DNA of 64,000 nt from an uncultured Gemmatimonadales bacterium (GTDB lineage Bacteria > Gemmatimonadota > Gemmatimonadetes > Gemmatimonadales > Gemmatimonadaceae), in the NCBI GenBank assembly GCA_963851265.1, contig CAWKNZ010000002.1, positions 1,120,001 through 1,184,000 of the forward strand, read 5' to 3'. The notes under the pieces were generated by a model. The model was not told where the DNA came from, did no database searches, and saw only the letters and a list, made by a program, of their open reading frames with translations. This document shows positions 1-64,000 of the stretch, piece by piece (position 1 is the first letter of the stretch; every line of letters begins with the position of its first letter). Made by a program: the position numbers and the translations under genes.

Positions 1-1
1 C

Positions 2-916
2 GTCGAAGCCGGAGTGGACCGGCGTGAGCACCATCCGCTCGAATCCGACGGTCACCGTCGTGTCCGCCGACGGGCGGAGCGTGACGACGGCACCGCTCAA
101 CGCGCGGCCACTCGGCGAGCCGGCCGGCTGGCGAAAATAGAGCGACGGCGTGAGCGACCCGATGATGGCGCGCCCCTCGACATCCCCGATCCGCGTTCGT
201 AGCGGACGGGCCGTCTGGACGAACGCGTGCATCATTCCTTCGGCCGAGTTGCCGAGCAGGAGCGCGTTCCGAACGCCGGGGCCCCACCACTGATTCTCGC
301 TCGACACGCCGGCGACGAGCGGGCCCGCGTCGACGCTGACGCGGCTCTGTCCCCAGCCGAGCGTCGCGTAGGGCAGGTCGCCGAACCGCAGCGGAAGGTC
401 GGCCGAGTATGCGCCGGTGTACCACGGCGCCGCGTATGGACCCGTCGTCGAAGTCTGTCCGGTCAGTCCGGACGCCACCGTCTGAAATCCGCGGTTTTGC
501 GCGTACGTGAACTCCGGGTCGAAGACCAGGGTCACGCGCGACGCGCGAAGCGCGATTCCCGCGCGCACGAGCGTGCTCACGCCGCGGCCTGCCCAGAGCG
601 CCCCATCGTTCGCCGGCGTCGCGATCGCGGAATTGGTGCTCACGAGCGCCTCGGGCGCGATGAACCAGACGGCGTACGACGTGCCGACGCCGAGGCGTAA
701 CGGCACGAGCGGCGTCGGCGTGCGCAGGAGGTAACCCGCCGCGGCGGAATCGCCGCTCAACTGTCGGACCCGAGCGCGTTCGTCCGACGGACTACCGACC
801 GTCGCGAGCGCGGTGGCGTTCACGCCGACGAACGGCGCCGACGCGGGCGCTTGCGCGGCCGCGCGCGCGAATGGGACGAATGGGACGAGCGCCGACGCGA
901 GGCCGCCTGCGCGCAC
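2..916 (-). CDS. Capsule-assembly Wzi-like outer-membrane protein, 3' end beyond the window
   Basis: Not in the ORF track (no stop inside the window); translated by hand. GTG at 916 (alternative 976), signal-peptide-like MRAGGLASALVPFVPFARAAAQ, motifs NDGALWAGRG and ENQWWGPGVRNALLLGNSAEG that parallel the neighbouring + strand gene. Confidence 0.7.
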   Translation of the reverse strand, partial: MRAGGLASALVPFVPFARAAAQAPASAPFVGVNATALATVGSPSDERARVRQLSGDSAAAGYLLRTPTPLVPLRLGVGTSYAVWFIAPEALVSTNSAIATPANDGALWAGRGVSTLVRAGIALRASRVTLVFDPEFTYAQNRGFQTVASGLTGQTSTTGPYAAPWYTGAYSADLPLRFGDLPYATLGWGQSRVSVDAGPLVAGVSSENQWWGPGVRNALLLGNSAEGMMHAFVQTARPLRTRIGDVEGRAIIGSLTPSLYFRQPAGSPSGRALSGAVVTLRPSADTTVTVGFERMVLTPVHSGFD

Positions 917-991
917 GAAAGGGCGGGTAGATTGACGGCGGGCCGGCCGCGTCCGCGAGCAGAACGGTCCGTTCACGATATCGGGACAGGG

Positions 992-2641
992 ATGAACTTC
1001 TTGCTGGGCGTTCGCCGGTGCGCGCGGATCGCGGCGTGCGCCGGTGGCGCGCTGACCGTGACCGCGCTCGACGTGCAGCGCGGCGTTGCGCAGGGTACGA
1101 CCGTGGTCATGGGCGGCCGACCAGCAGACTGGTCCGACGCCGCGGTGGCGAGCGAAGAAGAAAACTACCTGCGCGTGCTGCAGGTGGCTGGCCTCGCGAA
1201 GTCCCGCCCCTGGTCGTTGCGTCCGTTCGGCCCAGGCGAGGTGCGCGACCTGCTGCCGGCGGGCACGAAGCACCCGTGGTCGCGCCGGTTCGCCGCCGAC
1301 TCCGTGCCGAGCGGTGCATTCCGGGTCCGCTCCGTCGGATTCGACGCCGGTCTGGCGGTGAACACGGGGTTTCCGTTGAGCATGAACGACGGTGCGATCT
1401 GGACGGGTCGAGGCCCGACCGTGTACGCACGCGGCGGATACGTCCTCGAATGGCGCGCCGTGCGCGGGATCACGTTCAGCGCGCGCATCGAGCCCACGGC
1501 GTTCTGGGCGTCGAACCTCAGCGCGTCGATCGCGCCCAACGGGCAGACGGGGCCGCGTCGCTTCGGCGACGCGCTCGAGCCGTTCTACATCGACAACCCG
1601 CAGCGCTTCGGAAGCACCGCCTATGCGCGGCTCGATCCCGGGCAGAGCGACGTGCGTCTCGACGTCTTCGTCCTGACGGCGGGAATCTCGACGGCAAACG
1701 CGTGGTGGGGGCCGACGATCACCGATCCGCAGATCCTCGGCAGCAACGCGGCGGGGTTCCCGCACGCGTTCATCGGCACCAGCCACCCCGTGAACCTCGG
1801 GTTCGGGACCATTCACGCGCAACTGATCGCGGGGAAGTTGTCGCAGTCCGCGTATTCGCCGATGCCGGCCGATTCGGCGGACCGAACGGCGACCGGCGGC
1901 GTGGTCGTGTTCTCGCCTGCGGGTGCTGCCGGTCTCGAGCTCGGCGCGACTCGCTTCATCCACACGCCTTGGTCGGGAACGTCGCACGCGCTCTCACGCA
2001 TCACCGCGGGGATCGCGTCCGGTGTTCACGCGAGCGATCAGACCAACTCGCAAAACCAACTCGCGAGCGTCTTCGGGCGGTGGGTGTTCGCGCCGGCGCG
2101 CTTCGAGGTGTGGGGCGAATACATGCGGAACGACGCGGTCGCGAATTCGCGCGACCTCGCGGTCGAGCCGGACCACGACGTGGGGTTCACGGTGGGCGCG
2201 CGACGCGTCTGGACGCGCGCCGACGGCGGGCTCGGCGCGCTCCGCGTCGAGTGGCTGAACGACGCCATCACGCACCTCGACCGCGTACGTGATCAGGTCC
2301 GTCCCTACCAGCACACGCAACTGCGTCAGGGCCACACCGAACTCGGGCAGGTCCTCGGCTCCGAAGGCGGGCAGGGCGGTTCGAGCGTGACTCTCGGCTA
2401 CGATCGCTACGCGCGCGACGGCCGCTGGACCTTTGAGGCCGCCAGACGCGTGGTGCAGTCGTCGCTGGTGGAGGCCGCGCCCGTCTCGTCGTACGACGTG
2501 CTCCTCTGGCTCCGCGCCGAGCGGCTGCGGTTTGGGAAGCGACACGACCTGTTCTACGGTGCCGCCGTCGCGCCCGAGCTCAACCGAAACTTCGGGTCGG
2601 ACGCCTTCAACCTGCGCCTCGACGCCGGCTACCGCTTCTAA
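992..2641 (+). CDS. Capsule-assembly Wzi-like outer-membrane beta-barrel protein
   Basis: ORF 851..2641, ATG at 992 preferred; signal peptide, NDGAIWTGRG, NAWWGP...GSNAAGFPH, C-terminal beta-signal ending ...AGYRF. Confidence 0.7.
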   Translation: MNFLLGVRRCARIAACAGGALTVTALDVQRGVAQGTTVVMGGRPADWSDAAVASEEENYLRVLQVAGLAKSRPWSLRPFGPGEVRDLLPAGTKHPWSRRFAADSVPSGAFRVRSVGFDAGLAVNTGFPLSMNDGAIWTGRGPTVYARGGYVLEWRAVRGITFSARIEPTAFWASNLSASIAPNGQTGPRRFGDALEPFYIDNPQRFGSTAYARLDPGQSDVRLDVFVLTAGISTANAWWGPTITDPQILGSNAAGFPHAFIGTSHPVNLGFGTIHAQLIAGKLSQSAYSPMPADSADRTATGGVVVFSPAGAAGLELGATRFIHTPWSGTSHALSRITAGIASGVHASDQTNSQNQLASVFGRWVFAPARFEVWGEYMRNDAVANSRDLAVEPDHDVGFTVGARRVWTRADGGLGALRVEWLNDAITHLDRVRDQVRPYQHTQLRQGHTELGQVLGSEGGQGGSSVTLGYDRYARDGRWTFEAARRVVQSSLVEAAPVSSYDVLLWLRAERLRFGKRHDLFYGAAVAPELNRNFGSDAFNLRLDAGYRF

Positions 2642-2668
2642 GCGCGGACGGAGGGGCGGACTGCGCGA

Positions 2669-2700
2669 CGGGGTCACGGCGCGCCTGCGCCGTGACCCCG
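2669..2700. terminator. Hairpin between the convergent Wzi-like gene and tRNA-Val, probable terminator
   Basis: cggggtcacggcgc / gcgccgtgaccccg inverted repeat; no clear U-tract. Confidence 0.5.
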
Positions 2701-2714
2701 TCGGATAATCAGAG

Positions 2715-2788
2715 TGGACGCGCAGGGACTCGAACCCCGGACCTCTGCTGTGTGAAAGCAGCGCTCTAACCAGCTGAGCTACGCGTCC
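2715..2788 (-). tRNA. tRNA-Val(CAC)
   Basis: Reverse complement GGACGCGTAGCTCAGCTGGTTAGAGCG-CTGCT-TTCACAC-AGCAG-AGGTCCGGGGTTCGAGTCCCTGCGCGTCCA; CCA not encoded. Confidence 0.96.
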
Positions 2789-2856
2789 TCGCGCCGCCGT
2801 GTGGCGGCTCGTGGATCCTAACCAACACCGATCCGGCGCGGAAGTCCGACGGCTGA

Positions 2857-2929
2857 TGGGCCCTGTGGGATTTGAACCCACGACCGAGCGATTATGAGTC
2901 GCCTGCTCTAACCGCTGAGCTAAGGACCC
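2857..2929 (-). tRNA. tRNA-Ile2 (CAT anticodon, lysidine type)
   Basis: Reverse complement GGGTCCTTAGCTCAGCGGTTAGAGCAGGCGACTCATAATCGCTCGGTCGTGGGTTCAAATCCCACAGGGCCCA; the body resembles E. coli ileX rather than tRNA-Met. Confidence 0.9.
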
Positions 2930-3274
2930 GGCGACGGCGGCGGCCACGAGCCCCCACCGAACGCGGAGGAAGATAACGCCGACCGTCCGTCAACGCGGAT
3001 CGGCGGTAAGGGGCCGATTAGAATCCGGGGTTACACGGAGCGTGGGGACCGGGCGTTGCGCCGTACTGGGCGCAACAGCACGGCCAATAGACGTGAACGA
3101 GCGGCGGCATCGGTGAAACCGGCCGCGCGACAGGGAGGTTGCGTCAGGGATGGGATACAGGGATCAGCACGGTGAGCGGTGCCCGAGGGCGGCGATCGCA
3201 GAGGCGAGGGCCGCGCTGCGTACCCGATCGCGGGTCGACCGGCGGGAAATCGGCGGCAGAGGCGCTGCCCTGCG

Positions 3275-3889
3275 ATGAGCACGCGCTCGCCCGAGTCGGT
3301 CGTCGTGGCGCCGCACCCGGACGGCGCCCGCGGATTCGCGAGCGCGACGGACCTCCCCGGAGTGGTTCTATTCTCTCCCCCGGTCTACCGCGATCCGCGC
3401 GGGTTTTTCCGCGAGGTGTGGCGTGCCGACCGGTACACGGCCGCGGGAATCCGCGAAGCGTTCGTGCAGGACAACGTGTCGTACTCGCAGCGCGGCGTGT
3501 TGCGCGGGCTCCACTTCCAGGAGCCGGAGGGCCAGGGCAAGCTCGTCAGCGCCCTCATGGGTGCGGTGTGCGACGTCGTCGTCGACGTGCGCCTGGGATC
3601 ACCGACGTTCGGCCGCTCGGAATGCTTCGAGTTGTCCGAGCAGAACGGACGTCAGCTGTATGTCCCGCCCGGGTTCGCTCACGGTTTCGTCGTGCTCTCC
3701 GAGGTCGCGCTCTTCGCGTACAAGTGCACGGCGTACTACTCACCGGCGCATGAGCGCGTGGTGATGTGGAACGACCCCGAGCTGCGCATCGACTGGCCGG
3801 CCGACCTCGAATTCACCGTCTCGCCTCGTGACGCGGCCGGGCGGCCGCTGCGCGAGTTCGCGCCGGACGAGCTCCCGCGCTGGCGTTGA
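3275..3889 (+). CDS. rfbC: dTDP-4-dehydrorhamnose 3,5-epimerase
   Basis: DPRGFFRE, FVQDNVSYS, GVLRGLHFQ, PPGFAHGF motifs; ATG at 3275. Confidence 0.95.
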   Translation: MSTRSPESVVVAPHPDGARGFASATDLPGVVLFSPPVYRDPRGFFREVWRADRYTAAGIREAFVQDNVSYSQRGVLRGLHFQEPEGQGKLVSALMGAVCDVVVDVRLGSPTFGRSECFELSEQNGRQLYVPPGFAHGFVVLSEVALFAYKCTAYYSPAHERVVMWNDPELRIDWPADLEFTVSPRDAAGRPLREFAPDELPRWR

Positions 3890-4884
3890 TCGCGCGTTCC
3901 GCGGGCGACGTGAGCATCGGGGAGCAGTCGCCTGTGGCGTCCTCACGTCCGCCGATCGTCGTGGTCGGAGCCGGCGGTCAGGTCGGGTGGGAGTTGGTGC
4001 GCGCGTTCGCCCCGCTCGGACCCGTCATGGCGCTCGACCGCGCCCGACTCGACCTAACCGACCTCGATGCGGTCTCGGCGTGCATCCGGCAGATCGCGCC
4101 GCGCGCCGTGGTCAACGCGGCCGCGTACACCGACGTGGACGGCGCCGAGCGAGAGCCCGCGCTCGCCCGGCGCATCAATGCGGAGGCGCCGGGCGCGCTG
4201 GCCGCCGCGACGGCGGCTCTCGGCGTGCCGCTCGTGCACTACTCGACCGACTACGTCTTCGACGGAACGGCTGTCACGCCGTATCGCGAGAACTCGCCGA
4301 CCGCGCCCCTGGGCGTCTACGGCCGGACGAAGGTCGACGGAGAGACTGCGATCGCCGCCGCGGACGGGCCCCATCTCATCATCCGCACGAGTTGGGTCTA
4401 TGGCGCACGTGGGCGCAATTTCCTGCGCACGATGCTGCGCCTCGCGCACACGCGCCCTGCGCTGCGCGTGGTCGCGGACCAGCGCGGCGCGCCGACGTGG
4501 AGCCGGGCGATCGCGGAGGCAACGGCGTGCATGCTCGCGCGGCTCGCGCAGCCCGACGGGCGGTTCGTGCTCGACGGCGACCGCGCGGGCGTGTACCACG
4601 TGACCGCGGCCGGGGAGACGACGTGGCACGAATTCGCCCGCGCCATCCTCGCGGCGGATCCGGCGCGCGACGCCCAGAGCTGTCGGGAGTTGGAGCCGGT
4701 CACGTCTGCGGAATACGGCAGCCCGGTCGCGCGCCCCGCGTATTCGGTGCTCGCGTGTGACCGCGCGCGCGAGGTATTCGGCGTTCAGCTTCCCACGTGG
4801 GACGAGCAGCTCGCGCTCGTCATGGCCGAGGTCGCGGAGCGGGCGAGCGGGGCCGGGGCCGCGACCGCCGGCTCGCCGCGTTAG
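3886..4884 (+). CDS. rfbD: dTDP-4-dehydrorhamnose reductase
   Basis: GAGGQVG, NAAAYTDVD, STDYVFDG, YGRTK, RPAYS; start uncertain. Confidence 0.95.
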   Translation: MIARSAGDVSIGEQSPVASSRPPIVVVGAGGQVGWELVRAFAPLGPVMALDRARLDLTDLDAVSACIRQIAPRAVVNAAAYTDVDGAEREPALARRINAEAPGALAAATAALGVPLVHYSTDYVFDGTAVTPYRENSPTAPLGVYGRTKVDGETAIAAADGPHLIIRTSWVYGARGRNFLRTMLRLAHTRPALRVVADQRGAPTWSRAIAEATACMLARLAQPDGRFVLDGDRAGVYHVTAAGETTWHEFARAILAADPARDAQSCRELEPVTSAEYGSPVARPAYSVLACDRAREVFGVQLPTWDEQLALVMAEVAERASGAGAATAGSPR

Positions 4885-6044
4885 GCTCCGCCGGCGCGCT
4901 CCGCCGGCGGGTGTTCCTCGAGCAGCATGTCGTACGCGCTCACGACCTCGTCGGGCGCGACCGATTGCGCGCCGAGCTTTCCGACTTCGACGCCCGCCGC
5001 GAAGTTGGCGATCACCGCCGCCTCGCGCGGGGTCGCGCCTGCGCCGAGCATCACCGCGAGGTACGCCGTCACGGTGTCGCCCGCGCCGACCACGTCGTAC
5101 ACGTCGCGCGCCGCGGTCGGGATCCGAAATGGGACGGCGTCGCCGGTGAGCAGCGCCATCCCGCGCTCGCCCAGGGTGAGGAGGAGCTGGTCGACGCCGA
5201 GCCGGGCGAGGGTCGCGGGGAGGGCCTGCGGGTCGTCGAGGTCGACGGCGGCGCCGAGCGCGGCTTCGAGTTCGCGCCGATTCGGCTTGAAGACGGTCGC
5301 GCCGCGGTACTGAAAGAAGTTGCGGTACTTCGGGTCGACGACGATCGGGATGCCGCGACCGCGGGCGACGGCGATCGCGTGCGTGATGACCGCCGGCACG
5401 AGCACGCCCTTGTTGTAGTCCTCGAGCACGAGCGCGGTCGCGCCCTCGAGCGCCGCGGATACGGCGCCGAGGACGCGCGCCTCGTCGTTGGCCGCGAGAT
5501 CGGCGTCGTCTTCCTCGTCGAACCGGACGACCTGCTGCGCGCGCGCGAGGACCCGCGTCTTCGTGGTCGTCGGGCGGTCGAGCGTGACGAGGGCGGTCGG
5601 GTCCGCGCCGATCGCGACGAGCATCTCGCGGAGCCGGCCGCCGGCGAGGTCTGCGCCGACGGTGGCGACGAGCGCGCACCCCGCGCCGAGCGCGGCAACG
5701 TTCTGGGCGACGTTGGCCGCCCCGCCGAGCGCGTCGCGCCGTTCCCGGACGCGTACCACGGGGACCGGCGCCTCGGGCGAGATGCGTTCGACGTCGCCGC
5801 GATAGTAGACGTCGAGCATCGCGTCGCCGACCACCACGACGCGCTGCGCGGGCGCGTGGGCGAGCAGTTCGAGCAGGCGCGCGCGGGGCAGGGCGGCGAG
5901 TGCCACGTCGTGCGCCGGGCTGTGTGCCGGGGGCGCGAATTCGGTGCCGGTGGCGGGGACCGCCGGCGCGTGCGCCGGCGGCGATGACGCTCCTGCCGTC
6001 TGCGGCGCGGGCTCGGTCGTGGCGGTGACGGGGACGGTGGTCAC
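4881..6044 (-). CDS. rfaE1: D-glycero-D-manno-heptose-7-phosphate kinase (stand-alone HldE/RfaE domain I, PfkB family)
   Basis: VGDAMLD, RISPEAPVPV, LGGAANVA, DYNKG, DVVGAGDT; start estimated at GTG 6044. Confidence 0.9.
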   Translation of the reverse strand: MTTVPVTATTEPAPQTAGASSPPAHAPAVPATGTEFAPPAHSPAHDVALAALPRARLLELLAHAPAQRVVVVGDAMLDVYYRGDVERISPEAPVPVVRVRERRDALGGAANVAQNVAALGAGCALVATVGADLAGGRLREMLVAIGADPTALVTLDRPTTTKTRVLARAQQVVRFDEEDDADLAANDEARVLGAVSAALEGATALVLEDYNKGVLVPAVITHAIAVARGRGIPIVVDPKYRNFFQYRGATVFKPNRRELEAALGAAVDLDDPQALPATLARLGVDQLLLTLGERGMALLTGDAVPFRIPTAARDVYDVVGAGDTVTAYLAVMLGAGATPREAAVIANFAAGVEVGKLGAQSVAPDEVVSAYDMLLEEHPPAERAGGA

Positions 6045-6166
6045 GCGCGATACGGTAACCCGGCGGGGTGCGCGGGGCAACGCGCGGTCGCGCCCGGCAC
6101 GACGATTGCCCACCAGCGGGACGCACGTGGGGGCGCGTCCGACCCGCGCCCCGCCCCGACGCCACC

Positions 6167-6979
6167 GTGCCCGCACTCACCACGCGCCTCAGCGCGTTCG
6201 CTCTGGACACCGCCCAGGGCGCGCAGAATTATTCTCAGCTCGCGTGGAAGTCCGCGCGCTTCGTCTTCGCGCGCCCGTTCTACACGGCCGACCTGTTCCA
6301 GCAGATGGACGCGATGGGCGTCCAGTCGCTCGGGATCGTGTTGCTCACCGGGTTCTTCACCGGGATGGTCCTCGCGCTGCAGTCGTCGGTGCAGCTGAAG
6401 ACGTTCGGCGCCACGCAGTACATCGGCTCGCTCGTGTCGGCGTCGATGATCCGCGAACTCGGGCCCGTGCTCGCCGGGCTGATGGTCGCCGGGCGCGTCG
6501 GGTCCGGCGTCGCCGCACAGATCGGCTCGATGAAGGTGACCGAGCAGATCGACGCGCTCAACACGCTCGGCACCGATCCGATCAAGAAGCTGGTGACCCC
6601 GCGCGTACTCGCGGCGGTCGTGATGCTTCCGTTGCTGACCGTGATCAACGACCTGGTCGGCATTCTGGGCGGCAACCTGATCGCGAAGATCTACGTCGGG
6701 CTGCCGACGTCGTTCTACTGGCAGACCGTGTGGCAGCAGATCGCGCAGGGTGGATTTTCGTTCGGCGTCATCCCGAACGATTTCATCCAGGGGCTCGTGA
6801 AGCCGATCGTGTTCGGCGCGATCATCGCCGTCACCGCGTGCTACTACGGGCTCGGCACGTCCGGCGGGACCGAGGGCGTCGGCGTCGCGACGACGCGGAC
6901 CGTCGTTGCGGCGAGCATCTCGATCCTCGTGGTCGACTACTTCCTGACGCAGGTCCTGCTCGCGGTGTTTGCGGTATGA
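6167..6979 (+). CDS. mlaE: MlaE family ABC transporter permease
   Basis: IRELGPVLAGLMVAGRVGS, MKVTEQIDAL, GVGVATT. Confidence 0.93.
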   Translation: MPALTTRLSAFALDTAQGAQNYSQLAWKSARFVFARPFYTADLFQQMDAMGVQSLGIVLLTGFFTGMVLALQSSVQLKTFGATQYIGSLVSASMIRELGPVLAGLMVAGRVGSGVAAQIGSMKVTEQIDALNTLGTDPIKKLVTPRVLAAVVMLPLLTVINDLVGILGGNLIAKIYVGLPTSFYWQTVWQQIAQGGFSFGVIPNDFIQGLVKPIVFGAIIAVTACYYGLGTSGGTEGVGVATTRTVVAASISILVVDYFLTQVLLAVFAV

Positions 6980-7004
6980 CTGCGCGGCACGGGGAGCGTC
7001 CGCG

Positions 7005-7895
7005 ATGAGCGAGACGGACGATCGCCGGGCGGCCGCGCCCGACGCGACGCGGCCAGAGCCGGACGAGCGCCGCGTGCGCGCCGCGATCCGCCGCGCGCTT
7101 GCCGACGACGTGGAACCCGGCGGCGAACGCCCCGACGCCGCCGACCCGGGACCCGCGGAGGGCGCGGTGATCGAACTCGAGCACGTGCACCTCGGGTTCG
7201 ACGGGCGGACGATCCTCGAGGACGTATCGTTCCTCGCGATGAAGGGCGAGACGATCGTCGTAGTCGGCGAGTCCGGCACGGGCAAGTCGACGACGCTCAA
7301 GCTCATCCTCCGGCTCCTCGTCCCCGACCGCGGCTGCGTCTACATCAACGGGCGCGAGATCGGCGGGCTGTCGTTCGAAGAAGCGTTGGACATCCGCCAG
7401 CGGATGGGCATGGTGTTCCAGGGCGCCGCGCTGTTCGACTCGATGACGGTGTACGAAAACGTTGCGTACCCGCTCCGCGAGCACACGGACTACGACGAGG
7501 ACGAGATCGAGCGGCGCGTTCGCGAGAAGCTCGCCTTCGTCGACCTCGACCCGGAGGTCGTGATGCCGCTGCTCCCGTCCTCCCTTTCTGGCGGAATGCG
7601 CAAGCGCGTGGGCATCGCCCGCGCGATGGCGAACGACCCGCACGTGATGCTCTACGACGAGCCGACCTCGGGGCTCGATCCGCTGACGACGGGGACGATC
7701 ACGCGCCTCATCCTCAAGCTGCAGCGCGAGCTCGGCGTGACGAGCGTCGTCGTGTCGCACGACATCCGCTCGGTGTTCCGCATGGCGAGCTACGTCGCGC
7801 TCTTGGCGGACAAGCGGATCCGGTTCTTCGGCACGCCCGAGGAGATGGCCGCGAGCGACGACCGCTACATCCAGGACTTCCTCGGCGGGTTATAG
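7005..7895 (+). CDS. mlaF: MlaF family ABC transporter ATPase
   Basis: GESGTGKS, LSGGMRKRV, YDEPTSGLDP. Confidence 0.93.
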   Translation: MSETDDRRAAAPDATRPEPDERRVRAAIRRALADDVEPGGERPDAADPGPAEGAVIELEHVHLGFDGRTILEDVSFLAMKGETIVVVGESGTGKSTTLKLILRLLVPDRGCVYINGREIGGLSFEEALDIRQRMGMVFQGAALFDSMTVYENVAYPLREHTDYDEDEIERRVREKLAFVDLDPEVVMPLLPSSLSGGMRKRVGIARAMANDPHVMLYDEPTSGLDPLTTGTITRLILKLQRELGVTSVVVSHDIRSVFRMASYVALLADKRIRFFGTPEEMAASDDRYIQDFLGGL

Positions 7896-7931
7896 CCCGC
7901 GGCCCTCCAGCGCCCTGCCACCGCCCCGCCC

Positions 7932-8909
7932 ATGCGCCGCAGCAATTTCGTCACCGTCGAACAGCTCCGGGTCGGCGCCGTCGTCGTCGCCGCACTCGCC
8001 ATCCTGCTCTTCGGCGGCTACCGACTGGGCCAGGCCGCGCACCTGTTCAGCAAGCGCTACCATCTGATCGCGTTCGTCCCGAACGCGAGCGGGCTGCGCG
8101 TCGGCGGCACCGTCAGCGTCGCGGGGCAGCTCGTCGGAACGGTCGAGGACATCAGCTTCCTCCCCCCGGACGCCGACACGACGCGCAATCTGAGGCTGAC
8201 CGTCAATATCGACGAGGACGTCCGGACCCAGATCCGCGGCGACTCGCGCGCGCGCCTTCGCACGCAGGGGCTGCTCGGCGACAAGGTGTTCGACATCAGC
8301 CCCGGCACGCCGCGCTTCGCGCCGCTGCGGCCCAACGACACGATCCCGATCGCGCCGTCACTCGACTACGACGAGATCGTTCAGCAGGCGTCGGGCGCCG
8401 TGAGCGACGTGGTCGGCCTCACGCACGACCTGCGCAACGTCACCGGCGGCATCGCGCGCGGCGAGGGGACGGTGGGCCAACTCGTCACCAACCGTGCCCT
8501 GTACGACCAGCTCACGGGCACGCTCGACCGGACCAACCGGCTCATCGCCCGCATGCAGAACCCGAACGGGACCGTCGGCCGCCTGCTCGACGACCCGCAA
8601 CTCTACCGCAACCTGGTCCGCGTCACGTCGTCGGTCGACTCGCTCACCCGCGAAGTCGCGAGCTCGCAGGGCACCGTGGGCAAGCTGCTCCGCGACGACT
8701 CGCTCTACGTACGCCTCGTGGGAGTCGCCGGCGGCGCCGACTCGCTCGTGCACCTGCTGACGCGCGGCAACGGCCTCGCCGCCCGCGTGCTCACGGACCA
8801 GCAGTCGTACGACCAGTTGAACAAGACGCTCACCGAACTCAACGCGATTCTGGTCGACGTCCGGCGCAACCCGCAGAAGTACACGAAGGGGCTCATCAAG
8901 GTCTTCTGA
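7932..8909 (+). CDS. mlaD: MlaD/MCE family protein with helical C-terminal extension
   Basis: N-terminal TM helix, ASGLRVGG, TQGLLGDK, repeated GTVGxLL segments. Confidence 0.9.
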   Translation: MRRSNFVTVEQLRVGAVVVAALAILLFGGYRLGQAAHLFSKRYHLIAFVPNASGLRVGGTVSVAGQLVGTVEDISFLPPDADTTRNLRLTVNIDEDVRTQIRGDSRARLRTQGLLGDKVFDISPGTPRFAPLRPNDTIPIAPSLDYDEIVQQASGAVSDVVGLTHDLRNVTGGIARGEGTVGQLVTNRALYDQLTGTLDRTNRLIARMQNPNGTVGRLLDDPQLYRNLVRVTSSVDSLTREVASSQGTVGKLLRDDSLYVRLVGVAGGADSLVHLLTRGNGLAARVLTDQQSYDQLNKTLTELNAILVDVRRNPQKYTKGLIKVF

Positions 8910-8975
8910 CCTCCAACGCGGTCGTCCGCCACGCGCTCGTGCCGTCCGAGCCCTCCGGCGGTGTAGCTTGCGCGT

Positions 8976-9974
8976 ATGCGGACGCTCTCTCTCGACGTGG
9001 TCGCGACCCGGGGCGCGCTGGTCGAGTCGCGCCACGTCGTGCACGCGGCCGTGGTCCGCGTGGGCCGCGGCGGCGACGAACTCGTCGCGCGCGCCGGCGA
9101 TCCCGACGCGGTCAGCTTCTGGCGCTCCTGCGCCAAACCCTTCCAGGTGCTGCCGCTGCTGCGCGACGGCGGGTTCGACCGCGCGCGCTGGGGTGACGAC
9201 GAACTCGCGCTCGCGTGCGCGTCGCATGGCGGCGAGCCGGAGCACGTAGCGCTCGCGGCGAGCATGCTCCGCTCGCTCGGGCTCGAAGAGGGCGACCTCG
9301 CCTGCGGTCCGCAGGAGCCACTCTCCGCGCGCGGCGCCCGGCTCCTGCGCGAGAGCGGGCTGCGCCCCACGCGGCTGCACAACAACTGCTCGGGCAAGCA
9401 CGCGGCGATGCTCGCACGCGCCGCGGCCAAGGATTGGCCGGCGGCGGGATACGAGCGCGAGGATCATCCGGTGCAACGCGCCTGCACCGCCGAAGTCGCC
9501 CGCTGGTCGGGGCTTCGCGAACCCGAGATCGGGACGGCCGTGGACGGGTGCGGCGTGGTGGTCTACGCGCTCCCACTGGTCGCGATGGCCACGGCCTACG
9601 CCCGGCTGGCGGCAGCGGCGCACGCTGGCGAGGACGAGCCGGCCCGCGTGCTCCATGCCATGCGGACGCGCCCGTTCCTCGTCGGAGGCACCGACCGGTT
9701 TGACACGGTGATCTCCGAGGCGACGGACGGGCGCGTGGTCGCCAAGATCGGCGCCGAAGGCGTTCACTCGCTCGCCGTGATCGACGCCGGGATTGGCGTC
9801 GCGATCAAGGTCGCCGACGGCGCGACCCGCGCCCAATTTCCCGCCGTCGTCCGGCTGCTCCAACACCTCGGCGTACTCGACGACCCCGTCCCGCCGCCGC
9901 TGCAGGATTGGCTCGTCCGCCCGGTCCGCAACACCCGCGGCGCGGCCGTCGGCGACGTCCGCCCCGCGGCGTGA
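8976..9974 (+). CDS. L-asparaginase II (Rhizobium etli-type) family
   Basis: RSCAKPFQ, CASHGGE, HNNCSGKH, DGCG, KIGAEG. Confidence 0.88.
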   Translation: MRTLSLDVVATRGALVESRHVVHAAVVRVGRGGDELVARAGDPDAVSFWRSCAKPFQVLPLLRDGGFDRARWGDDELALACASHGGEPEHVALAASMLRSLGLEEGDLACGPQEPLSARGARLLRESGLRPTRLHNNCSGKHAAMLARAAAKDWPAAGYEREDHPVQRACTAEVARWSGLREPEIGTAVDGCGVVVYALPLVAMATAYARLAAAAHAGEDEPARVLHAMRTRPFLVGGTDRFDTVISEATDGRVVAKIGAEGVHSLAVIDAGIGVAIKVADGATRAQFPAVVRLLQHLGVLDDPVPPPLQDWLVRPVRNTRGAAVGDVRPAA

Positions 9975-10008
9975 CCCCGCGCGTCCGCACCACTTCGCCC
10001 CACTCGGC

Positions 10009-10659
10009 GTGAATTCGATACACCCGACCGCGAGCGACGCCGGTACGCTCTCCGATGTCGAACGCCTGCTCGTCCGAGTGGCCGCGGTGGTCGCCGTCGG
10101 CGACGAACAGGCAGTGCGTGCGGTGCTCGCGTCCGCCTCCGCACGCGACGTCCCCCCGCGCTGGGTCGAGGAGGTCCTCCTGCAGTCATACATGTTCGCG
10201 GGCTTCCCGCGTGCCCTCAACGCGATGCGCGAATGGCGGCGCCTCTCTGGCCGCGCCGCTCCAGCCGACGACCCGGACGCTGACGTCGCCGACCACCTCG
10301 CGCGCGGCGAGGCGACCTGCGCCCGCGTCTATGGCCGCTTCTACGACAAGCTCCGCCGGAACGTCGCGGCCCTCCACCCGGCGCTCGACCGGTGGATGGT
10401 CGACACCGGGTACGGACAGGTGCTCGGACGCCCGGGCCTCGACCTCGGACGCCGCGAACTGTGCGTGATCGCCGTGTGCGCGGCCGCGGGCCAGGAACGT
10501 CAGCTGCATTCGCACCTGCACGGCGCCATCCACGTCGGTCTCCCGACGGCGGCCGTGGACGACACGCTCGCCGCCGTCGCCGACCTCACGCCCGACCGCG
10601 GCGACCGCGCCGCGCGCCTGTGGGCGCGCGTCCGTGAGTCCGCCTCCGCGACGGCCTGA
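10009..10659 (+). CDS. Carboxymuconolactone decarboxylase family protein
   Basis: FAGFPRALNA, YGQVLGRPGLD..RREL, QLHSHLHGA; start estimated. Confidence 0.8.
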   Translation: MNSIHPTASDAGTLSDVERLLVRVAAVVAVGDEQAVRAVLASASARDVPPRWVEEVLLQSYMFAGFPRALNAMREWRRLSGRAAPADDPDADVADHLARGEATCARVYGRFYDKLRRNVAALHPALDRWMVDTGYGQVLGRPGLDLGRRELCVIAVCAAAGQERQLHSHLHGAIHVGLPTAAVDDTLAAVADLTPDRGDRAARLWARVRESASATA

Positions 10660-10723
10660 CGTCGCGACCATCTACGTACCGGCGGCGCCGCACGGCGCCC
10701 CCGCCCCCAACGCAGCTCAGCTC

Positions 10724-11743
10724 ATGTTCATCGATCGCGTGGTCGTTCGCGTGGAAGCCGGCACCGGCGGCTCCGGCGCCAGCTCCTTCCGCCGCGAGAA
10801 ATTCGTCCCCATGGGCGGCCCCGACGGCGGCGACGGGGGGCGCGGCGGCGACGTCGTCATCCGCGGCGACCGCAACCTCGCCACCCTGCTCGACTACACC
10901 TACCGCGACCACTGGCGCGCCGAACGCGGCGAACACGGTAGCGGCTCGAACCGCACCGGCGCGTCAGGCGCGGACGTCATCCTCCCGGTCCCGCCTGGCA
11001 CGGTCATCCGCGACGAAGCCACAGGCGAGTTCCTCGGCGAGATTCTCGACGACGGCCAGGAACTCACGATCGCCCGCGGCGGACGCGGCGGACGCGGGAA
11101 CGCCAAGTTCACCTCCCCGACGCACCAAGCACCCCGTGAGTGGGAGCCGGGCGACGAAGGCGAACAGCGCAACCTAGAGCTGGAACTCAAACTCATCGCC
11201 GACGTCGGACTGGTCGGCCAGCCCAACGCGGGCAAGTCGACGCTCCTGTCCGTCATCTCCGCCGCCCGCCCGAAGATCGCCGACTACCCGTTCACGACGC
11301 TCTCGCCCAACCTCGGCGTCGTTCAACTCTCCGACCACCGGACCTTCGTCGTCGCCGACATCCCCGGCATCATCGAAGGCGCGCACGAAGGCCGCGGACT
11401 CGGCCTCCAGTTCCTTCGCCACATCGAACGCACCCGCGTCCTCGCGTTCCTGATCCCGATCGACGCGATGGACTGGCAGGCGGAATACGACCAACTCCGC
11501 CGCGAGGTGGAAGAGTACTCCCCCGACCTCGCCGCCAAACCGCACTGCGTGGTCTTCACCAAGCTCGACCTGCTCGGTGAGGACTACACGCCGCCGATCG
11601 AGGCGCCGGCGAGCTTCGGGAGCTTCGCCGTCTCGGCGGCCGGACGCACGGGAATCGACGCCCTGCTCGCCGGCTGGTGGTCGCAGCTGCTGCGCATGGA
11701 GACCGCGCTCGCTACGACCAGGGCAGACGCCGCACTCCCCTGA
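10724..11743 (+). CDS. obgE: GTPase ObgE/CgtA
   Basis: MFIDRV, GGPDGGDGGRGG, GQPNAGKS, DYPFTT, DIPG. Confidence 0.97.
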   Translation: MFIDRVVVRVEAGTGGSGASSFRREKFVPMGGPDGGDGGRGGDVVIRGDRNLATLLDYTYRDHWRAERGEHGSGSNRTGASGADVILPVPPGTVIRDEATGEFLGEILDDGQELTIARGGRGGRGNAKFTSPTHQAPREWEPGDEGEQRNLELELKLIADVGLVGQPNAGKSTLLSVISAARPKIADYPFTTLSPNLGVVQLSDHRTFVVADIPGIIEGAHEGRGLGLQFLRHIERTRVLAFLIPIDAMDWQAEYDQLRREVEEYSPDLAAKPHCVVFTKLDLLGEDYTPPIEAPASFGSFAVSAAGRTGIDALLAGWWSQLLRMETALATTRADAALP

Positions 11744-11748
11744 TCGGC

Positions 11749-12924
11749 GTGCCGACCGCGCAACGCGGCCACGACGCGACGGTCCGCCGCGACCCGTTCC
11801 CGACCGACGTTCACGCCCTGTTCGATCGCCCGCTCGTCGACCGCGAGGCGGCGGCGGCCCTCGCGCTCGTTCCAGGCGTCGGCCCAGTCCGCTGGCGTGC
11901 GCTCCTGACCCGCCACGACGGCGACGGCGCGCGCGCGGCGCTCGCGCACGGCGTCACGGCACCGACGTGGGCACGCGCGTTGCGCGACGCAGCCGCGTAC
12001 CTCAGGTCGACCGACGCGGACACCGCGGTCGCGATCCCCGGCGACGCGCGCTACCCGCGCGCGCTGCTCGACCTGCCGGATGCCCCACCCCTCCTCTGGA
12101 TCCGCGGCGATCGCAGCGCGCTCGCGCACGCACCGCGCGTCGCACTCGTGGGCACGCGTCACAACACGTCGGCCGGGGCAGTGACTGCACGCCGGCTCGT
12201 CGGCGCGCTCCGTGACACCAACGCGTGCGTCGTCAGCGGCATGGCCCGCGGCATCGACGGCGTCGTACACGACGCCGCCCTCGGCGCGGATCTCCCCACG
12301 ATCGCGGTCCTGGGCACCGGAGTCGACGTGCCGTACCCCGCGCAACACCGCCGACTCTACGAGCGCATCGTCGCCGGCGGCGCCGTCGTGAGCGAGCAAC
12401 CGCCGGGGACCGCACCCGTGCCCGGCGCCTTCCCACGCCGGAACCGGATCATCGCGGCCATCAGCCACTGCACCGTCGTCGTCGAAGCGGGGGAACGCAG
12501 CGGCGCGCTCATCACCGCCGACATCGCGCTCGAACTCGGCCGTACCGTCGCCGCCGTTCCGGGCCCGATCGACGCGCCGGCGTCGCTCGGCGCGAACTCC
12601 TTACTCCGGGACGGCGCACACCTGCTCGCAACCGTCGACGACCTCGCTCCGCTCCTCGCGGCTCCGATCACGCGTACGACACCCGGTCCGCCGCCGAATC
12701 GGCGGCGGCCGGTCGAGCCGCGGCCCGAGCCACGGCCGCGCCGGCCCGACCTCGCGGGCGACGAACTCGTCGTGTGGGACGCGCTCACCGAGCCGGCGCC
12801 GGATGCCGACGCGCTCGCGGCCCGGACCGCACTGTCGGCGCGCCAGTGCGCCACCGCGCTCGCCGGGCTCGAGATCCGCGGCGTCGTCGCGACCGAACTG
12901 ACCGGCGCCATCCGGCGCGTGTGA
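11749..12924 (+). CDS. dprA: DNA-processing protein DprA
   Basis: VGTR, VSGMARGIDG, FPRRNRII, VVEAGERSGALIT; start estimated. Confidence 0.93.
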   Translation: MPTAQRGHDATVRRDPFPTDVHALFDRPLVDREAAAALALVPGVGPVRWRALLTRHDGDGARAALAHGVTAPTWARALRDAAAYLRSTDADTAVAIPGDARYPRALLDLPDAPPLLWIRGDRSALAHAPRVALVGTRHNTSAGAVTARRLVGALRDTNACVVSGMARGIDGVVHDAALGADLPTIAVLGTGVDVPYPAQHRRLYERIVAGGAVVSEQPPGTAPVPGAFPRRNRIIAAISHCTVVVEAGERSGALITADIALELGRTVAAVPGPIDAPASLGANSLLRDGAHLLATVDDLAPLLAAPITRTTPGPPPNRRRPVEPRPEPRPRRPDLAGDELVVWDALTEPAPDADALAARTALSARQCATALAGLEIRGVVATELTGAIRRV

Positions 12925-12973
12925 GCAGCGCGCTCGCGCATGCCTCGCCCGAACGCACCCGCTCGGAGCGGGT

Positions 12974-14119
12974 ATGAACGGCGTGCCCACGCCGTTCCGC
13001 CACGTCTACGTTCACGTCCCATTCTGCGCGCGTCGATGCGTGTATTGCGATTTCTCGATCGCGGTTCGCGCGCGCGTGCCCGTCACCGAGTACGTGGGCG
13101 GCGTTCGGCGAGAACTGCGTGCCCGGTTCGGGCCGCCCCCGGCGGCTACCGACCGGACGCCTATCACCACGCTGTACTTCGGCGGGGGAACGCCCTCGCG
13201 CCTCGGCGGCCCCGGTCTCGCCTCGCTCGTGACCGAACTACGCACGTGGTTCGCGTGGGATGACCGCGCGGAGGTTACCGCGGAGGCGAATCCGGAAGAC
13301 GTGACCGAGGCGAACGTGCACGCGTGGCGCGATGCCGGAATCACGCGGCTTTCGATCGGCGCTCAGACGTTCGACCCGGACGCGCTCGCCTGGATGCGGC
13401 GTACTCACGCGCATGACGCGGCGGCGCGCGCGGTCGCGGTCGCTCGCGATGGCGGCATCGCGGACCTCTCGCTCGACCTCATCTTCGCGCTGCCGAGCGA
13501 AGTGCCACGTGATCTCGACGCGGACCTCGCGAGCATCGTCGCGCTCGAGCCGTCGCACGTCTCGATCTACGGACTCACGGTCGAGCCTGGGACCCCGCTC
13601 GGGAGGTGGGCCGATCGCCACACGGTCGCCGAAGCGGACGAGTCGCGCTACGAATCCGAGTTTCTCTCGGCGCACGATGCGCTCGCGGCGGCGGGGTTCG
13701 ACCACTACGAGGTGTCGAATTTCGCGCTGCCCGGGCACCGCGCGCGGCACAATTCCGCGTACTGGTCGGGTGTGCCGTACCTCGGACTCGGGCCGTCAGC
13801 ACACGGCTTCGACGGCGCGGTCCGACGTTGGAACGAGTCCGCCTACGCGCGCTGGCTGCCGCGCGTCGACTCCGGAAATGATCCCGTCGCAGGCTGCGAT
13901 CCGCTCGATGACGCCGCCCGTACGACCGAAGGTGTATACCTGGGCTTGCGCACCGTCGACGGTCTCGCGCTCCGCGACGACGAGCGGGCGCGCGTCGGGC
14001 GGTGGGTCGAGGCGGGTTGGGCGTCGGTCGATGACGCGCGCGTGCATCTCACGCCGTCGGGCTGGCTGCGCCTCGATGCCCTCGCCGCCGACTTGACAGC
14101 GGTCCGAAGTCGTTCGTAG
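12974..14119 (+). CDS. hemW: Radical SAM heme chaperone HemW
   Basis: YVHVPFCARRCVYCDF, FGGGTPS, YEVSNF, HNSAYW. Confidence 0.93.
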   Translation: MNGVPTPFRHVYVHVPFCARRCVYCDFSIAVRARVPVTEYVGGVRRELRARFGPPPAATDRTPITTLYFGGGTPSRLGGPGLASLVTELRTWFAWDDRAEVTAEANPEDVTEANVHAWRDAGITRLSIGAQTFDPDALAWMRRTHAHDAAARAVAVARDGGIADLSLDLIFALPSEVPRDLDADLASIVALEPSHVSIYGLTVEPGTPLGRWADRHTVAEADESRYESEFLSAHDALAAAGFDHYEVSNFALPGHRARHNSAYWSGVPYLGLGPSAHGFDGAVRRWNESAYARWLPRVDSGNDPVAGCDPLDDAARTTEGVYLGLRTVDGLALRDDERARVGRWVEAGWASVDDARVHLTPSGWLRLDALAADLTAVRSRS

Positions 14120-14122
14120 GAT
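14093..14122 (+). promoter_or_regulatory. Sigma70-like promoter for hrcA within the hemW 3' end
   Basis: TTGACA-18 nt-TAGGAT. Confidence 0.55.
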
Positions 14123-14132
14123 TGGAGTTACC

Positions 14133-15176
14133 ATGCATTCAGAACTCTCCGACCGCGAGCGCCGCGTGCTCGCGGCGGTGATTCAGAGCTATGTAGCGAC
14201 CGCGGAGCCCGCCGGGTCGCGAACGATCGCGCGAAAGTTCGGGCTGAACGTGTCGCCGGCGACCATCCGGAACACGATGAGTGACCTGGAAGAAAAGGGG
14301 TTCCTCTTCCACCCACACACGTCCGCCGGGCGAGTGCCCACGCACAAGGCTTATCGGGTGTACGTGGACGCCCTCATTCACGTCCCCGCGCTCGCCGCGG
14401 CCGACGAGGACCGGCTGAACGAGCACCTCGCGACTGCGCCCGGCGCAGGGCGCGTCGACACGATCGAGGCGATCCTCCGGCGCGCCGCGCAGTCCTTGGG
14501 GGTCCTCACTCAGGAACTCGGCGTAGCGGTCGGCCCGCAACTCGACGCTGCCGCGCTCCGCCAGATCGATCTCGTCCGACTGGCGAGCGACCGCCTCCTC
14601 GTGGTGTTCACGCTCGACCGCGGTGCCGTGCGTACGGTGTTCGTCGAGGTGCCCGGCGAGATTGCAGACGACGCAGTGCGCGAGGTCGCGCGCGTCCTCA
14701 ACGATCGGCTCGCCGGCCGGACGCTCGCCGAGTTGCGCGGAACGTTGGCCGAGCGCCTGCGGGACGCGCCACCGACGGCCGACGCCGCCGATCTGCTGAA
14801 CATCTTCGTCGCGGGCGCCGCGCCGCTCATCGAGCCCGACGCGGCCCTCGTCATGGGGCAGCCCTCGCTGCTGGCCGACAAGCCCGAATTCGCGAGCGGC
14901 CCCGAAATGCGGCGTCTGCTCGAACTCACCGAGACGCGCGAGGACCTGGCCCGGCTGCTCACACGCCGCGCCGGACACACGACCGGGCTCTCGATCACGA
15001 TCGGAAGCGAACACGACGACCCGCGTCTCGCGCCCTTCACCGTCGTGACCGCGGAGTACCGCGCGGCCGGGTTGACCGGCGTGATCGGCGTGATCGGCCC
15101 CACCCGCATGCCCTACGAAAAGGTGATCGCGCTCGTCAGCCACACGTCCCGCCTCGTGTCCGATCTCCTGCACTGA
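14133..15176 (+). CDS. hrcA: Heat-inducible transcription repressor HrcA
   Basis: SPATIRNTMSDLE, PHTSAGRVPT, GVIGPTRMPY. Confidence 0.96.
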   Translation: MHSELSDRERRVLAAVIQSYVATAEPAGSRTIARKFGLNVSPATIRNTMSDLEEKGFLFHPHTSAGRVPTHKAYRVYVDALIHVPALAAADEDRLNEHLATAPGAGRVDTIEAILRRAAQSLGVLTQELGVAVGPQLDAAALRQIDLVRLASDRLLVVFTLDRGAVRTVFVEVPGEIADDAVREVARVLNDRLAGRTLAELRGTLAERLRDAPPTADAADLLNIFVAGAAPLIEPDAALVMGQPSLLADKPEFASGPEMRRLLELTETREDLARLLTRRAGHTTGLSITIGSEHDDPRLAPFTVVTAEYRAAGLTGVIGVIGPTRMPYEKVIALVSHTSRLVSDLLH

Positions 15177-15206
15177 CGGTTCCGCGCGTGATGCACGCGC
15201 CAACCC

Positions 15207-15233
15207 TGCCGTCCCGAGCGTAGCGAGGGACCT
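15207..15233. repeat. REP-like small palindrome
   Basis: tgccgtcccgagcgtagcgagggacct; a partial second copy (gtcccgagcg) lies near 15255. Confidence 0.35.
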
Positions 15234-15322
15234 CCTCTCCTTGGCGGTGGGCCGGTCCCGAGCGGATCGCGCCCGTCCGCCCGCATTCTCGGTTCCCCGC
15301 TGCGTTCGGCACGAAACGGATC

Positions 15323-16465
15323 ATGGCTGATTACTACGAAACTCTCGGCGTCGCGCGCGACACGTCGGACGACGACCTCAAGAAGGCCTATCGCAAACTC
15401 GCGATGCAGTGGCACCCGGACCGCAACGGCGGGTCGGCCGAGGCCACGGAGAAGTTCAAGGAGATCACCGAGGCGTACGACGTGCTGCGCGACCCGCAGA
15501 AGCGCGCCGCGTTCGACCGCTACGGTGAGGCGGGACTGCGGAGCGCGGGCGGCGGCGGCGCGTACCACCACGTCGACCTCTCCGAGGCGCTCAACATCTT
15601 CATGCGCGAGGCCGGCTTCAGCGGCATCGGCGATCTGTTCGGGCCTGCCGGGCGCGGAGGGGCGAACGGGCCGCGCACGGGCTCGGACGTCAAGATCGAC
15701 GTGCCGCTCACGCTCGCAGAGGTCGCGACCGGGGTCGACCGCACGCTCACGGCGAAACTCCTCGACGCATGCGACCGCTGCGAGGCGACCGGGGCCGAAC
15801 CGGGGTCCAAGCCGACGACCTGCACGACGTGCGGCGGTACGGGCGAGGTGCGCCGCGCGCAGCGCTCGTTCTTCGGCCAGTTCGTCAGCGTCGCGCCCTG
15901 CCCGACCTGCGCGGGCGAGGGCACCGTCATCGCGACGCCGTGCAAGAAGTGTCGGGGCGAGGGGCGGGTGCGTGCGGAAAAGCAGGTGAAGCTGTCCGTG
16001 CCCGCCGGTGTCGCGACCGGCCAGTACATGACGCTCCGCGGGCAGGGCAACGTCGGCCCGCGGGGCGGCCCGCGCGGCGACCTGATCATGCTGTTCGACG
16101 TCGAGGAGGACCCGCGCTTCGACCGCGACGGCGAGGACCTCTACTGCGAGCGCCTCGTCAGCTATCCGCAGCTGGTCCTCGGTGCCGACGTCACGGTTCC
16201 GGGCGTGACGGGCGACCTGTCGCTGCGGGTTCCGCCGGGAACACAGAGCGGGGAAGTCTTCCACCTGCGCGGCCGTGGGCTTCCGCGCGTGAACGCGACC
16301 GGCGTCGGTGACCTGCACGTACGCGTGCAGCTCTGGACGCCGGACAAGCTCACCGAGCGCGAGGAGGAACTCATCCGCGCGCTCGAGGACGCATCGGCCA
16401 CGCCCCCGCAGAAGTCGCACGCGAAAGGGTTCTGGGGCAAGATGAAGGAAGCGTTGGGCGCATGA
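15323..16465 (+). CDS. dnaJ: Chaperone DnaJ
   Basis: J domain with HPD, four CxxCxGxG-type repeats. Confidence 0.97.
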   Translation: MADYYETLGVARDTSDDDLKKAYRKLAMQWHPDRNGGSAEATEKFKEITEAYDVLRDPQKRAAFDRYGEAGLRSAGGGGAYHHVDLSEALNIFMREAGFSGIGDLFGPAGRGGANGPRTGSDVKIDVPLTLAEVATGVDRTLTAKLLDACDRCEATGAEPGSKPTTCTTCGGTGEVRRAQRSFFGQFVSVAPCPTCAGEGTVIATPCKKCRGEGRVRAEKQVKLSVPAGVATGQYMTLRGQGNVGPRGGPRGDLIMLFDVEEDPRFDRDGEDLYCERLVSYPQLVLGADVTVPGVTGDLSLRVPPGTQSGEVFHLRGRGLPRVNATGVGDLHVRVQLWTPDKLTEREEELIRALEDASATPPQKSHAKGFWGKMKEALGA

Positions 16466-17337
16466 CCGGGCCGACGACGGACGCGACCGCGAGCGGTTCG
16501 GCAGCCGGAGGTTGGACGGCGGTGCGTGTGCGCCCGCGCGGTGGCGCCCAGGCGGTGGAACGCGTCGCTGCCGCCCTCTTCGCGGCCGGCTCGATGGGAT
16601 TACACGAGGACGGGCCGACCCTCGCGACGCAGTTCCCCGACGGCGTCGACATCGACGCGGTGCGCGCAGCCGTACTCGCCGCCGACTCGACCGCGGACGT
16701 CGAGATCGCGCCGGCCGCACCGGTCGACTGGTCGGAGCGCTGGCGCGCCCTCATCGGCGCGCACGACCTCGGCGCACTCGCGATCGTGCCGCCGTGGTTG
16801 GCGGACGGCCGCGATCCGGCGCGCACGGTGGTGATCGATCCGGGGATGGCGTTCGGTACGGGCGATCACCCGACCACGCGCGGCGTCACCCGACTCCTTC
16901 CAGGCGTCATCCGGTCCGGGGACGTGGTCGCCGATCTCGGCGCGGGTAGCGCGGTGCTCGCCATCGCGGCCGCGAAGCTCGGCGCGCGGCGCGTCGCGGC
17001 GGTCGAGTTCGACCCGGACGCGATCGGCAACGCCGAGGAAAACGTCGCGCGCAACGGGGCCGCGGACGTGGTGACCGTCATCGAGGGCGATGCGGGTGTC
17101 CTGCTCCCACTCATCGCACCGGTGCGCGTCGTGCTCGCGAACATCATCTCGAGCGTCCTCGTCGACCTGTTGCCGGTCATCGAGCACGCGCTGGCCCCCG
17201 ACGGTGACGTCGTGCTGAGCGGGATCCTCTGGGAGGAGCGCACGGCGATGCTCGAGATCCTCGACGTCCGCGGCTGGCGCGTCGCGGCGGAGGATCGCGA
17301 AGACGCGTGGTGGAGCGTGCACGTGCGACGGGTGTGA
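16462..17337 (+). CDS. prmA: Ribosomal protein L11 methyltransferase
   Basis: IDPGMAFGTGDHPTT, DLGAGS, ANI. Confidence 0.93.
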   Translation: MTGPTTDATASGSAAGGWTAVRVRPRGGAQAVERVAAALFAAGSMGLHEDGPTLATQFPDGVDIDAVRAAVLAADSTADVEIAPAAPVDWSERWRALIGAHDLGALAIVPPWLADGRDPARTVVIDPGMAFGTGDHPTTRGVTRLLPGVIRSGDVVADLGAGSAVLAIAAAKLGARRVAAVEFDPDAIGNAEENVARNGAADVVTVIEGDAGVLLPLIAPVRVVLANIISSVLVDLLPVIEHALAPDGDVVLSGILWEERTAMLEILDVRGWRVAAEDREDAWWSVHVRRV

Positions 17338-18152
17338 GGGCGCCGCCCGGCACGGGCGCCCGCCCGACGGTCGCGTCGTTCGTCGCGCGGGGCCCGCTCG
17401 TCGTCGGTCACGTCGTGCTCGACGCGGATGCAGCGCACCACGCCCGCGTCCGCCGCCTCGACGACGGCGATCCCGTCACGGTGCGCGACGGCGCCGGCGC
17501 GGTCGCGACGGGGCAGATCGCGCGGCTCGGGAAGCACGCGCTCGAGGTCACCATCGCCGCCGTCGACCACGTGCCCGCACCGGCCCCCGTCCACGTACTC
17601 GTCCCCGCGGGCGATCGGGACCGCATGCTCTGGCTCGCCGAAAAGGCCGTCGAGATTGGGGTGACGAGTTGGCGCGCCGTGCGCTGGCAGCGCTCGCGCA
17701 GCGTGTCGCCGCGAGGCGAGGGGGAGGCGTTCGTCGCCAAGCTCCGCGCCCGTATGACCCAGGCGCTCGCGCAGTGCGAGGGCGCGTGGTTGCCGGAAGT
17801 GCACGACGCACGCGAGGCCGACGATGTGGTGCGCGACCTGCCGTTGGGCGTGCGCCTGCTGCTCGACGGCGACGGTGTCGACCTCGTCGCGATCGAGTCC
17901 GAGTGTTCGACCGCGTCCGATCGTCACCGCGGGGCCGTCGTCGCGGTCGGGCCGGAGGGCGGCCTCGAAGCCGACGAGATCGCGTGCTGCGAGGTGGCGG
18001 GCTTCCGCCGGATGCGGCTCCCGGGCAATGTGTTGCGATTCGAAACTGCCGGCGTGCTCGGCGTCGCGTTCGCCCGCGCGCTGGTCGAGCGCGCGCGGCC
18101 GAGCGCGGCCGCCGCGACCGCGTTCACCCCTCACGACGTCGCCCGTGGCTGA
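17334..18152 (+). CDS. rsmE: 16S rRNA m3U1498 methyltransferase
   Basis: HHARVRRL, EKAVEIGV, VGPEGG, LRFETA; GTGA overlap with prmA. Confidence 0.9.
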   Translation: MRAPPGTGARPTVASFVARGPLVVGHVVLDADAAHHARVRRLDDGDPVTVRDGAGAVATGQIARLGKHALEVTIAAVDHVPAPAPVHVLVPAGDRDRMLWLAEKAVEIGVTSWRAVRWQRSRSVSPRGEGEAFVAKLRARMTQALAQCEGAWLPEVHDAREADDVVRDLPLGVRLLLDGDGVDLVAIESECSTASDRHRGAVVAVGPEGGLEADEIACCEVAGFRRMRLPGNVLRFETAGVLGVAFARALVERARPSAAAATAFTPHDVARG

Positions 18153-18486
18153 CACCTGTCTGTTCTGCCGGATCGTCGCCGGTGAGATCCCCGCGACCAT
18201 CGTCGCCCAGAACGACGCGTGCGTCGCGTTCCGGGACGTGTCGCCTCGGGCGCCCCTGCACGTGCTGGTCGTGCCGCGCGCACACGTCGCGTCGCTCGGC
18301 GAGGCGACCGATCCGCTCCTCGTGGGACAGGTCGCGCTGCTGGCCGCGCAGGTCGCGCGCGACGCGGGCTACGGCGACCGCGGATTTCGGACCGTGATGA
18401 ACGACGGCCCCGACGCCGGTCAGACGGTGCGTCACCTCCACATGCACGTGTTGGCCGGTCGCCCGCTCGACTGGCCGCCGGGCTAG
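18145..18486 (+). CDS. Histidine triad (HIT) nucleotide-binding protein
   Basis: CLFCRI, GQTVRHLHMHV, WPPG. Confidence 0.93.
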   Translation: MADTCLFCRIVAGEIPATIVAQNDACVAFRDVSPRAPLHVLVVPRAHVASLGEATDPLLVGQVALLAAQVARDAGYGDRGFRTVMNDGPDAGQTVRHLHMHVLAGRPLDWPPG

Positions 18487-18547
18487 CACGGCGCGCTTCT
18501 GCGGGCGACGATCGGTCGTCCCATTCCTTTTCACCTCCCGCCGGCCG

Positions 18548-18994
18548 ATGTCCGAACTCGCTGATCGCCTGCAAGCCGACCTCAACGCCTCGCGCAAGGC
18601 GCAGGACAAACCGCTGACGCTCGTGCTCGGGACCGTGCTGTCCGAGGTGAAGAACCGCCGCATCGAATTGCGCCGCGATCCCACCGACGAGGAAGTCGTC
18701 GAACTCGTGCGGCGCGGCATCAAGCGGCGCCGCGAGTCGGTCGAGATGTACCGCGCCGGCGGGCGCGAGGACCTCGAAGCGAAGGAGGCGTCCGAGATCC
18801 TCCTGCTCGAGCGCTACCTTCCGCCGACGGTGGACGAGGCCGAGATCCGCGGCGTCGCGCGCGCCGCCGTTGCCGGGGGTGCGGGCAACCTCGGCGCCAT
18901 CATGGGGAAGCTGATGGCGCAGTACAAGGGACGCGTCGAAGGGTCGGTGCTCAACCGCATCGCGCGCGAGGAGCTGGCCGCGGGAATGAGCTAG
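18548..18994 (+). CDS. GatB/YqeY domain protein
   Basis: KRRRESVEMY..GGREDL, YLP, GAIMG. Confidence 0.9.
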   Translation: MSELADRLQADLNASRKAQDKPLTLVLGTVLSEVKNRRIELRRDPTDEEVVELVRRGIKRRRESVEMYRAGGREDLEAKEASEILLLERYLPPTVDEAEIRGVARAAVAGGAGNLGAIMGKLMAQYKGRVEGSVLNRIAREELAAGMS

Positions 18995-19039
18995 CGGCGC
19001 GGCGCGATCCGTACGCGCGGCGCGGGGTAGTATTCGGCG

Positions 19040-21481
19040 ATGAATTCGCACGCGCTCACCGTCCTTGAGTATCCCCGCGTCCTGGCCGTCGTCGCCGACC
19101 GTGCGACGTCCACGCTCGGCGCCGCCCGCTTGCGGGCGCTCTCCCCGTCGTCGGACATCCCCTGGCTGGAAGGGGAGCACCGGCGCGTGGCGGCGGTGCG
19201 CGCGCTCGTCGCGAGTGAGGGCGGGTGGTCGCCAGAGCCAACGCCCGACCTGACCGAGCCGCTCGCGCGCCTGCGCGTCGTGGGCACCGTGTGGAGCGGG
19301 CCCGAGCTGGTCCAGGGCGCGACGTTGCTGCGCTCGTCGCGGCGCACGCGCGACGCGCTGTCGGACGCCAAGCGTCCGGCCATCGTCGCGGCCGTGCTCG
19401 CGCCATTCGCCGACCGCCTGCCGAGTGCGTCGCGCATGGAGCAGCAGGTCGAGCGGGCCGTCGCCGAGGACGGCACGGTGCGGGACGACGCGAGCGCGGT
19501 GCTTCGCGGGCTGCGGCGCGAGCTGCGCGGCGCGCAGGGCGAGCTGATCGCGTTGCTCGAGCGCGCCATCGGTCGACTCGAAGCGCACCAACAGGTGCCG
19601 GATGCGTCGGTCACGGTGCGCAACGGGCGCTACGTCATTCCGGTGCGTGCCGCCGCGCGCGGCGTGGTCGGCGGGATCGTGCACGACGCGTCGAGCACCG
19701 GCGCGACGCTGTTCGTCGAACCGCCGGCCGCGGTCGAGTTCGGAAACCGCATCCGCGAGCTCGAAGCGCGCGAGTCGGCGGAGGTCCAGCGTATCCTCGC
19801 CGAGCTGACCGATGAGCTTCGGCCCCTGCGCGAGGCGCTGCTCGCCGCGCTCGACGTGCTGGTCGCGCTCGACACGCTGTACGCGCGCGCGCGCTTCGCG
19901 ACCGAGTTCGGGTGCGCGCCGTGCGACATCGTGCCGGCCGGCGAGGGCTTCGCGATCGTGAACGGTCGCCACCCGCTCCTGCTCGCGCAGGGGGTCCCCG
20001 TCGTGCCGTTCGAGCTCGCGATGGACCCGAACGAGCACACTCTGCTCGTGTCCGGGCCCAACACCGGCGGCAAGACGGTGCTGCTGAAGGCGCTCGCGCT
20101 CGTCTCGCTGCTCGTCCAGAGCGGGATCCCGGCGCCGGTCGGCGACGAGAGCCGCGTCGCGGTCTTCGACGACTTCTTTGCCGACGTCGGCGACGAGCAG
20201 AGTCTGCAGGCATCGCTCTCGACGTTCTCGGCGCACCTCAAGAACCTCACCGAGATCGTCGCCGCCGCGACGCACGCGTCGCTCGTGCTCATCGACGAGC
20301 TCGGCTCCGGCACCGACCCGGTGGAAGGAGCGGCGTTAGGCGCCTCGGTGTTGGAGGAGTTGACGGGCCGCGGCACGACGACGATCGCGACCACGCACCT
20401 CGGCGCCCTGAAGGAGCTCGCGACCGAAGTGCGTGGCGTCGTGAACGCGTCGCTCCAGTTCGACGCCGTCGCGCTCGCGCCGACGTACCGGCTGCTCAAG
20501 GGCGTGCCGGGGCGCTCGTACGGCCTCTCGATCGCCCGCCGGCTCAACATGCCGGAGGCGATCGTCGCGCGCGCGGTCGAGCGCATTCCGAAGGGCGAGC
20601 GCGACGTCGACGCGCTGCTCGCCGACCTCGAAACGCGCGAGAAGGCGCTCGAAGATCGGGAGAAGCTCGCCGACGAGCTCGTCGAGAGCGGCCGGGCGCG
20701 TGCGCAGCGACTCGCCGAGCGTGAGAAGGCCGTGCGCGACCGCGAGCGCACGGCCGAGCGCGAGGCGCGCTTGGAGGCGCGCCGGCACCTTCTCGACGCC
20801 CGGAAACAGGTCGACCGTCTGCTTCGCGACCTCAAGACCGCCGCGTCCGAGTTGAGCGGTGTGCCGGCATCCGAGCTCGACGAGCGCGCGCGCGCCGCGC
20901 GGCGCCGTGCGGAGGAACTCGCCGCCGGACAGCAGGAGCACCTCGAGCGGCTCGCGCGCGAGGAGCGGAACCTCGCGCGCCGCGACACGCCGCGCGCCCG
21001 CCCGAACGGTGCCGCGCAGACGAGTGCGGCGAGCCCGCCCGCCGCGGGCGACACCGTCATCGTCCAGACGTTGGGCGGGAAGCTCGGCAAGCTCCTCGAA
21101 CTGCGGGGGAAGGACGCGGTCGTGGCGGTCGGCGCGTTGAAGCTGACCGTTCCGCTGGACGGCGTCGCGAAGACGTCGCAGCAGATTCCGAAGCCCGAGA
21201 TCGTCGTGCCATCGCTCGGCGCGCTCCCCGAGGTGCGCGCCCAGAGTGAGGTGGACCTGCGGGGCATCCGCGCGGACGAGGTCGACGACGCGCTCCTGCC
21301 GGCGATCGACGCGGCGGTGCACGCCGATCTGCGCCACCTCCGCATCATCCATGGCAAGGGAACCGGCGCGCTGCGCGAGCGCGTGACGGAGTTACTCCGC
21401 AAGGACACGCGCGCGCGCTCGTTCCGCATGGGGCTGTGGAACGAGGGAGGCTCCGGCGTGACCGTGGTGGACCTCGAGTGA
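19040..21481 (+). CDS. mutS2: Endonuclease MutS2
   Basis: GPNTGGKT, DELGSGTDP, TTH, C-terminal Smr domain IIHGKGTG. Confidence 0.95.
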   Translation: MNSHALTVLEYPRVLAVVADRATSTLGAARLRALSPSSDIPWLEGEHRRVAAVRALVASEGGWSPEPTPDLTEPLARLRVVGTVWSGPELVQGATLLRSSRRTRDALSDAKRPAIVAAVLAPFADRLPSASRMEQQVERAVAEDGTVRDDASAVLRGLRRELRGAQGELIALLERAIGRLEAHQQVPDASVTVRNGRYVIPVRAAARGVVGGIVHDASSTGATLFVEPPAAVEFGNRIRELEARESAEVQRILAELTDELRPLREALLAALDVLVALDTLYARARFATEFGCAPCDIVPAGEGFAIVNGRHPLLLAQGVPVVPFELAMDPNEHTLLVSGPNTGGKTVLLKALALVSLLVQSGIPAPVGDESRVAVFDDFFADVGDEQSLQASLSTFSAHLKNLTEIVAAATHASLVLIDELGSGTDPVEGAALGASVLEELTGRGTTTIATTHLGALKELATEVRGVVNASLQFDAVALAPTYRLLKGVPGRSYGLSIARRLNMPEAIVARAVERIPKGERDVDALLADLETREKALEDREKLADELVESGRARAQRLAEREKAVRDRERTAEREARLEARRHLLDARKQVDRLLRDLKTAASELSGVPASELDERARAARRRAEELAAGQQEHLERLAREERNLARRDTPRARPNGAAQTSAASPPAAGDTVIVQTLGGKLGKLLELRGKDAVVAVGALKLTVPLDGVAKTSQQIPKPEIVVPSLGALPEVRAQSEVDLRGIRADEVDDALLPAIDAAVHADLRHLRIIHGKGTGALRERVTELLRKDTRARSFRMGLWNEGGSGVTVVDLE

Positions 21482-21497
21482 TCCGGGCCCACCGCGC

Positions 21498-23531
21498 GTG
21501 ATCACCCCCGAGAGCATCGAGCGCGTGCGCGAGGCCGCCGACATCGTCGACATCGTCGGCGAGCACGTGAAGCTCAAGCGGAGCGGGTCGAGCTTCCGAG
21601 GCCCGTGCCCGTTCCACCACGGTACGGGTCCCAACTTCGCCGTCACCCCGCGCACGAACGCCTACTACTGCTTCGTCTGCCACGCGAAGGGCGACGTGAT
21701 CGGCTTCGTGCGCGACCACCTCGGGCTCGATTTCGTGGAAGCGGTGAAGTACGTCGCGGACCGCGCCGGCGTGGAGGTGCAGGAGACGCGGAACCGCCCC
21801 ACCGAGGAGCGCGACGCGCGCGAACCGCTCTGGGAGGCGAACGCTGCTGCCGCGGAGCTCTTCCGGACGACGCTCTGGGAGGACGCCGAGGCGCAGGGCG
21901 CGCGCGAATACCTCGCCTCGCGCGACGTCTCGCGCGACGACGCGGACCGGTTCGGACTCGGCTACGCGTGGCGCGACGGGTCGCGGTGGGTGCAGAAGCT
22001 CGGCGCGTTAGGCCACGACCCCGCGCGGTTGCTCGACGCGGGGCTGCTGGGGCGGCGCGACGAGCGCCCCGACGAGCCGTACCCGTACTACCGCGGGCGC
22101 CTCATGATCCCGATCCAGGACGCCGCGGGACGGACGGTCGGGTTCGGAGGCCGCGCGCTCCGCGCCGACCAGCAACCGAAGTACCTGAACTCGCCGCAGG
22201 GCGCGCTGTTCGACAAGGGGCGGCAGCTCTACGGCCTGTCGTGGGCCAAGCACCCGATCCGCAAGGCCGAGCGCGCGCTCGTGGTCGAAGGCTACTTCGA
22301 CGCGTTGCGGCTCGCGCTCGCGGGAATCGAGGAGACGGTCGCCGGCCTGGGCACCGCCCTCACCGAAGATCAGGCCGCGATCGTCGCCAAGCTCACGCGC
22401 AACGTGTTCCTCGTCTACGACGGGGATGGCCCGGGGCAGAAGGCGACCGTGAAGGCTGGGCACGCGCTGCTCCGGCTCGGCGTCGCGCCGCGTGTCGTAT
22501 CGCTTTCCGGCGGCGAGGACCCGGACACGTACGTCCGCGCGCACGGCCGTGAGGCGATCGAGGCCGCCCTCGCGCAGGGGCTCGACGTGCTCGACTGGCA
22601 GATCCTGCTGCTCCAGCGCCACGCGTACTTCACCGACCTGCACCGCACGCGTCGCGCGATCGACAAGCTCTTGCCCACCGTGCGCGCCGCGGCCGACCCG
22701 GTCACGCGTGACCTCTACATCGCGCGGCTGGCCGAAGTGGCGAAGCTCGACCGCGACGTGCTGCAGCGAGAGGTCGACGCGCCCCCACAGCGCGGGACGG
22801 GGGCGGCACCGCCCCCGGGATCGCAAGCGCCGACGGGCGGACCAGCCGCGCCGCGCGGCGCGGTCGCCGAGCCCGCTCGGGGAGCGCCGCGCGGCGCCCG
22901 CGAGGTGAGCGCGGACGGCGTCGAGTACGTGACGGCCGCACCCGCCCGCGAGGATCGCCCCGGATTCCGCCCGTTCGAGCGACGCACGCTGCGCGGGCGT
23001 CGGGCCGAGGAGTGGGTGAGCGTCCGCGCGGTCCCACGCGTCCCACTGGACGCGATCACGCGGCGCGCCGAACGCGAACTCGTGCGGGCGATGGTGCAGG
23101 ATCGCCGGCTCGTCGAGGCGGTCGCGGAAAAGTGGCAGCCCGAGGCCTTCCACGAGGATGCGTTCCGCGAGCTGTTCGCTCGGCTCCTGCACGACCCCGA
23201 CCAGCCGCTCGACGACGCCGCGCGCGGCTTCCCCGAGCAGGCCGTTCGCCTCATCGACGAAACGCTGAGCGAGCGCGACCCGTCGCCCGAACTCACCGTG
23301 GCGAGCTGGCTGGTGAAGCTGCAGGTGCGCGCGCTCGACAACGAGAAGGCCGAGATCCTGCGCAGGCTCACGGTGAATACGCCGCCGGTGCTCGACGGCG
23401 AGAAGGATCTGCTGATCACGCGCATGCAGGCCCTGCAAGCGGAGCGCGCGGCGCTCTCGCCGACGTACGGGCGGGTGGCCGCGTCGCGCGAGTCGTACGC
23501 CAACGAACCGGGCGCCGACGAGCGCCGCTGA
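21498..23531 (+). CDS. dnaG: DNA primase
   Basis: CPFH...CFVC zinc finger, PKYLNS, VEGYFD, YDGD Toprim motif. Confidence 0.95.
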   Translation: MITPESIERVREAADIVDIVGEHVKLKRSGSSFRGPCPFHHGTGPNFAVTPRTNAYYCFVCHAKGDVIGFVRDHLGLDFVEAVKYVADRAGVEVQETRNRPTEERDAREPLWEANAAAAELFRTTLWEDAEAQGAREYLASRDVSRDDADRFGLGYAWRDGSRWVQKLGALGHDPARLLDAGLLGRRDERPDEPYPYYRGRLMIPIQDAAGRTVGFGGRALRADQQPKYLNSPQGALFDKGRQLYGLSWAKHPIRKAERALVVEGYFDALRLALAGIEETVAGLGTALTEDQAAIVAKLTRNVFLVYDGDGPGQKATVKAGHALLRLGVAPRVVSLSGGEDPDTYVRAHGREAIEAALAQGLDVLDWQILLLQRHAYFTDLHRTRRAIDKLLPTVRAAADPVTRDLYIARLAEVAKLDRDVLQREVDAPPQRGTGAAPPPGSQAPTGGPAAPRGAVAEPARGAPRGAREVSADGVEYVTAAPAREDRPGFRPFERRTLRGRRAEEWVSVRAVPRVPLDAITRRAERELVRAMVQDRRLVEAVAEKWQPEAFHEDAFRELFARLLHDPDQPLDDAARGFPEQAVRLIDETLSERDPSPELTVASWLVKLQVRALDNEKAEILRRLTVNTPPVLDGEKDLLITRMQALQAERAALSPTYGRVAASRESYANEPGADERR

Positions 23532-23592
23532 CGCGCGATGGTCCGCGTCGGCCGGTATACCCGCGGTCGCCCGGCTTCGTAGATTGGGCCTC

Positions 23593-25377
23593 GTGCCCGC
23601 ACACGCCACCGCTCGTCCGGCCGTTCGCCCGCGCCCTCGGCCTCGCTGGACCATCGCTCCCGCGCCGGACGCCGCGACGGTCGCCGCGCTCGCCGCCGGG
23701 TTGCAGCTGCCCGAAACCGTGTGTCGGCTGCTCGTCGTGCGAGGACATCGCGCGGTGGACGGTGCCAAGCACTACTTGCGCCCGCGCCTCGACCAGCTCC
23801 ACGCGCCCGACCGGCTGAACGGCGTCGCGCGGGCCGCCGAGCGGCTCGCCACGGCGGTGCGGCGGGGCGAAACGGTGCTGGTGCACGGCGATTACGACGT
23901 CGACGGGATGTGCTCGACTGCGATCATGGTGCGCGTGCTGCGCGCCGTCGGCGGCGTCGTGGTCCCGTTCATCCCCGACCGCCTCACGGACGGCTACGAC
24001 CTGACCGGGGCGGGCGTGCGCGCGGCCAAGGCGGCCGGCGCGGCAGTGGTGCTCACCTGCGACTGCGGAACCAGCGCGCACGGTCCCGTCGAGGCGCTCT
24101 GCGAGGCCGGGGTCGACGTGATCGTGAGCGACCACCACCTCCCGGGTCACGGGCGCGACGTGCCGGCGTGTCACGCGGTGCTCAACCCGAATGCGCCCGG
24201 CACCGACTACCCCGACGCGGACCGCGGGCTGTGCGCCGCGGGCGTCGCGTTCAAGCTCGCGCTCGCGCTCGTCCAGACGTTAGGCGCGAGCGACGCGATC
24301 GTCTGGCGGCAGCTCGACCTCGTCGCGCTCGCGACCATCGCGGACGTCGCACCGCTGCGGGGCGAAAATCGCGTGCTGGCGCGCTACGGCCTCAAGCTCA
24401 TGGCCGATTCGCCGAATGCCGGCCTGCGCGCGCTCGTTCGCGCGGCGGGGCTCGACGCGAAGCCGCTTACGGCCGGGCGGGTGGGCTTCATCCTCGCGCC
24501 GCGGCTCAACGCCGTCGGCCGGCTCGGGTCGGCGCTCCGCGGCGTGGAGCTGCTCACCACCGACGACGCGCACGAGGCGAACGTGATCGCGCGCGAGCTC
24601 GAGGAGCTCAACCGGCGGCGTCAGGATCTGGACCGCGCGACGCTCGACGCGGCACGCCGGCAGCTCGACCGGATCGACCTCGACGCCACCTACGGACTGG
24701 TGCTCGCGGGCGACGGCTGGCACCCGGGGGTGATCGGGATCGTCGCCTCGCGCGTCGTCGAGGAGACCGGGCGACCGGCCGTGCTGGTCGCCGTCGAGAA
24801 CGGGGTCGGGAAGGGCAGCGGCCGCTCGATCGCCGCGTTCGACCTGCACGACGCGCTCTCCGCGTGCGACGCACGCGGCCTGTTCCACCGCTTCGGCGGC
24901 CACAAGGCGGCCGCCGGCGTGACGCTCGACGCGGCCAAGGTGCCCGCCTTCGCCGAGGCGTTCGCCGCGGTCGCGCGCGAGCGGCTGACGAAGGACCAGC
25001 TCGTCCCCGAGCTGCGCGTCGACCTCGAGTTGCCGTTAGGCGCCGTCACCGACGCGCTCGAGGCCACGCTCCGCCACCTGGAGCCGCACGGCCTCGGCAA
25101 CGCGGCGCCGGTCCTCGCCGTACGCGGCGCGCGGCTCGCGACGCCGCCGCGTCCGGTCGGCACGGACGGCGTACGGCTGAGCTTCCGCACGCCCGACGGC
25201 GGCGAGATCGGCGCGATCGGGTGGGGGATGCTCGACCGCGCCGAGGGGCTGGACGTGCACACGCCGGTCGACGTCGCGTTCCGGCTCGAGCGCGACGACT
25301 ATCGTGGCGCCGACCGGCTGCAGCTACGGCTCGCCGACGTCACGCCGTCCGCGCGCACGGGCGCGCTCGCGGAGTAG
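23593..25377 (+). CDS. recJ: Single-stranded-DNA-specific exonuclease RecJ
   Basis: GDYDVDG, DHH, PRLNAVGR, GSGRS, GGH; GTG 23593 chosen as start. Confidence 0.96.
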   Translation: MPAHATARPAVRPRPRPRWTIAPAPDAATVAALAAGLQLPETVCRLLVVRGHRAVDGAKHYLRPRLDQLHAPDRLNGVARAAERLATAVRRGETVLVHGDYDVDGMCSTAIMVRVLRAVGGVVVPFIPDRLTDGYDLTGAGVRAAKAAGAAVVLTCDCGTSAHGPVEALCEAGVDVIVSDHHLPGHGRDVPACHAVLNPNAPGTDYPDADRGLCAAGVAFKLALALVQTLGASDAIVWRQLDLVALATIADVAPLRGENRVLARYGLKLMADSPNAGLRALVRAAGLDAKPLTAGRVGFILAPRLNAVGRLGSALRGVELLTTDDAHEANVIARELEELNRRRQDLDRATLDAARRQLDRIDLDATYGLVLAGDGWHPGVIGIVASRVVEETGRPAVLVAVENGVGKGSGRSIAAFDLHDALSACDARGLFHRFGGHKAAAGVTLDAAKVPAFAEAFAAVARERLTKDQLVPELRVDLELPLGAVTDALEATLRHLEPHGLGNAAPVLAVRGARLATPPRPVGTDGVRLSFRTPDGGEIGAIGWGMLDRAEGLDVHTPVDVAFRLERDDYRGADRLQLRLADVTPSARTGALAE

Positions 25378-25387
25378 GGCGGACCGC

Positions 25388-25930
25388 ATGCGGATCGTTG
25401 CCGGTCGCTGGCGCGGGCGCCCGATCGACGCGCCGCGCGACGCGCGCGTGCGCCCCACGTCGGACAAGGTGCGCGAGGCGTGGCTCAGCATCGTCGCGGC
25501 CGAGGTGGCTGGGGCGGCAGTGGTCGACCTGTTCGCCGGCTCGGGCGCGTTGGGGATCGAGGCGCTCTCGCGTGGTGCCGCGACCTGCGATTTCGTCGAG
25601 TTAAACGCGGCGTCGCTGCGCGCGCTCGGCGCCAACCTCGAGCGCGTCGCCGCGGGTGACGCGGCGCGCGTCCGGCGCGGCGACGCGTTGCGGTTCGTCG
25701 AGGCGCTGCCGGCCTATGCGTACGACCTCGCCTTCGCCGACCCCCCCTACAGCACCGACGCCGCCATTCGCGTGGCCGAGCGATGGCTCGCGGTCCCGTT
25801 TGCGCGCGTACTGGGCGTCGAGCACGACGCGCGCGTCGCGTTGCCCGAGGCTGAAGACTCGCGCAAGTACGGCACGACGCGGGTGACGTTCTACCGCGCC
25901 GACCCGGTGATCTGGTCGGCGGATCCGTGA
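25388..25930 (+). CDS. rsmD: 16S rRNA m2G966 methyltransferase
   Basis: MRIVAG, RPTSDKVRE, DLFAGSG, DPPY. Confidence 0.93.
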   Translation: MRIVAGRWRGRPIDAPRDARVRPTSDKVREAWLSIVAAEVAGAAVVDLFAGSGALGIEALSRGAATCDFVELNAASLRALGANLERVAAGDAARVRRGDALRFVEALPAYAYDLAFADPPYSTDAAIRVAERWLAVPFARVLGVEHDARVALPEAEDSRKYGTTRVTFYRADPVIWSADP

Positions 25931-26433
25931 CGCGCGCGGCCGTCTTCGCCGGCAGCTTCGACCCGATCACGCGCGGGCACGTCGACCTCGTGCGGCGTGC
26001 CGCGGCGCTGTTCGACCGCGTGACGGTCGCCGTCGCCGTGAACTCCGGAAAGCAGCCGTTGTTCACGCTCGACGAGCGCGTGCAACAGGTCCGCGACGCT
26101 CTCGCGGGCGCGGGTGTCGCGGCCGACGTCGCGCGACTCGACGGGTTGCTCGTGGCGTTCGCGCGGAGTGCGGGCGCGACGTTCCTCGTGCGCGGCGTCC
26201 GCAGCGTCGCGGACTTCGAGTACGAACAGCAGATGGCGCGGATGAACCGGCACGTCGCGCCCGAGATCGACACCGTGTTCCTCTCGCCGGCGCCCGAACT
26301 CGCCTGGGTGAGTTCGACCCTCGTCCGCGACGTCTCGCGCCTCGGCGAGTCGGTCGACGCGCTCGTCACGCCGAACGTCGCGACCGCGCTCCGTGCGCGG
26401 TTCGCGCGCGTGGACGCGGCCGCGCGCGCGTGA
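25927..26433 (+). CDS. coaD: Phosphopantetheine adenylyltransferase
   Basis: GSFDPITRGH, RGVRSVADFEYE, SSTLVR. Confidence 0.96.
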   Translation: MTRAAVFAGSFDPITRGHVDLVRRAAALFDRVTVAVAVNSGKQPLFTLDERVQQVRDALAGAGVAADVARLDGLLVAFARSAGATFLVRGVRSVADFEYEQQMARMNRHVAPEIDTVFLSPAPELAWVSSTLVRDVSRLGESVDALVTPNVATALRARFARVDAAARA

Positions 26434-26462
26434 GCGGCGCGTGAGTCGCACGTGAGCGGTAC

Positions 26463-27542
26463 GTGACGCAACCCGGCGGCGCGACCGAACGCCCGGGCGG
26501 GTCCGCGTTTCTGCGCGACGTTCTACGCCGCGCGGCGGAGTCGCCTCGTCGCATCGCGTTCGCCGAGGCGGGCGACGAGCGGACGTGCGCGGCCGTCCGT
26601 CGCCTGCTCAAAGAGCGCGTGGTCCACCCCGTACTCGTGACCGGCGACGACGGCGCTGCCGCCGACGTGGGCTTGGCGGCACTGCGCGAGCTGACGGCGG
26701 CGGGCGCAGAAGTCGTCGACGCGCGTGACCCGGCGATCGTCGATCGCGTTGCGGCCCATCTGCTCATGCGCCGTGCCGCGAAGGGGCTGACCGAGGATGC
26801 CGCGCGCGCGCTCGCCCGCCGCCCGCTCTATGCGGCCGATGCTCTCGTCGCGCTCGGCGAGTGCGACGGGAGCGTCGCCGGTGCGGTGAATACGACGGCC
26901 GACGTGCTGCGTGCCGCGTTATGGACGATCGGCGCGGCGAGCGCCGGCGGCACCGTCTCGAGCGCGTTCTACATGGCCGTCGGCGATTTTCGCGGCGCCG
27001 GGGACGAGGTGCTGACCTTCACGGACTGCGCCGTGGTGCCTGAGCCGAACGTGGCGCAACTCGTCGACATCGCACGCGCCGCCGCGGTCGATCGGTCCCG
27101 CGTCGTCGGCGACACACCGCGCGTCGCATTCCTCTCGTACTCCACCTACGGGAGCGGCGGCGCCGCCGAGTCCGTGGAGCGGGTGAGGCGCGCGGCCGCG
27201 CTCCTGCGCGACGCGGCGCCCGGCCTCGCCGTGGACGGAGACTTGCAAGCCGACGCCGCGCTCGTCCGCGACGTCGGGCAGCGCAAGGCGCCCGGAAGTC
27301 GCGTCGCCGGCGACGCGAACGTGCTCGTGTTTCCGTCGCTCGACGCCGGCAACATCGCGTACAAGCTCGTGCAGCGGCTCGCCGGCGCGGCCGCCGTCGG
27401 GCCCATCCTGCAGGGATTCGCGCGGCCCTGTAGCGACCTCTCCCGCGGCGCGTCCCGCGACGACATTGTTCACGTCGCCGCGATCACGGCCCTGCAGGCC
27501 GGATCCGCCGTCAGCTCGCACCCGAACACACCAGCCTCATGA
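26463..27542 (+). CDS. pta: Phosphate acetyltransferase (short PTA type)
   Basis: FTDCAV, LSYSTYGS, QADAAL, LDAGNIAYKL, DLSRG. Confidence 0.9.
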   Translation: MTQPGGATERPGGSAFLRDVLRRAAESPRRIAFAEAGDERTCAAVRRLLKERVVHPVLVTGDDGAAADVGLAALRELTAAGAEVVDARDPAIVDRVAAHLLMRRAAKGLTEDAARALARRPLYAADALVALGECDGSVAGAVNTTADVLRAALWTIGAASAGGTVSSAFYMAVGDFRGAGDEVLTFTDCAVVPEPNVAQLVDIARAAAVDRSRVVGDTPRVAFLSYSTYGSGGAAESVERVRRAAALLRDAAPGLAVDGDLQADAALVRDVGQRKAPGSRVAGDANVLVFPSLDAGNIAYKLVQRLAGAAAVGPILQGFARPCSDLSRGASRDDIVHVAAITALQAGSAVSSHPNTPAS

Positions 27543-27871
27543 GTTTTACCATGCACCGCGAGCGCGACGTGCTCGTCGTGGACGTCGACGGCCAGCTCAT
27601 CGTCGGCAACCGTCAGGAGATGAAGCAGAAGGTTCTCGACGCGCTCGAGGGCGGCGAGCGCAAGTTCCTGATCGACTTCGAAAAGACGGGCTACATCGAC
27701 AGCTCGGGGCTGGGCGTGCTCGTCTCGCTCAGCAAGAAGATTCGCGAGCAGGGAGGCGAGCTGCGCCTCGCGAACCTCAACGAGGACCTCAAGACGCTGT
27801 TCGAGCTCACCAAGCTCGACACACTCTTCCAGATCTCCGACTCGCGCGAGCGGGCGCTCGAAAGCCTCTGA
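27539..27871 (+). CDS. STAS-domain anti-sigma factor antagonist (RsbV/SpoIIAA-like)
   Basis: YIDSSGLGVLV phospho-serine motif. Confidence 0.93.
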   Translation: MSFTMHRERDVLVVDVDGQLIVGNRQEMKQKVLDALEGGERKFLIDFEKTGYIDSSGLGVLVSLSKKIREQGGELRLANLNEDLKTLFELTKLDTLFQISDSRERALESL

Positions 27872-27884
27872 CCGTCCATCCGCG

Positions 27885-28310
27885 TTGAGCCCCGACCGGC
27901 TCGACCTCGCGATCCCGAGCGACGTCGGGCACATCGAGCGCGTCGTCGACGCGGTGGTCGCGCGCTGCCAGGCGCACGCCTACTCGCGCCGTGCGTGCGC
28001 GCTCAACGTGCCCGTCGCGCTCACCGAGGCACTCGCGAACGCGATCGTGAGCGGGAATCGCGAGGACGCCGCGAAGCGCGTGCACGTGCGCGCCTCGGTC
28101 GACGACCTCCAACTCGTCCTCGAAGTGCGCGACGAGGGCGCGGGGTTCGACCTCAGCGCACAGGTCTGGGGTCCGGACGCCTCCGACGTGCACGAGCGCG
28201 AAGACGGGCGGGGGCTCTTTCTCATGCGGCGACTGATGGACCACGTCGAACAGTTCGCGGTGCCCGGTACCGGCAACGTCGTCCGGATGACCCTCCGGCG
28301 CTCGGCGTGA
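27885..28310 (+). CDS. Anti-sigma factor serine kinase (RsbW-like)
   Basis: EALANAIVSG, DEGAGF, GRGLFLM GHKL boxes. Confidence 0.9.
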   Translation: MSPDRLDLAIPSDVGHIERVVDAVVARCQAHAYSRRACALNVPVALTEALANAIVSGNREDAAKRVHVRASVDDLQLVLEVRDEGAGFDLSAQVWGPDASDVHEREDGRGLFLMRRLMDHVEQFAVPGTGNVVRMTLRRSA

Positions 28311-28312
28311 CG

Positions 28313-29917
28313 ATGGGCCGCGCGAGCACGCGCGCGGCGACCGAACTCGGCGCCGTGCTCCGGGCGTTCCGGGCCGCGACCGGTTGCGGCGCCGCACTGT
28401 GGGCGGCCGACGCACCCGACGCGGCCCTGCGGCTCGTCGCCGACGACGGGCAGGCGCACGCGTCGGGCCCACCGAACGTCGCCGACGCGACGGAAGCGCA
28501 GATCGCCGGTGGGCAGCGTGCCGCGGCGGTGCCGGGCCTGCCCCTCACGTGGCTCGCGGTGGGCCCGTGCGCCGACGGCGCCGCGCCGTCCCCCGAACAG
28601 GTCCAGCTGCTGCTCCCACTCGTCGCGGGTCAGCTGCACGCGATCGGTGAGGTCGAGCAGGCCGCGCTCGAGCTGTCCGAGCGCTACGAGGAGATCAACC
28701 TCCTCTATACCATCAGCGAGATCCTCGGTCGCGCGGTCACGCTCGAGGAGACCGCGGGCGTGATCCTCGACGAGGTCTCGGAGACGGTCGGCGCGCGCCG
28801 AGGCGCGATCTACCTGCACGAGCCCGCGGGCGGGGTGCTGCGCGCGATCGCGACGTTAGGCGTCGCCGGCGCCGCCGTCCCGGCCATCGACGCGAGCGAC
28901 CCGCAGAGCACGGCGGCGCGCGTGTTCCGCACGCTCAACCCGACGATCGACGACCGGGACGGCGTTGCGTCGGACGCCGACGGGCCCGTCCGCGACGGCG
29001 CGCTGCTCTGCGTCCCGATCGTGTGGAGCGGGCCCGAGCGTGGAGACCCGCTCGGCGTCGTCGCGCTCTCGGACCGCCGCGCCGGTCAGCAGTTCACCGC
29101 CGGCGACCTCAAGCTCGTGACGGCGATCGCGTCTCAGATCGCGGCCGCGATTCAGAATGCGCGCCTCGTGCGCGCCTCCATCCAGCAGCAGCGCCTCACG
29201 CAGGAGATGGCGCTCGCGCACGACCTCCAGATGTCGCTCCTGCCACGCGTCGACGTCGTCGCGCCCGCGGCCACCGTCGCCGCGCGCGTCGAGCCCGCCG
29301 ACAGTGTGGGAGGCGACTTCTACCAGCTCGTCCGGTTGCCCGAGGGGAGGACCGGCGTGATGGTCGGCGACGTGTCGAGCCACGGCTACCGGGCCGCGCT
29401 CATCATGGCGCTCACGATGAGCGCCGCGGCGATCCATGCCCAACAGTCGGCCGACCCGGCCGAAACACTCGGCGCCGTGCTCGGCTCGCTCGGCGACGAG
29501 CTGGCGAACACGGAAATGTTCATCTCGACCGTGTACGCCGTGGTCGACCCTCGCGCGGGAACGCTCCTGTACGCGAACGCCGGCCACCCGCACGCGTTCG
29601 TGCTGCGCGCCGACGGGACGGCCGAGCGGCTTCCGGCCGGCGCGCCGCCATTGGGGCTCGTCTCCGTGACGCCCGCGTGCGCGCAGACCGAGTGGCACGC
29701 CGGCGAGGACCTGCTGCTCGTGTTCACCGACGGGATCAGCGAGGCGACGAACGCCGACGGCGAGATGCTCGGCGAGGAGCCGGTCCTCGCGGCCGCGCGC
29801 CGCGCGCCACGGCGCGAGCCCGCCGCGGTCGTGGCCGCGGTTTTCGACGCGCTGCACGCTCACACGGGCGGTTCGAAGCCGCGCGACGACCTCACGCTCG
29901 TCGTCGTCCGGAGCTGA
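28313..29917 (+). CDS. GAF + PP2C (SpoIIE/RsbU-like) phosphatase
   Basis: GAF domain, VGGDFY, GDVSSHG, NAGH, FTDG, DDLT. Confidence 0.9.
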   Translation: MGRASTRAATELGAVLRAFRAATGCGAALWAADAPDAALRLVADDGQAHASGPPNVADATEAQIAGGQRAAAVPGLPLTWLAVGPCADGAAPSPEQVQLLLPLVAGQLHAIGEVEQAALELSERYEEINLLYTISEILGRAVTLEETAGVILDEVSETVGARRGAIYLHEPAGGVLRAIATLGVAGAAVPAIDASDPQSTAARVFRTLNPTIDDRDGVASDADGPVRDGALLCVPIVWSGPERGDPLGVVALSDRRAGQQFTAGDLKLVTAIASQIAAAIQNARLVRASIQQQRLTQEMALAHDLQMSLLPRVDVVAPAATVAARVEPADSVGGDFYQLVRLPEGRTGVMVGDVSSHGYRAALIMALTMSAAAIHAQQSADPAETLGAVLGSLGDELANTEMFISTVYAVVDPRAGTLLYANAGHPHAFVLRADGTAERLPAGAPPLGLVSVTPACAQTEWHAGEDLLLVFTDGISEATNADGEMLGEEPVLAAARRAPRREPAAVVAAVFDALHAHTGGSKPRDDLTLVVVRS

Positions 29918-29921
29918 GCGC

Positions 29922-30776
29922 GTGCCGCGCCGCGAAGGCGGGCTGCCCGCGCCCCGCAAACGATTCGGGCAGCACTTTCTGCGCGACCGTGCCGTGCTCG
30001 CGCGCATCGTCGACGCGCTCGCGCTCACCGGTACCGAGACCGTGATCGAGATCGGCCCGGGTCGCGGCGCGCTCACCGACCTGCTCGCGCCCCGCGCCGG
30101 CCGGCTCGTCGCCGTCGAGATCGACCGCGACCTCGCCGCGCACCTGCGTGCGCGCTACGCGGCCGATCGCCACGTCGAGATCGTCGAGGGCGACGTGCTG
30201 CAGCTCTCGCTCGCGGCGCTGGCGGGCCCGGAGTACGTGCTCGCCGGCAACGTGCCGTATTACATCACGACGCCGATCCTCTTTCACGCGCTCGCCGTGC
30301 CGCGCCCGCGGCGCGCGGTGTACCTCGTACAGCGCGAAGTCGCGGACCGGCTCGTCGCCGAGCCCGGCGGGAAGACGTACGGCGCGTTAGGCGTGAACGT
30401 GCAGGCCGTCGCGTCGGTCGAACTCGTCGTGCGCGTGCCGCCCGGCGCGTTCGCGCCTCCTCCGCAGGTGGATTCGGCGGTCGTCCGCGTGACGCCGCGC
30501 GCCGACCCCGTGGTCGCGCCGGATGAAGAGGCGCGCTTCCGGCGCTTCGTCCAGGCCGCCTTCGCGCTCCGCCGCAAGCAGCTGCGGCGCGTGGTGCGCA
30601 CGATCGGCGGGCTCGACGCCGAGGCCGCCGACGCGATACTGAACACCGCCGGGGTCGACCCGGACGCGCGCCCCGAGACGTTGACGGCTGCCGAGTTCGC
30701 CGCGCTCGTGCGCGCCGTCGCGGCCGGCGGTGGTGCGACGGGCACGCCCCTTCCGGCGCTGCCGGGCGGACCCTAG
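29922..30776 (+). CDS. rsmA: 16S rRNA adenine dimethyltransferase
   Basis: RKRFGQHFL, EIGPGRG, NVPYYIT. Confidence 0.96.
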   Translation: MPRREGGLPAPRKRFGQHFLRDRAVLARIVDALALTGTETVIEIGPGRGALTDLLAPRAGRLVAVEIDRDLAAHLRARYAADRHVEIVEGDVLQLSLAALAGPEYVLAGNVPYYITTPILFHALAVPRPRRAVYLVQREVADRLVAEPGGKTYGALGVNVQAVASVELVVRVPPGAFAPPPQVDSAVVRVTPRADPVVAPDEEARFRRFVQAAFALRRKQLRRVVRTIGGLDAEAADAILNTAGVDPDARPETLTAAEFAALVRAVAAGGGATGTPLPALPGGP

Positions 30777-30790
30777 GTTCTCCGACAACA

Positions 30791-30890
30791 CGACCGGGGT
30801 GCCCACGCGACTCGCGCACGATGCGAGGCTCGCGCCGGGCTGAGAAAAACCCGTAGAACCTGATCCGGTTCGCACCGGCGGAGGGAGTCG
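30791..30890 (+). ncRNA. TPP riboswitch
   Basis: GGGGTGC...GCTGAGA...ACCCG..GAACCTGATCCGG...CCGGCG.AGGGA, with P1 formed by cgac/gtcg. Confidence 0.92.
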
Positions 30891-30958
30891 CGTCATCGCG
30901 TCGAGCGGGCACACGTCGTCCGCGCGCGCGATCGCAGGGGAGCCGTCGCGCCCCGGCC

Positions 30959-33142
30959 GTGTTCGCGTCGTTCCGCGCGCCCGCATCCGGCGGACGTGCA
31001 GGACGGCGGCGTCATGTCCGGACCTCTGTTTTCGTGTCGCTCCGTCGCCGTCCTCTCACACCGCGCCCACCTCATGGCGCGACGCTCCTGCTCGCCTGCC
31101 TTGCCGCCCCGTGCGCCTTGCGCGGGCAGGGCGCGCCCGCCGGCTCGGTCGCGCGCCCCGACAGCACGCCACGGGACTCGTCGCGCGCGCGCAGGCTCGA
31201 AGGCGTCACGGTGCGCGCGGTCCGCTCGGGCGCCGCCGTCGCGCAGACGACGCTCGACGCGCCCGCCATCGCGCGCACGTACACCGGACAGGACGTTCCG
31301 CTCGTGCTGCAGCAGGCCGCGAGCGTGAGTACGTACAGCGAGAGCGGATCGCAGAACAACTACTCGTATTTCCGGCTGCGCGGCATCGACCAGTCGCGCA
31401 TCAACATGACGCTCGACGGCATTCCGCTCAACGAGCCGGAGGACCAGGAAGTGTACTTCTCGGACTTCCCCGACCTCGCGAGTTCGTTGCGCAGCGTCCA
31501 GGTACAGCGCGGCGTCGGAACGAGCAGCTTCGGCCAGGCGTCGTTCGGCGGGTCGGTGAACCTCGAGACCGTTCCGTTAGTCGCGACGCCGCGGGGCGGT
31601 GAGGTGCAACTCGGCGGCGGGTCGTTCGGCGCCGCGCGCGCGAACGCGTCGTACGCCACCGGGCTCCTCCCCAGCCACTTCGCCTTCGCCGGCCGGTTCT
31701 CGAACCAGAAGGAGACCGGGTATCGCTACGGGTCGGAGCACTCGGGGAACAGCCAGTTCCTGACCGGCGCGTACTTTGGCGCGCGAGACCTCGTCAAGCT
31801 GACGCTCCTCACCGGCGTCGAGTCCAACGGGCAGGCGTACGAGGCCGTTCCGCTCGCCGAACTCCAGGTCGACCCGCGCGTCAACCCGCTCGCGGGCGTC
31901 GGCGACCGGTTCCGCGAGAGCATGGCGGCCCTCACATACACGCGCGTGCTGTCGTCGTCCGCCACGCTCTCGACGACGGCGTACGGATTCCGCGCGGGCG
32001 GCACCTACGACTACCCGTCCGATAGCGCGCACGCGCCGTACCGCTACGGGCTGCAATCGCGCTGGGGCGGCGTGCTCACCACCCTGCACGCGACGCGCGG
32101 ATCGGCCACGCTCGATGTGGGGGCGCACGCGAACGCGTACTCGCGCGACCACACGTTCGCGGACCGACCGGACCTCGACGCGCCAGCGTACGCGAACCGC
32201 GGCTACAAGTCGGAACAGAGTGCCTTCGGCAAGGTCTCGTACGCGCTGGGCAACGCCACGCTGTTCGGCGACCTGCAGCTGCGTGAAGCGGCGTTCCGCT
32301 ACCGACCGACGGCGGGCAGCACCGTGCCCGACGCGACCGCCGCGTGGCGGTTCGCGAATCCGCGCGTTGGCGCACGCTATCGAGCCGCGCCGGCGCTCAC
32401 CGTCTCGGCGAGCTACGGCACATCGGGGCGCGAACCGACGCGCGCGGACCTGCTCGCCGGCGCGGACGACGTCTCGCCGCAGGACGTCGATTCGCTGCTC
32501 CCGCTCACGCGCGTCCGCCCGGAACACGTCGGCGATCTGGAGCTGGGCGCCGACGTTCGCACGGGCGGACTCGTCCTGCACGTCGGCGCGTACGACATGC
32601 GATTCCGCGACGAGATCGCCCTCACCGGCCGCACCACGCCGCTCGGCTACGACATCCGGACCAACGTCCCGTCGAGCTCGCGGCGCGGCGTCGAGATCGA
32701 GGGACAGTACGCGATCACGACGACCCTGTCGGTTGGCGGCTCCCTGGCGCGGAGTCGTAACCTGATCTCGCAATACCGCGACGATGCCACCGGCGACGTC
32801 TTCACCGACGTGCCGCCGACGCTCACGCCGGCCGCCCTCAGCACGCAGCAGGTGACGTGGGCACCGGCGCACTGGCTCATCCTCACCGGCGACGGGCGGT
32901 ATCAGGGCCGCACGTTCCTCGCACCGTTCGGCGACCCGCGTCTGACGACGCCGCCGTTTTTCGTGCTCGCAGGTGGTGCCACGCTCCGTATCGTGGGTCG
33001 CGAACTGCTCGTGCAGGGGCGCAACCTGCTCGACCGGCGGGCGTACCCGTCGGGCGACGTGAGCGGCGACGGCGTCCCGCGCTACTACATTCTCGCGCCG
33101 CGGAACGTGGTCGTGAGCCTGCGCCTCGGCTTCGGTCAGTAA
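30959..33142 (+). CDS. TonB-dependent receptor, probably for thiamine
   Basis: Plug motifs (RLRGIDQSRINMTLDGIPLNEPED, VQRGVG), beta-barrel, NLLD...Y near the C-terminus; follows the TPP riboswitch. True start may be GTG 31034. Confidence 0.88.
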   Translation: MFASFRAPASGGRAGRRRHVRTSVFVSLRRRPLTPRPPHGATLLLACLAAPCALRGQGAPAGSVARPDSTPRDSSRARRLEGVTVRAVRSGAAVAQTTLDAPAIARTYTGQDVPLVLQQAASVSTYSESGSQNNYSYFRLRGIDQSRINMTLDGIPLNEPEDQEVYFSDFPDLASSLRSVQVQRGVGTSSFGQASFGGSVNLETVPLVATPRGGEVQLGGGSFGAARANASYATGLLPSHFAFAGRFSNQKETGYRYGSEHSGNSQFLTGAYFGARDLVKLTLLTGVESNGQAYEAVPLAELQVDPRVNPLAGVGDRFRESMAALTYTRVLSSSATLSTTAYGFRAGGTYDYPSDSAHAPYRYGLQSRWGGVLTTLHATRGSATLDVGAHANAYSRDHTFADRPDLDAPAYANRGYKSEQSAFGKVSYALGNATLFGDLQLREAAFRYRPTAGSTVPDATAAWRFANPRVGARYRAAPALTVSASYGTSGREPTRADLLAGADDVSPQDVDSLLPLTRVRPEHVGDLELGADVRTGGLVLHVGAYDMRFRDEIALTGRTTPLGYDIRTNVPSSSRRGVEIEGQYAITTTLSVGGSLARSRNLISQYRDDATGDVFTDVPPTLTPAALSTQQVTWAPAHWLILTGDGRYQGRTFLAPFGDPRLTTPPFFVLAGGATLRIVGRELLVQGRNLLDRRAYPSGDVSGDGVPRYYILAPRNVVVSLRLGFGQ

Positions 33143-33738
33143 GACGGAGCGAGCGGGGGGTCGAACATAGTCGCCACGGCCGCGAGCACCGCGTGCACGC
33201 GCGCGTCGCCCAGCCCGCGAATCAGGAGCCAGCGGCAGTCGAGCGAGTCCAGGGTGCGCGCGAATGCGTCGCGCAAGCCCGCGCGTGCGTGCGGTCGGTC
33301 GCGCTGTTCGTCTGCCTCCCATGCGACGTCGACGTCGCAAAGCAGGTAGAGATCTGCGCGCCGCCGTGACGCGGCGTCGACGATCCACGGCGGGCAGGCG
33401 CCGTAGTAGTGTCGCGCGTACACGACGGTGCTCACGAGGTCCGTGTCGCGGACGACCAGCGTGCACCCACGCCCCTCCGCGCGCGCGGCGGCGGCGTCCT
33501 CGCACGCGATCTGCGCGCGGGCAATTGGCTCCACGTCTCGCGCGTCCAGTAGGGCGTCGGGCGGTGCCGCCGGGCCCAGTTCGGCGCGCCGAGCCGCGGC
33601 GTACGCCCGCGCAGCCTCGGGCGACAGCTCGCCGCCGTACGCGCGGGCGAGCGCGACAGCTAGCGTCGATTTCGCGGTGCTCTCCGGTCCGGTGAGCGCG
33701 ACGACACGCCGCCGCGCCGGCCCGACCGCGCTCGCGTC
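33136..33738 (-). CDS. NadR-like (AAA_28) ribosylnicotinamide-kinase-type ATPase, start codon not identifiable (possible pseudogene)
   Basis: The frame continues upstream of the tracked ORF: VVALTGPESTAKSTLA...PEAARAY...DTDLVST..Y...LYLLCDVDVAWEADEQR. Confidence 0.75.
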   Translation of the reverse strand, partial: DASAVGPARRRVVALTGPESTAKSTLAVALARAYGGELSPEAARAYAAARRAELGPAAPPDALLDARDVEPIARAQIACEDAAAARAEGRGCTLVVRDTDLVSTVVYARHYYGACPPWIVDAASRRRADLYLLCDVDVAWEADEQRDRPHARAGLRDAFARTLDSLDCRWLLIRGLGDARVHAVLAAVATMFDPPLAPSY

Positions 33739-34363
33739 AGTCGTCGCGGTTCCGGAGTGCGTAGCTCAGCCCCTCGAGCTCCATCGCCATGTTGACGTTC
33801 TTGAGCGTCACGCCCGCGGGTACCTGCACCTGGGCCGGCGCGAAGTTGAGGATCGCGCTGATGCCCGCGCGCACGATCCGGTCGACCTCCGGCTGCACGT
33901 CGTCGGCCGGGATCGCGAGCACGGCGATGTCCGGGCGGTCGCGTGCCGTGTCCGATTCGAGATCGGCGATCGGGCGGACCACCTGATCGTCCCACCGACT
34001 CCCGATCTTACGCGGATCGTTGTCGTACACCGCGACGACGCGGAACCCGCGTTGCGCGAAGCCGCGGTAGGCGGAAAGCGCGGAGCCGATCTTCCCCGCG
34101 CCCACGATCACCACCTTCCACTCGCGCCCCAGTCCAAGGATGTCCTGGAGCTTGGCCGTCAGCTCGGCGACCGAGTAGCCGAGGCCGCGCGTGCCGAACG
34201 AGCCGAAGAACGAGAGATCCTTTCGCACCTGCGCCGACGTCGTACCGGCGTAGTGCGCGAGATCTTCGCTCGAAGTCGTAGCGCCGCCGCGAGCGGCGTG
34301 CTCTTCGAGGTACCGGAGGTAGACCGAGAGTCGGCGGACGGTCGAGTCGGCGATGTGCTTCAC
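33737..34363 (-). CDS. rex: Redox-sensing transcriptional repressor Rex
   Basis: TVRRLSVY, QVRKDLS.FG.FG.RGLGY, VGAGKIG, NFAP. Confidence 0.96.
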   Translation of the reverse strand: MKHIADSTVRRLSVYLRYLEEHAARGGATTSSEDLAHYAGTTSAQVRKDLSFFGSFGTRGLGYSVAELTAKLQDILGLGREWKVVIVGAGKIGSALSAYRGFAQRGFRVVAVYDNDPRKIGSRWDDQVVRPIADLESDTARDRPDIAVLAIPADDVQPEVDRIVRAGISAILNFAPAQVQVPAGVTLKNVNMAMELEGLSYALRNRDD

Positions 34364-34412
34364 GAGAGGCTGGCGGTCGAAGCGGCCGCGGTCGCGCGTG
34401 GCCGCGCCGAGC

Positions 34413-34430
34413 TTGTGAAATCCTTCACAA
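34413..34430. promoter_or_regulatory. Rex operator
   Basis: TTGTGAA-ATCC-TTCACAA matches the Rex consensus TTGTGAA-N4-TTCACAA exactly. Confidence 0.9.
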
Positions 34431-34534
34431 GATAGCCCGGATGGCGCGATGCTTCTACCCGCGCGCGTTCGGCGCACCGTTCGACGGCGCGGGCGAGCGC
34501 CGAATCGCGCGCGAACCCGCTTAGCTTGCAGCCG

Positions 34535-35764
34535 ATGTCCGTGTCCGTCGGCTCCGAAATTGGCGCGCTGCGACGCGTGCTCGTGCACACTCCCGGGCCC
34601 GAAGTGCTCGCGGTGACGCCCAGCACGCGGGAAGATTTCCTCTACGACGACATCATCGACCGCGAGAGCGCGCGGCGCGAGCACGAGCAGTTGGCCGCGG
34701 TCCTCGCGCGGTACGCCGAGGTGCACCAGCTCCGCACGCTACTCGGCGAGGTGCTACGCGACGCCGACGTACGCACGGCGTTGCTCCGCGAGGCGCTCCG
34801 CGCGTTGGTCTCCGGTCCGCCCGCGGACGAGCTCTGCGCCCTTCCGCCCGACGCGCTCGCCGACGCGCTCATCACGGGGTACGCCGCCGAACCCGGCCCG
34901 CTCGCGCGCGCCCTCAACGAGCCCACCTACGCGCTTCCGCCGCTTCCCAATCTGTTCTTCACGCGTGACACGGCGATGGTCGTCGGAGGCCACGTCCTGC
35001 TCGGCGCCATGCGCTACGGCGCGCGGTGGTCGGAAGGGCTCATCATGCGGTACGTGTTCGCGCACCATCCGGCGCTGGCCAACCGCGGGCTGCTGTACGA
35101 TGGGTCGGTCGAGCGGCGACACGGCCACACGCTCGAAGGCGGCGACGTGCACGTGCTCACGGACGACACCGTGATGATCGGATTCTCGGAGCGGTCGAGC
35201 CCCGCGGCCATCGACCATCTCTGCGAGCTGCTCTTCGCCGAGGGCGGCGTCGAGCGCGTCATCGTCGTCGTCATGCCGGCCGAACAGACGGCGATCCACC
35301 TCGACATGATCTTCACCCAGGTCGGCCGCGGCACGTGCGTCGTGTACCCGCCGCACTTCGTCGGAGCGAAACGGTTGCCCGTACTGCTCCGGCACCGCGG
35401 CGATGCCACTCTCGCGACGATGCCCGACGTCTTCGCGGCGCTCCGCGCGTGCGGGCTGTCGCTCGACCCCGTGCTGTGTGGCGGGCCCCGGCGCGCGTCG
35501 CAGGACCGTGAGCAGTGGGCGTCCGGCTGCAATTTCGTCGCGGCTCGCCCCGACGTCGTGCTGTCGTACGAGCGGAACGGGGAGACGCTGCGTGCCCTCG
35601 ACGACGCCGGATTCCGCGTCGTCAGCGCAGCGGACGTGATCGCGTCGTCCACCGCGCCGCCGGAGGGCACGCCGACCGTCATCACGATCGCCGGCGGTGA
35701 GCTCGTCCGCGGCGGCGGCGGTCCGCGCTGCATGACGTGCCCGATCGAGCGGGACGCGCTGTGA
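34535..35764 (+). CDS. arcA: Arginine deiminase
   Basis: SEIGALRRVLVH.PG, PNLFFTRD, EGGD, HLD, GGGGPRCMTCP. Confidence 0.92.
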   Translation: MSVSVGSEIGALRRVLVHTPGPEVLAVTPSTREDFLYDDIIDRESARREHEQLAAVLARYAEVHQLRTLLGEVLRDADVRTALLREALRALVSGPPADELCALPPDALADALITGYAAEPGPLARALNEPTYALPPLPNLFFTRDTAMVVGGHVLLGAMRYGARWSEGLIMRYVFAHHPALANRGLLYDGSVERRHGHTLEGGDVHVLTDDTVMIGFSERSSPAAIDHLCELLFAEGGVERVIVVVMPAEQTAIHLDMIFTQVGRGTCVVYPPHFVGAKRLPVLLRHRGDATLATMPDVFAALRACGLSLDPVLCGGPRRASQDREQWASGCNFVAARPDVVLSYERNGETLRALDDAGFRVVSAADVIASSTAPPEGTPTVITIAGGELVRGGGGPRCMTCPIERDAL

Positions 35765-36810
35765 CCCGTGGCGTTGGCGTTCGCCCGTCGGACACACTCC
35801 TGATCGAACGGGCGCGCGACCTGCTCCGGGGCGGGCCGGCTTCCTCGACCGAGCTCGTCACGCGTGTCTGTCAGCTGCCGTCGGTAGCGCCGGCCATCGC
35901 CGAACGCCTCGCGGATGAGCTCCTCGGGGCGCACCCGGACTTCGTACGCGGCGCCGACGGGCGCTGGGCGAGCGCTGCGGGTGGCGTACCGGCGGTCCCG
36001 ACCTTCGACGAGTGGCGCGCGGCTCGGGCCGCTGCCCCCGCCGCGGACCGCCGCTCGCCGCGCCCGGCGCGCTCGGCGGCTGGCACGCCGGCGGTGGCCG
36101 CACCCACGCCGGCGTTGCCGGGCGACGACGACGCGCTCGACGCGCTCCCCTACATCGTCGTGGACGTCGAGACGACGGGCGGCAGCCCGGATCACGGGCA
36201 CCGGATCACCGAGATCGCCGCGGTCGTCGTCGAGCGCGGGGAGGTGCGCGACGTGTACGAGACGCTCGTCAACCCCGAGCGCGGCATTCCCCCCGAGATC
36301 ATGCGACTCACGGGGATCTCGTGGGAGATGGTGCGCGACAAGGCGCCGTTCGGCGCGGTCTGTGACGACGTGGTCGGCGCGCTCGAGGGGCGCGTGTTCG
36401 TCGCGCACAACGCCGCGTTCGACTGGCGGTTCGTGACGGCCGAGGTCGCGCGCAGCTCCGGCCGGCAGCTCGACGGCCGGCGACTCTGCACGGTTCGGCT
36501 GGCGCGCAAGCTGCTGCCACAACTGCGAAGCCGGTCGCTCGGGTACGTGGCCGAGTGGTATGGGGCGACGAAGTTCGCCGAGACGTACTTCGAGGCACGT
36601 CACGGGCGCGAGCGCCCGTGGCGTCACAGCGCGGCCGGGGACGCCGTGGCGACCGCGCACTGCCTGCTGCGACTGCTGAGCGACGCGGCCGACCACGGCG
36701 TGACCACATGGGGTGCGCTCGACCGGTGGCTCGCGGGCGGCACCGGCACCGCCCGTCGCCGCCGCCGGAGCGCGATGCCGACCGGAATTCGACGCGACCC
36801 GGAGGCGTGA
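35761..36810 (+). CDS. DEDDh 3'-5' exonuclease (DnaQ-like) with N-terminal extension
   Basis: VDVETTG, AHNAAFD, HSAAGDA. Confidence 0.88.
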   Translation: MTRGVGVRPSDTLLIERARDLLRGGPASSTELVTRVCQLPSVAPAIAERLADELLGAHPDFVRGADGRWASAAGGVPAVPTFDEWRAARAAAPAADRRSPRPARSAAGTPAVAAPTPALPGDDDALDALPYIVVDVETTGGSPDHGHRITEIAAVVVERGEVRDVYETLVNPERGIPPEIMRLTGISWEMVRDKAPFGAVCDDVVGALEGRVFVAHNAAFDWRFVTAEVARSSGRQLDGRRLCTVRLARKLLPQLRSRSLGYVAEWYGATKFAETYFEARHGRERPWRHSAAGDAVATAHCLLRLLSDAADHGVTTWGALDRWLAGGTGTARRRRRSAMPTGIRRDPEA

Positions 36811-36814
36811 CGGT

Positions 36815-37717
36815 GTGACGACGAATCCCACCTTTCCTCCCGCCAGCACCCGCGTCCAGACGCGCCGCGTCGGGCGGCTCACGGTGCACGCTATCCACGC
36901 CGGCGTGCAGCAGCTCGACGGCGGCGCGATGTTCGGGGTGGTGCCGAGGCCGCTCTGGGAACGCAAAGTTCCGCCCGACGCACGCAACCGCATTCCACTC
37001 GCGATGCGCTGTCTCCTCGTCGAGCACGACGACGGGCTCGTGCTCGTCGACGCGGGCATCGGCAACAAGGACGACGCCAGGTTTCGCGAGATCTACGGCG
37101 TCGCGAACGCCGGTGCGGGCGGCCGGACCTGGCTCGAGGATGGCCTGCGAGCGTTAGGGCACGCGCCGGAGGACGTACGACTCGTCATCAACACGCACCT
37201 GCACTTCGACCACGCGGGCGGGAACACGTACCGTGACGAGGACGGGACCGTGCGCCTCGCGTTTCCCAACGCGCGCTACGTCGTGCAACGCGGCGAGTAC
37301 GTCTATGCGACGCATCCGAACGAACGGACCGCGGCGAGCTATCTGACGCCGAACGTCGCGCCGGTCGAAGCGGCCGGGCGCTTCGACCTGATCGAGGGCG
37401 AGGTCGTGATCGTGCCCGGCATCCGCGCGCTCCCCACGCCCGGTCACGTTCCCCACCATCAGAGCGTGCTGGTCGAGAGCGAGGGCGAGGTCGCGTGCTT
37501 CCTCGGCGACGTGGTGCCCACGTCGGCACACCTGCCGCTACCCTGGATCATGGGCTACGACGTCGAGCCGCTCGTGACGCTCGAAAGCAAGCGCTGGCTG
37601 CTCGCGCGCGCCGCGGCCGACGATTGGGCCGTGGTGTTCGAGCACGATCCCGTGGTGGCGTGGGGTCGCGTGGTACACGACGGCCGGCAATACGCGCTGC
37701 GTGACGCCGCGGGCTGA
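36815..37717 (+). CDS. MBL-fold metallo-hydrolase (YtnP-like)
   Basis: LDGGAMFGVVP, THLHFDHAGG, PGH, MGYD. Confidence 0.9.
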   Translation: MTTNPTFPPASTRVQTRRVGRLTVHAIHAGVQQLDGGAMFGVVPRPLWERKVPPDARNRIPLAMRCLLVEHDDGLVLVDAGIGNKDDARFREIYGVANAGAGGRTWLEDGLRALGHAPEDVRLVINTHLHFDHAGGNTYRDEDGTVRLAFPNARYVVQRGEYVYATHPNERTAASYLTPNVAPVEAAGRFDLIEGEVVIVPGIRALPTPGHVPHHQSVLVESEGEVACFLGDVVPTSAHLPLPWIMGYDVEPLVTLESKRWLLARAAADDWAVVFEHDPVVAWGRVVHDGRQYALRDAAG

Positions 37718-37742
37718 GCATCGGTCGTGACGCGGATAGGCC

Positions 37743-37771
37743 TTGACCGGCTCGGCGCGCTCGGCTAACCT
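37743..37771 (+). promoter_or_regulatory. Sigma70-like promoter of the infC operon
   Basis: TTGACC-17 nt-TAACCT. Confidence 0.65.
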
Positions 37772-38003
37772 CTTGGGTCACAATGCGCGAAGTGGGGCGA
37801 CGCGCGCGCTCGTGCGTCTGCCCCCACCCTCCGGCCCCGCGGCGATTCCGATCGCGGGTGTGCTGTAGGAGTTCTGGCGACTGCCACGCGTTCTGCCCGT
37901 GCCGTCCTGAAGCGAATGCGACGGGGCGCGTCGTGGCAGGGCGCGTGCGCTCCGCGACGCAACGCGGCCCGTACGAATTCGTGCGGGCCGCGTGCATCGA
38001 CGA

Positions 38004-38049
38004 GGCGCGAGCTCCGGGGGTCCGGAGCTCGCGCCGTTTGCGTTTTCCC
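38004..38049 (+). terminator. Terminator/attenuator-like hairpin in the infC leader
   Basis: 14-bp stem ggcgcgagctccgg / ccggagctcgcgcc followed by gtttgcgtttt. Confidence 0.55.
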
Positions 38050-38067
38050 CCTCGAGGAGCACGGCGT

Positions 38068-38583
38068 ATCCAGGACACGACGAAGCGCGTCCGCGTCAAC
38101 CGGCAGATTCGCATCAGCCCGATCCGCGTGATCGCGGCCGACGGCAGCCAGCTCGGGATTTTGGAGGTCGAAGCCGCCCTCCGCATCGCCGAAGAACAGA
38201 GCCTTGACCTGGTCGAGGTGGCACCGCTGGCTCGTCCGCCCGTGGCCCGCATCATGGACTACGGGAAGTTCAAGTTCGAGCAGGCGAAGCAGGCGCGCAC
38301 GGCCAAGAAGAAGCAGCACGTCATCCAGCTCAAGGAAGTCAAATTCCGGCCGGGGATCGACGAGCACGACTTCGAGACCAAGACGCGTCACGCCCGCCGC
38401 TTCCTCGAGGAAGGCAACAAGGTCAAGGTCACCCTCATGTTCCGTGGCCGCCAGATCACGCACCCCGAACTCGGGCGCGCGGTGGTCACCCGCGTCGCGC
38501 AGGAGCTCGCCGACCTCGCGAAGGTCGAGAGCGACGCCCGCCTCGAGGGCAAGGCGATGACCATGATCCTCACCCCGAAATAA
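38068..38583 (+). CDS. infC: Translation initiation factor IF-3 (ATC start)
   Basis: [37 protein letters not shown] precedes ATC. Confidence 0.95.
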
Positions 38584-38602
38584 TCAAGGAGCCGGCGTAG
38601 CC

Positions 38603-38803
38603 ATGCCGAAGATGAAGTCGCACCGCGGCGCGAAGAAGCGCTTCTCGGTCACCGGGACCGGGAAGGTGAAGCGCGCGAAGGCCTACAAGAGCCACATCCT
38701 CACCAAGAAGTCGCCCAAGCGGAAGCGCAACCTGCGCCGCAACACGACCGTGGGCACCAACGGCGAGGCGAAGGTGCTCAAGCGCCTGCTGCTCGCCTCC
38801 TAA
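38603..38803 (+). CDS. rpmI: 50S ribosomal protein L35
   Basis: [20 protein letters not shown]. Confidence 0.97.
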
Positions 38804-38840
38804 CGCCACCGTCGCGACGCGAATCACAGGAGCCTAGACG

Positions 38841-39248
38841 ATGCCACGCGCAGTCTCGAACGTCCCGCGCCTCAAGCGCAAGAAGCAGATCATGGAGGCC
38901 GCGAAGGGCGCGTACGGTGCGCGCTCCAAGCTCTGGCGGCCGGCCAAGGAAACCGTCGAGCGCGGCTGGCGCTATGCCTACCGCGACCGCAAGAACAAGA
39001 AGCGCGACTTCCGCCGCCTCTGGATCGTGCGCATCAACGCCGCCGCACACCAGCACGGCATGAGCTACTCGGTGTTCATCAACGGGCTCAAGGCCGCCGG
39101 CCTCGAGATCGACCGGAAGATCCTCGCCGACGTCGCCGTCCGCGATCCCCAGGCGTTCGGCGTGATCGCCGACCAGGTCCGTGCGGCCATCGAGCGCGGC
39201 GATCGCGAGGGGCACGCCGCGAACACGATCCAGGCGTCGGCCGCGTAG
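38841..39248 (+). CDS. rplT: 50S ribosomal protein L20
   Basis: [30 protein letters not shown]. Confidence 0.97.
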
Positions 39249-39350
39249 GCCGCGCTCCCGTTCCGTTGATCCGCCGCGGCGGCGGTGCGACCTTGCGAAC
39301 TTCCGCGAGGCGCACCGCCGCCGCGCGGCGTTTCCAGCTCCTGCCCCGAC

Positions 39351-40382
39351 GTGACCCTCTCCGACTACCTCGCCCGCGGTGACGCGCTGCTCGCCGACGC
39401 CCGGGCGCTGCTCGACGCCCTCGACCCGGCGACCCGCGTCGACGACGCCAAGGGTCGCCTGAACGCGCTCAAGGACGCGCGACTCGCCGAACTTCAGGGC
39501 GCGCTCCGCACGCTCGCACCCGACGAGCGCCGCGCGGCAGGACAGGCGTTCAACTCGCTCAAGACCGGCATCGCCGACGCGCTCGCCGCCTTCGAGGCGC
39601 GACTCGCCGCGGCCGCGCGCCCGCAGGATGCAGTCGACCTCACGATGCCCGCGCGTGGCACGTGGGTCGGCGCCGTCCACCCGGTCACGGCAGTCATCGA
39701 CGAAATCTGCGGCATCTTCCGCGAGCTCGGCTTCACCGTCGCGAGCGGCCCCGAGGCGGAGCACGCCTGGTACAACTTCGGCGCGCTCAACTTCCCGCCC
39801 GACCACCCGGCGATGGACATGCATGACACGCTGTACCTCGCCGGCACGCCCGACGCGGTGCTGCGCACGCACACGTCGCCCGTGCAGGTGCGCACCCTCC
39901 AGCGCTTCCGCCCGCCGGTGCGCGTGCTCATTCCGGGCAACGTCTTCCGCCGCGACTTCTTCGACGCGACGCACGCCCCGGCGTTCGCGCAGCTCGAAGG
40001 ACTCGCCGTCGACGAGGGCATCTCGTTCGTCGACCTCAAGGCGACGTTGATGACGTTCGCCCGGCGCTTCTACGGTTCGTCGCGGCGCGTCCGCTTCGGC
40101 CCGTCGTACTTCCCGTTCACGGAGCCCTCCGCACAGATGGACGTCGAGGTCGACCTGGGCGACGGCCGCGGCGCGCGCTGGGTCGAGATCCTCGGCTGCG
40201 GCATGGTCCACCCCGCGGTGCTCGAAGCGGCCGGCGTCGACAGCGAGCGGTACACCGGCTTCGCGTGGGGCATGGGACCGGCCCGCATCGCGATGAGCCG
40301 TCACGACATCCCCGACATCCGCCACCTCTACGATTCCGACGTGCGATTCCTCGCACAGTTCGCCGCGGGTGCAACGTCGTGA
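39351..40382 (+). CDS. pheS: Phenylalanine--tRNA ligase alpha subunit
   Basis: LRTHTSPVQ, YFPFTEPS, EILGCGMV, GFAWG. Confidence 0.96.
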   Translation: MTLSDYLARGDALLADARALLDALDPATRVDDAKGRLNALKDARLAELQGALRTLAPDERRAAGQAFNSLKTGIADALAAFEARLAAAARPQDAVDLTMPARGTWVGAVHPVTAVIDEICGIFRELGFTVASGPEAEHAWYNFGALNFPPDHPAMDMHDTLYLAGTPDAVLRTHTSPVQVRTLQRFRPPVRVLIPGNVFRRDFFDATHAPAFAQLEGLAVDEGISFVDLKATLMTFARRFYGSSRRVRFGPSYFPFTEPSAQMDVEVDLGDGRGARWVEILGCGMVHPAVLEAAGVDSERYTGFAWGMGPARIAMSRHDIPDIRHLYDSDVRFLAQFAAGATS

Positions 40383-42838
40383 TCGTCTCGCACGAGTGGC
40401 TCCGGGCGTTCGTTCCGCACGCGCTCTCGCCCCAACAGGTCGGCGACTTGTTGAGCGCGCACGTTGCGACGCTCGAAGGCGTCGAGGCGCTGCGCGCCGA
40501 CCTCGCGCCGTTCGTCGTCGCCCGGATCGTGGCGAGCGAGCGGATTCCCGACACGAAGCTCTCGTTCAACCGCGTCGACGACGGGTCGGGCGAACTGCTC
40601 GACGTCGTGTGCGGCGCGCCCAACGTCGAGGTCGGCGCGAAGTACCCGTTCGCGCGCACCGGCACCACGATGCCCGGCGGCGCGCTCACGATCGAGCGGC
40701 GGAAGATCCGCGGACACACGTCCAACGGCATGCTCTGCTCGGCACGCGAGCTCGGACTCGGCGAGAACCACGACGGCATCCTCGCGCTCGCGACCGACGC
40801 TGCCCCGGGAACGCCGCTTCTCGACGTGCTGCCGGTCGGTGACGCCCGGATCGAGCTCGACGTCCTGGCAAACCGCCCCGACCTGTTGTCTCAGCGAGGG
40901 ATCGCGCGCGAGGTCGCCGCGCTCACCGGAGTGCCGCTTCAGGCGCCGCCCGAACTGCACGCCGCCGCGCCGCCTCGGCACGCGGCGCGCGGCGCGCCCG
41001 CCGCTACGGCGGATGGTGTCACGGTTCGGGTCGCGGACGCGGAGGGCTGTCCGCACTACTGCGCCGCCGTGGTGCGCGGGGTCCGCGTGGGCCCGAGCCC
41101 GGATTGGCTCGTCCGGCGACTGGAAGGCGTCGGCGCGCGCTCGATCAACAACGTCGTCGACGTCACGAACTACGCGCTCCACGGACTCGGCCAGCCCATG
41201 CACGCGTTCGACCTCGCGCGCCTGGCCGGCGCGAGCGTCGTCGTGCGCCGCGCGCGGGCCGGTGAACCGATCACGACCCTCGACGGCGTCGCGCGCACGC
41301 TCGACGACGAGACGCTCGTGATCGCCGACGCCGAGCGCGCCCAGGCGGTGGCCGGCGTGATCGGCGGTCGCGACAGCGAGGTCACCGCGGCCACGGTCGA
41401 CGTGCTGCTCGAGGTGGCGTACTTCGACCCGCAACGCGCGCGCGTCTCGCGGCGGCACACGAACGTGTCGACCGACGCGAGCTACCGCTTCGAGCGAGGC
41501 GTCGATCGCGCGGCGACGCGTGCGCTCCTCGACGCCGGGGCCGCGTTGCTGACGTCGGTCGCCGGCGGCGCGGTCACGGCGGTGATCGAAGTCGGGAGCG
41601 CGCCGGGCCCGCTGGCGCCGGTCGTGCTGCGGGCCTCGCGCGTCACGCGCGTGCTCGGAACGCCGATCGCGGCGGGCGAGATCGAACGGCTGCTCGCGGC
41701 CGTGGGCTTCGTGCTGACCGCGGAGCCCACCGGCGACGACCGGGTCTGGCGCGTCGAGCCGCCGTCATGGCGGCAGGACGTCACGCGTGAGGTCGATCTG
41801 ATCGAGGAACTCGCCCGACTGGTCGGGTTCGACGCGTTCCCCGACGAACTCCGACCCGTTCGCCCGGGCACCGCGCCGGATGACCCGCTCGTCCTCGCGA
41901 CGCGGCGCGTCCGCGATGCACTCGTCTCGGCGGGCCTGTACGAAGCCCGGCCGTTGCCGTTCGTCCGCGGCGCCGACGCGACGCACGCGCGGGTCGCCAA
42001 CCCGCTCGGCGACGACGAACCGCATCTGCGTCGGTCGGTGCTCGAGACGCTCGCGCGACGCGCCGAGGACAACCTGTCGCGCATGCAGGGCGACGTGCGG
42101 CTGTTCGAGATCGGCAGCGCCTTCACGCCCACGGCGCCCGGCAATCTGCCGACCGAGACGTTGAGCGTCGGTGCGGTCGTCATGGGCGCGCGCCGTCCGC
42201 CCCACTTCACCGAACCGAAGCCGCCGGCGTTCGATCTGTGGGACGCGAAGTGGCTCGCCCAACTTGCCGCGCGCGCCGCACACCCGCACGGGCGCGTGAC
42301 CTGCGAACCGGGCGATGGGGCCGACCTCTGGCGCGTGGTGTTCGAAGGGCGGACCGTCGGGCGCGTGACGCGCCTCGACTTGGACGCGCCGGTCTGGGCG
42401 GCGCCCGCGTTCGGCGTAGAGGTCGTGCTCGGCGTGATTTCGTCCGAGCCGGAAGCTGCGCGCGGCGAGAACCGTTGGGACGCTCCTCCAGGAGCGCCGG
42501 GCGACGACACAGCGCACGGCGCGCCGCCCGCGCGTTTCCGACCGCTTCCGATGACGCCGGCCGTCGAGCTCGATCTCGCGCTCGTCGTCCCGGACGGCGT
42601 ACAGGCTTCCGCCGTCGAGGACGCGATCCGCGGTGCGTCGGGGGCTCTGCTCGAATCGGTGAGTGTGTTCGACGAATTCCGCGGCGGCGAGCTTCCGCCG
42701 GGGACGCGCAGCCTCGCGTGGCGACTCGTGCTGCGCGACGCGACGCGCACGTTGCGCGACAAAGAGATTGAAGGGCGCCGTCGACAGATCGTCGCGGCGC
42801 TCGAGGCGCAACTCGGGGTGCGCGTCCGTGGACTCTGA
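40379..42838 (+). CDS. pheT: Phenylalanine--tRNA ligase beta subunit
   Basis: VCGAPN, SNGMLCS, NRPDLLS, RFERG, C-terminal anticodon-binding domain. Confidence 0.95.
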   Translation: MIVSHEWLRAFVPHALSPQQVGDLLSAHVATLEGVEALRADLAPFVVARIVASERIPDTKLSFNRVDDGSGELLDVVCGAPNVEVGAKYPFARTGTTMPGGALTIERRKIRGHTSNGMLCSARELGLGENHDGILALATDAAPGTPLLDVLPVGDARIELDVLANRPDLLSQRGIAREVAALTGVPLQAPPELHAAAPPRHAARGAPAATADGVTVRVADAEGCPHYCAAVVRGVRVGPSPDWLVRRLEGVGARSINNVVDVTNYALHGLGQPMHAFDLARLAGASVVVRRARAGEPITTLDGVARTLDDETLVIADAERAQAVAGVIGGRDSEVTAATVDVLLEVAYFDPQRARVSRRHTNVSTDASYRFERGVDRAATRALLDAGAALLTSVAGGAVTAVIEVGSAPGPLAPVVLRASRVTRVLGTPIAAGEIERLLAAVGFVLTAEPTGDDRVWRVEPPSWRQDVTREVDLIEELARLVGFDAFPDELRPVRPGTAPDDPLVLATRRVRDALVSAGLYEARPLPFVRGADATHARVANPLGDDEPHLRRSVLETLARRAEDNLSRMQGDVRLFEIGSAFTPTAPGNLPTETLSVGAVVMGARRPPHFTEPKPPAFDLWDAKWLAQLAARAAHPHGRVTCEPGDGADLWRVVFEGRTVGRVTRLDLDAPVWAAPAFGVEVVLGVISSEPEAARGENRWDAPPGAPGDDTAHGAPPARFRPLPMTPAVELDLALVVPDGVQASAVEDAIRGASGALLESVSVFDEFRGGELPPGTRSLAWRLVLRDATRTLRDKEIEGRRRQIVAALEAQLGVRVRGL

Positions 42839-43169
42839 GCCGCGGGCCGCCGCTCCGGATCCGCCCGACGCGCTCGGCGAACTCGAGCGCGTCGTCCACA
42901 GCCTCGGCGACGAACTCGCGTTTTTTCGCCGACGCGCACTCGAGGCAGAACGCCGGGTCCGCGAGCTGCTCGCGCACCAAGCGGGTGGCGCGCCCGGTTC
43001 GGGACGGAATGCGGAAGCGGACCGCGGACGTATCACCGACCTTGAGGCCGAAAACGCGATGCTGCGGGCGCGCATGGCCGAGGCCGCGGAGCGGGCGCGG
43101 TCGGTTGCGAGTCGCATGCGATTCGCGCGTCAGCAGGATGAGGCCGCCGCCGTCGACGGCCCCCGATGA
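42828..43169 (+). CDS. Coiled-coil protein (ZapB-like position upstream of zapA)
   Basis: Heptad pattern LEAENAMLRARM; sits between pheT and zapA. Confidence 0.6.
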   Translation: MDSEPRAAAPDPPDALGELERVVHSLGDELAFFRRRALEAERRVRELLAHQAGGAPGSGRNAEADRGRITDLEAENAMLRARMAEAAERARSVASRMRFARQQDEAAAVDGPR

Positions 43170-43187
43170 GCGGGACGTGAGGAGCGT

Positions 43188-43493
43188 GTGACCGAAAGAA
43201 GATCCGTCCGCGTCCGCATCGTCGGCGAGGAGTACGCGTTACGCAGCGATGCCGACCCGGAGCATACGCGGGAGGTGGCGTCGTACGTCGACCGCGTGAT
43301 TTCGCAGGTGCGCGCGAGTGGGACCGTCATCGAGACGCACAAGCTCGCGATTCTCGCCGCGCTCCAGATCGCCGACGAGTTGCTGCGGCTCCGGGCGTCG
43401 GTCGCGGACCGCGATGCCCGCATCCACGAACTCGGCGAGGAAGTATCACGATGGTTACCACCGGCGAAGCGCGCGCCCGACTCGGCGGGCTGA
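43188..43493 (+). CDS. zapA: Cell division protein ZapA
   Basis: VRVRIVGEEY, VASYVD, LAILAALQIADE. Confidence 0.9.
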   Translation: MTERRSVRVRIVGEEYALRSDADPEHTREVASYVDRVISQVRASGTVIETHKLAILAALQIADELLRLRASVADRDARIHELGEEVSRWLPPAKRAPDSAG

Positions 43494-43518
43494 ACGGCCG
43501 GAGTGGTGCCGGGTCGCG

Positions 43519-43547
43519 TTGCCTTTCGCCCGTCCGGTACGTAGCTT
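43519..43547 (+). promoter_or_regulatory. Sigma70-like promoter upstream of rny
   Basis: TTGCCT-17 nt-TAGCTT. Confidence 0.55.
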
Positions 43548-43719
43548 GGCGAGGCGTCGCCGATCCGGCTATACGCAAGTCACGTCGTCACTTACGCCCC
43601 TAGCGCCGGATCGCGCGCGCTCGGCGGCGGCGCCTCGGCGGTCCTGACGGACTCGCCGCGCCGGACCGTCTGACTGCAGTCCGACCGCGCGCTCGGCGCG
43701 CTGGCATATAGAGATCGAC

Positions 43720-45330
43720 ATGGCAGAGTTTGCGGTCCTCGCCCTCGCGGGCGTGCTCGCGTGTGTGCTCGCGGGCGCGACGTACGTGTGGGGACGTGGT
43801 GTGGGCCGCGTCGCCGGCGACGCAGCCGGGCGTGCCGACGAGCGTGCGAAGCAGGTCGCGGCACAGGCCACCGCAGAGGAGGTCTCCCGTCGCGTGATCG
43901 CCGACGCCGAGCGCGAAGCCGAGCGGATGAAGCGTGATGCCGTGATCGCCGGGCGAGAGGAAGTTTTGAAGGCTCGCGAGGCACAAGAAGCGGAGGCGCA
44001 GAAGCGCCGCGAGGATCAGGTGCGTGAGGACCGGCGCCAGCAGGAGCGCGCCGGCGACCTCGAGCGGCGGGCCGACGCGGTCGAGCAGAAGGATCGCGAG
44101 ATCGCGCGCCGTGCGAGTGAGATCGGGCGTCGCGAGAAGCTGGTCGCCGACCGCCAGGCCGAGATCGAGCGTTCGGAGCAGGACGCGTCACGTCGCCTCG
44201 AAGAGCTCGCCGGGTTATCGGCCGAGGACGCGAAGAACGAGCTCATGCGTCGCATGGAAGAGCAGGCGCATGCGGACGCGTCGAACCGCGTGCGCGAAAT
44301 CCGCGAAACGGCCCGCCGGAGCGCGGAACGCGAGGCGAAAAAGATCGTCGCCCTCGCGGTGCAGCGGATCGCGGCCGAACACACGGCGGAAAGCACCGTG
44401 TCGGCCGTCGCGCTTCCCAACGACGAGATGAAGGGGCGCATCATCGGGCGCGAGGGGCGCAACATCCGGGCGTTCGAGCTCGCGACCGGCGTCGACGTGA
44501 TCATCGACGACACGCCGGACACGGTGGTCGTGAGCGCGTTCGACCCGGTGCGGCGCGAGGTCGCGCGCCTCGCGCTCGAGAAGCTCGTCGCCGACGGGCG
44601 CATTCATCCCGGGCGGATCGAGGAAGTCGTGGGGAAGGCGCGCCAGGAGGTCGACCGCTCTATCGTCGAGGGTGGCGAGGCCGCGGCGTACGAGGTCGGC
44701 GTGAACGGGCTACACCCCGAACTCGTCCGCCTCGTCGGGCGCATGCGCTACCGCACGAGCTACGGGCAGAACATCCTGCAGCACTCGAAGGAGGTGGCCT
44801 GGCTCGCGGGGATCATGGCGGCCGAGCTCGGTCTCGACGTCGCGCTCGCCAAACGAGGCGCGCTGTTGCACGACATCGGAAAGGTTCTCACCCACGACCA
44901 CGAGGGCACGCACGTTCAGCTCGGCGTCGAGATGGCGACGCGCTACGGAGAGCACCCACTCGTCGTGAACGCGATCGCGGCACACCACGACGACGTGCCG
45001 CACGAGAGCGAGGTGAGCGTGCTCGTCCAGGCGGCCGACGCGATCAGCGGGTCGCGGCCGGGCGCGCGCCGCGAGGCGTTCGAAACGTACGTGAAACGGC
45101 TTGAGGGGCTGGAGCGCATCGCGTCCAGCTACAACGGCGTCGAGAAGGTCTACGCGATCCAGGCCGGGCGCGAGATCCGCGTCGTCGTCCTGCCCGACGC
45201 CGTCGACGACGGGCGCATGGCCGCCCTCTCCGACGAGATCGCGCGCCGCATCGAGGCGGAGCTGCAGTACCCCGGACAGATCAAGGTCGTCGTGATTCGC
45301 GAGACGCGGTCCGTCGACTTCGCACGATGA
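43720..45330 (+). CDS. rny: Ribonuclease Y
   Basis: N-terminal TM helix, KH motif MKGRIIGREGRNIR, HD motif LLHDIGK, AIQAGRE. Confidence 0.96.
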   Translation: MAEFAVLALAGVLACVLAGATYVWGRGVGRVAGDAAGRADERAKQVAAQATAEEVSRRVIADAEREAERMKRDAVIAGREEVLKAREAQEAEAQKRREDQVREDRRQQERAGDLERRADAVEQKDREIARRASEIGRREKLVADRQAEIERSEQDASRRLEELAGLSAEDAKNELMRRMEEQAHADASNRVREIRETARRSAEREAKKIVALAVQRIAAEHTAESTVSAVALPNDEMKGRIIGREGRNIRAFELATGVDVIIDDTPDTVVVSAFDPVRREVARLALEKLVADGRIHPGRIEEVVGKARQEVDRSIVEGGEAAAYEVGVNGLHPELVRLVGRMRYRTSYGQNILQHSKEVAWLAGIMAAELGLDVALAKRGALLHDIGKVLTHDHEGTHVQLGVEMATRYGEHPLVVNAIAAHHDDVPHESEVSVLVQAADAISGSRPGARREAFETYVKRLEGLERIASSYNGVEKVYAIQAGREIRVVVLPDAVDDGRMAALSDEIARRIEAELQYPGQIKVVVIRETRSVDFAR

Positions 45331-45366
45331 CTCGACCTGCGAGGTTCGGCTGAGGTGACCGCGAAC

Positions 45367-46263
45367 ATGACAGCTACGGCAGAAGCCGGCCTGATCGACG
45401 GCGCGGCGGTGGCGCGCGCCGTCCGTGCCCGCGTCGCGGCGGAGTGCGCTGCTCTCGCGACCGCGGGCGTGGTGCCCGGGCTCTCGGTGGTGCTCGTCGG
45501 CGACGACCCCGCCAGCGCCGTTTACGTACATCACAAGGGAAACGACGCTCGGGAAGTCGGCATGCGGAGCGAGACGATCCGCATGCCGGCGACCGCGAGC
45601 GAGGCCGAGTTGTTGGACGTGCTCGACCGGCTCAACGCCGACGCGAGCGTCCACGGCATCCTCGTCCAGATGCCGGTTCCGAAGCAGATCGACGCCGAGA
45701 CGGTGATCCGCCGCATCGATCCGAGGAAGGACGTCGACGGATTTCACCCGGCCAACGTCGGCGAGCTGCTGATCGGCACCGGCGCGGGCTTCGCCCCGTG
45801 CACGCCCGCGGGCGTCGTCGAGCTACTTCGGGCGTACGACGTCGAGACGAGCGGCCGCGACGTCGTGGTGATCGGGCGCAGCAACATCGTCGGGAAGCCG
45901 ATGGCGGCGCTCCTCGTCCAGCCGGGCGCCGACGCGACCGTCACGGTGTGTCACAGCCGCACGCGCGATCTCGCGGCGCACACTCGCCGCGCGGACATCC
46001 TCATCGCGGCGATCGGTCGCGCGCGTTTCGTCACGGCCGACATGGTCAAGCCTGGCGCGGTGGTCATCGACGTCGGCATGAACCGGATTGACGACCCGAG
46101 CACCAAGTCGGGGTCGCGACTCGTCGGCGACGTCGACTTCGCGCGGGTGCGCGAGGTCGCGTCGCTCATCACGCCTGTGCCCGGCGGCGTCGGGCCGATG
46201 ACGCGCGCGATGCTGCTCGCCAATACCGCGCGTTCGGCGCGCCGCGCGCTCGCGGCGGCGTGA
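45367..46263 (+). CDS. folD: Methylenetetrahydrofolate dehydrogenase/cyclohydrolase
   Basis: [29 protein letters not shown]. Confidence 0.96.
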
Positions 46264-46281
46264 CCCGGGCGTGATGCGCGC

Positions 46282-47577
46282 GTGAGTCCGCGCCGACGTA
46301 CCCCGGGCGAACAGGTGCTGGAGCTGTTCGGCGACGAGGCGGCACGGGCCCTGAGCGCGCCGCCACGCGCGCGGCCGCCGACGCCGCGCGACGTCGAACT
46401 CGAGATCCCGGGCGCATCGCCCGCGGCGGCGGTCCCGGTGAGCGCGCTCGCCGAGACGGTGAAGGACGTCGTCGAGGGCGCGTTCGTGCCGATCTGGGTT
46501 CGCGGCGAGGTGAGCGACTTCAAGGCGCACCGCAACGGGCACTGGTACTTCTCGCTCCGCGATCACGCGGCGCAGCTCCGATGCGTCGTCTGGGCGCGCG
46601 ACGCGCGCCGGCTCCCCGCGGCGCCCGACGACGGCATGCAGGTCGTCGCGCTCGGCCAACTCGGGGTGTACACGGCGCGCACCGAGGTGCAGTTCACGGT
46701 GCGCGCGCTCGACGCGCGCGGCGACGGCCTCTGGCGCAAGGCGCTCGAACGCACGCGCCTGGTACTCGCCGCGGAAGGATTGCTCGACGCCGAGCGTAAG
46801 CGGCCGCTGCCGCGCTTCCCGCGGCGGGTCGCGATGGTCACCAGTCCGGATGGCGCGGCGCTGCACGACGTCGCGGCGGTGCTCCGGCGGCGCTGGCCTT
46901 GCGCCGAGCTCATCGTCGTGCCGGCCAAGGTGCAGGGGGACGGCGCGGTCGAGGAGCTGTGCCAGGCACTCGAGCGCGTAGGCCGTTACGGACTCGTGGA
47001 CGTCGTGATCATCGGACGCGGTGGCGGCGCGGCAGAGGACCTCTGGGCGTTCAATGACGAGCGCCTCGCGCGGGTCGTCGCGGCGTGTCCCGTGCCGACC
47101 GTATCGGCCGTCGGCCACGAGGTGGACGTGACGATCTGCGACCTCGTCGCGGACCTTCGCGCGCCGACGCCGTCGGCGGCTGCCGAGGCGGTCGCGCCGC
47201 TGCTCGACGACCTCCGGGCCGAAATGGCCGACGCCGGACGCGCGCTCGGCGACGCGATGCACGCGCGTGTGGACGAGGCCCGGACCTCGCTCGGCGACGC
47301 GGCGCGCGGGCTCCGGCGCGGGCTGCAGGCCGTCGCCGATCGGCATCGGCACACGGTCGCCACGCGCGCGGCGCAGTTGCACGCACTTTCGCCACTCGCC
47401 ACGTTGGGACGCGGATTTGCGTACGCGCGCGCCGCGGAGTCCGGCGCGCCGCTCACCCACGTGGCCGACTTCTCCGCGGACCGCGACTTCGATTTGTTGC
47501 TGCGCGACGGAAGCGTGCGTGCGCGCACGCTCTCCGCGACGCGTACGCCGCCCGCCCCGACTCCGCCCGCGTCGTGA
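46282..47577 (+). CDS. xseA: Exodeoxyribonuclease VII large subunit
   Basis: GHWYFSL, RGGG..EDLWAFN, SAVGHE, RAPTPSAAAE. Confidence 0.95.
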   Translation: MSPRRRTPGEQVLELFGDEAARALSAPPRARPPTPRDVELEIPGASPAAAVPVSALAETVKDVVEGAFVPIWVRGEVSDFKAHRNGHWYFSLRDHAAQLRCVVWARDARRLPAAPDDGMQVVALGQLGVYTARTEVQFTVRALDARGDGLWRKALERTRLVLAAEGLLDAERKRPLPRFPRRVAMVTSPDGAALHDVAAVLRRRWPCAELIVVPAKVQGDGAVEELCQALERVGRYGLVDVVIIGRGGGAAEDLWAFNDERLARVVAACPVPTVSAVGHEVDVTICDLVADLRAPTPSAAAEAVAPLLDDLRAEMADAGRALGDAMHARVDEARTSLGDAARGLRRGLQAVADRHRHTVATRAAQLHALSPLATLGRGFAYARAAESGAPLTHVADFSADRDFDLLLRDGSVRARTLSATRTPPAPTPPAS

Positions 47578-47786
47578 GCTTCGAACACACCCTGGACCGC
47601 CTGCACGCGATCGTCGCCGCGCTCGAGAGCGACGGGCTGCCACTTGACGACGCGCTGCGCCTCTTCGAGGAGGGCGTGACGCGCCTGCGCGACGCCGGCG
47701 GAGAGCTTGACCGCGTCGAGGCCAAGCTGTCACTGCTCGTCGAGCTGCCCGACGGCACGTTCGAACTCGCGGACATGGGCCGATGA
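47574..47786 (+). CDS. xseB: Exodeoxyribonuclease VII small subunit
   Basis: SFEHTLDRLHAIV..LE...LPLDDAL.LFEEG. Confidence 0.9.
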   Translation: MSFEHTLDRLHAIVAALESDGLPLDDALRLFEEGVTRLRDAGGELDRVEAKLSLLVELPDGTFELADMGR

Positions 47787-48727
47787 CGGCGGTCGACCGC
47801 GCGCGGGACGCCGCCGCTGCGGCGGCGACACCCTCGCCCGACGTGAACGCGACCTTCGCGCGTCAGCGCGACGCGGTCAATGCCGCGCTGACGGCGGTTT
47901 GCGACGGCCACCTCGCGCCCCTCGACTCGCGGACCGCCGCGGCGGTCCGTTACGGGCTCCTGAGCGAGGGCAAGCGACTGCGCCCCCTGCTCACCCTTGC
48001 AGCCTACTCCGCCGGCGGCGGAACCGGCGATGCCGTCGCCCTCGCCTCGTCGATCGAGATCGTGCACGCGTATTCACTCGTCCACGACGACCTGCCCTGC
48101 ATGGACGACGACGACGTGCGGCGCGGGCGCCCGACCGTCCACCGCGTGTACGGCGTCGCGGCCGCGACCGCCGCCGGCCTTGCGATGGTCCCGCTCGCGG
48201 CGCGCTGCGCTCTCGAGGGCGCGCGCGCGATGGCGCTGCCATCGTCCGTCGGCGGGGCGATCGTTCGGGAGCTGATGCGGGCGTCTGGTGCGGTCGGCAT
48301 GATTGGCGGCCAGCAACTCGACCTCGACGGGGAAGGGCAGGCGCATTCGCTCGACCAGCTCGAGCGCATCCACACGGCCAAGACGGGCGCGTTGATCACC
48401 GCGGCCGCCCGCATCGGCGGGCTCGCCGCGGGCGTGTCACCGGCCCGTCTCGACGCGCTCGGTCGCTACGGTCGCGCGGTCGGCCTCGCGTTCCAGATCG
48501 CCGACGACGTACTCGACGTTACGGCGACCTCGGACGAACTCGGCAAGACCGCGGGCCGCGACCTCGCCCTCCAGAAGAGCACCTATCCGGCGCTCCTCGG
48601 CGTCGACGGCGCGATGCACCGGGCGCGCTCCCTCGTCGACAGCGCGTGCGCGGCGCTCCGCGAGGTCGGCCTGCTCACCCCGGCGCTCGCCTACGTCTCT
48701 GAGTTCTCGGTCGCCCGACGGTCGTAG
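47783..48727 (+). CDS. ispA: Farnesyl/geranylgeranyl diphosphate synthase
   Basis: GKRLRP, HDDLPCMDDDD.RRG, FQIADD, KSTY. Confidence 0.93.
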   Translation: MTAVDRARDAAAAAATPSPDVNATFARQRDAVNAALTAVCDGHLAPLDSRTAAAVRYGLLSEGKRLRPLLTLAAYSAGGGTGDAVALASSIEIVHAYSLVHDDLPCMDDDDVRRGRPTVHRVYGVAAATAAGLAMVPLAARCALEGARAMALPSSVGGAIVRELMRASGAVGMIGGQQLDLDGEGQAHSLDQLERIHTAKTGALITAAARIGGLAAGVSPARLDALGRYGRAVGLAFQIADDVLDVTATSDELGKTAGRDLALQKSTYPALLGVDGAMHRARSLVDSACAALREVGLLTPALAYVSEFSVARRS

Positions 48728-48889
48728 CTCGGCGCTCGGGGCGCGGTTGCAAGCCGCGCGCGAGCGGGAACGGCCGCGAACCGGAACGGCTCGCCATCCG
48801 TTCGGTATGCTTCAGACGTAGATTCGTGACCGGCTGGTGACGCGATGGCTGCCGCGCGCGCCACGCCCTTTCTCTCTCGTCGCACCCCC

Positions 48890-50794
48890 ATGTCCCTGCT
48901 CGCCCGCGTCCAGTCGACCGCCGACCTGAAGCGCTTCTCGCGCGACGAACTGCGTGCGCTCGCCGCCGAGATGCGTGAGCGCCTCATCGCGGTGTGCGCG
49001 ACCACGGGCGGGCACATTGGCGCCGGCCTCGGCGTCGTCGAGCTGACGATCGCTCTGCATTACGTGCTCGACACGCCGCGCGACCAGCTCGTCTGGGACG
49101 TCGGGCATCAGGGCTACCCGCACAAGCTGCTCACCGGCCGCAACACGGGCATGGAAACGCTGCGCCAGGAAAACGGCGTTTCGGGGTTCCTGAAGCGGAC
49201 CGAAAGCGAGTACGACGCGTTCGGCGCGGGGCACGCCGCGACGTCGATCTCGGCCGCGCTCGGGATCGCGGCCGGGCGCGATCTCACCGGGCAGGATTTC
49301 AAGGTCGCCGCGGTGATCGGCGATGGCGCACTCTCGTCCGGTCTCGCGTACGAGGGCCTGAACAACGCTGGCAGCGCGGAGCGCGACGTCATCGTCGTCC
49401 TGAACGACAACGAGATGTCGATCGCGCCCAACGTGGGCGCGATGCACAAGTACCTCGTCTCGGTCCAGCGCAACCCGCTCTACAACCGCCTCCGCACCAA
49501 GGTCTTCGAACTCGTCACCGCGCTCGGCGGCAAGGGCGGCGTGCCCAGCGCGCTGCTCCGAAAGTGGGAGGAGAGCTTCAAGGCGTTCGTCACCCCGGGC
49601 ATCCTTTTCGAGGAGCTCGGGTTTCGCTATTTCGGTCCCATCGACGGACACGACGTCGACGCGCTCGTCGACACCCTCGCGGCCGTGCGAGACATGAAAG
49701 GCCCGCGTCTCGTGCACGTGATCACGCAGAAGGGCAAGGGGTTCCCGGCCGGCGAGAACATCGAGAAGTGGCACGCCCTGCCGCCAGGGCACGACCCGAC
49801 CACGGGCAAGCTCCTGCGCGCGAGCACCGCGAATCCTGCCTACACGGCCGTCTTCGGCCGAGCGCTCGCCGAGCTCGGAACGCTCGACCCGCGTGTCGCC
49901 GTCATCACCGCCGCGATGCCGACGGGGACCGGGACCGCGACGTTCGCGAAGGCGCACCCGGGCCGGTTCTTCGATGTGGGAATCGCGGAAGGGCACGCGG
50001 TCACGTTCGCTGCCGGCCTCGCGACGCAGGGCGTGAAGCCGGTCGTCGCCATCTACTCGACATTCCTGCAGCGCGCATACGACAACGTCATCCATGACGT
50101 CGCGCTGCAGCACCTCCCGGTCGTGTTCGCGATGGACCGCGCCGGCCTCGTCGGCGAGGACGGCGAAACGCACATGGGGCTGTACGACATCGCCTACATG
50201 CTCGCCGTCCCCGACATGATCGTCGCGGCGCCGAAGGACGGCACCGAGATGCTCGCGCTGCTTCGCGCGGCGGTTGACTACGACGCCGGCCCGTTCTGCT
50301 TCCGCTATCCGCGCGACGCGACGCCCGATACGGTGCCCGCGATCTCCGAAGTCGAGCCCGCCCCGATCGGCACGTGGGACGTGCTTCGCCGCGGCCGCGA
50401 TGTCGCGATCCTCGCTGTGGGCACGATGGTCGGCCAGTCGCTCGCCGCGGCAGATACGCTCATCGCCGAGGGCCTCGACGTCACGGTCGTGAACTGCCGC
50501 TATCTCAAGCCGTTCGACGAACTCACGCTGACCGCGCTCCTCGCCGACCACCGCCAACTGCTCGTCGTCGAGGAAGGGACGGTGGTGAACGGGTTCGGCG
50601 CGTACATGGCCGAGATCGTCGCGAAGCGCGACCCGGCGGTCCGCGTCATCGCTCACGGCGTGCCCGACCGTTTCATCTACGCGGCATCGCGCACGCGGCA
50701 GCTCGCGCAATGCGGTCTCGACGCTGCGGGCATTGCGGAACGCGTCCGCGCGCTACACGACACACGGCAGGCGAGCGAGGCGTTCGCCGGATAG
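48890..50794 (+). CDS. dxs: 1-deoxy-D-xylulose-5-phosphate synthase
   Basis: WDVGHQ, GDGA...NDN, DVGIAE, DRAG. Confidence 0.97.
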   Translation: MSLLARVQSTADLKRFSRDELRALAAEMRERLIAVCATTGGHIGAGLGVVELTIALHYVLDTPRDQLVWDVGHQGYPHKLLTGRNTGMETLRQENGVSGFLKRTESEYDAFGAGHAATSISAALGIAAGRDLTGQDFKVAAVIGDGALSSGLAYEGLNNAGSAERDVIVVLNDNEMSIAPNVGAMHKYLVSVQRNPLYNRLRTKVFELVTALGGKGGVPSALLRKWEESFKAFVTPGILFEELGFRYFGPIDGHDVDALVDTLAAVRDMKGPRLVHVITQKGKGFPAGENIEKWHALPPGHDPTTGKLLRASTANPAYTAVFGRALAELGTLDPRVAVITAAMPTGTGTATFAKAHPGRFFDVGIAEGHAVTFAAGLATQGVKPVVAIYSTFLQRAYDNVIHDVALQHLPVVFAMDRAGLVGEDGETHMGLYDIAYMLAVPDMIVAAPKDGTEMLALLRAAVDYDAGPFCFRYPRDATPDTVPAISEVEPAPIGTWDVLRRGRDVAILAVGTMVGQSLAAADTLIAEGLDVTVVNCRYLKPFDELTLTALLADHRQLLVVEEGTVVNGFGAYMAEIVAKRDPAVRVIAHGVPDRFIYAASRTRQLAQCGLDAAGIAERVRALHDTRQASEAFAG

Positions 50795-50830
50795 CCCAGA
50801 CCGCGAACCCACGCCGCGAGCCTTCCGGCC

Positions 50831-51718
50831 ATGGCCTCTTCCTCGCCGCCGGTCGCGCGCGTTGGCGTCGTCGGTCACCCGCGGTATGACGGGTTGCCCG
50901 AGGTGCTGCGGCAACTTCGGGCGATCGCGGCCCCGCTCGGCCTCACGCTCTCGCCCGAGTCGGCGCTGCTCGCGGCGCTCCCGGGCTCGCAGCCACTCAC
51001 CGAGCACACGCCCGTCGACGCGCTCCTCAGCCTCGGCGGTGATGGCACGTTGCTGCGCGCGGCTCGTTTCCTCGCCGGCCGGCCGATCCCGATTCTCGGT
51101 GTGAATCTCGGGCGCCTCGGATTCCTCACGAGTCTGGGGGCAGACGGGCTCGAAGCCGGCGTGCGCCGCCTCGCAGCGGGCGATTACCTCGCCGAAGCGC
51201 GACTCGCGCTCGCCGCTCGCGTGATCGCGGCCGACGGCACGGTTCGCCATTCGTGGCGTTCGCTCAACGACGTCGTACTCCACAAGGGGGGATTCGCGCG
51301 GGTCGTCCGGTTCATGGTCGAAGTCGATGGGGAACCGCTCGGCGCGTTCGCCGCGGACGGCGTCGTCGTGTCGACGCCCACGGGATCGACGGCGTACAGT
51401 CTGAGCGCCGGCGGCCCTGTCGTCGTGCCCACGGTCGACTCGATGGTCCTCACGCCGGTGTCGCCTCACACGCTCGCGATCCGACCCATCGTGCTGCCCG
51501 CGACCGCCGTCGTCCGCCTTCGCGGTGAGTGCGAGCCGGAATCGCTGCTCGCGACGTTCGACGGCCAGGTCGGCGCGCGTTTCCATACGGCCGAGACACT
51601 CGAAATCGAGCGATCGTCTTCCCCGGTGTTGGTGGTCCGGTTCAGCGACGGATCGTTCTTCGGCAGGCTACGCGAGAAGATGGGCTGGGGCGGCCTTACG
51701 GAGCGGGACGGGGTGTAG
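50831..51718 (+). CDS. nadK: NAD kinase
   Basis: GGDGT, LGFL, ND, TPTGSTAYSLSAGG. Confidence 0.95.
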   Translation: MASSSPPVARVGVVGHPRYDGLPEVLRQLRAIAAPLGLTLSPESALLAALPGSQPLTEHTPVDALLSLGGDGTLLRAARFLAGRPIPILGVNLGRLGFLTSLGADGLEAGVRRLAAGDYLAEARLALAARVIAADGTVRHSWRSLNDVVLHKGGFARVVRFMVEVDGEPLGAFAADGVVVSTPTGSTAYSLSAGGPVVVPTVDSMVLTPVSPHTLAIRPIVLPATAVVRLRGECEPESLLATFDGQVGARFHTAETLEIERSSSPVLVVRFSDGSFFGRLREKMGWGGLTERDGV

Positions 51719-51929
51719 CACCGGATCGCGCGAGCGCCTCGCTACGCGCGCCGAGCCACCGATGACGGGTCCTCGCGCGGTGGCGCGGGGGTGAGACGTG
51801 CCGCCATTTCGGGGAGTCGTCCGCGTGTCGAACGGTCCCATGGGCGGAGCGGCGGAGCCCCCGACGGGGTAGAATGGAACGAGCGGTCGTCCGCGCTGCG
51901 GCGGCGGTCGTTTCTACGTCCCACGCTGC

Positions 51930-53723
51930 ATGCTGACAGAGCTCCGCATCCGGAACTTCGCCATCATCGACTCGCTCGCGCTTCCGCTCGCGCGCGGGTT
52001 CAACGTGTTGTCCGGCGAAACCGGGGCGGGGAAGTCGATCATCGTCGGTGCGCTCGGCCTGCTACTCGGTGAGCGCGCGAGCACCGAGCTGATCCGCACC
52101 GGCGCCGACCGTGCGACGGTCGAGGGCACGTTCGACGTGGACGGACGTGACGACCTCGCCGCGCTGCTCGACGCACGCGGAATCGATGTGGACGCGCGAA
52201 CGGTCGTGCTCAAGCGCGAGGTTGCGACCGGAGGGCGCACCCGCGCGTGGGCCAACGGCACGCCGGTGACGGCCGGCGTGCTGGCGGAGATCGGGCGCCT
52301 GCTCGTCAACCTCCACGGCCAGCACGAGGCGCAGACCCTGCTCGACGCCGAATCGCAGCGCCGCACGCTCGACGCGTTCGCCGGCGCGCAGGGGCAGGCC
52401 GAGCGCGTGCGCGCGGCGGCGGCGGCGCTGGATGCGGTGCGCGCCGAGATTCGTGCGCTCGACGCGCGGCGCGCCGAGGCGGAGCGCCGCGCCGACTACC
52501 TGCGCCACGTCGCCAAGGAGATCGAGGACGCGCGCGTGGTCGTCGGCGAGGACGAGCGGCTCGAAGAGGAGGCGCGCCGCCTCGAGCACGCCGACGAGTT
52601 GCGGACGCTGGCGGCCGGCGCGTCGGCGCTCCTGGACGGCGCCGAGGACGCCGTACTCCAGCAGCTCGCTGCAGTGCATCGCGCGTTAGGCACGCTGGAG
52701 CGCATCGACGCGTCGCTCGCGCGTTTCGGGGAGCTGTACGACGCGGCGTTTTACGCGCTCGAAGAGTTGTCGCGCGAACTCGTCGACTACGAGCGAGGCG
52801 TGGAGCTCGACCCCGAGCGGCTGCAGGACGTTCAGCGCCGGCGCGACCTCCTGTTCCGGCTCACCAAGAAGTACGGCCCCACGCTGGCGAACGTCGTCGA
52901 CCAGGGTCGTCGCGCGCGCGAGGAGCTCGACCTGGTCGACTCCGCCGACGCCGACCTTCGCGCACTCGAGCTCCGCGAGGCGGCGGCGCGCGACGAGCTC
53001 GCGCGGGCGGCCGCCGAGCTCACGGCACGCCGCACGGCCGCGTCCGACCAGTTGAGCGAGGCCGTCGAGCGCGTCTTCCCGGACCTCGGGATGGCCGACG
53101 GGCGGTTCCGGGTCGCGCTCACACCCCGCGCCGAGCCGGCGGCGACCGGCGCCGAGGACGTCGAGTTCCGCGTCGCGCTGAACGTCGGCCACGACGCACG
53201 CCCGCTCGCGCGCGCGGCCAGCGGCGGCGAACTCTCCCGGGTGATGCTCGCGCTCAAGACCATCCTCGCGCGGCTCGACCGCGTGCCGACGCTCGTGTTC
53301 GATGAAGTCGACGCCGGGATTGGCGGCCGCGTCGGCCTGCTCGTCGGTGAGACGATGCGGCGCGTCGCGGATCACCACCAGGTGTTCGCGATCTCGCACC
53401 TGCCGCAGCTCGCGGCGCGCGCCCACCACCACATCCTCGTCAGCAAGGGCGCGCGCGACGGCGTGACGACGGCAGACGTGAGGGTGCTCGCGGGCGACGC
53501 GCGGGTGACGGAAGTCGCGCGGATGCTCGGCGGGGACGCCGAGAGCCCGGTGAGCCGCGCGCACGCGCGCGAACTGCTCGACGACGCGGTTCGCACCTCG
53601 GCGAGCAACGGCGCGGCCGCGCCCGCCCCGGCACCGCCCTCCAGTCCTGCGCCCGGCGTGCCCGGGACTAACGGCGCCCGCGCAGCCCGCCGTACACCCG
53701 CAGCGAGAGCACGTCCGAGCTGA
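51930..53723 (+). CDS. recN: DNA repair protein RecN
   Basis: GETGAGKS, HGQHE, ASGGELSR, FDEVDAG, HLPQ. Confidence 0.96.
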   Translation: MLTELRIRNFAIIDSLALPLARGFNVLSGETGAGKSIIVGALGLLLGERASTELIRTGADRATVEGTFDVDGRDDLAALLDARGIDVDARTVVLKREVATGGRTRAWANGTPVTAGVLAEIGRLLVNLHGQHEAQTLLDAESQRRTLDAFAGAQGQAERVRAAAAALDAVRAEIRALDARRAEAERRADYLRHVAKEIEDARVVVGEDERLEEEARRLEHADELRTLAAGASALLDGAEDAVLQQLAAVHRALGTLERIDASLARFGELYDAAFYALEELSRELVDYERGVELDPERLQDVQRRRDLLFRLTKKYGPTLANVVDQGRRAREELDLVDSADADLRALELREAAARDELARAAAELTARRTAASDQLSEAVERVFPDLGMADGRFRVALTPRAEPAATGAEDVEFRVALNVGHDARPLARAASGGELSRVMLALKTILARLDRVPTLVFDEVDAGIGGRVGLLVGETMRRVADHHQVFAISHLPQLAARAHHHILVSKGARDGVTTADVRVLAGDARVTEVARMLGGDAESPVSRAHARELLDDAVRTSASNGAAAPAPAPPSSPAPGVPGTNGARAARRTPAARARPS

Positions 53724-55332
53724 GCCGCGGCTGGGTGCCGCCGCCGCCCGCGGCGGTGACCGCGTGCAGGTAGCTCAGCTCGATCGGGAGTCGAGCACGA
53801 CCTCGCGACCACGCCGTCATCGTCGAGTACGACAGCCCAAGCCCGACGCGCGCCTCCCGCTGCGCCGTGCCGATGCCTAACGAAGAGGCGTCGAACGTCA
53901 CCGGCGGCCCGCCCGTCTCGTCCGCGGTGGCCGTGTACTGGCCGGTGTAGCGATCCGCCGCGCGCGCGCGAACGAGCGCCTGCCCCCACACGGCGAACGT
54001 CTCGCCCGTCGCGTATCGCGGATTCAGTTCGACCTGGACCTCGCGCCCGAGCTGTCGGCTGACCTCTCGCTCGCGGAAGAGCGGGACGTAGCCGGAGTCG
54101 AACGCGGCCGGCACGCGCAGCCGGCGCGTGTCGCCGAACGGCGCGGCGAGGCGGACCGCGCCGGAGATCGACACGCGCGGATTGAACACCACGTCGGTGA
54201 TCGAACGCAGGAGCAGCCCGTACGCACCGGTCGCGGGCGGCACGTCCAGCAGGATCCCCGGTACTTCGTACCGCCCGGTCCCTAACCGAACTCCGGCGAC
54301 GATCGTGCTCCGCACGCGCCGGCCCGCCGAGGTCGCACGCGAGCGCGCCATCCCACGCGCGTCCCGCGCGTCGTCGAACGTGTTCAGCCATTGATACATC
54401 GCGGTGAGCTCGACGTCACCGATCCCCCAATGGCGGAAGCCGCCGCCGAGCGAATCGGCTGCGGCCAGCCCGAACGACGTGTCCGCGACGGCGACGTGGT
54501 AGCCGGCGATCCCGATCCGCGCCTGCGCCGCGTACGGGACGGCGGTCGTGTCGAGCGTGACGCCGTCCGCGCGCGCACTGGCCGCGAGCCGCCCGAGTCG
54601 TTGGATGACCGCGGCCTGCGCGGCCGACCCTACGAGCGGGACCGCGTTTGCGCCCGGTGCCGTCCCGTTGCCGTAGACGCTGGCGAGCGCGGTCGCGAAG
54701 CGCGCGAGCGAGTCCGCGAGCGCGCTCGCGCCCGCGCTCTTGAGCGCCGCCGCGGCGGTCGTGAGGGCCTGCTGCGCCCGCAGGTTCGCCGCGTTCGCGG
54801 TCGACACCGTCGTCGCGTCGGCGTACCGAGAGTTGGCCGGGTTCAGCCCGAAATTCCCGTCCTTGCCCCCGGGGTTGACCGTGGGGGCGATGGACGTGCG
54901 CGTGCGCGTGATCGGCACCAGCACGCCGAACGCGAGCCGGCGCGAGAGCCCGACCTCGAGCGACAGTGGCACACTCAGCGTCTGGGCGTATCCGCTCACC
55001 TGCACCCGCCCGAGTGACAGGGCGAGCGCGCTGTTGCCGGTGATGGCGCGCAGCGTGTCGCGCACGGCGCGCAGTCGTGGGAGCTGCGTCACGCCGAACG
55101 AGTCGGTCGAGAACGCGCTTCCCACGCCCGCGCGCGCGCCACCGGCGAACGTCGATCCCCACGCCGTCACGTTCGGCGTCGCGCGAGCGCGCACCTGGCC
55201 GGGGGCGGGCAGCGTAGCGTCTTCGCCGCCGCCGAGGACGGCCTGGGCGGCGAGGTCACGCGCGCCGGCCAGCGACGCCGTGAGGGCGGCCGCTGCCAGG
55301 AGACCGGGCGCGCGGTGATTACGGAACGGCAA
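53668..55332 (-). CDS. Hypothetical secreted/outer-membrane protein
   Basis: 3' part of tracked ORF 53668..56757; TTG start (55332 or 55347), signal peptide LLAAAALTASLAGARDLAAQ, amphipathic beta-strand-like segments, own promoter. Confidence 0.65.
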   Translation of the reverse strand: MPFRNHRAPGLLAAAALTASLAGARDLAAQAVLGGGEDATLPAPGQVRARATPNVTAWGSTFAGGARAGVGSAFSTDSFGVTQLPRLRAVRDTLRAITGNSALALSLGRVQVSGYAQTLSVPLSLEVGLSRRLAFGVLVPITRTRTSIAPTVNPGGKDGNFGLNPANSRYADATTVSTANAANLRAQQALTTAAAALKSAGASALADSLARFATALASVYGNGTAPGANAVPLVGSAAQAAVIQRLGRLAASARADGVTLDTTAVPYAAQARIGIAGYHVAVADTSFGLAAADSLGGGFRHWGIGDVELTAMYQWLNTFDDARDARGMARSRATSAGRRVRSTIVAGVRLGTGRYEVPGILLDVPPATGAYGLLLRSITDVVFNPRVSISGAVRLAAPFGDTRRLRVPAAFDSGYVPLFREREVSRQLGREVQVELNPRYATGETFAVWGQALVRARAADRYTGQYTATADETGGPPVTFDASSLGIGTAQREARVGLGLSYSTMTAWSRGRARLPIELSYLHAVTAAGGGGTQPRLSSDVLSLRVYGGLRGRR

Positions 55333-55387
55333 ACCTTTGCTCCACAACGCGTTAGACGATGCGCCGTGAGCCGGGCGCGCGGGGGCT

Positions 55388-55416
55388 AGATTAGCCGCGC
55401 CGCGGGGGAGCGTCAA
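55388..55416 (-). promoter_or_regulatory. Sigma70-like promoter for the minus-strand hypothetical gene
   Basis: Minus strand TTGACG-17 nt-TAATCT; overlaps a + strand TAGATT at 55387-55392. Confidence 0.55.
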
Positions 55417-55452
55417 CGTGGCGCCCCGCACGCGGTCCCCTTTCGTCCAACC

Positions 55453-57258
55453 GTGCCAACACTCCCGCCCACGCAGGTTCCCTGGCAAGTCACCGGCAAT
55501 CACTGGCTGTCGCTGCCGTGCATCCACCCGGCGGACGGCGCGGTTCACGCGGTCGGGGTACTTCACCGCGGGGCGCGCGCGGCCGTCGAGTTCGCCGGCG
55601 ACGCCGAGTTCCTCGCCGGGACCGGGCCCGCGTTGCTGCGCCCGGTGCTGCGCGTGGACGGCGTGGTGCGCGAGGTCGGCGGTGAGGGCGGAGCGATCGC
55701 GTGGGAGCGGGCCATGCACTGGCTGCCGACGTTCACGTCGACGCTCGCCGATTCCCTCGTCGTGCGCGGAACGATCTTCGCGCCGCACGGGCGCGACGCC
55801 GACCTGTCCGGCGCGGTGTACACGATCGCCGTCGAGAACCGGGGCGCCGCCGCCGTCGACATCGAACTCGCGCTCGAGGGCACGCTCGGGCACCGGCAGC
55901 TGCGCGTCCGCTCTCCACGCCCGTTCGACGACGCGCCGCGCGTGCACCGCGGCGCCGACGACGTGCTGGTGCTTGAAGGCGCGGCGCTCCCGGGACTCGT
56001 CGCAATCGCACTCGGGGCGGACGGCGAGGCGCGCGTCGAGATCGACGACGCCGGAGCGGGTGGCGCGCCGCGGTACGCGGTCCGACGCGCGTTCCGGGTC
56101 GAGCGGGGCACGACGCAGCAGGCCGCCTTCTATCTCGCCGCCGGCCCGGAGCGCGACGGCGCCCAGGCGACGGTCGCGGCGATGCGTCGCCGCGGATGGC
56201 GTGAGCTGCTCGCCCGCACGCGCGACGCGCTGCGCGACCTCGAGCAGACCACCGGCAACGCCGCCATCGACCGGCTGCTCAATCGAAACCTGCTGTTCGC
56301 GTACTTCTACGGCTGCGGGCGCGCACTCGACGACGCGCATTTCTACCTCGCGCGCACGCGCTCTCCCGCCCACGGACTCGGAGTCACGGTCCGCGACTGG
56401 GAGGCACTCACGTGGACGCTGCCGGCCGTACAGTTGGCCGACCCGGGCCTTGCGCGTGAACTCCTGCTGCGTGCGTGCGAGCTGCTCGGCTACGCGCCCG
56501 GCGACGGCGTGCGCTACCTCGACGGCACCTTGTTCGAGCCCGGATTCTCGCTCGAGGGTGCGGCGGCGTATGCCCTCGCCGCGGATCGCTACGTGCGCGA
56601 TACCAACGACGACCAGGTGATCGAGGAGGGCGTGCTCGCCGACACTCTCTACGCGGCCCACGACGACATCGCGGCACGGCGCGACGAGCGGCAGCCGCTC
56701 TACTCCACCGCGGTCGGCGTGTCGGGCGACCCGGTCGCGCATCCGTACACGCTGCACGGGAACGCGGTTGTCGCGCAGGCGCTCGCCGTCTTCCGGCGCA
56801 CGCTCGACGAGGAGACCGCGAAGTCGGTCCAGGACCCGGAGGCCGTGCGCGCCGCGCTCGCGCGTCAGTTCGGCGTCGAACGCGAGGGGAAGACGGTGTT
56901 CGCCGCCGCGATCGACCTCAAGGGCGCGAGCGCCGAGCGCGACGACCCGGTCGGCTCGGCGCTGTGGCTCCCGCTGTACGACGCGGTGGAACGCAGCGAC
57001 TCGACGTACCGCCGCACCGCGCGCGCGTTAGGCCCCGAGCACGCGGGCCAGCTCGCCGCACAGATCGCGCGCCTCCTCGGGCCCGACGCGCCACAGATGC
57101 TCCAGTGGCTGCGCCGCGCGCCTCTCGACCAAGGCGTCGCGGCGGAGTTCGTCGACGAGGAGGGGCGCGCGACGGGAAACGGCGGCGACGCCGCGCTCTC
57201 CGGGCTGCTCGCCGCGACCGTGTGGCACGCCGTGCACGTCCTCGGGGTCACGCCGTAA
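55453..57258 (+). CDS. Six-hairpin glycosidase-like protein (GH125-like, divergent)
   Basis: RDWEAL, HPYTLHGN, DDPVGSALWLP and AAEF segments recall the GH125 (alpha/alpha)6 motifs. Confidence 0.55.
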   Translation: MPTLPPTQVPWQVTGNHWLSLPCIHPADGAVHAVGVLHRGARAAVEFAGDAEFLAGTGPALLRPVLRVDGVVREVGGEGGAIAWERAMHWLPTFTSTLADSLVVRGTIFAPHGRDADLSGAVYTIAVENRGAAAVDIELALEGTLGHRQLRVRSPRPFDDAPRVHRGADDVLVLEGAALPGLVAIALGADGEARVEIDDAGAGGAPRYAVRRAFRVERGTTQQAAFYLAAGPERDGAQATVAAMRRRGWRELLARTRDALRDLEQTTGNAAIDRLLNRNLLFAYFYGCGRALDDAHFYLARTRSPAHGLGVTVRDWEALTWTLPAVQLADPGLARELLLRACELLGYAPGDGVRYLDGTLFEPGFSLEGAAAYALAADRYVRDTNDDQVIEEGVLADTLYAAHDDIAARRDERQPLYSTAVGVSGDPVAHPYTLHGNAVVAQALAVFRRTLDEETAKSVQDPEAVRAALARQFGVEREGKTVFAAAIDLKGASAERDDPVGSALWLPLYDAVERSDSTYRRTARALGPEHAGQLAAQIARLLGPDAPQMLQWLRRAPLDQGVAAEFVDEEGRATGNGGDAALSGLLAATVWHAVHVLGVTP

Positions 57259-57263
57259 CCGGC

Positions 57264-57292
57264 TTGCCTGTCGGGGCGGGCGCGGCTACGTT
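57264..57292 (+). promoter_or_regulatory. Sigma70-like promoter for tRNA-Gly/Leu
   Basis: TTGCCT-17 nt-TACGTT. Confidence 0.55.
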
Positions 57293-57303
57293 CGATCGAC
57301 CGC

Positions 57304-57376
57304 GCGGGAATAGCTCAGTTGGTAGAGCACAACCTTGCCAAGGTTGGGGTCGCGGGTTCGAGTCCCGTTTCCCGCT
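57304..57376 (+). tRNA. tRNA-Gly(GCC)
   Basis: GCGGGAATAGCTCAGTTGGTAGAGCACAACCTTGCCAAGGTTGGGGTCGCGGGTTCGAGTCCCGTTTCCCGCT. Confidence 0.97.
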
Positions 57377-57463
57377 CTCGTACGTGGCGCGGACGTCCTC
57401 CATGGACGTCCGCGCTCGTCGTTTCTGCGCGCGGTACGCGCCGCACCAGCGCTGCCGCGAACG

Positions 57464-57546
57464 GCCCGGATGGCGAAATCGGTAGACGCATGGGTCTTAA
57501 AAACCCTGGCCCTCTGGGCGTGCGGGTTCGAGTCCCGCTCCGGGCA
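57464..57546 (+). tRNA. tRNA-Leu(TAA)
   Basis: GCCCGGATGGCGAAATCGGTAGACGCA, anticodon loop CTTAAAA, long variable arm, GGTTCGAGTCCCGCTCCGGGCA. Confidence 0.95.
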
Positions 57547-57551
57547 TGACG

Positions 57552-57590
57552 CAGGGGGCCCGCGACGATGTCCGTCGCGGGCCCCCTGTT
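57552..57590. terminator. Hairpin between tRNA-Leu and the convergent gene
   Basis: 16-bp stem cagggggcccgcgacg / cgtcgcgggccccctg followed by tt. Confidence 0.65.
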
Positions 57591-57633
57591 CACGTCGGCG
57601 TGCGCCGCCGACGAGACCGCGCGGTCCACGCCA

Positions 57634-58530
57634 TCAGAACGGCAGGTCGTCGCCGTCGATCGGAGAGCCTAACGGCGCCGCGTCGAACCGCGGCTCGGGC
57701 GATGCCGCGGCTGCCGCGCGCGCACGCGACGGTGCGCGACCGTTCGCCCGCGCCGGCGGAGTTCCGGCGGCTGCCGGCGAGGCTGGCACTTCGGCCGGTT
57801 CCCCGGGGCGCGGCGGCCAAACGACGCCGTCACAGCTTCGATCGCGACACTTGAAGTCAGGCGCCTTCGGATTGCGCTTGGTGAGCCGGTTGTCCCACAT
57901 CCGTCCGCTGCACTTCGGGCACGTCGGGTCGTCGGTAGCCCCCGCGCCGGACTGGGCGGCCGACGCGAACTCATCATCGTCGGCGGGGATCGGCTCGACA
58001 CTCGGCTGACGCGCGGTGACCGGCCGTCGCGTGTCGGCCGCAGCGGTCCGTCGAGCGTCGGCAGCGGCCGGCTCGTCGACGGGGCGCGGCACGTCCGGGC
58101 CGTCGACGACCACCCAGTTCGGCTCGCGCCCGTTGAGCTCGTGACCGATCCCGAAGCGCACCGCGGCGCGCGCGAGCGCGTCGTTCGCCGCGCTCTTGTA
58201 GTCGGGACCGGTGCCGACGTCTTCCCGGATCACGCCGAGGATCTGAAGGCGAGCCTTGAACGCGCATTCCGGTGTGTCACCGGCACGCGTTGGCAGCGAG
58301 GGGAGTAGCTCGAGCGTGAGATCCCACTCGCCGGGAACGACGCGATCGAGGCGCTCGCGGACGGCATTCGCGCCGGGATGCGCGACGTAGCGCACGTACC
58401 ACGCGCCGTCGCGCGCGACGGGTCCGCCGTCCTGCCGCCACGCGGTCGCGTCGGCGTCGAGGGGCGCGGCGAGCGCGGACCAGAGGTTCGGCTTGTCGAG
58501 GGAGGTGGGGGCGTCGTGGCGTGCAATCAT
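57634..58530 (-). CDS. Rad52/Sak/DdrA-like ssDNA-annealing protein with C-terminal Cys4 zinc finger
   Basis: AVRERLDRVVPGEW, REDVG.G.D.KSA.NDALARAAVRFGIG, CPKC...DFKCRDRSC, tail DGDDLPF. Confidence 0.75.
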   Translation of the reverse strand: MIARHDAPTSLDKPNLWSALAAPLDADATAWRQDGGPVARDGAWYVRYVAHPGANAVRERLDRVVPGEWDLTLELLPSLPTRAGDTPECAFKARLQILGVIREDVGTGPDYKSAANDALARAAVRFGIGHELNGREPNWVVVDGPDVPRPVDEPAAADARRTAAADTRRPVTARQPSVEPIPADDDEFASAAQSGAGATDDPTCPKCSGRMWDNRLTKRNPKAPDFKCRDRSCDGVVWPPRPGEPAEVPASPAAAGTPPARANGRAPSRARAAAAASPEPRFDAAPLGSPIDGDDLPF

Positions 58531-58675
58531 GCGACTCTCATCCGTCCAGTCTGAGGCTGCCCCGGTCGAGGGGGCGTGAGGTGAACCGCTACCGCGCGGA
58601 ACGTGTGCGTCGGGTGCCGGCCGCCGCGCGCGACGTGCACCCCAGGTGCGACCGCGAAGTCGCCGTACGTGGTGG

Positions 58676-59656
58676 TCAGCGCCCGCGCGCGTGTCCCGCG
58701 CGTTGCGCCTTGAGCTCGGCGTGCACGTCGCGCACGGCGACGCAGGTCGCGCCGTGCACGCAGTACCAGCCGTGGCGGTCGAAGAACACGAGATGCACGG
58801 TCGCCGTCCCCGCGACCTGCTCGTCTACCCGGTACAGCTGTTCGACGCACGTGCTCGGGCCGCAGCGCGCGCACGGGTCGAGCGCCTTGATCCGCACGAG
58901 CCGCGTGCCGGCCGTTGTTCCGGTGGCCGGTTTCCGACCGCCACGCCCGCGTGTGCCGGTCGACGTTGCGAGTCGCGCGGCAACACGGCCCAGCGGCTTC
59001 TCGTCGGCCACCGCCCGCCGCGCGAGCTTCGAGCGCGCCGACGAACCGGAAGCGATTTCCTTCGATGCGCCCCGCACGGGCACGCCTCGCACCTGCACCC
59101 CGAGCGCCGATTTCGATGCGTTCGTTCTGCCGGGCGCGACGCGAGCGGGCTCGCTCACGCGAGCTGACGACTTGCGCCCGACCACTTTCGGGGGTTGCAA
59201 AATCGCGGTCGCCGGCCTCGGCGCGACGGCGCGTGAGCGCGCCGTCGGCGGTTGAGCGCGGTCGGACGCGGCGCGCGTCGTCGAACCCGCGCCCGCGCGC
59301 GCGTTGGAAGGCGCAGACGCGGGCGCGGCGCCACGCGTCCGCGCTGTCTTGGCCGGCGCACCGACATCGCGCGCGCGCGGTGATCGCGGCGAGCCGGTGC
59401 TCGCCGCCGGGCGCGTCGGGGTCGGCACCGCGCGCGATACGGCGGCCTTCGTCGTCGCGACGCGCCCCACCCCCTTGCCGCCCTGCGCGCGTGTCGAGCT
59501 CGGCGACGCGCCGCGCGTGGCCACGACCGCAACGCTCTTCGACGCCGGTGCGCGCTTGTGTGCGGCCGCTCCGGTCTCTCCAGAACGCGACGGCGCGGCC
59601 TTGGCGATCGGCGACTTCGTGGGGGTACGGCGTGACGCAGAACGCGTGGACGGCAC
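58676..59656 (-). CDS. Hypothetical basic protein: long Ala/Arg/Lys/Ser/Thr-rich region plus small Cys/His C-terminal domain
   Basis: Low-complexity basic N-terminal ~250 aa; C-terminal VRIKALDPCARCG...HLVFFDRHGWYCVHGATC looks globular; start uncertain. Confidence 0.55.
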   Translation of the reverse strand: MPSTRSASRRTPTKSPIAKAAPSRSGETGAAAHKRAPASKSVAVVATRGASPSSTRAQGGKGVGRVATTKAAVSRAVPTPTRPAASTGSPRSPRARDVGAPAKTARTRGAAPASAPSNARAGAGSTTRAASDRAQPPTARSRAVAPRPATAILQPPKVVGRKSSARVSEPARVAPGRTNASKSALGVQVRGVPVRGASKEIASGSSARSKLARRAVADEKPLGRVAARLATSTGTRGRGGRKPATGTTAGTRLVRIKALDPCARCGPSTCVEQLYRVDEQVAGTATVHLVFFDRHGWYCVHGATCVAVRDVHAELKAQRAGHARGR

Positions 59657-60016
59657 GTCGGCGGGGGCAGGAGAACGGGCGGCGTATCGGACCGAATATT
59701 ACCCGAAAGTCGCGGTTCGGTCAACGCGCCACGGACCCGCCGGACCGATCCGGCTAGTAGACGCTAAGTCGCTGCGCCGTAATGTTTTACACGGGATGGC
59801 GGCGACGAGTTCCGGCGGTGGATCCGCGGCCGCTCGCGAGCCCAGTCGCGCCGGACCACGCCGGCCGCCACGCCGCGTCCGTCGATTCGCCGATTGCCGA
59901 CCGGCAGGGCGCGAGAGTCGCGCGCCCGCATCGCCGCGGGGGGCGATCCGCGACGCGGTACGTGGCGCGCGACGTGCAACCGCGCCCCGACGACCACCCC
60001 TACCACGAGGATCGAC

Positions 60017-60547
60017 ATGGACCGCGGACGAGACTTTTTGAAGAGCCAGGTCAACAACGCCGTCATGCAGCACCAGACCTTCCTCAAGAATCTGGAGGAC
60101 CACGAGGGCCAGGCCGAAGACCAGCGCTTCCGCGACCTCTGCAGCCGGTACATCCCGGAGATGCGCGAGCACCAGCGGATGCTGGAGCAGTACCAGCAGT
60201 CGATTGGCGCCGAGGTGGGCGCCGGCAAGAAGGCGCTCGGCGCCGCGCTCGGCATCGCGCGCGACCTCGCCGACGCCACGCGCGAGAGCGACTTCCTCCG
60301 CCTCGTAGGTGACATCGTCACCGCGCGGCAGTCCGAGGACACCTTCGGCACGTTCGCCGCCGTGGGCGCGCAGATCGGCGAGCCGCAGCTCACGCACCTC
60401 GGCGAGATGGGGCAGCGGCATCACGAGCAGTACGTGCGTGACGCGAACAACCTCGTCGCGCAGCTCTTCGTCGACCACGTCCGCGACACAGCGCCCGGCG
60501 CGTCCAGCACGAGTTCGCTCGGCTCCGAGCCGCGCGCCGCGTACTGA
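60017..60547 (+). CDS. Hypothetical ferritin-like four-helix protein
   Basis: SD gagg, strong codon bias, helical pattern with ExxH-like segments (EMREH, HHEQY). Confidence 0.6.
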   Translation: MDRGRDFLKSQVNNAVMQHQTFLKNLEDHEGQAEDQRFRDLCSRYIPEMREHQRMLEQYQQSIGAEVGAGKKALGAALGIARDLADATRESDFLRLVGDIVTARQSEDTFGTFAAVGAQIGEPQLTHLGEMGQRHHEQYVRDANNLVAQLFVDHVRDTAPGASSTSSLGSEPRAAY

Positions 60548-60568
60548 GACGTCGACGCCCCGCGCGGA

Positions 60569-60632
60569 GGCGCGCAAAGCTAACGGTCCCGCGCGTGGCA
60601 CCCCACGCGCGGGACCGTTAGCTTTGCGCGCC
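60569..60632. repeat. Perfect 30-bp inverted repeat with 4-nt loop
   Basis: ggcgcgcaaagctaacggtcccgcgcgtgg-cacc-ccacgcgcgggaccgttagctttgcgcgcc. Confidence 0.9.
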
Positions 60633-61634
60633 ATGCAACCCGCCGCCGACGTCGTCTCGCTCGCCGCCGAGCTGCTCGCCGCGCAGTCGTCGACCGGCGC
60701 CGAGGGCCCGGCGGTCGATTTCGTATCAGGGTGGCTCATTCGCCGCGGATGGGACGTCATGCTGCAGGAGGTCTCGCCGGGCCGCAGCAACGTCTGGGCG
60801 ACCCGCCGCGGCGGCGGCGTGACCTTCTCGACGCATCTCGACACCGTTCCGCCCTACTATCCCCCGCGGCTCGAGGGCAGCCGCCTGTACGGGCGCGGGT
60901 CGGCCGACGCCAAGGGCATCGCGGCCGCGATGATGGTCGCCGCGGATCGACTCGCCCGCGCGGGCGAGGAGCGCATCGACCTCCTCTTCGTCGTCGGCGA
61001 GGAGAAGGGCTCGGACGGCGCGCGGGCGGCGAATCACCTGCCGGCCACGAGCGCGTGGCTCGTCAACGGCGAGCCCACCGAGAGCAAGCTCGCGAGCGGG
61101 GCCAAGGGCTCGCTCCGCGTGACGGTTCGCACGCGCGGCCGCGAGGCCCACTCCGCGTACGCCCACCTGGGCCGGTCCGCGATCGACCCGCTCGTCGACC
61201 TGCTGTCGGGCCTGCGCACCCGGTCGTGGCCCGCAGACGACGCCCTCGGCGCGACGACCTACAACGTGGGCGTCATCCGCGGCGGGTCCGAGGCCAACAT
61301 CGTGCCGGCCGCGGCGGAGGCGGAACTCATGTTCCGAGTCGTCGGCGACCCCGCTCCGGTGCGCTCCCAGCTGACGGAATGGGCCGACGGCACGGCCCAA
61401 CTCGAATGGGGTTCGTACATTCCGGCCCAACGATTCCACACGATCGACGGGTTCGAGATCGCGCCGGTGTCGTACACCTCGGACATCCCGCTGCTCGGGC
61501 GTTGGGGAACGCCGTTGCTGTTCGGGCCCGGATCGATCACGGTCGCGCACACGCCGGACGAGTACGTGGCGGTCGGCGAACTGCGCGAGAGCGTCGACGC
61601 GTACGCGAGCATCGCGCGCGCGCTGCTCGCCTAA
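60633..61634 (+). CDS. M20 family metallo-hydrolase (ArgE/DapE-like)
   Basis: HLDTV, GRGSADAKG, GEE, GEPT, AHS, AHTPDE. Confidence 0.9.
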   Translation: MQPAADVVSLAAELLAAQSSTGAEGPAVDFVSGWLIRRGWDVMLQEVSPGRSNVWATRRGGGVTFSTHLDTVPPYYPPRLEGSRLYGRGSADAKGIAAAMMVAADRLARAGEERIDLLFVVGEEKGSDGARAANHLPATSAWLVNGEPTESKLASGAKGSLRVTVRTRGREAHSAYAHLGRSAIDPLVDLLSGLRTRSWPADDALGATTYNVGVIRGGSEANIVPAAAEAELMFRVVGDPAPVRSQLTEWADGTAQLEWGSYIPAQRFHTIDGFEIAPVSYTSDIPLLGRWGTPLLFGPGSITVAHTPDEYVAVGELRESVDAYASIARALLA

Positions 61635-61647
61635 CGCTCGCCGGTCC

Positions 61648-62799
61648 GTGTCGTCCCGCGATCCGGTACCCCTCGCGCGCGCGGACGCGTACCCCGTCCC
61701 CGTCGGCGGCCCGTGGCCGGTCGCGATCCTCGGCGCGACCGGCGCGGTCGGGCAGACCTTTCTGCGGTTGCTCGCCGGACACCCGTGGTTCCGCGTGACG
61801 GAGCTCGCCGCGTCCGAGCGCTCGGCAGGACGCCGCTACGCGGACGCGACGCGGTGGCTCGAAGGCGAGCTGCCCGACGCGCATCGCGACGCGACGGTGC
61901 TGCCGTGCGACCCCGCGGCCGTGACCGCACCGATCGTGTTCAGTGCGCTCGACAGCGGCGCCGCGGAAGCGGTCGAACCGGCGTTCGCCGCCGACGGCCG
62001 ACTGGTGCTGAGCAACGCGAAGAACTACCGCATGGCGGCGGACGTGCCGTTGCTCATCCCCGAGGTGAACTGGCCGCAGGCCGCGCTGCTCGACGCGCAG
62101 CCCGCCGTTCGCGGCTGGCCGGCCGGAGGCGCGCTCGTGACCAACGCCAACTGCTCTGCCACCGTCATCGCGATGGCGCTCGCCCCACTGCAGGCGGCCT
62201 TCGGCGTGGAGCGGGTGTTCGTGGCGACGATGCAGGCCGTCTCCGGCGCGGGATATCCGGGCGTGCCGTCACTTGACATCCTCGGGAACGTGATCCCGTA
62301 CATCGGCGACGAGGAGCCGAAGATCGAGGCCGAATTGCGCAAGCTCCTGGGCACGACCGAAGGGAGCGTCGCGCGCGACGCCTCGGTTCGCGTTGCGGCG
62401 CACGCGAACCGCGTTGCGGTGGAGCACGGACACACCGCGTGCCTCTCGGTCGGACTCGCGCGGCCCGCGTCGCCCGCCGACGTGACCGAGGCGATGCGCG
62501 CGTGGCGCGGGCCGGACGGGGTGGGCGCATGGCTCGCGCGCTGCCCGAGCGCGCCCGCGACGCCCCTCATCGTCGCCGATGCAGCCGACCGGCCGCAACC
62601 CCGGCGCGACCGCGACGCGGGCGCCGGGATGGCCGTGACGGTGGGCCGCGTCCGTGAGGACCCGCTCCTCGACGTGCGTCTCGTCGCGATGGGACACAAC
62701 ACGATCCGCGGCGCGGCGGGCGGCTCCGTGCTCAACGCCGAACTCCTCGCGTTGGGCGCGCCGCCGTGCGGCGGCCCGGTCGGGCCGTTCCGCCGGTGA
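61648..62799 (+). CDS. asd: Aspartate-semialdehyde dehydrogenase
   Basis: LGATGAVGQ, NANC, QAVSGAG, EEPK, HNTIRGAAG; start uncertain. Confidence 0.94.
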   Translation: MSSRDPVPLARADAYPVPVGGPWPVAILGATGAVGQTFLRLLAGHPWFRVTELAASERSAGRRYADATRWLEGELPDAHRDATVLPCDPAAVTAPIVFSALDSGAAEAVEPAFAADGRLVLSNAKNYRMAADVPLLIPEVNWPQAALLDAQPAVRGWPAGGALVTNANCSATVIAMALAPLQAAFGVERVFVATMQAVSGAGYPGVPSLDILGNVIPYIGDEEPKIEAELRKLLGTTEGSVARDASVRVAAHANRVAVEHGHTACLSVGLARPASPADVTEAMRAWRGPDGVGAWLARCPSAPATPLIVADAADRPQPRRDRDAGAGMAVTVGRVREDPLLDVRLVAMGHNTIRGAAGGSVLNAELLALGAPPCGGPVGPFRR

Positions 62800-62863
62800 C
62801 GGTCGTCGCGCTCGTGACCGCGCCGGCGTCCGCCGGCTTGCCGCGCGCCGCGGCTGGCCGACC

Positions 62864-64000
62864 ATGATCGTCGTCAAGTTCGGCGGCACCTCCGTCGGTG
62901 ACGCCGACGCGATCGCGCGCGCCGCCGACATCGTGCGCGGGCGCGTCGTCGCCCGTCCGCTCGTCGTCGTCTCGGCGATGGCCGGCGTGACCAACGCGCT
63001 GCTCGCACTCGCGGAGCAGGCCGCGCGCGGACACCTCGTCGGTGCGCTGAGCGGGGTGTCCACGCTCCGGGAGCGCCATCTCGCGGCGGTTGCCGCGCTG
63101 GCGCCCGGCGACGACGGGCACGAGGTGGCCGCCGACGTGAGCGCGTCGTTCGACGAACTCGCGCGACTGGCCGAGGCGCTCAGCGTGTTCGGCTATCTCA
63201 CGCCGCGAACCCTCGACGCGATCGCCGCGCAAGGCGAGCTCCTGTCGGCGCCGATCGTCGCCGCCGCGCTCCGCGCCCGCGGCGTCGCGACCGAGGTCGT
63301 CGACCCGCGCCAGCTCATGATCACCGACGACGCGTTCGGGCGCGCCGAGCCGCAGCACGAGGCGATCGCGGCGGCCGCGCGCGAGCGCGTACTGCCGCTG
63401 CTGCGCGAGGGCCGCCTTCCCGTGACCGGCGGATTCGTCGGCGCGACGCGCGACGGGATCACCACCACGCTGGGGCGTGGCGGCTCGGACTACAGCGCGT
63501 CGCTCCTCGGCGCCGCGCTCCAGGCCGACGCGATCGAAATCTGGACCGACGTCGACGGGATGCTCACGGCCGACCCGCGCGTGGTGCCGCACGCGCGCCT
63601 CATCGACCGGATCCGATTCGACGAGGCATCGGAGCTCGCGAGCTTCGGCGCGAAGGTGTTGCACCCGAGCACGATCACGCCCGCGGTGCGGCGGGGCATC
63701 CCCGTGTACGTGTACAACTCGCGGCACCCGGAAGGAACCGGCACGTTGATCACCGCGGACGCGCCGCGCCGCGCCGTAAGCGCCGTCGCCGCCAAGAGCG
63801 ACGTCACGGTGGTGAAGTTACGCTCCGCGCGCATGCTGCTGGCGCACGGGTACCTGCGAAACGTGTTCGACGTGTTCAATCGCCACGACACCTCCGTCGA
63901 CGTGATCGCGACCTCCGAGGTGTCGCTCAGCGTCACGCTCGACGACGCGTCCCGCCTCGACGCGCTCGTGGCGGACCTGCGCGCCTTCGGCGACGTCAGC
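62864..64000 (+). CDS. lysC: Aspartate kinase, 3' end beyond the window
   Basis: Translated by hand: MIVVKFGGTSVGD, VVSAMAGVTN, TTLGRGGSDYSA, WTDVDG.LTADPR, FGAKVLHP, start of an ACT domain. Confidence 0.95.
   Translation, partial: MIVVKFGGTSVGDADAIARAADIVRGRVVARPLVVVSAMAGVTNALLALAEQAARGHLVGALSGVSTLRERHLAAVAALAPGDDGHEVAADVSASFDELARLAEALSVFGYLTPRTLDAIAAQGELLSAPIVAAALRARGVATEVVDPRQLMITDDAFGRAEPQHEAIAAAARERVLPLLREGRLPVTGGFVGATRDGITTTLGRGGSDYSASLLGAALQADAIEIWTDVDGMLTADPRVVPHARLIDRIRFDEASELASFGAKVLHPSTITPAVRRGIPVYVYNSRHPEGTGTLITADAPRRAVSAVAAKSDVTVVKLRSARMLLAHGYLRNVFDVFNRHDTSVDVIATSEVSLSVTLDDASRLDALVADLRAFGDVS

What the first reader, a model, noticed from the sequence alone, without database searches (positions are those of the whole stretch)
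4879..61636. Dispersed octamer CGTTAGGC written into housekeeping genes via the rare TTA codon
Seen: 12 exact copies. On + at 4879, 20334, 22006, 24278, 25034, 28854, 30385, 52684 and 57026; as GCCTAACG at 53875, 57667 and 61629. Near-copies occur at 37152 and 38799. Ten copies sit in coding sequence as NCG-TTA-GGC (x-Leu-Gly) in mutS2, dnaG, recJ (twice), the PP2C gene, rsmA, recN, the GH-like gene, the OMP and the Rad52-like gene. The other two form GCC-TAA stop codons. Leu-Gly is otherwise mostly CTC/CTG-GGC here, and this context holds roughly half the TTA codons I found by eye. A rough mononucleotide estimate gives about 2 expected copies. Inference: selection on the DNA rather than the protein, such as a DNA-uptake-like sequence (dprA is present), a Chi/KOPS/HIP1-like signal, or a nucleoid-protein or methylase site. 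It also equals the integron core GTTRRRY, but no attC structure surrounds it. I know of no description of this motif in this lineage.
Basis: partly seen in the sequence, partly recalled or inferred. Interest (0 to 1): 0.8.

Follow-up and report, generated by a model that had tools for sequence, protein, structure and literature searches.

The report
Genome-wide DNA word with GC halo
A soil bacterium has written one short DNA word about 1,800 times through its chromosome against its own codon habits, and each copy keeps other copies at a distance and sits in a small zone where A/T letters are replaced by G/C faster, which suggests a 'self' tag that draws in DNA exchange with kin, read by a protein that is still unknown.

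Summary
Real and genome-wide. All 12 copies are confirmed. The host is a Gemmatirosa-like genome with 1,762 copies of the core GTTAGGC. In genes there are 1,290, against 74 after synonymous shuffling, and the word holds 994 of 1,291 TTA codons. It is not polarised to replication and is conserved in position between species. This scan noted the word before, in other windows of this genome and in another genome; I found no paper on it.

(1) Copies avoid each other within about 300 bp, in either orientation.
(2) Each sits in a symmetric zone where silent A/T is cut by about 40-50%. There G<->C divergence is unchanged and A/T alleles turn over faster, the pattern expected from GC-biased gene conversion rather than from lower mutation.
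(3) One genome uses a dialect, CGTTTGGC.
(4) Phage contigs are tiled with it at about 2 per kb.
(5) It equals the usual end of attC sites in this order, but integrase presence does not track it.

Best reading: a self tag on double-stranded DNA that promotes uptake or integration of kin DNA (DUS/HIP1-like). No reader was found; a FimT/FimU-fold pilin and an order-wide methylase-helicase pair are candidates only.

The parts
4879..4886 (+). CGTTAGGC copy overlapping two convergent stop codons (TAG of rmlD on +, TAA of a PfkB kinase on -)
20334..20341 (+). copy in mutS2, GCG-TTA-GGC; same position kept in G001, G002, G004 and G012
22006..22013 (+). copy in dnaG, GCG-TTA-GGC; same position kept in G001, G002, G004 and G012
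24278..24285 (+). copy in recJ, ACG-TTA-GGC; core kept in G001, G002, G004
25034..25041 (+). second copy in recJ, CCG-TTA-GGC; kept in G001, G002
28854..28861 (+). copy in the GAF-SpoIIE (PP2C) gene, ACG-TTA-GGC; kept in G002, G004, G012
30385..30392 (+). copy in rsmA, GCG-TTA-GGC; kept in G002, G004
37152..37159 (+). decayed copy CGTTAGGG; G001, G002 and G004 carry the full word at this position
38799..38806 (-). near-copy at the TAA stop of the 66-aa gene 38603-38803
52684..52691 (+). copy in recN, GCG-TTA-GGC
53875..53882 (-). copy in an unannotated 554-aa gene on -, TCG-TTA-GGC
57026..57033 (+). copy in an unannotated 601-aa gene, GCG-TTA-GGC
57667..57674 (-). copy in the Rad52-like gene, CCG-TTA-GGC
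61629..61636 (-). copy forming the GCC-TAA stop of an M20 peptidase on +
11749..12924 (+). dprA: part of the competence set, present also in non-enriched relatives
57464..57546 (+). tRNA-Leu(TAA), which decodes the TTA codons the word forces
57634..58530 (-). Rad52-family protein; tested as a candidate partner, does not track the word

Best explanation
(C/T)GTTAGGC(G/A) is a 'self' tag read on double-stranded DNA by a sequence-specific protein, most likely at the DNA-uptake step of natural transformation. Fragments of kin DNA that carry it are taken up and recombined more often. This biased donation drives the word into any position a protein tolerates and keeps it there. One tag per roughly 300-400 bp is enough, so a second tag nearby gains nothing and is not accumulated. 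The extra homologous replacement around each tag fixes G/C over A/T, leaving a symmetric GC halo a few hundred bases wide. SHOWN: enrichment, orientation independence, positional conservation, short-range exclusion, halo, faster loss of A/T alleles, unchanged G<->C divergence, an intact competence gene set.
For: Enrichment 17-fold over a synonymous shuffle; antisense frames are realised as often as sense (167 of 785 against 781 of 4,729 compatible positions). No replichore polarity, while KOPS is polarised in the same test. Retention 86 of 109 against 88 of 673 background where Leu-Gly is conserved. Exclusion below 300 bp in all orientation classes, not matched by any of 225 control 7-mers; repeated in G012 (50 pairs against about 106) and in G. 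kalamazoonensis plasmid 2 (7 gaps against 18.5); reproduced by a non-additive +/-150 bp model. Two H. influenzae USS within 100 bp do not add uptake (PMC7811141, passages). Halo: silent A/T 3.3% near against 7.5% far, symmetric, absent around near-miss words and other TTA codons; lower near than far in 479 of 617 genes, odds ratio 0.62; also in spacers and in G004. G<->C divergence 0.31-0.35 near against 0.33-0.35 far. A/T alleles shared between species 21 of 408 near against 84 of 480 far, p = 5e-9. Graded base preferences and a dialect in G008. ComEC 40 of 41, HhH/ComEA-type 40 of 41, DprA, type IV pilins and a FimT/FimU-fold pilin with a C-terminal G-R-x-R tail.
Against: No reader gene tracks the word. 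The FimT-like pilin is in 37 of 41 genomes, enriched or not, was not found in dialect genome G008, has no clean co-varying residue, lacks the cysteines of ComP/PpdA and shows no transfer signature in genus g73. Competence has not been shown in this lineage in anything I could find. Phage contigs carry the word at about 2 per kb, above every host tested, which uptake alone does not predict. The halo is weak in G012 and absent in the 80 kb of G002 examined. In Neisseria, DUS flanks are slightly more divergent than other regions (PMC2397512, passages), whereas here amino-acid divergence is slightly lower near shared sites. Inverted pairs in terminators, common for DUS/USS, are rare here. The species comparisons all share G000 and silent sites are partly saturated.
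Confidence: 0.45

Rival explanations
1. Same drive and same conversion halo, but the tag is read inside the cell: a cytoplasmic protein, possibly with methylation by the order-wide Eco57I/MmeI/DrmMI-like adenine methylase and its SNF2 helicase neighbour, protects incoming DNA or boosts its integration in either orientation (HIP1-like). Phages copy the tag to pass as self.
For: Explains the phage tiling (35 copies in 16,975 bp against 1.06 expected, in portal, terminase and scaffold genes). A single-copy methylase with intact catalytic motifs is in 40 of 41 genomes, with the helicase beside it in 28 of 32 genomes whose loci I read. The AAC on the reverse strand is invariant across dialects. [quoted passage not shown]
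Against: The methylase is present equally in non-enriched genomes; no residue in its C-terminal, presumed specificity region separates enriched from non-enriched genomes (best column an Ala at position 619); genus g73 has the ordinary family-level version. Graded base preferences fit a binding matrix better than a methylase site (inference). No methylation data were available.
Confidence: 0.25
2. Binding site of a nucleoid or chromosome-structuring protein that covers about 300 bp; copies are kept by selection, and GC-rich flanks are favoured for binding or DNA shape.
For: Orientation-free, non-additive at short range, conserved. Present on a 1-Mb secondary replicon at 0.82 per kb. A 45-kb gap covers parAB and two perfect parS-like palindromes in G000. 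HIP1 has been argued to act in chromosome structure (PMC5861425, abstract).
Against: The parAB gap is not repeated in G001, G004 or G012. No extra ParB-like paralogue in the most enriched genome. Most relatives do without the word. Shielding from damage would lower G/C->A/T mutation but not speed the loss of A/T alleles, which is what one search shows; selection on flanking GC is not excluded.
Confidence: 0.15
3. Footprint or target of the integron integrase: the word is the attC core, written or kept by integrase activity on the chromosome.
For: 21 of 24 attC-like hairpins in a G027 array close with GTTAGGC; in non-enriched genomes copies cluster at cassette spacing. Only 32 of 16,384 7-mers fit GTTRRRY on either strand, so the match is unlikely by chance (arithmetic).
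Against: Full-length integrases occur in many non-enriched genomes, while the gene is split or in fragments in G000, G001 and G012 and not found in G008, G018 or G002 (G018 and G002 are under 80% complete). The dominant G008 word CGTTTGGC breaks GTTRRRY. Genomic integrase targets have only a GWT consensus (10.1101/2022.09.11.507474, passages). Long-term conservation inside essential genes needs selection or drive.
Confidence: 0.05
4. Neutral mutational drive by site-directed mismatch repair (Elhai-type model): a site protects itself and its surroundings from replication errors, so isolated sites pile up and new ones cannot arise nearby.
For: Predicts exclusion and conservation; model proposed for HIP1 (PMC4390886, abstract).
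Against: Predicts lower divergence near sites, but G<->C silent divergence is the same near and far and A/T alleles turn over faster near sites.
Confidence: 0.05
5. Chi- or KOPS-type directional signal, or a translational use of the rare TTA codon.
For: Overall strand bias on C2 (354 leading against 276 lagging) and a dedicated tRNA-Leu(TAA).
Against: The bias vanishes once gene strand is controlled (16.0% against 16.8%, p = 0.64; spacers 39:34). Halo and exclusion are symmetric. 768 of 1,762 copies are not read as TTA.
Confidence: 0.03

Closest known systems
DNA uptake sequences: DUS of Neisseriaceae (receptor ComP) and USS of Pasteurellaceae (predicted receptor PpdA/ComN)
   Same: Non-palindromic word in one to several thousand copies, both orientations, in all tolerated frames; conserved in core genes; scarcer in low-GC3 genes (0.12 against 0.54 per kb); lineage dialects; non-additive at short range; reshapes proteins in the most enriched genome.
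   Different: Shorter (7-8 bp), no extended flanking motif, few terminator pairs, most copies in coding DNA through a rare codon, unrelated phylum, patchy in its order, no receptor identified, GC halo (I found no report of one for DUS/USS), dense in phages, identical to attC ends.
HIP1 of cyanobacteria (GCGATCGC, methylated by DmtA/DmtC)
   Same: 15- to 300-fold over-represented, conserved in and between genes (PMC5861425, abstract); linked to transformation (10.1101/2024.09.10.611283 and PMC13756078, abstracts); alternative words in some lineages (PMC4390886, abstract).
   Different: This word is not palindromic and no methylase tracks it.
Chi sites and KOPS
   Same: Short non-palindromic over-represented word tied to recombination or chromosome handling.
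   Different: No replichore polarity, symmetric effects, exclusion also between opposite orientations; this genome has its own polarised KOPS.
Integron attC core site (GTTRRRY)
   Same: Identical letters to the usual attC end in this order.
   Different: 1,746 of 1,762 copies are not in an attC-like pair; kept inside essential genes; independent of an intact integrase.
Sequence-defined recombination hotspots with GC-biased gene conversion in eukaryotes (recalled; the link of recombination and GC is discussed in PMC4866539, passages)
   Same: A motif at the centre of a symmetric, few-hundred-base zone of A/T->G/C fixation bias.
   Different: Here the motif gains rather than erodes, as expected if it is on the donor strand; bacterial; mechanism unproven.

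Membership tests
DUS/USS uptake sequences | Short word strongly over-represented genome-wide in both orientations | tested here: met
DUS/USS uptake sequences | Conserved in core genes, scarce in atypical or recently acquired DNA | tested here: met
   86 of 109 retained; 0.12 against 0.54 per kb across GC3 deciles; GC3 is a proxy for residence time, not a direct test
DUS/USS uptake sequences | Host has the competence machinery | tested here: met
   ComEC, HhH/ComEA-type protein, DprA, pilins; equally present in non-enriched relatives
DUS/USS uptake sequences | Sequence-specific surface receptor (ComP or PpdA type) whose presence or sequence tracks the word | tested here: inconclusive
   FimT/FimU-fold pilin found but does not track; pilin sequences of non-enriched genomes were compared for this one family only
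DUS/USS uptake sequences | Word increases DNA uptake | not testable with these tools
   needs a bench assay
DUS/USS uptake sequences | Frequent inverted pairs in terminators (common, not defining) | tested here: not met
   17 opposite-orientation neighbours within 150 bp among 1,750 gaps, several of them attC
HIP1 | Palindrome | tested here: not met
   sequence
HIP1 | Cognate methyltransferase co-occurs with the word | tested here: inconclusive
   no PF01555 or PF00145 enzyme found in G000 (94% complete); the order-wide enzyme does not discriminate; its target is unknown
HIP1 | Site is methylated in vivo | not testable with these tools
   no long-read data served
Chi / KOPS | Polarity with respect to replication | tested here: not met
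   with KOPS as positive control
Chi / KOPS | One-sided action | tested here: not met
   halo equal on both sides; opposite orientations also exclude
Integron attC | Inverted core boxes enclosing an imperfect hairpin of about 55-140 bp | tested here: not met
   8 such pairs in G000, none among the 12 window copies
Integron attC | Association with an intact integron integrase | tested here: not met
Noc/ParB-type dispersed binding sites | Extra ParB-family paralogue and palindromic site | tested here: not met
   G012 and G008 have one ParB match each; the word is not palindromic

The most novel reading that the evidence does not exclude
A third, independent DNA self-tag system whose reader is tuned to the conserved end of integron cassettes. 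It would let the cell fish cassettes out of environmental DNA; as a side effect the word is driven through the chromosome, each copy becomes a sequence-defined gene-conversion hotspot with a GC-biased footprint, and phages mimic it. That would tie cassette capture, uptake specificity and bacterial GC content to one word.
Probability: 0.13. Interest if true: 0.93.

Novelty: new variant of a known kind. Interest (0 to 1): 0.77.

Why it matters
In the papers read here, sequence-specific uptake tags are described for two proteobacterial families, and HIP1 in cyanobacteria is still debated. A new tag in Gemmatimonadota, present in the cultured type strain Gemmatirosa kalamazoonensis KBS708 (82 copies in 100 kb of its plasmid 2), can be tested directly and may be the key to making these soil bacteria transformable. 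The halo is a site-centred signature of A/T->G/C fixation bias with internal controls. If recombination causes it, it is an unusually clean test of whether GC-biased gene conversion shapes bacterial base composition. The match to attC ends and the tiling of phages raise two further testable questions.

Tried and rejected
1. parS exclusion. The largest gap (45,086 bp, C1:182,876-227,962; 0 copies against 12.4 expected at Leu-Gly positions) covers gidA-parA-parB-mnmE. G001 and G004 have copies 2-6 kb from parB and only a mild dip; G012 has none. Not general.
2. Noc-like ParB paralogue: no.
3. Integron integrase as maintainer: no.
4. Order-wide methylase-SNF2 pair: present everywhere, no tracking.
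5. FimT-like pilin, other pilins, HhH proteins, ComEC, Rad52-like protein: none tracks the word. A small extra HhH protein is in 4 of 5 genus g1 genomes, with possible counterparts in G012 and G016, but no second match in G008, G017 or G018; not followed further.
6. General site-directed repair: G<->C divergence unchanged.
7. Codon optimality as cause of the halo: G:C ratios within amino acids barely move and the effect is also in spacers.
8. Replichore polarity: none.
9. Other dominant words in non-enriched genomes: none obvious in 15-80 kb samples of ten genomes; low power.
10. Population variation: only assembled contigs of two low-depth soil runs were served; uninformative.
11. Relatives of the phage portal in the viral collection: only itself.
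12. Literature searches for the word with over-representation, for both strands of the word with the lineage name, for Gemmatimonad plus methylation motif, and for Gemmatimonad plus uptake sequence gave nothing relevant. The library lacks most subscription journals; no supplements were opened.
More orthologous DNA from G001 and pilin loci of non-enriched genomes could not be obtained, which limits the divergence test and the pilin comparison.


Full report
1. Observation. All 12 copies are at the stated places, against 0.93 +/- 1.0 expected. Ten are NCG-TTA-GGC and two are GCC-TAA stops. The window is G000:C2:1,120,001-1,184,000 of a 4.6-Mb, 73% GC genome. Its closest named relatives by DnaG are a Gemmatirosa sp. 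assembly (88%) and Roseisolibacter (58%), so the host is Gemmatirosa-like, family Gemmatimonadaceae.

2. Genome-wide. CGTTAGGC occurs 1,396 times (708 +, 688 -) and the core GTTAGGC 1,762 times, 28 and 18 times a second-order Markov expectation. It tops the 7- to 10-mer lists under second- and third-order models. Preferences are graded at -1 (C 79%, T 14%) and +1 (G 54%, A 22%); there is no extended flank motif. With my own gene caller (3,803 genes; it misses some overlapping genes, recN among them) the 1,762 copies split into 994 x-Leu-Gly, 200 x-Pro-Asn on the antisense reading, 73 Leu-Thr, 23 Val-Arg, 196 at stop codons and 276 intergenic. Coding copies number 1,290 against 73.5 +/- 7.9 in 20 synonymous shuffles, and 994 of 1,291 TTA codons lie in the word. 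Antisense frames are used as efficiently as sense frames, so the signal is on the DNA.

3. Not directional. A dif-like site lies at C2:~1,368,968 and KOPS is polarised towards it (150:72 left, 21:50 right). The word is realised at 16.0% of compatible positions in leading-strand genes and 16.8% in lagging-strand genes (p = 0.64); spacers give 39:34.

4. Kept by selection or drive. In 564 orthologue alignments with G001, G002 and G004, 94 of 151 G000 copies are shared in position, although four-fold sites are only 54-59% identical. Where Leu-Gly is conserved, retention is 86 of 109 against a background of 88 of 673. Three of six copies are shared even with G012 at 59% amino-acid identity, and G012 often has changed residues where it carries the word.

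5. Distribution. Among 40 relatives, 10 have 345-6,360 copies, 4 have 173-240 and 26 have at most 65. In a sample of 250 genomes of the phylum, 5 of 53 family members have over 400 copies; in the second family the five genomes of genus g73 have 181-1,061 and the other 109 at most 91; none of 80 genomes outside the order exceeds 70. Unpublished genomes G011, G082, G121 and G200 count among the non-enriched in these tallies. G008 prefers CGTTTGGC (925 against a reversed control of 110; no other of 46 genomes tested shows this), and G012 also uses CGTTAGGT and CGTTATGC. The cultured strain G. kalamazoonensis KBS708 has 82 copies in the 100 kb of plasmid 2 that I read.

6. Exclusion. Among Leu-Gly copies, neighbours within 100 bp number 0 against 27 expected from random placement on compatible positions, 6 against 24 at 100-200 bp, 11 against 24 at 200-300 bp, and 21 against 23 at 300-400 bp. 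The deficit holds in all four orientation classes and between coding and spacer copies; none of 225 control 7-mers of similar count comes near. It recurs in G012 (50 pairs against about 106) and the KBS708 plasmid; samples of G001, G002, G004 and G008 were too small to tell. A model in which benefit is the union of +/-150 bp intervals reproduces the curve.

7. GC halo. Silent A/T at four-fold sites is 3.3% within 40 bp of a copy and rises to 7.5% beyond 2 kb, equally on both sides and for both orientations. It is flat around pseudo-sites, near-miss words and other TTA codons. Part of the long tail is between genes; within genes the deficit fades by 300-400 bp. It holds in 479 of 617 genes, odds ratio 0.62. 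Nearly all A- and T-ending codons fall by a similar factor, G:C ratios hardly move, and spacers show it too (21% against 28% A/T). It recurs in G004 (2.5% against 6.4%) and, less clearly, G001; it is weak in G012 and G008 and absent in 80 kb of G002.

8. What causes the halo. If the word lowered mutation in general, G<->C silent divergence would fall near it; it does not (0.31-0.35 near, 0.33-0.35 far). If it only shielded G/C from damage, A/T alleles near it would last as long as elsewhere; instead 21 of 408 are shared between species within 200 bp, against 84 of 480 beyond 500 bp in the same genes (p = 5e-9). A/T is therefore being replaced faster near the word. That is a fixation bias, as expected from GC-biased conversion where recombination is concentrated, or from selection on flanking GC. 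Caveats: all pairs share G000, and silent sites are partly saturated.

9. The attC match. In a G027 array 21 of 24 attC-like hairpins close with GTTAGGC, and attC-like arrays in low-GC viral contigs do too, so the word is a common attC end. But G000 has only 8 attC-like pairs, integrases are intact in many non-enriched genomes and broken or not found in several enriched ones, and the G008 dialect breaks GTTRRRY. Integrase is not the maintainer. A reader tuned to attC ends remains possible, since transformation does deliver cassettes in Vibrio (PMC12614218, abstract).

10. Phages. Of 229 viral loci of at least 4 kb, found with patterns that require two copies, four fragments with virion genes or close kinship to them carry 1.9-2.5 copies per kb without attC arrays. 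The L296 portal has relatives in 4 of 301 genomes of the order, best 44%. Hosts are not established. This fits long residence as prophage in a very rich host, or direct benefit inside the cell.

11. ComEC (40 of 41), HhH/ComEA-type proteins (40 of 41), DprA and pilins are present across the order. A 135-aa minor pilin folds like FimU (pLDDT 94; TM 0.65, E 9e-7; Legionella FimT only E 0.34) and ends in a near-invariant G-R-x-R, the DNA-binding motif of FimT (PMC8897410, passages); a FimT-like pilin is the predicted USS receptor (10.1101/2025.06.16.659825, passages). It is in 37 of 41 genomes, not found in G008, and does not co-vary with the word. An order-wide methylase-helicase pair, ParB paralogues and the Rad52-like protein do not track it either.

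12. Mechanism. I favour a self tag on double-stranded DNA that raises uptake of kin fragments (0.45), then an intracellular, HIP1-like version of the same drive (0.25), then a structural binding site (0.15). The first two share the core claim that the word marks conversion hotspots. Parallels: USS pairs within 100 bp do not add uptake (PMC7811141, passages); DUS spacing matches conversion tract length (PMC2397512, passages); uptake words reshape proteomes (PMC2817400, passages); HIP1 is conserved by selection and aids transformation (PMC5861425, 10.1101/2024.09.10.611283, PMC13756078, abstracts). It works like a DUS, but membership is not shown: the receptor test is inconclusive and uptake could not be tested.

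13. Novelty. Four literature searches found no description of the word in this lineage; the library is incomplete. The scan itself noted it in six other windows of this genome and in another genome, all with a DUS-like reading; these are AI notes and not independent support. The short texts I saw of them do not mention the exclusion zone, the halo, the allele-turnover test or the phage tiling, and a word search for those terms returned nothing. Verdict: real, a new variant of the iterated self-tag class, interest 0.77.

Noticed in passing
G000 C7:579,717-585,511 (L063), outside the window: A 1,141-aa Eco57I/MmeI/DrmMI-like adenine methylase with intact catalytic motifs and an adjacent SNF2-type helicase, single copy and apparently vertically inherited: 40 of 41 genomes of the order, helicase beside it in 28 of 32 read. 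Unusual for a restriction-type enzyme; no PDB relative by sequence.
   Followed up: partly
G000 C1:192,709 and 195,715; G001 and G004 beside parB: Genus g1 has a variant parS-like palindrome in two perfect copies beside parAB, while G012 has the common form: a possible ParB specificity switch.
   Followed up: partly
G000 C1:182,876-227,962: 45-kb stretch without the word around gidA-parA-parB-mnmE; not repeated in three relatives.
   Followed up: yes
G000 C2:~1,368,940-1,368,968: dif-like site at the gene-strand switch, with KOPS polarised towards it; the window lies about 190-250 kb from the terminus.
   Followed up: yes
L296, L368, L501, L352 (viral contigs): Tailed-phage fragments with the word at 1.9-2.5 per kb and regular spacing; the L296 portal has a 44% identical relative in Gemmatimonadaceae genome G153. 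Hosts not established; found by a pattern that selects for two copies.
   Followed up: partly
G000 C6:3,005-6,044; C10:188,936-203,792: Integron integrase gene split by about 2 kb of other DNA, and a few attC-like hairpins on C6 and C10.
   Followed up: partly
window 57,634-58,530 (-): Chromosomal Rad52-family protein next to two tRNAs, syntenic in G001, G002, G004, G008 and G024; Pfam misses it.
   Followed up: partly
L055-L056 (G019:C10): A run of words built on GGGAAGCGGGA is 4-6 times over-represented in 26 kb; probably a local repeat.
   Followed up: no
window 4,879-4,886: One copy of the word supplies the stop codons of two convergent genes at once.
   Followed up: yes
L027-region alignments, G000 against G001, G002, G004: G000 has about half as many copies in orthologous genes as its congeners (113 against 195, 27 against 44, 11 against 26) and shows decayed forms, so the word may be eroding in this lineage.
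   Followed up: partly
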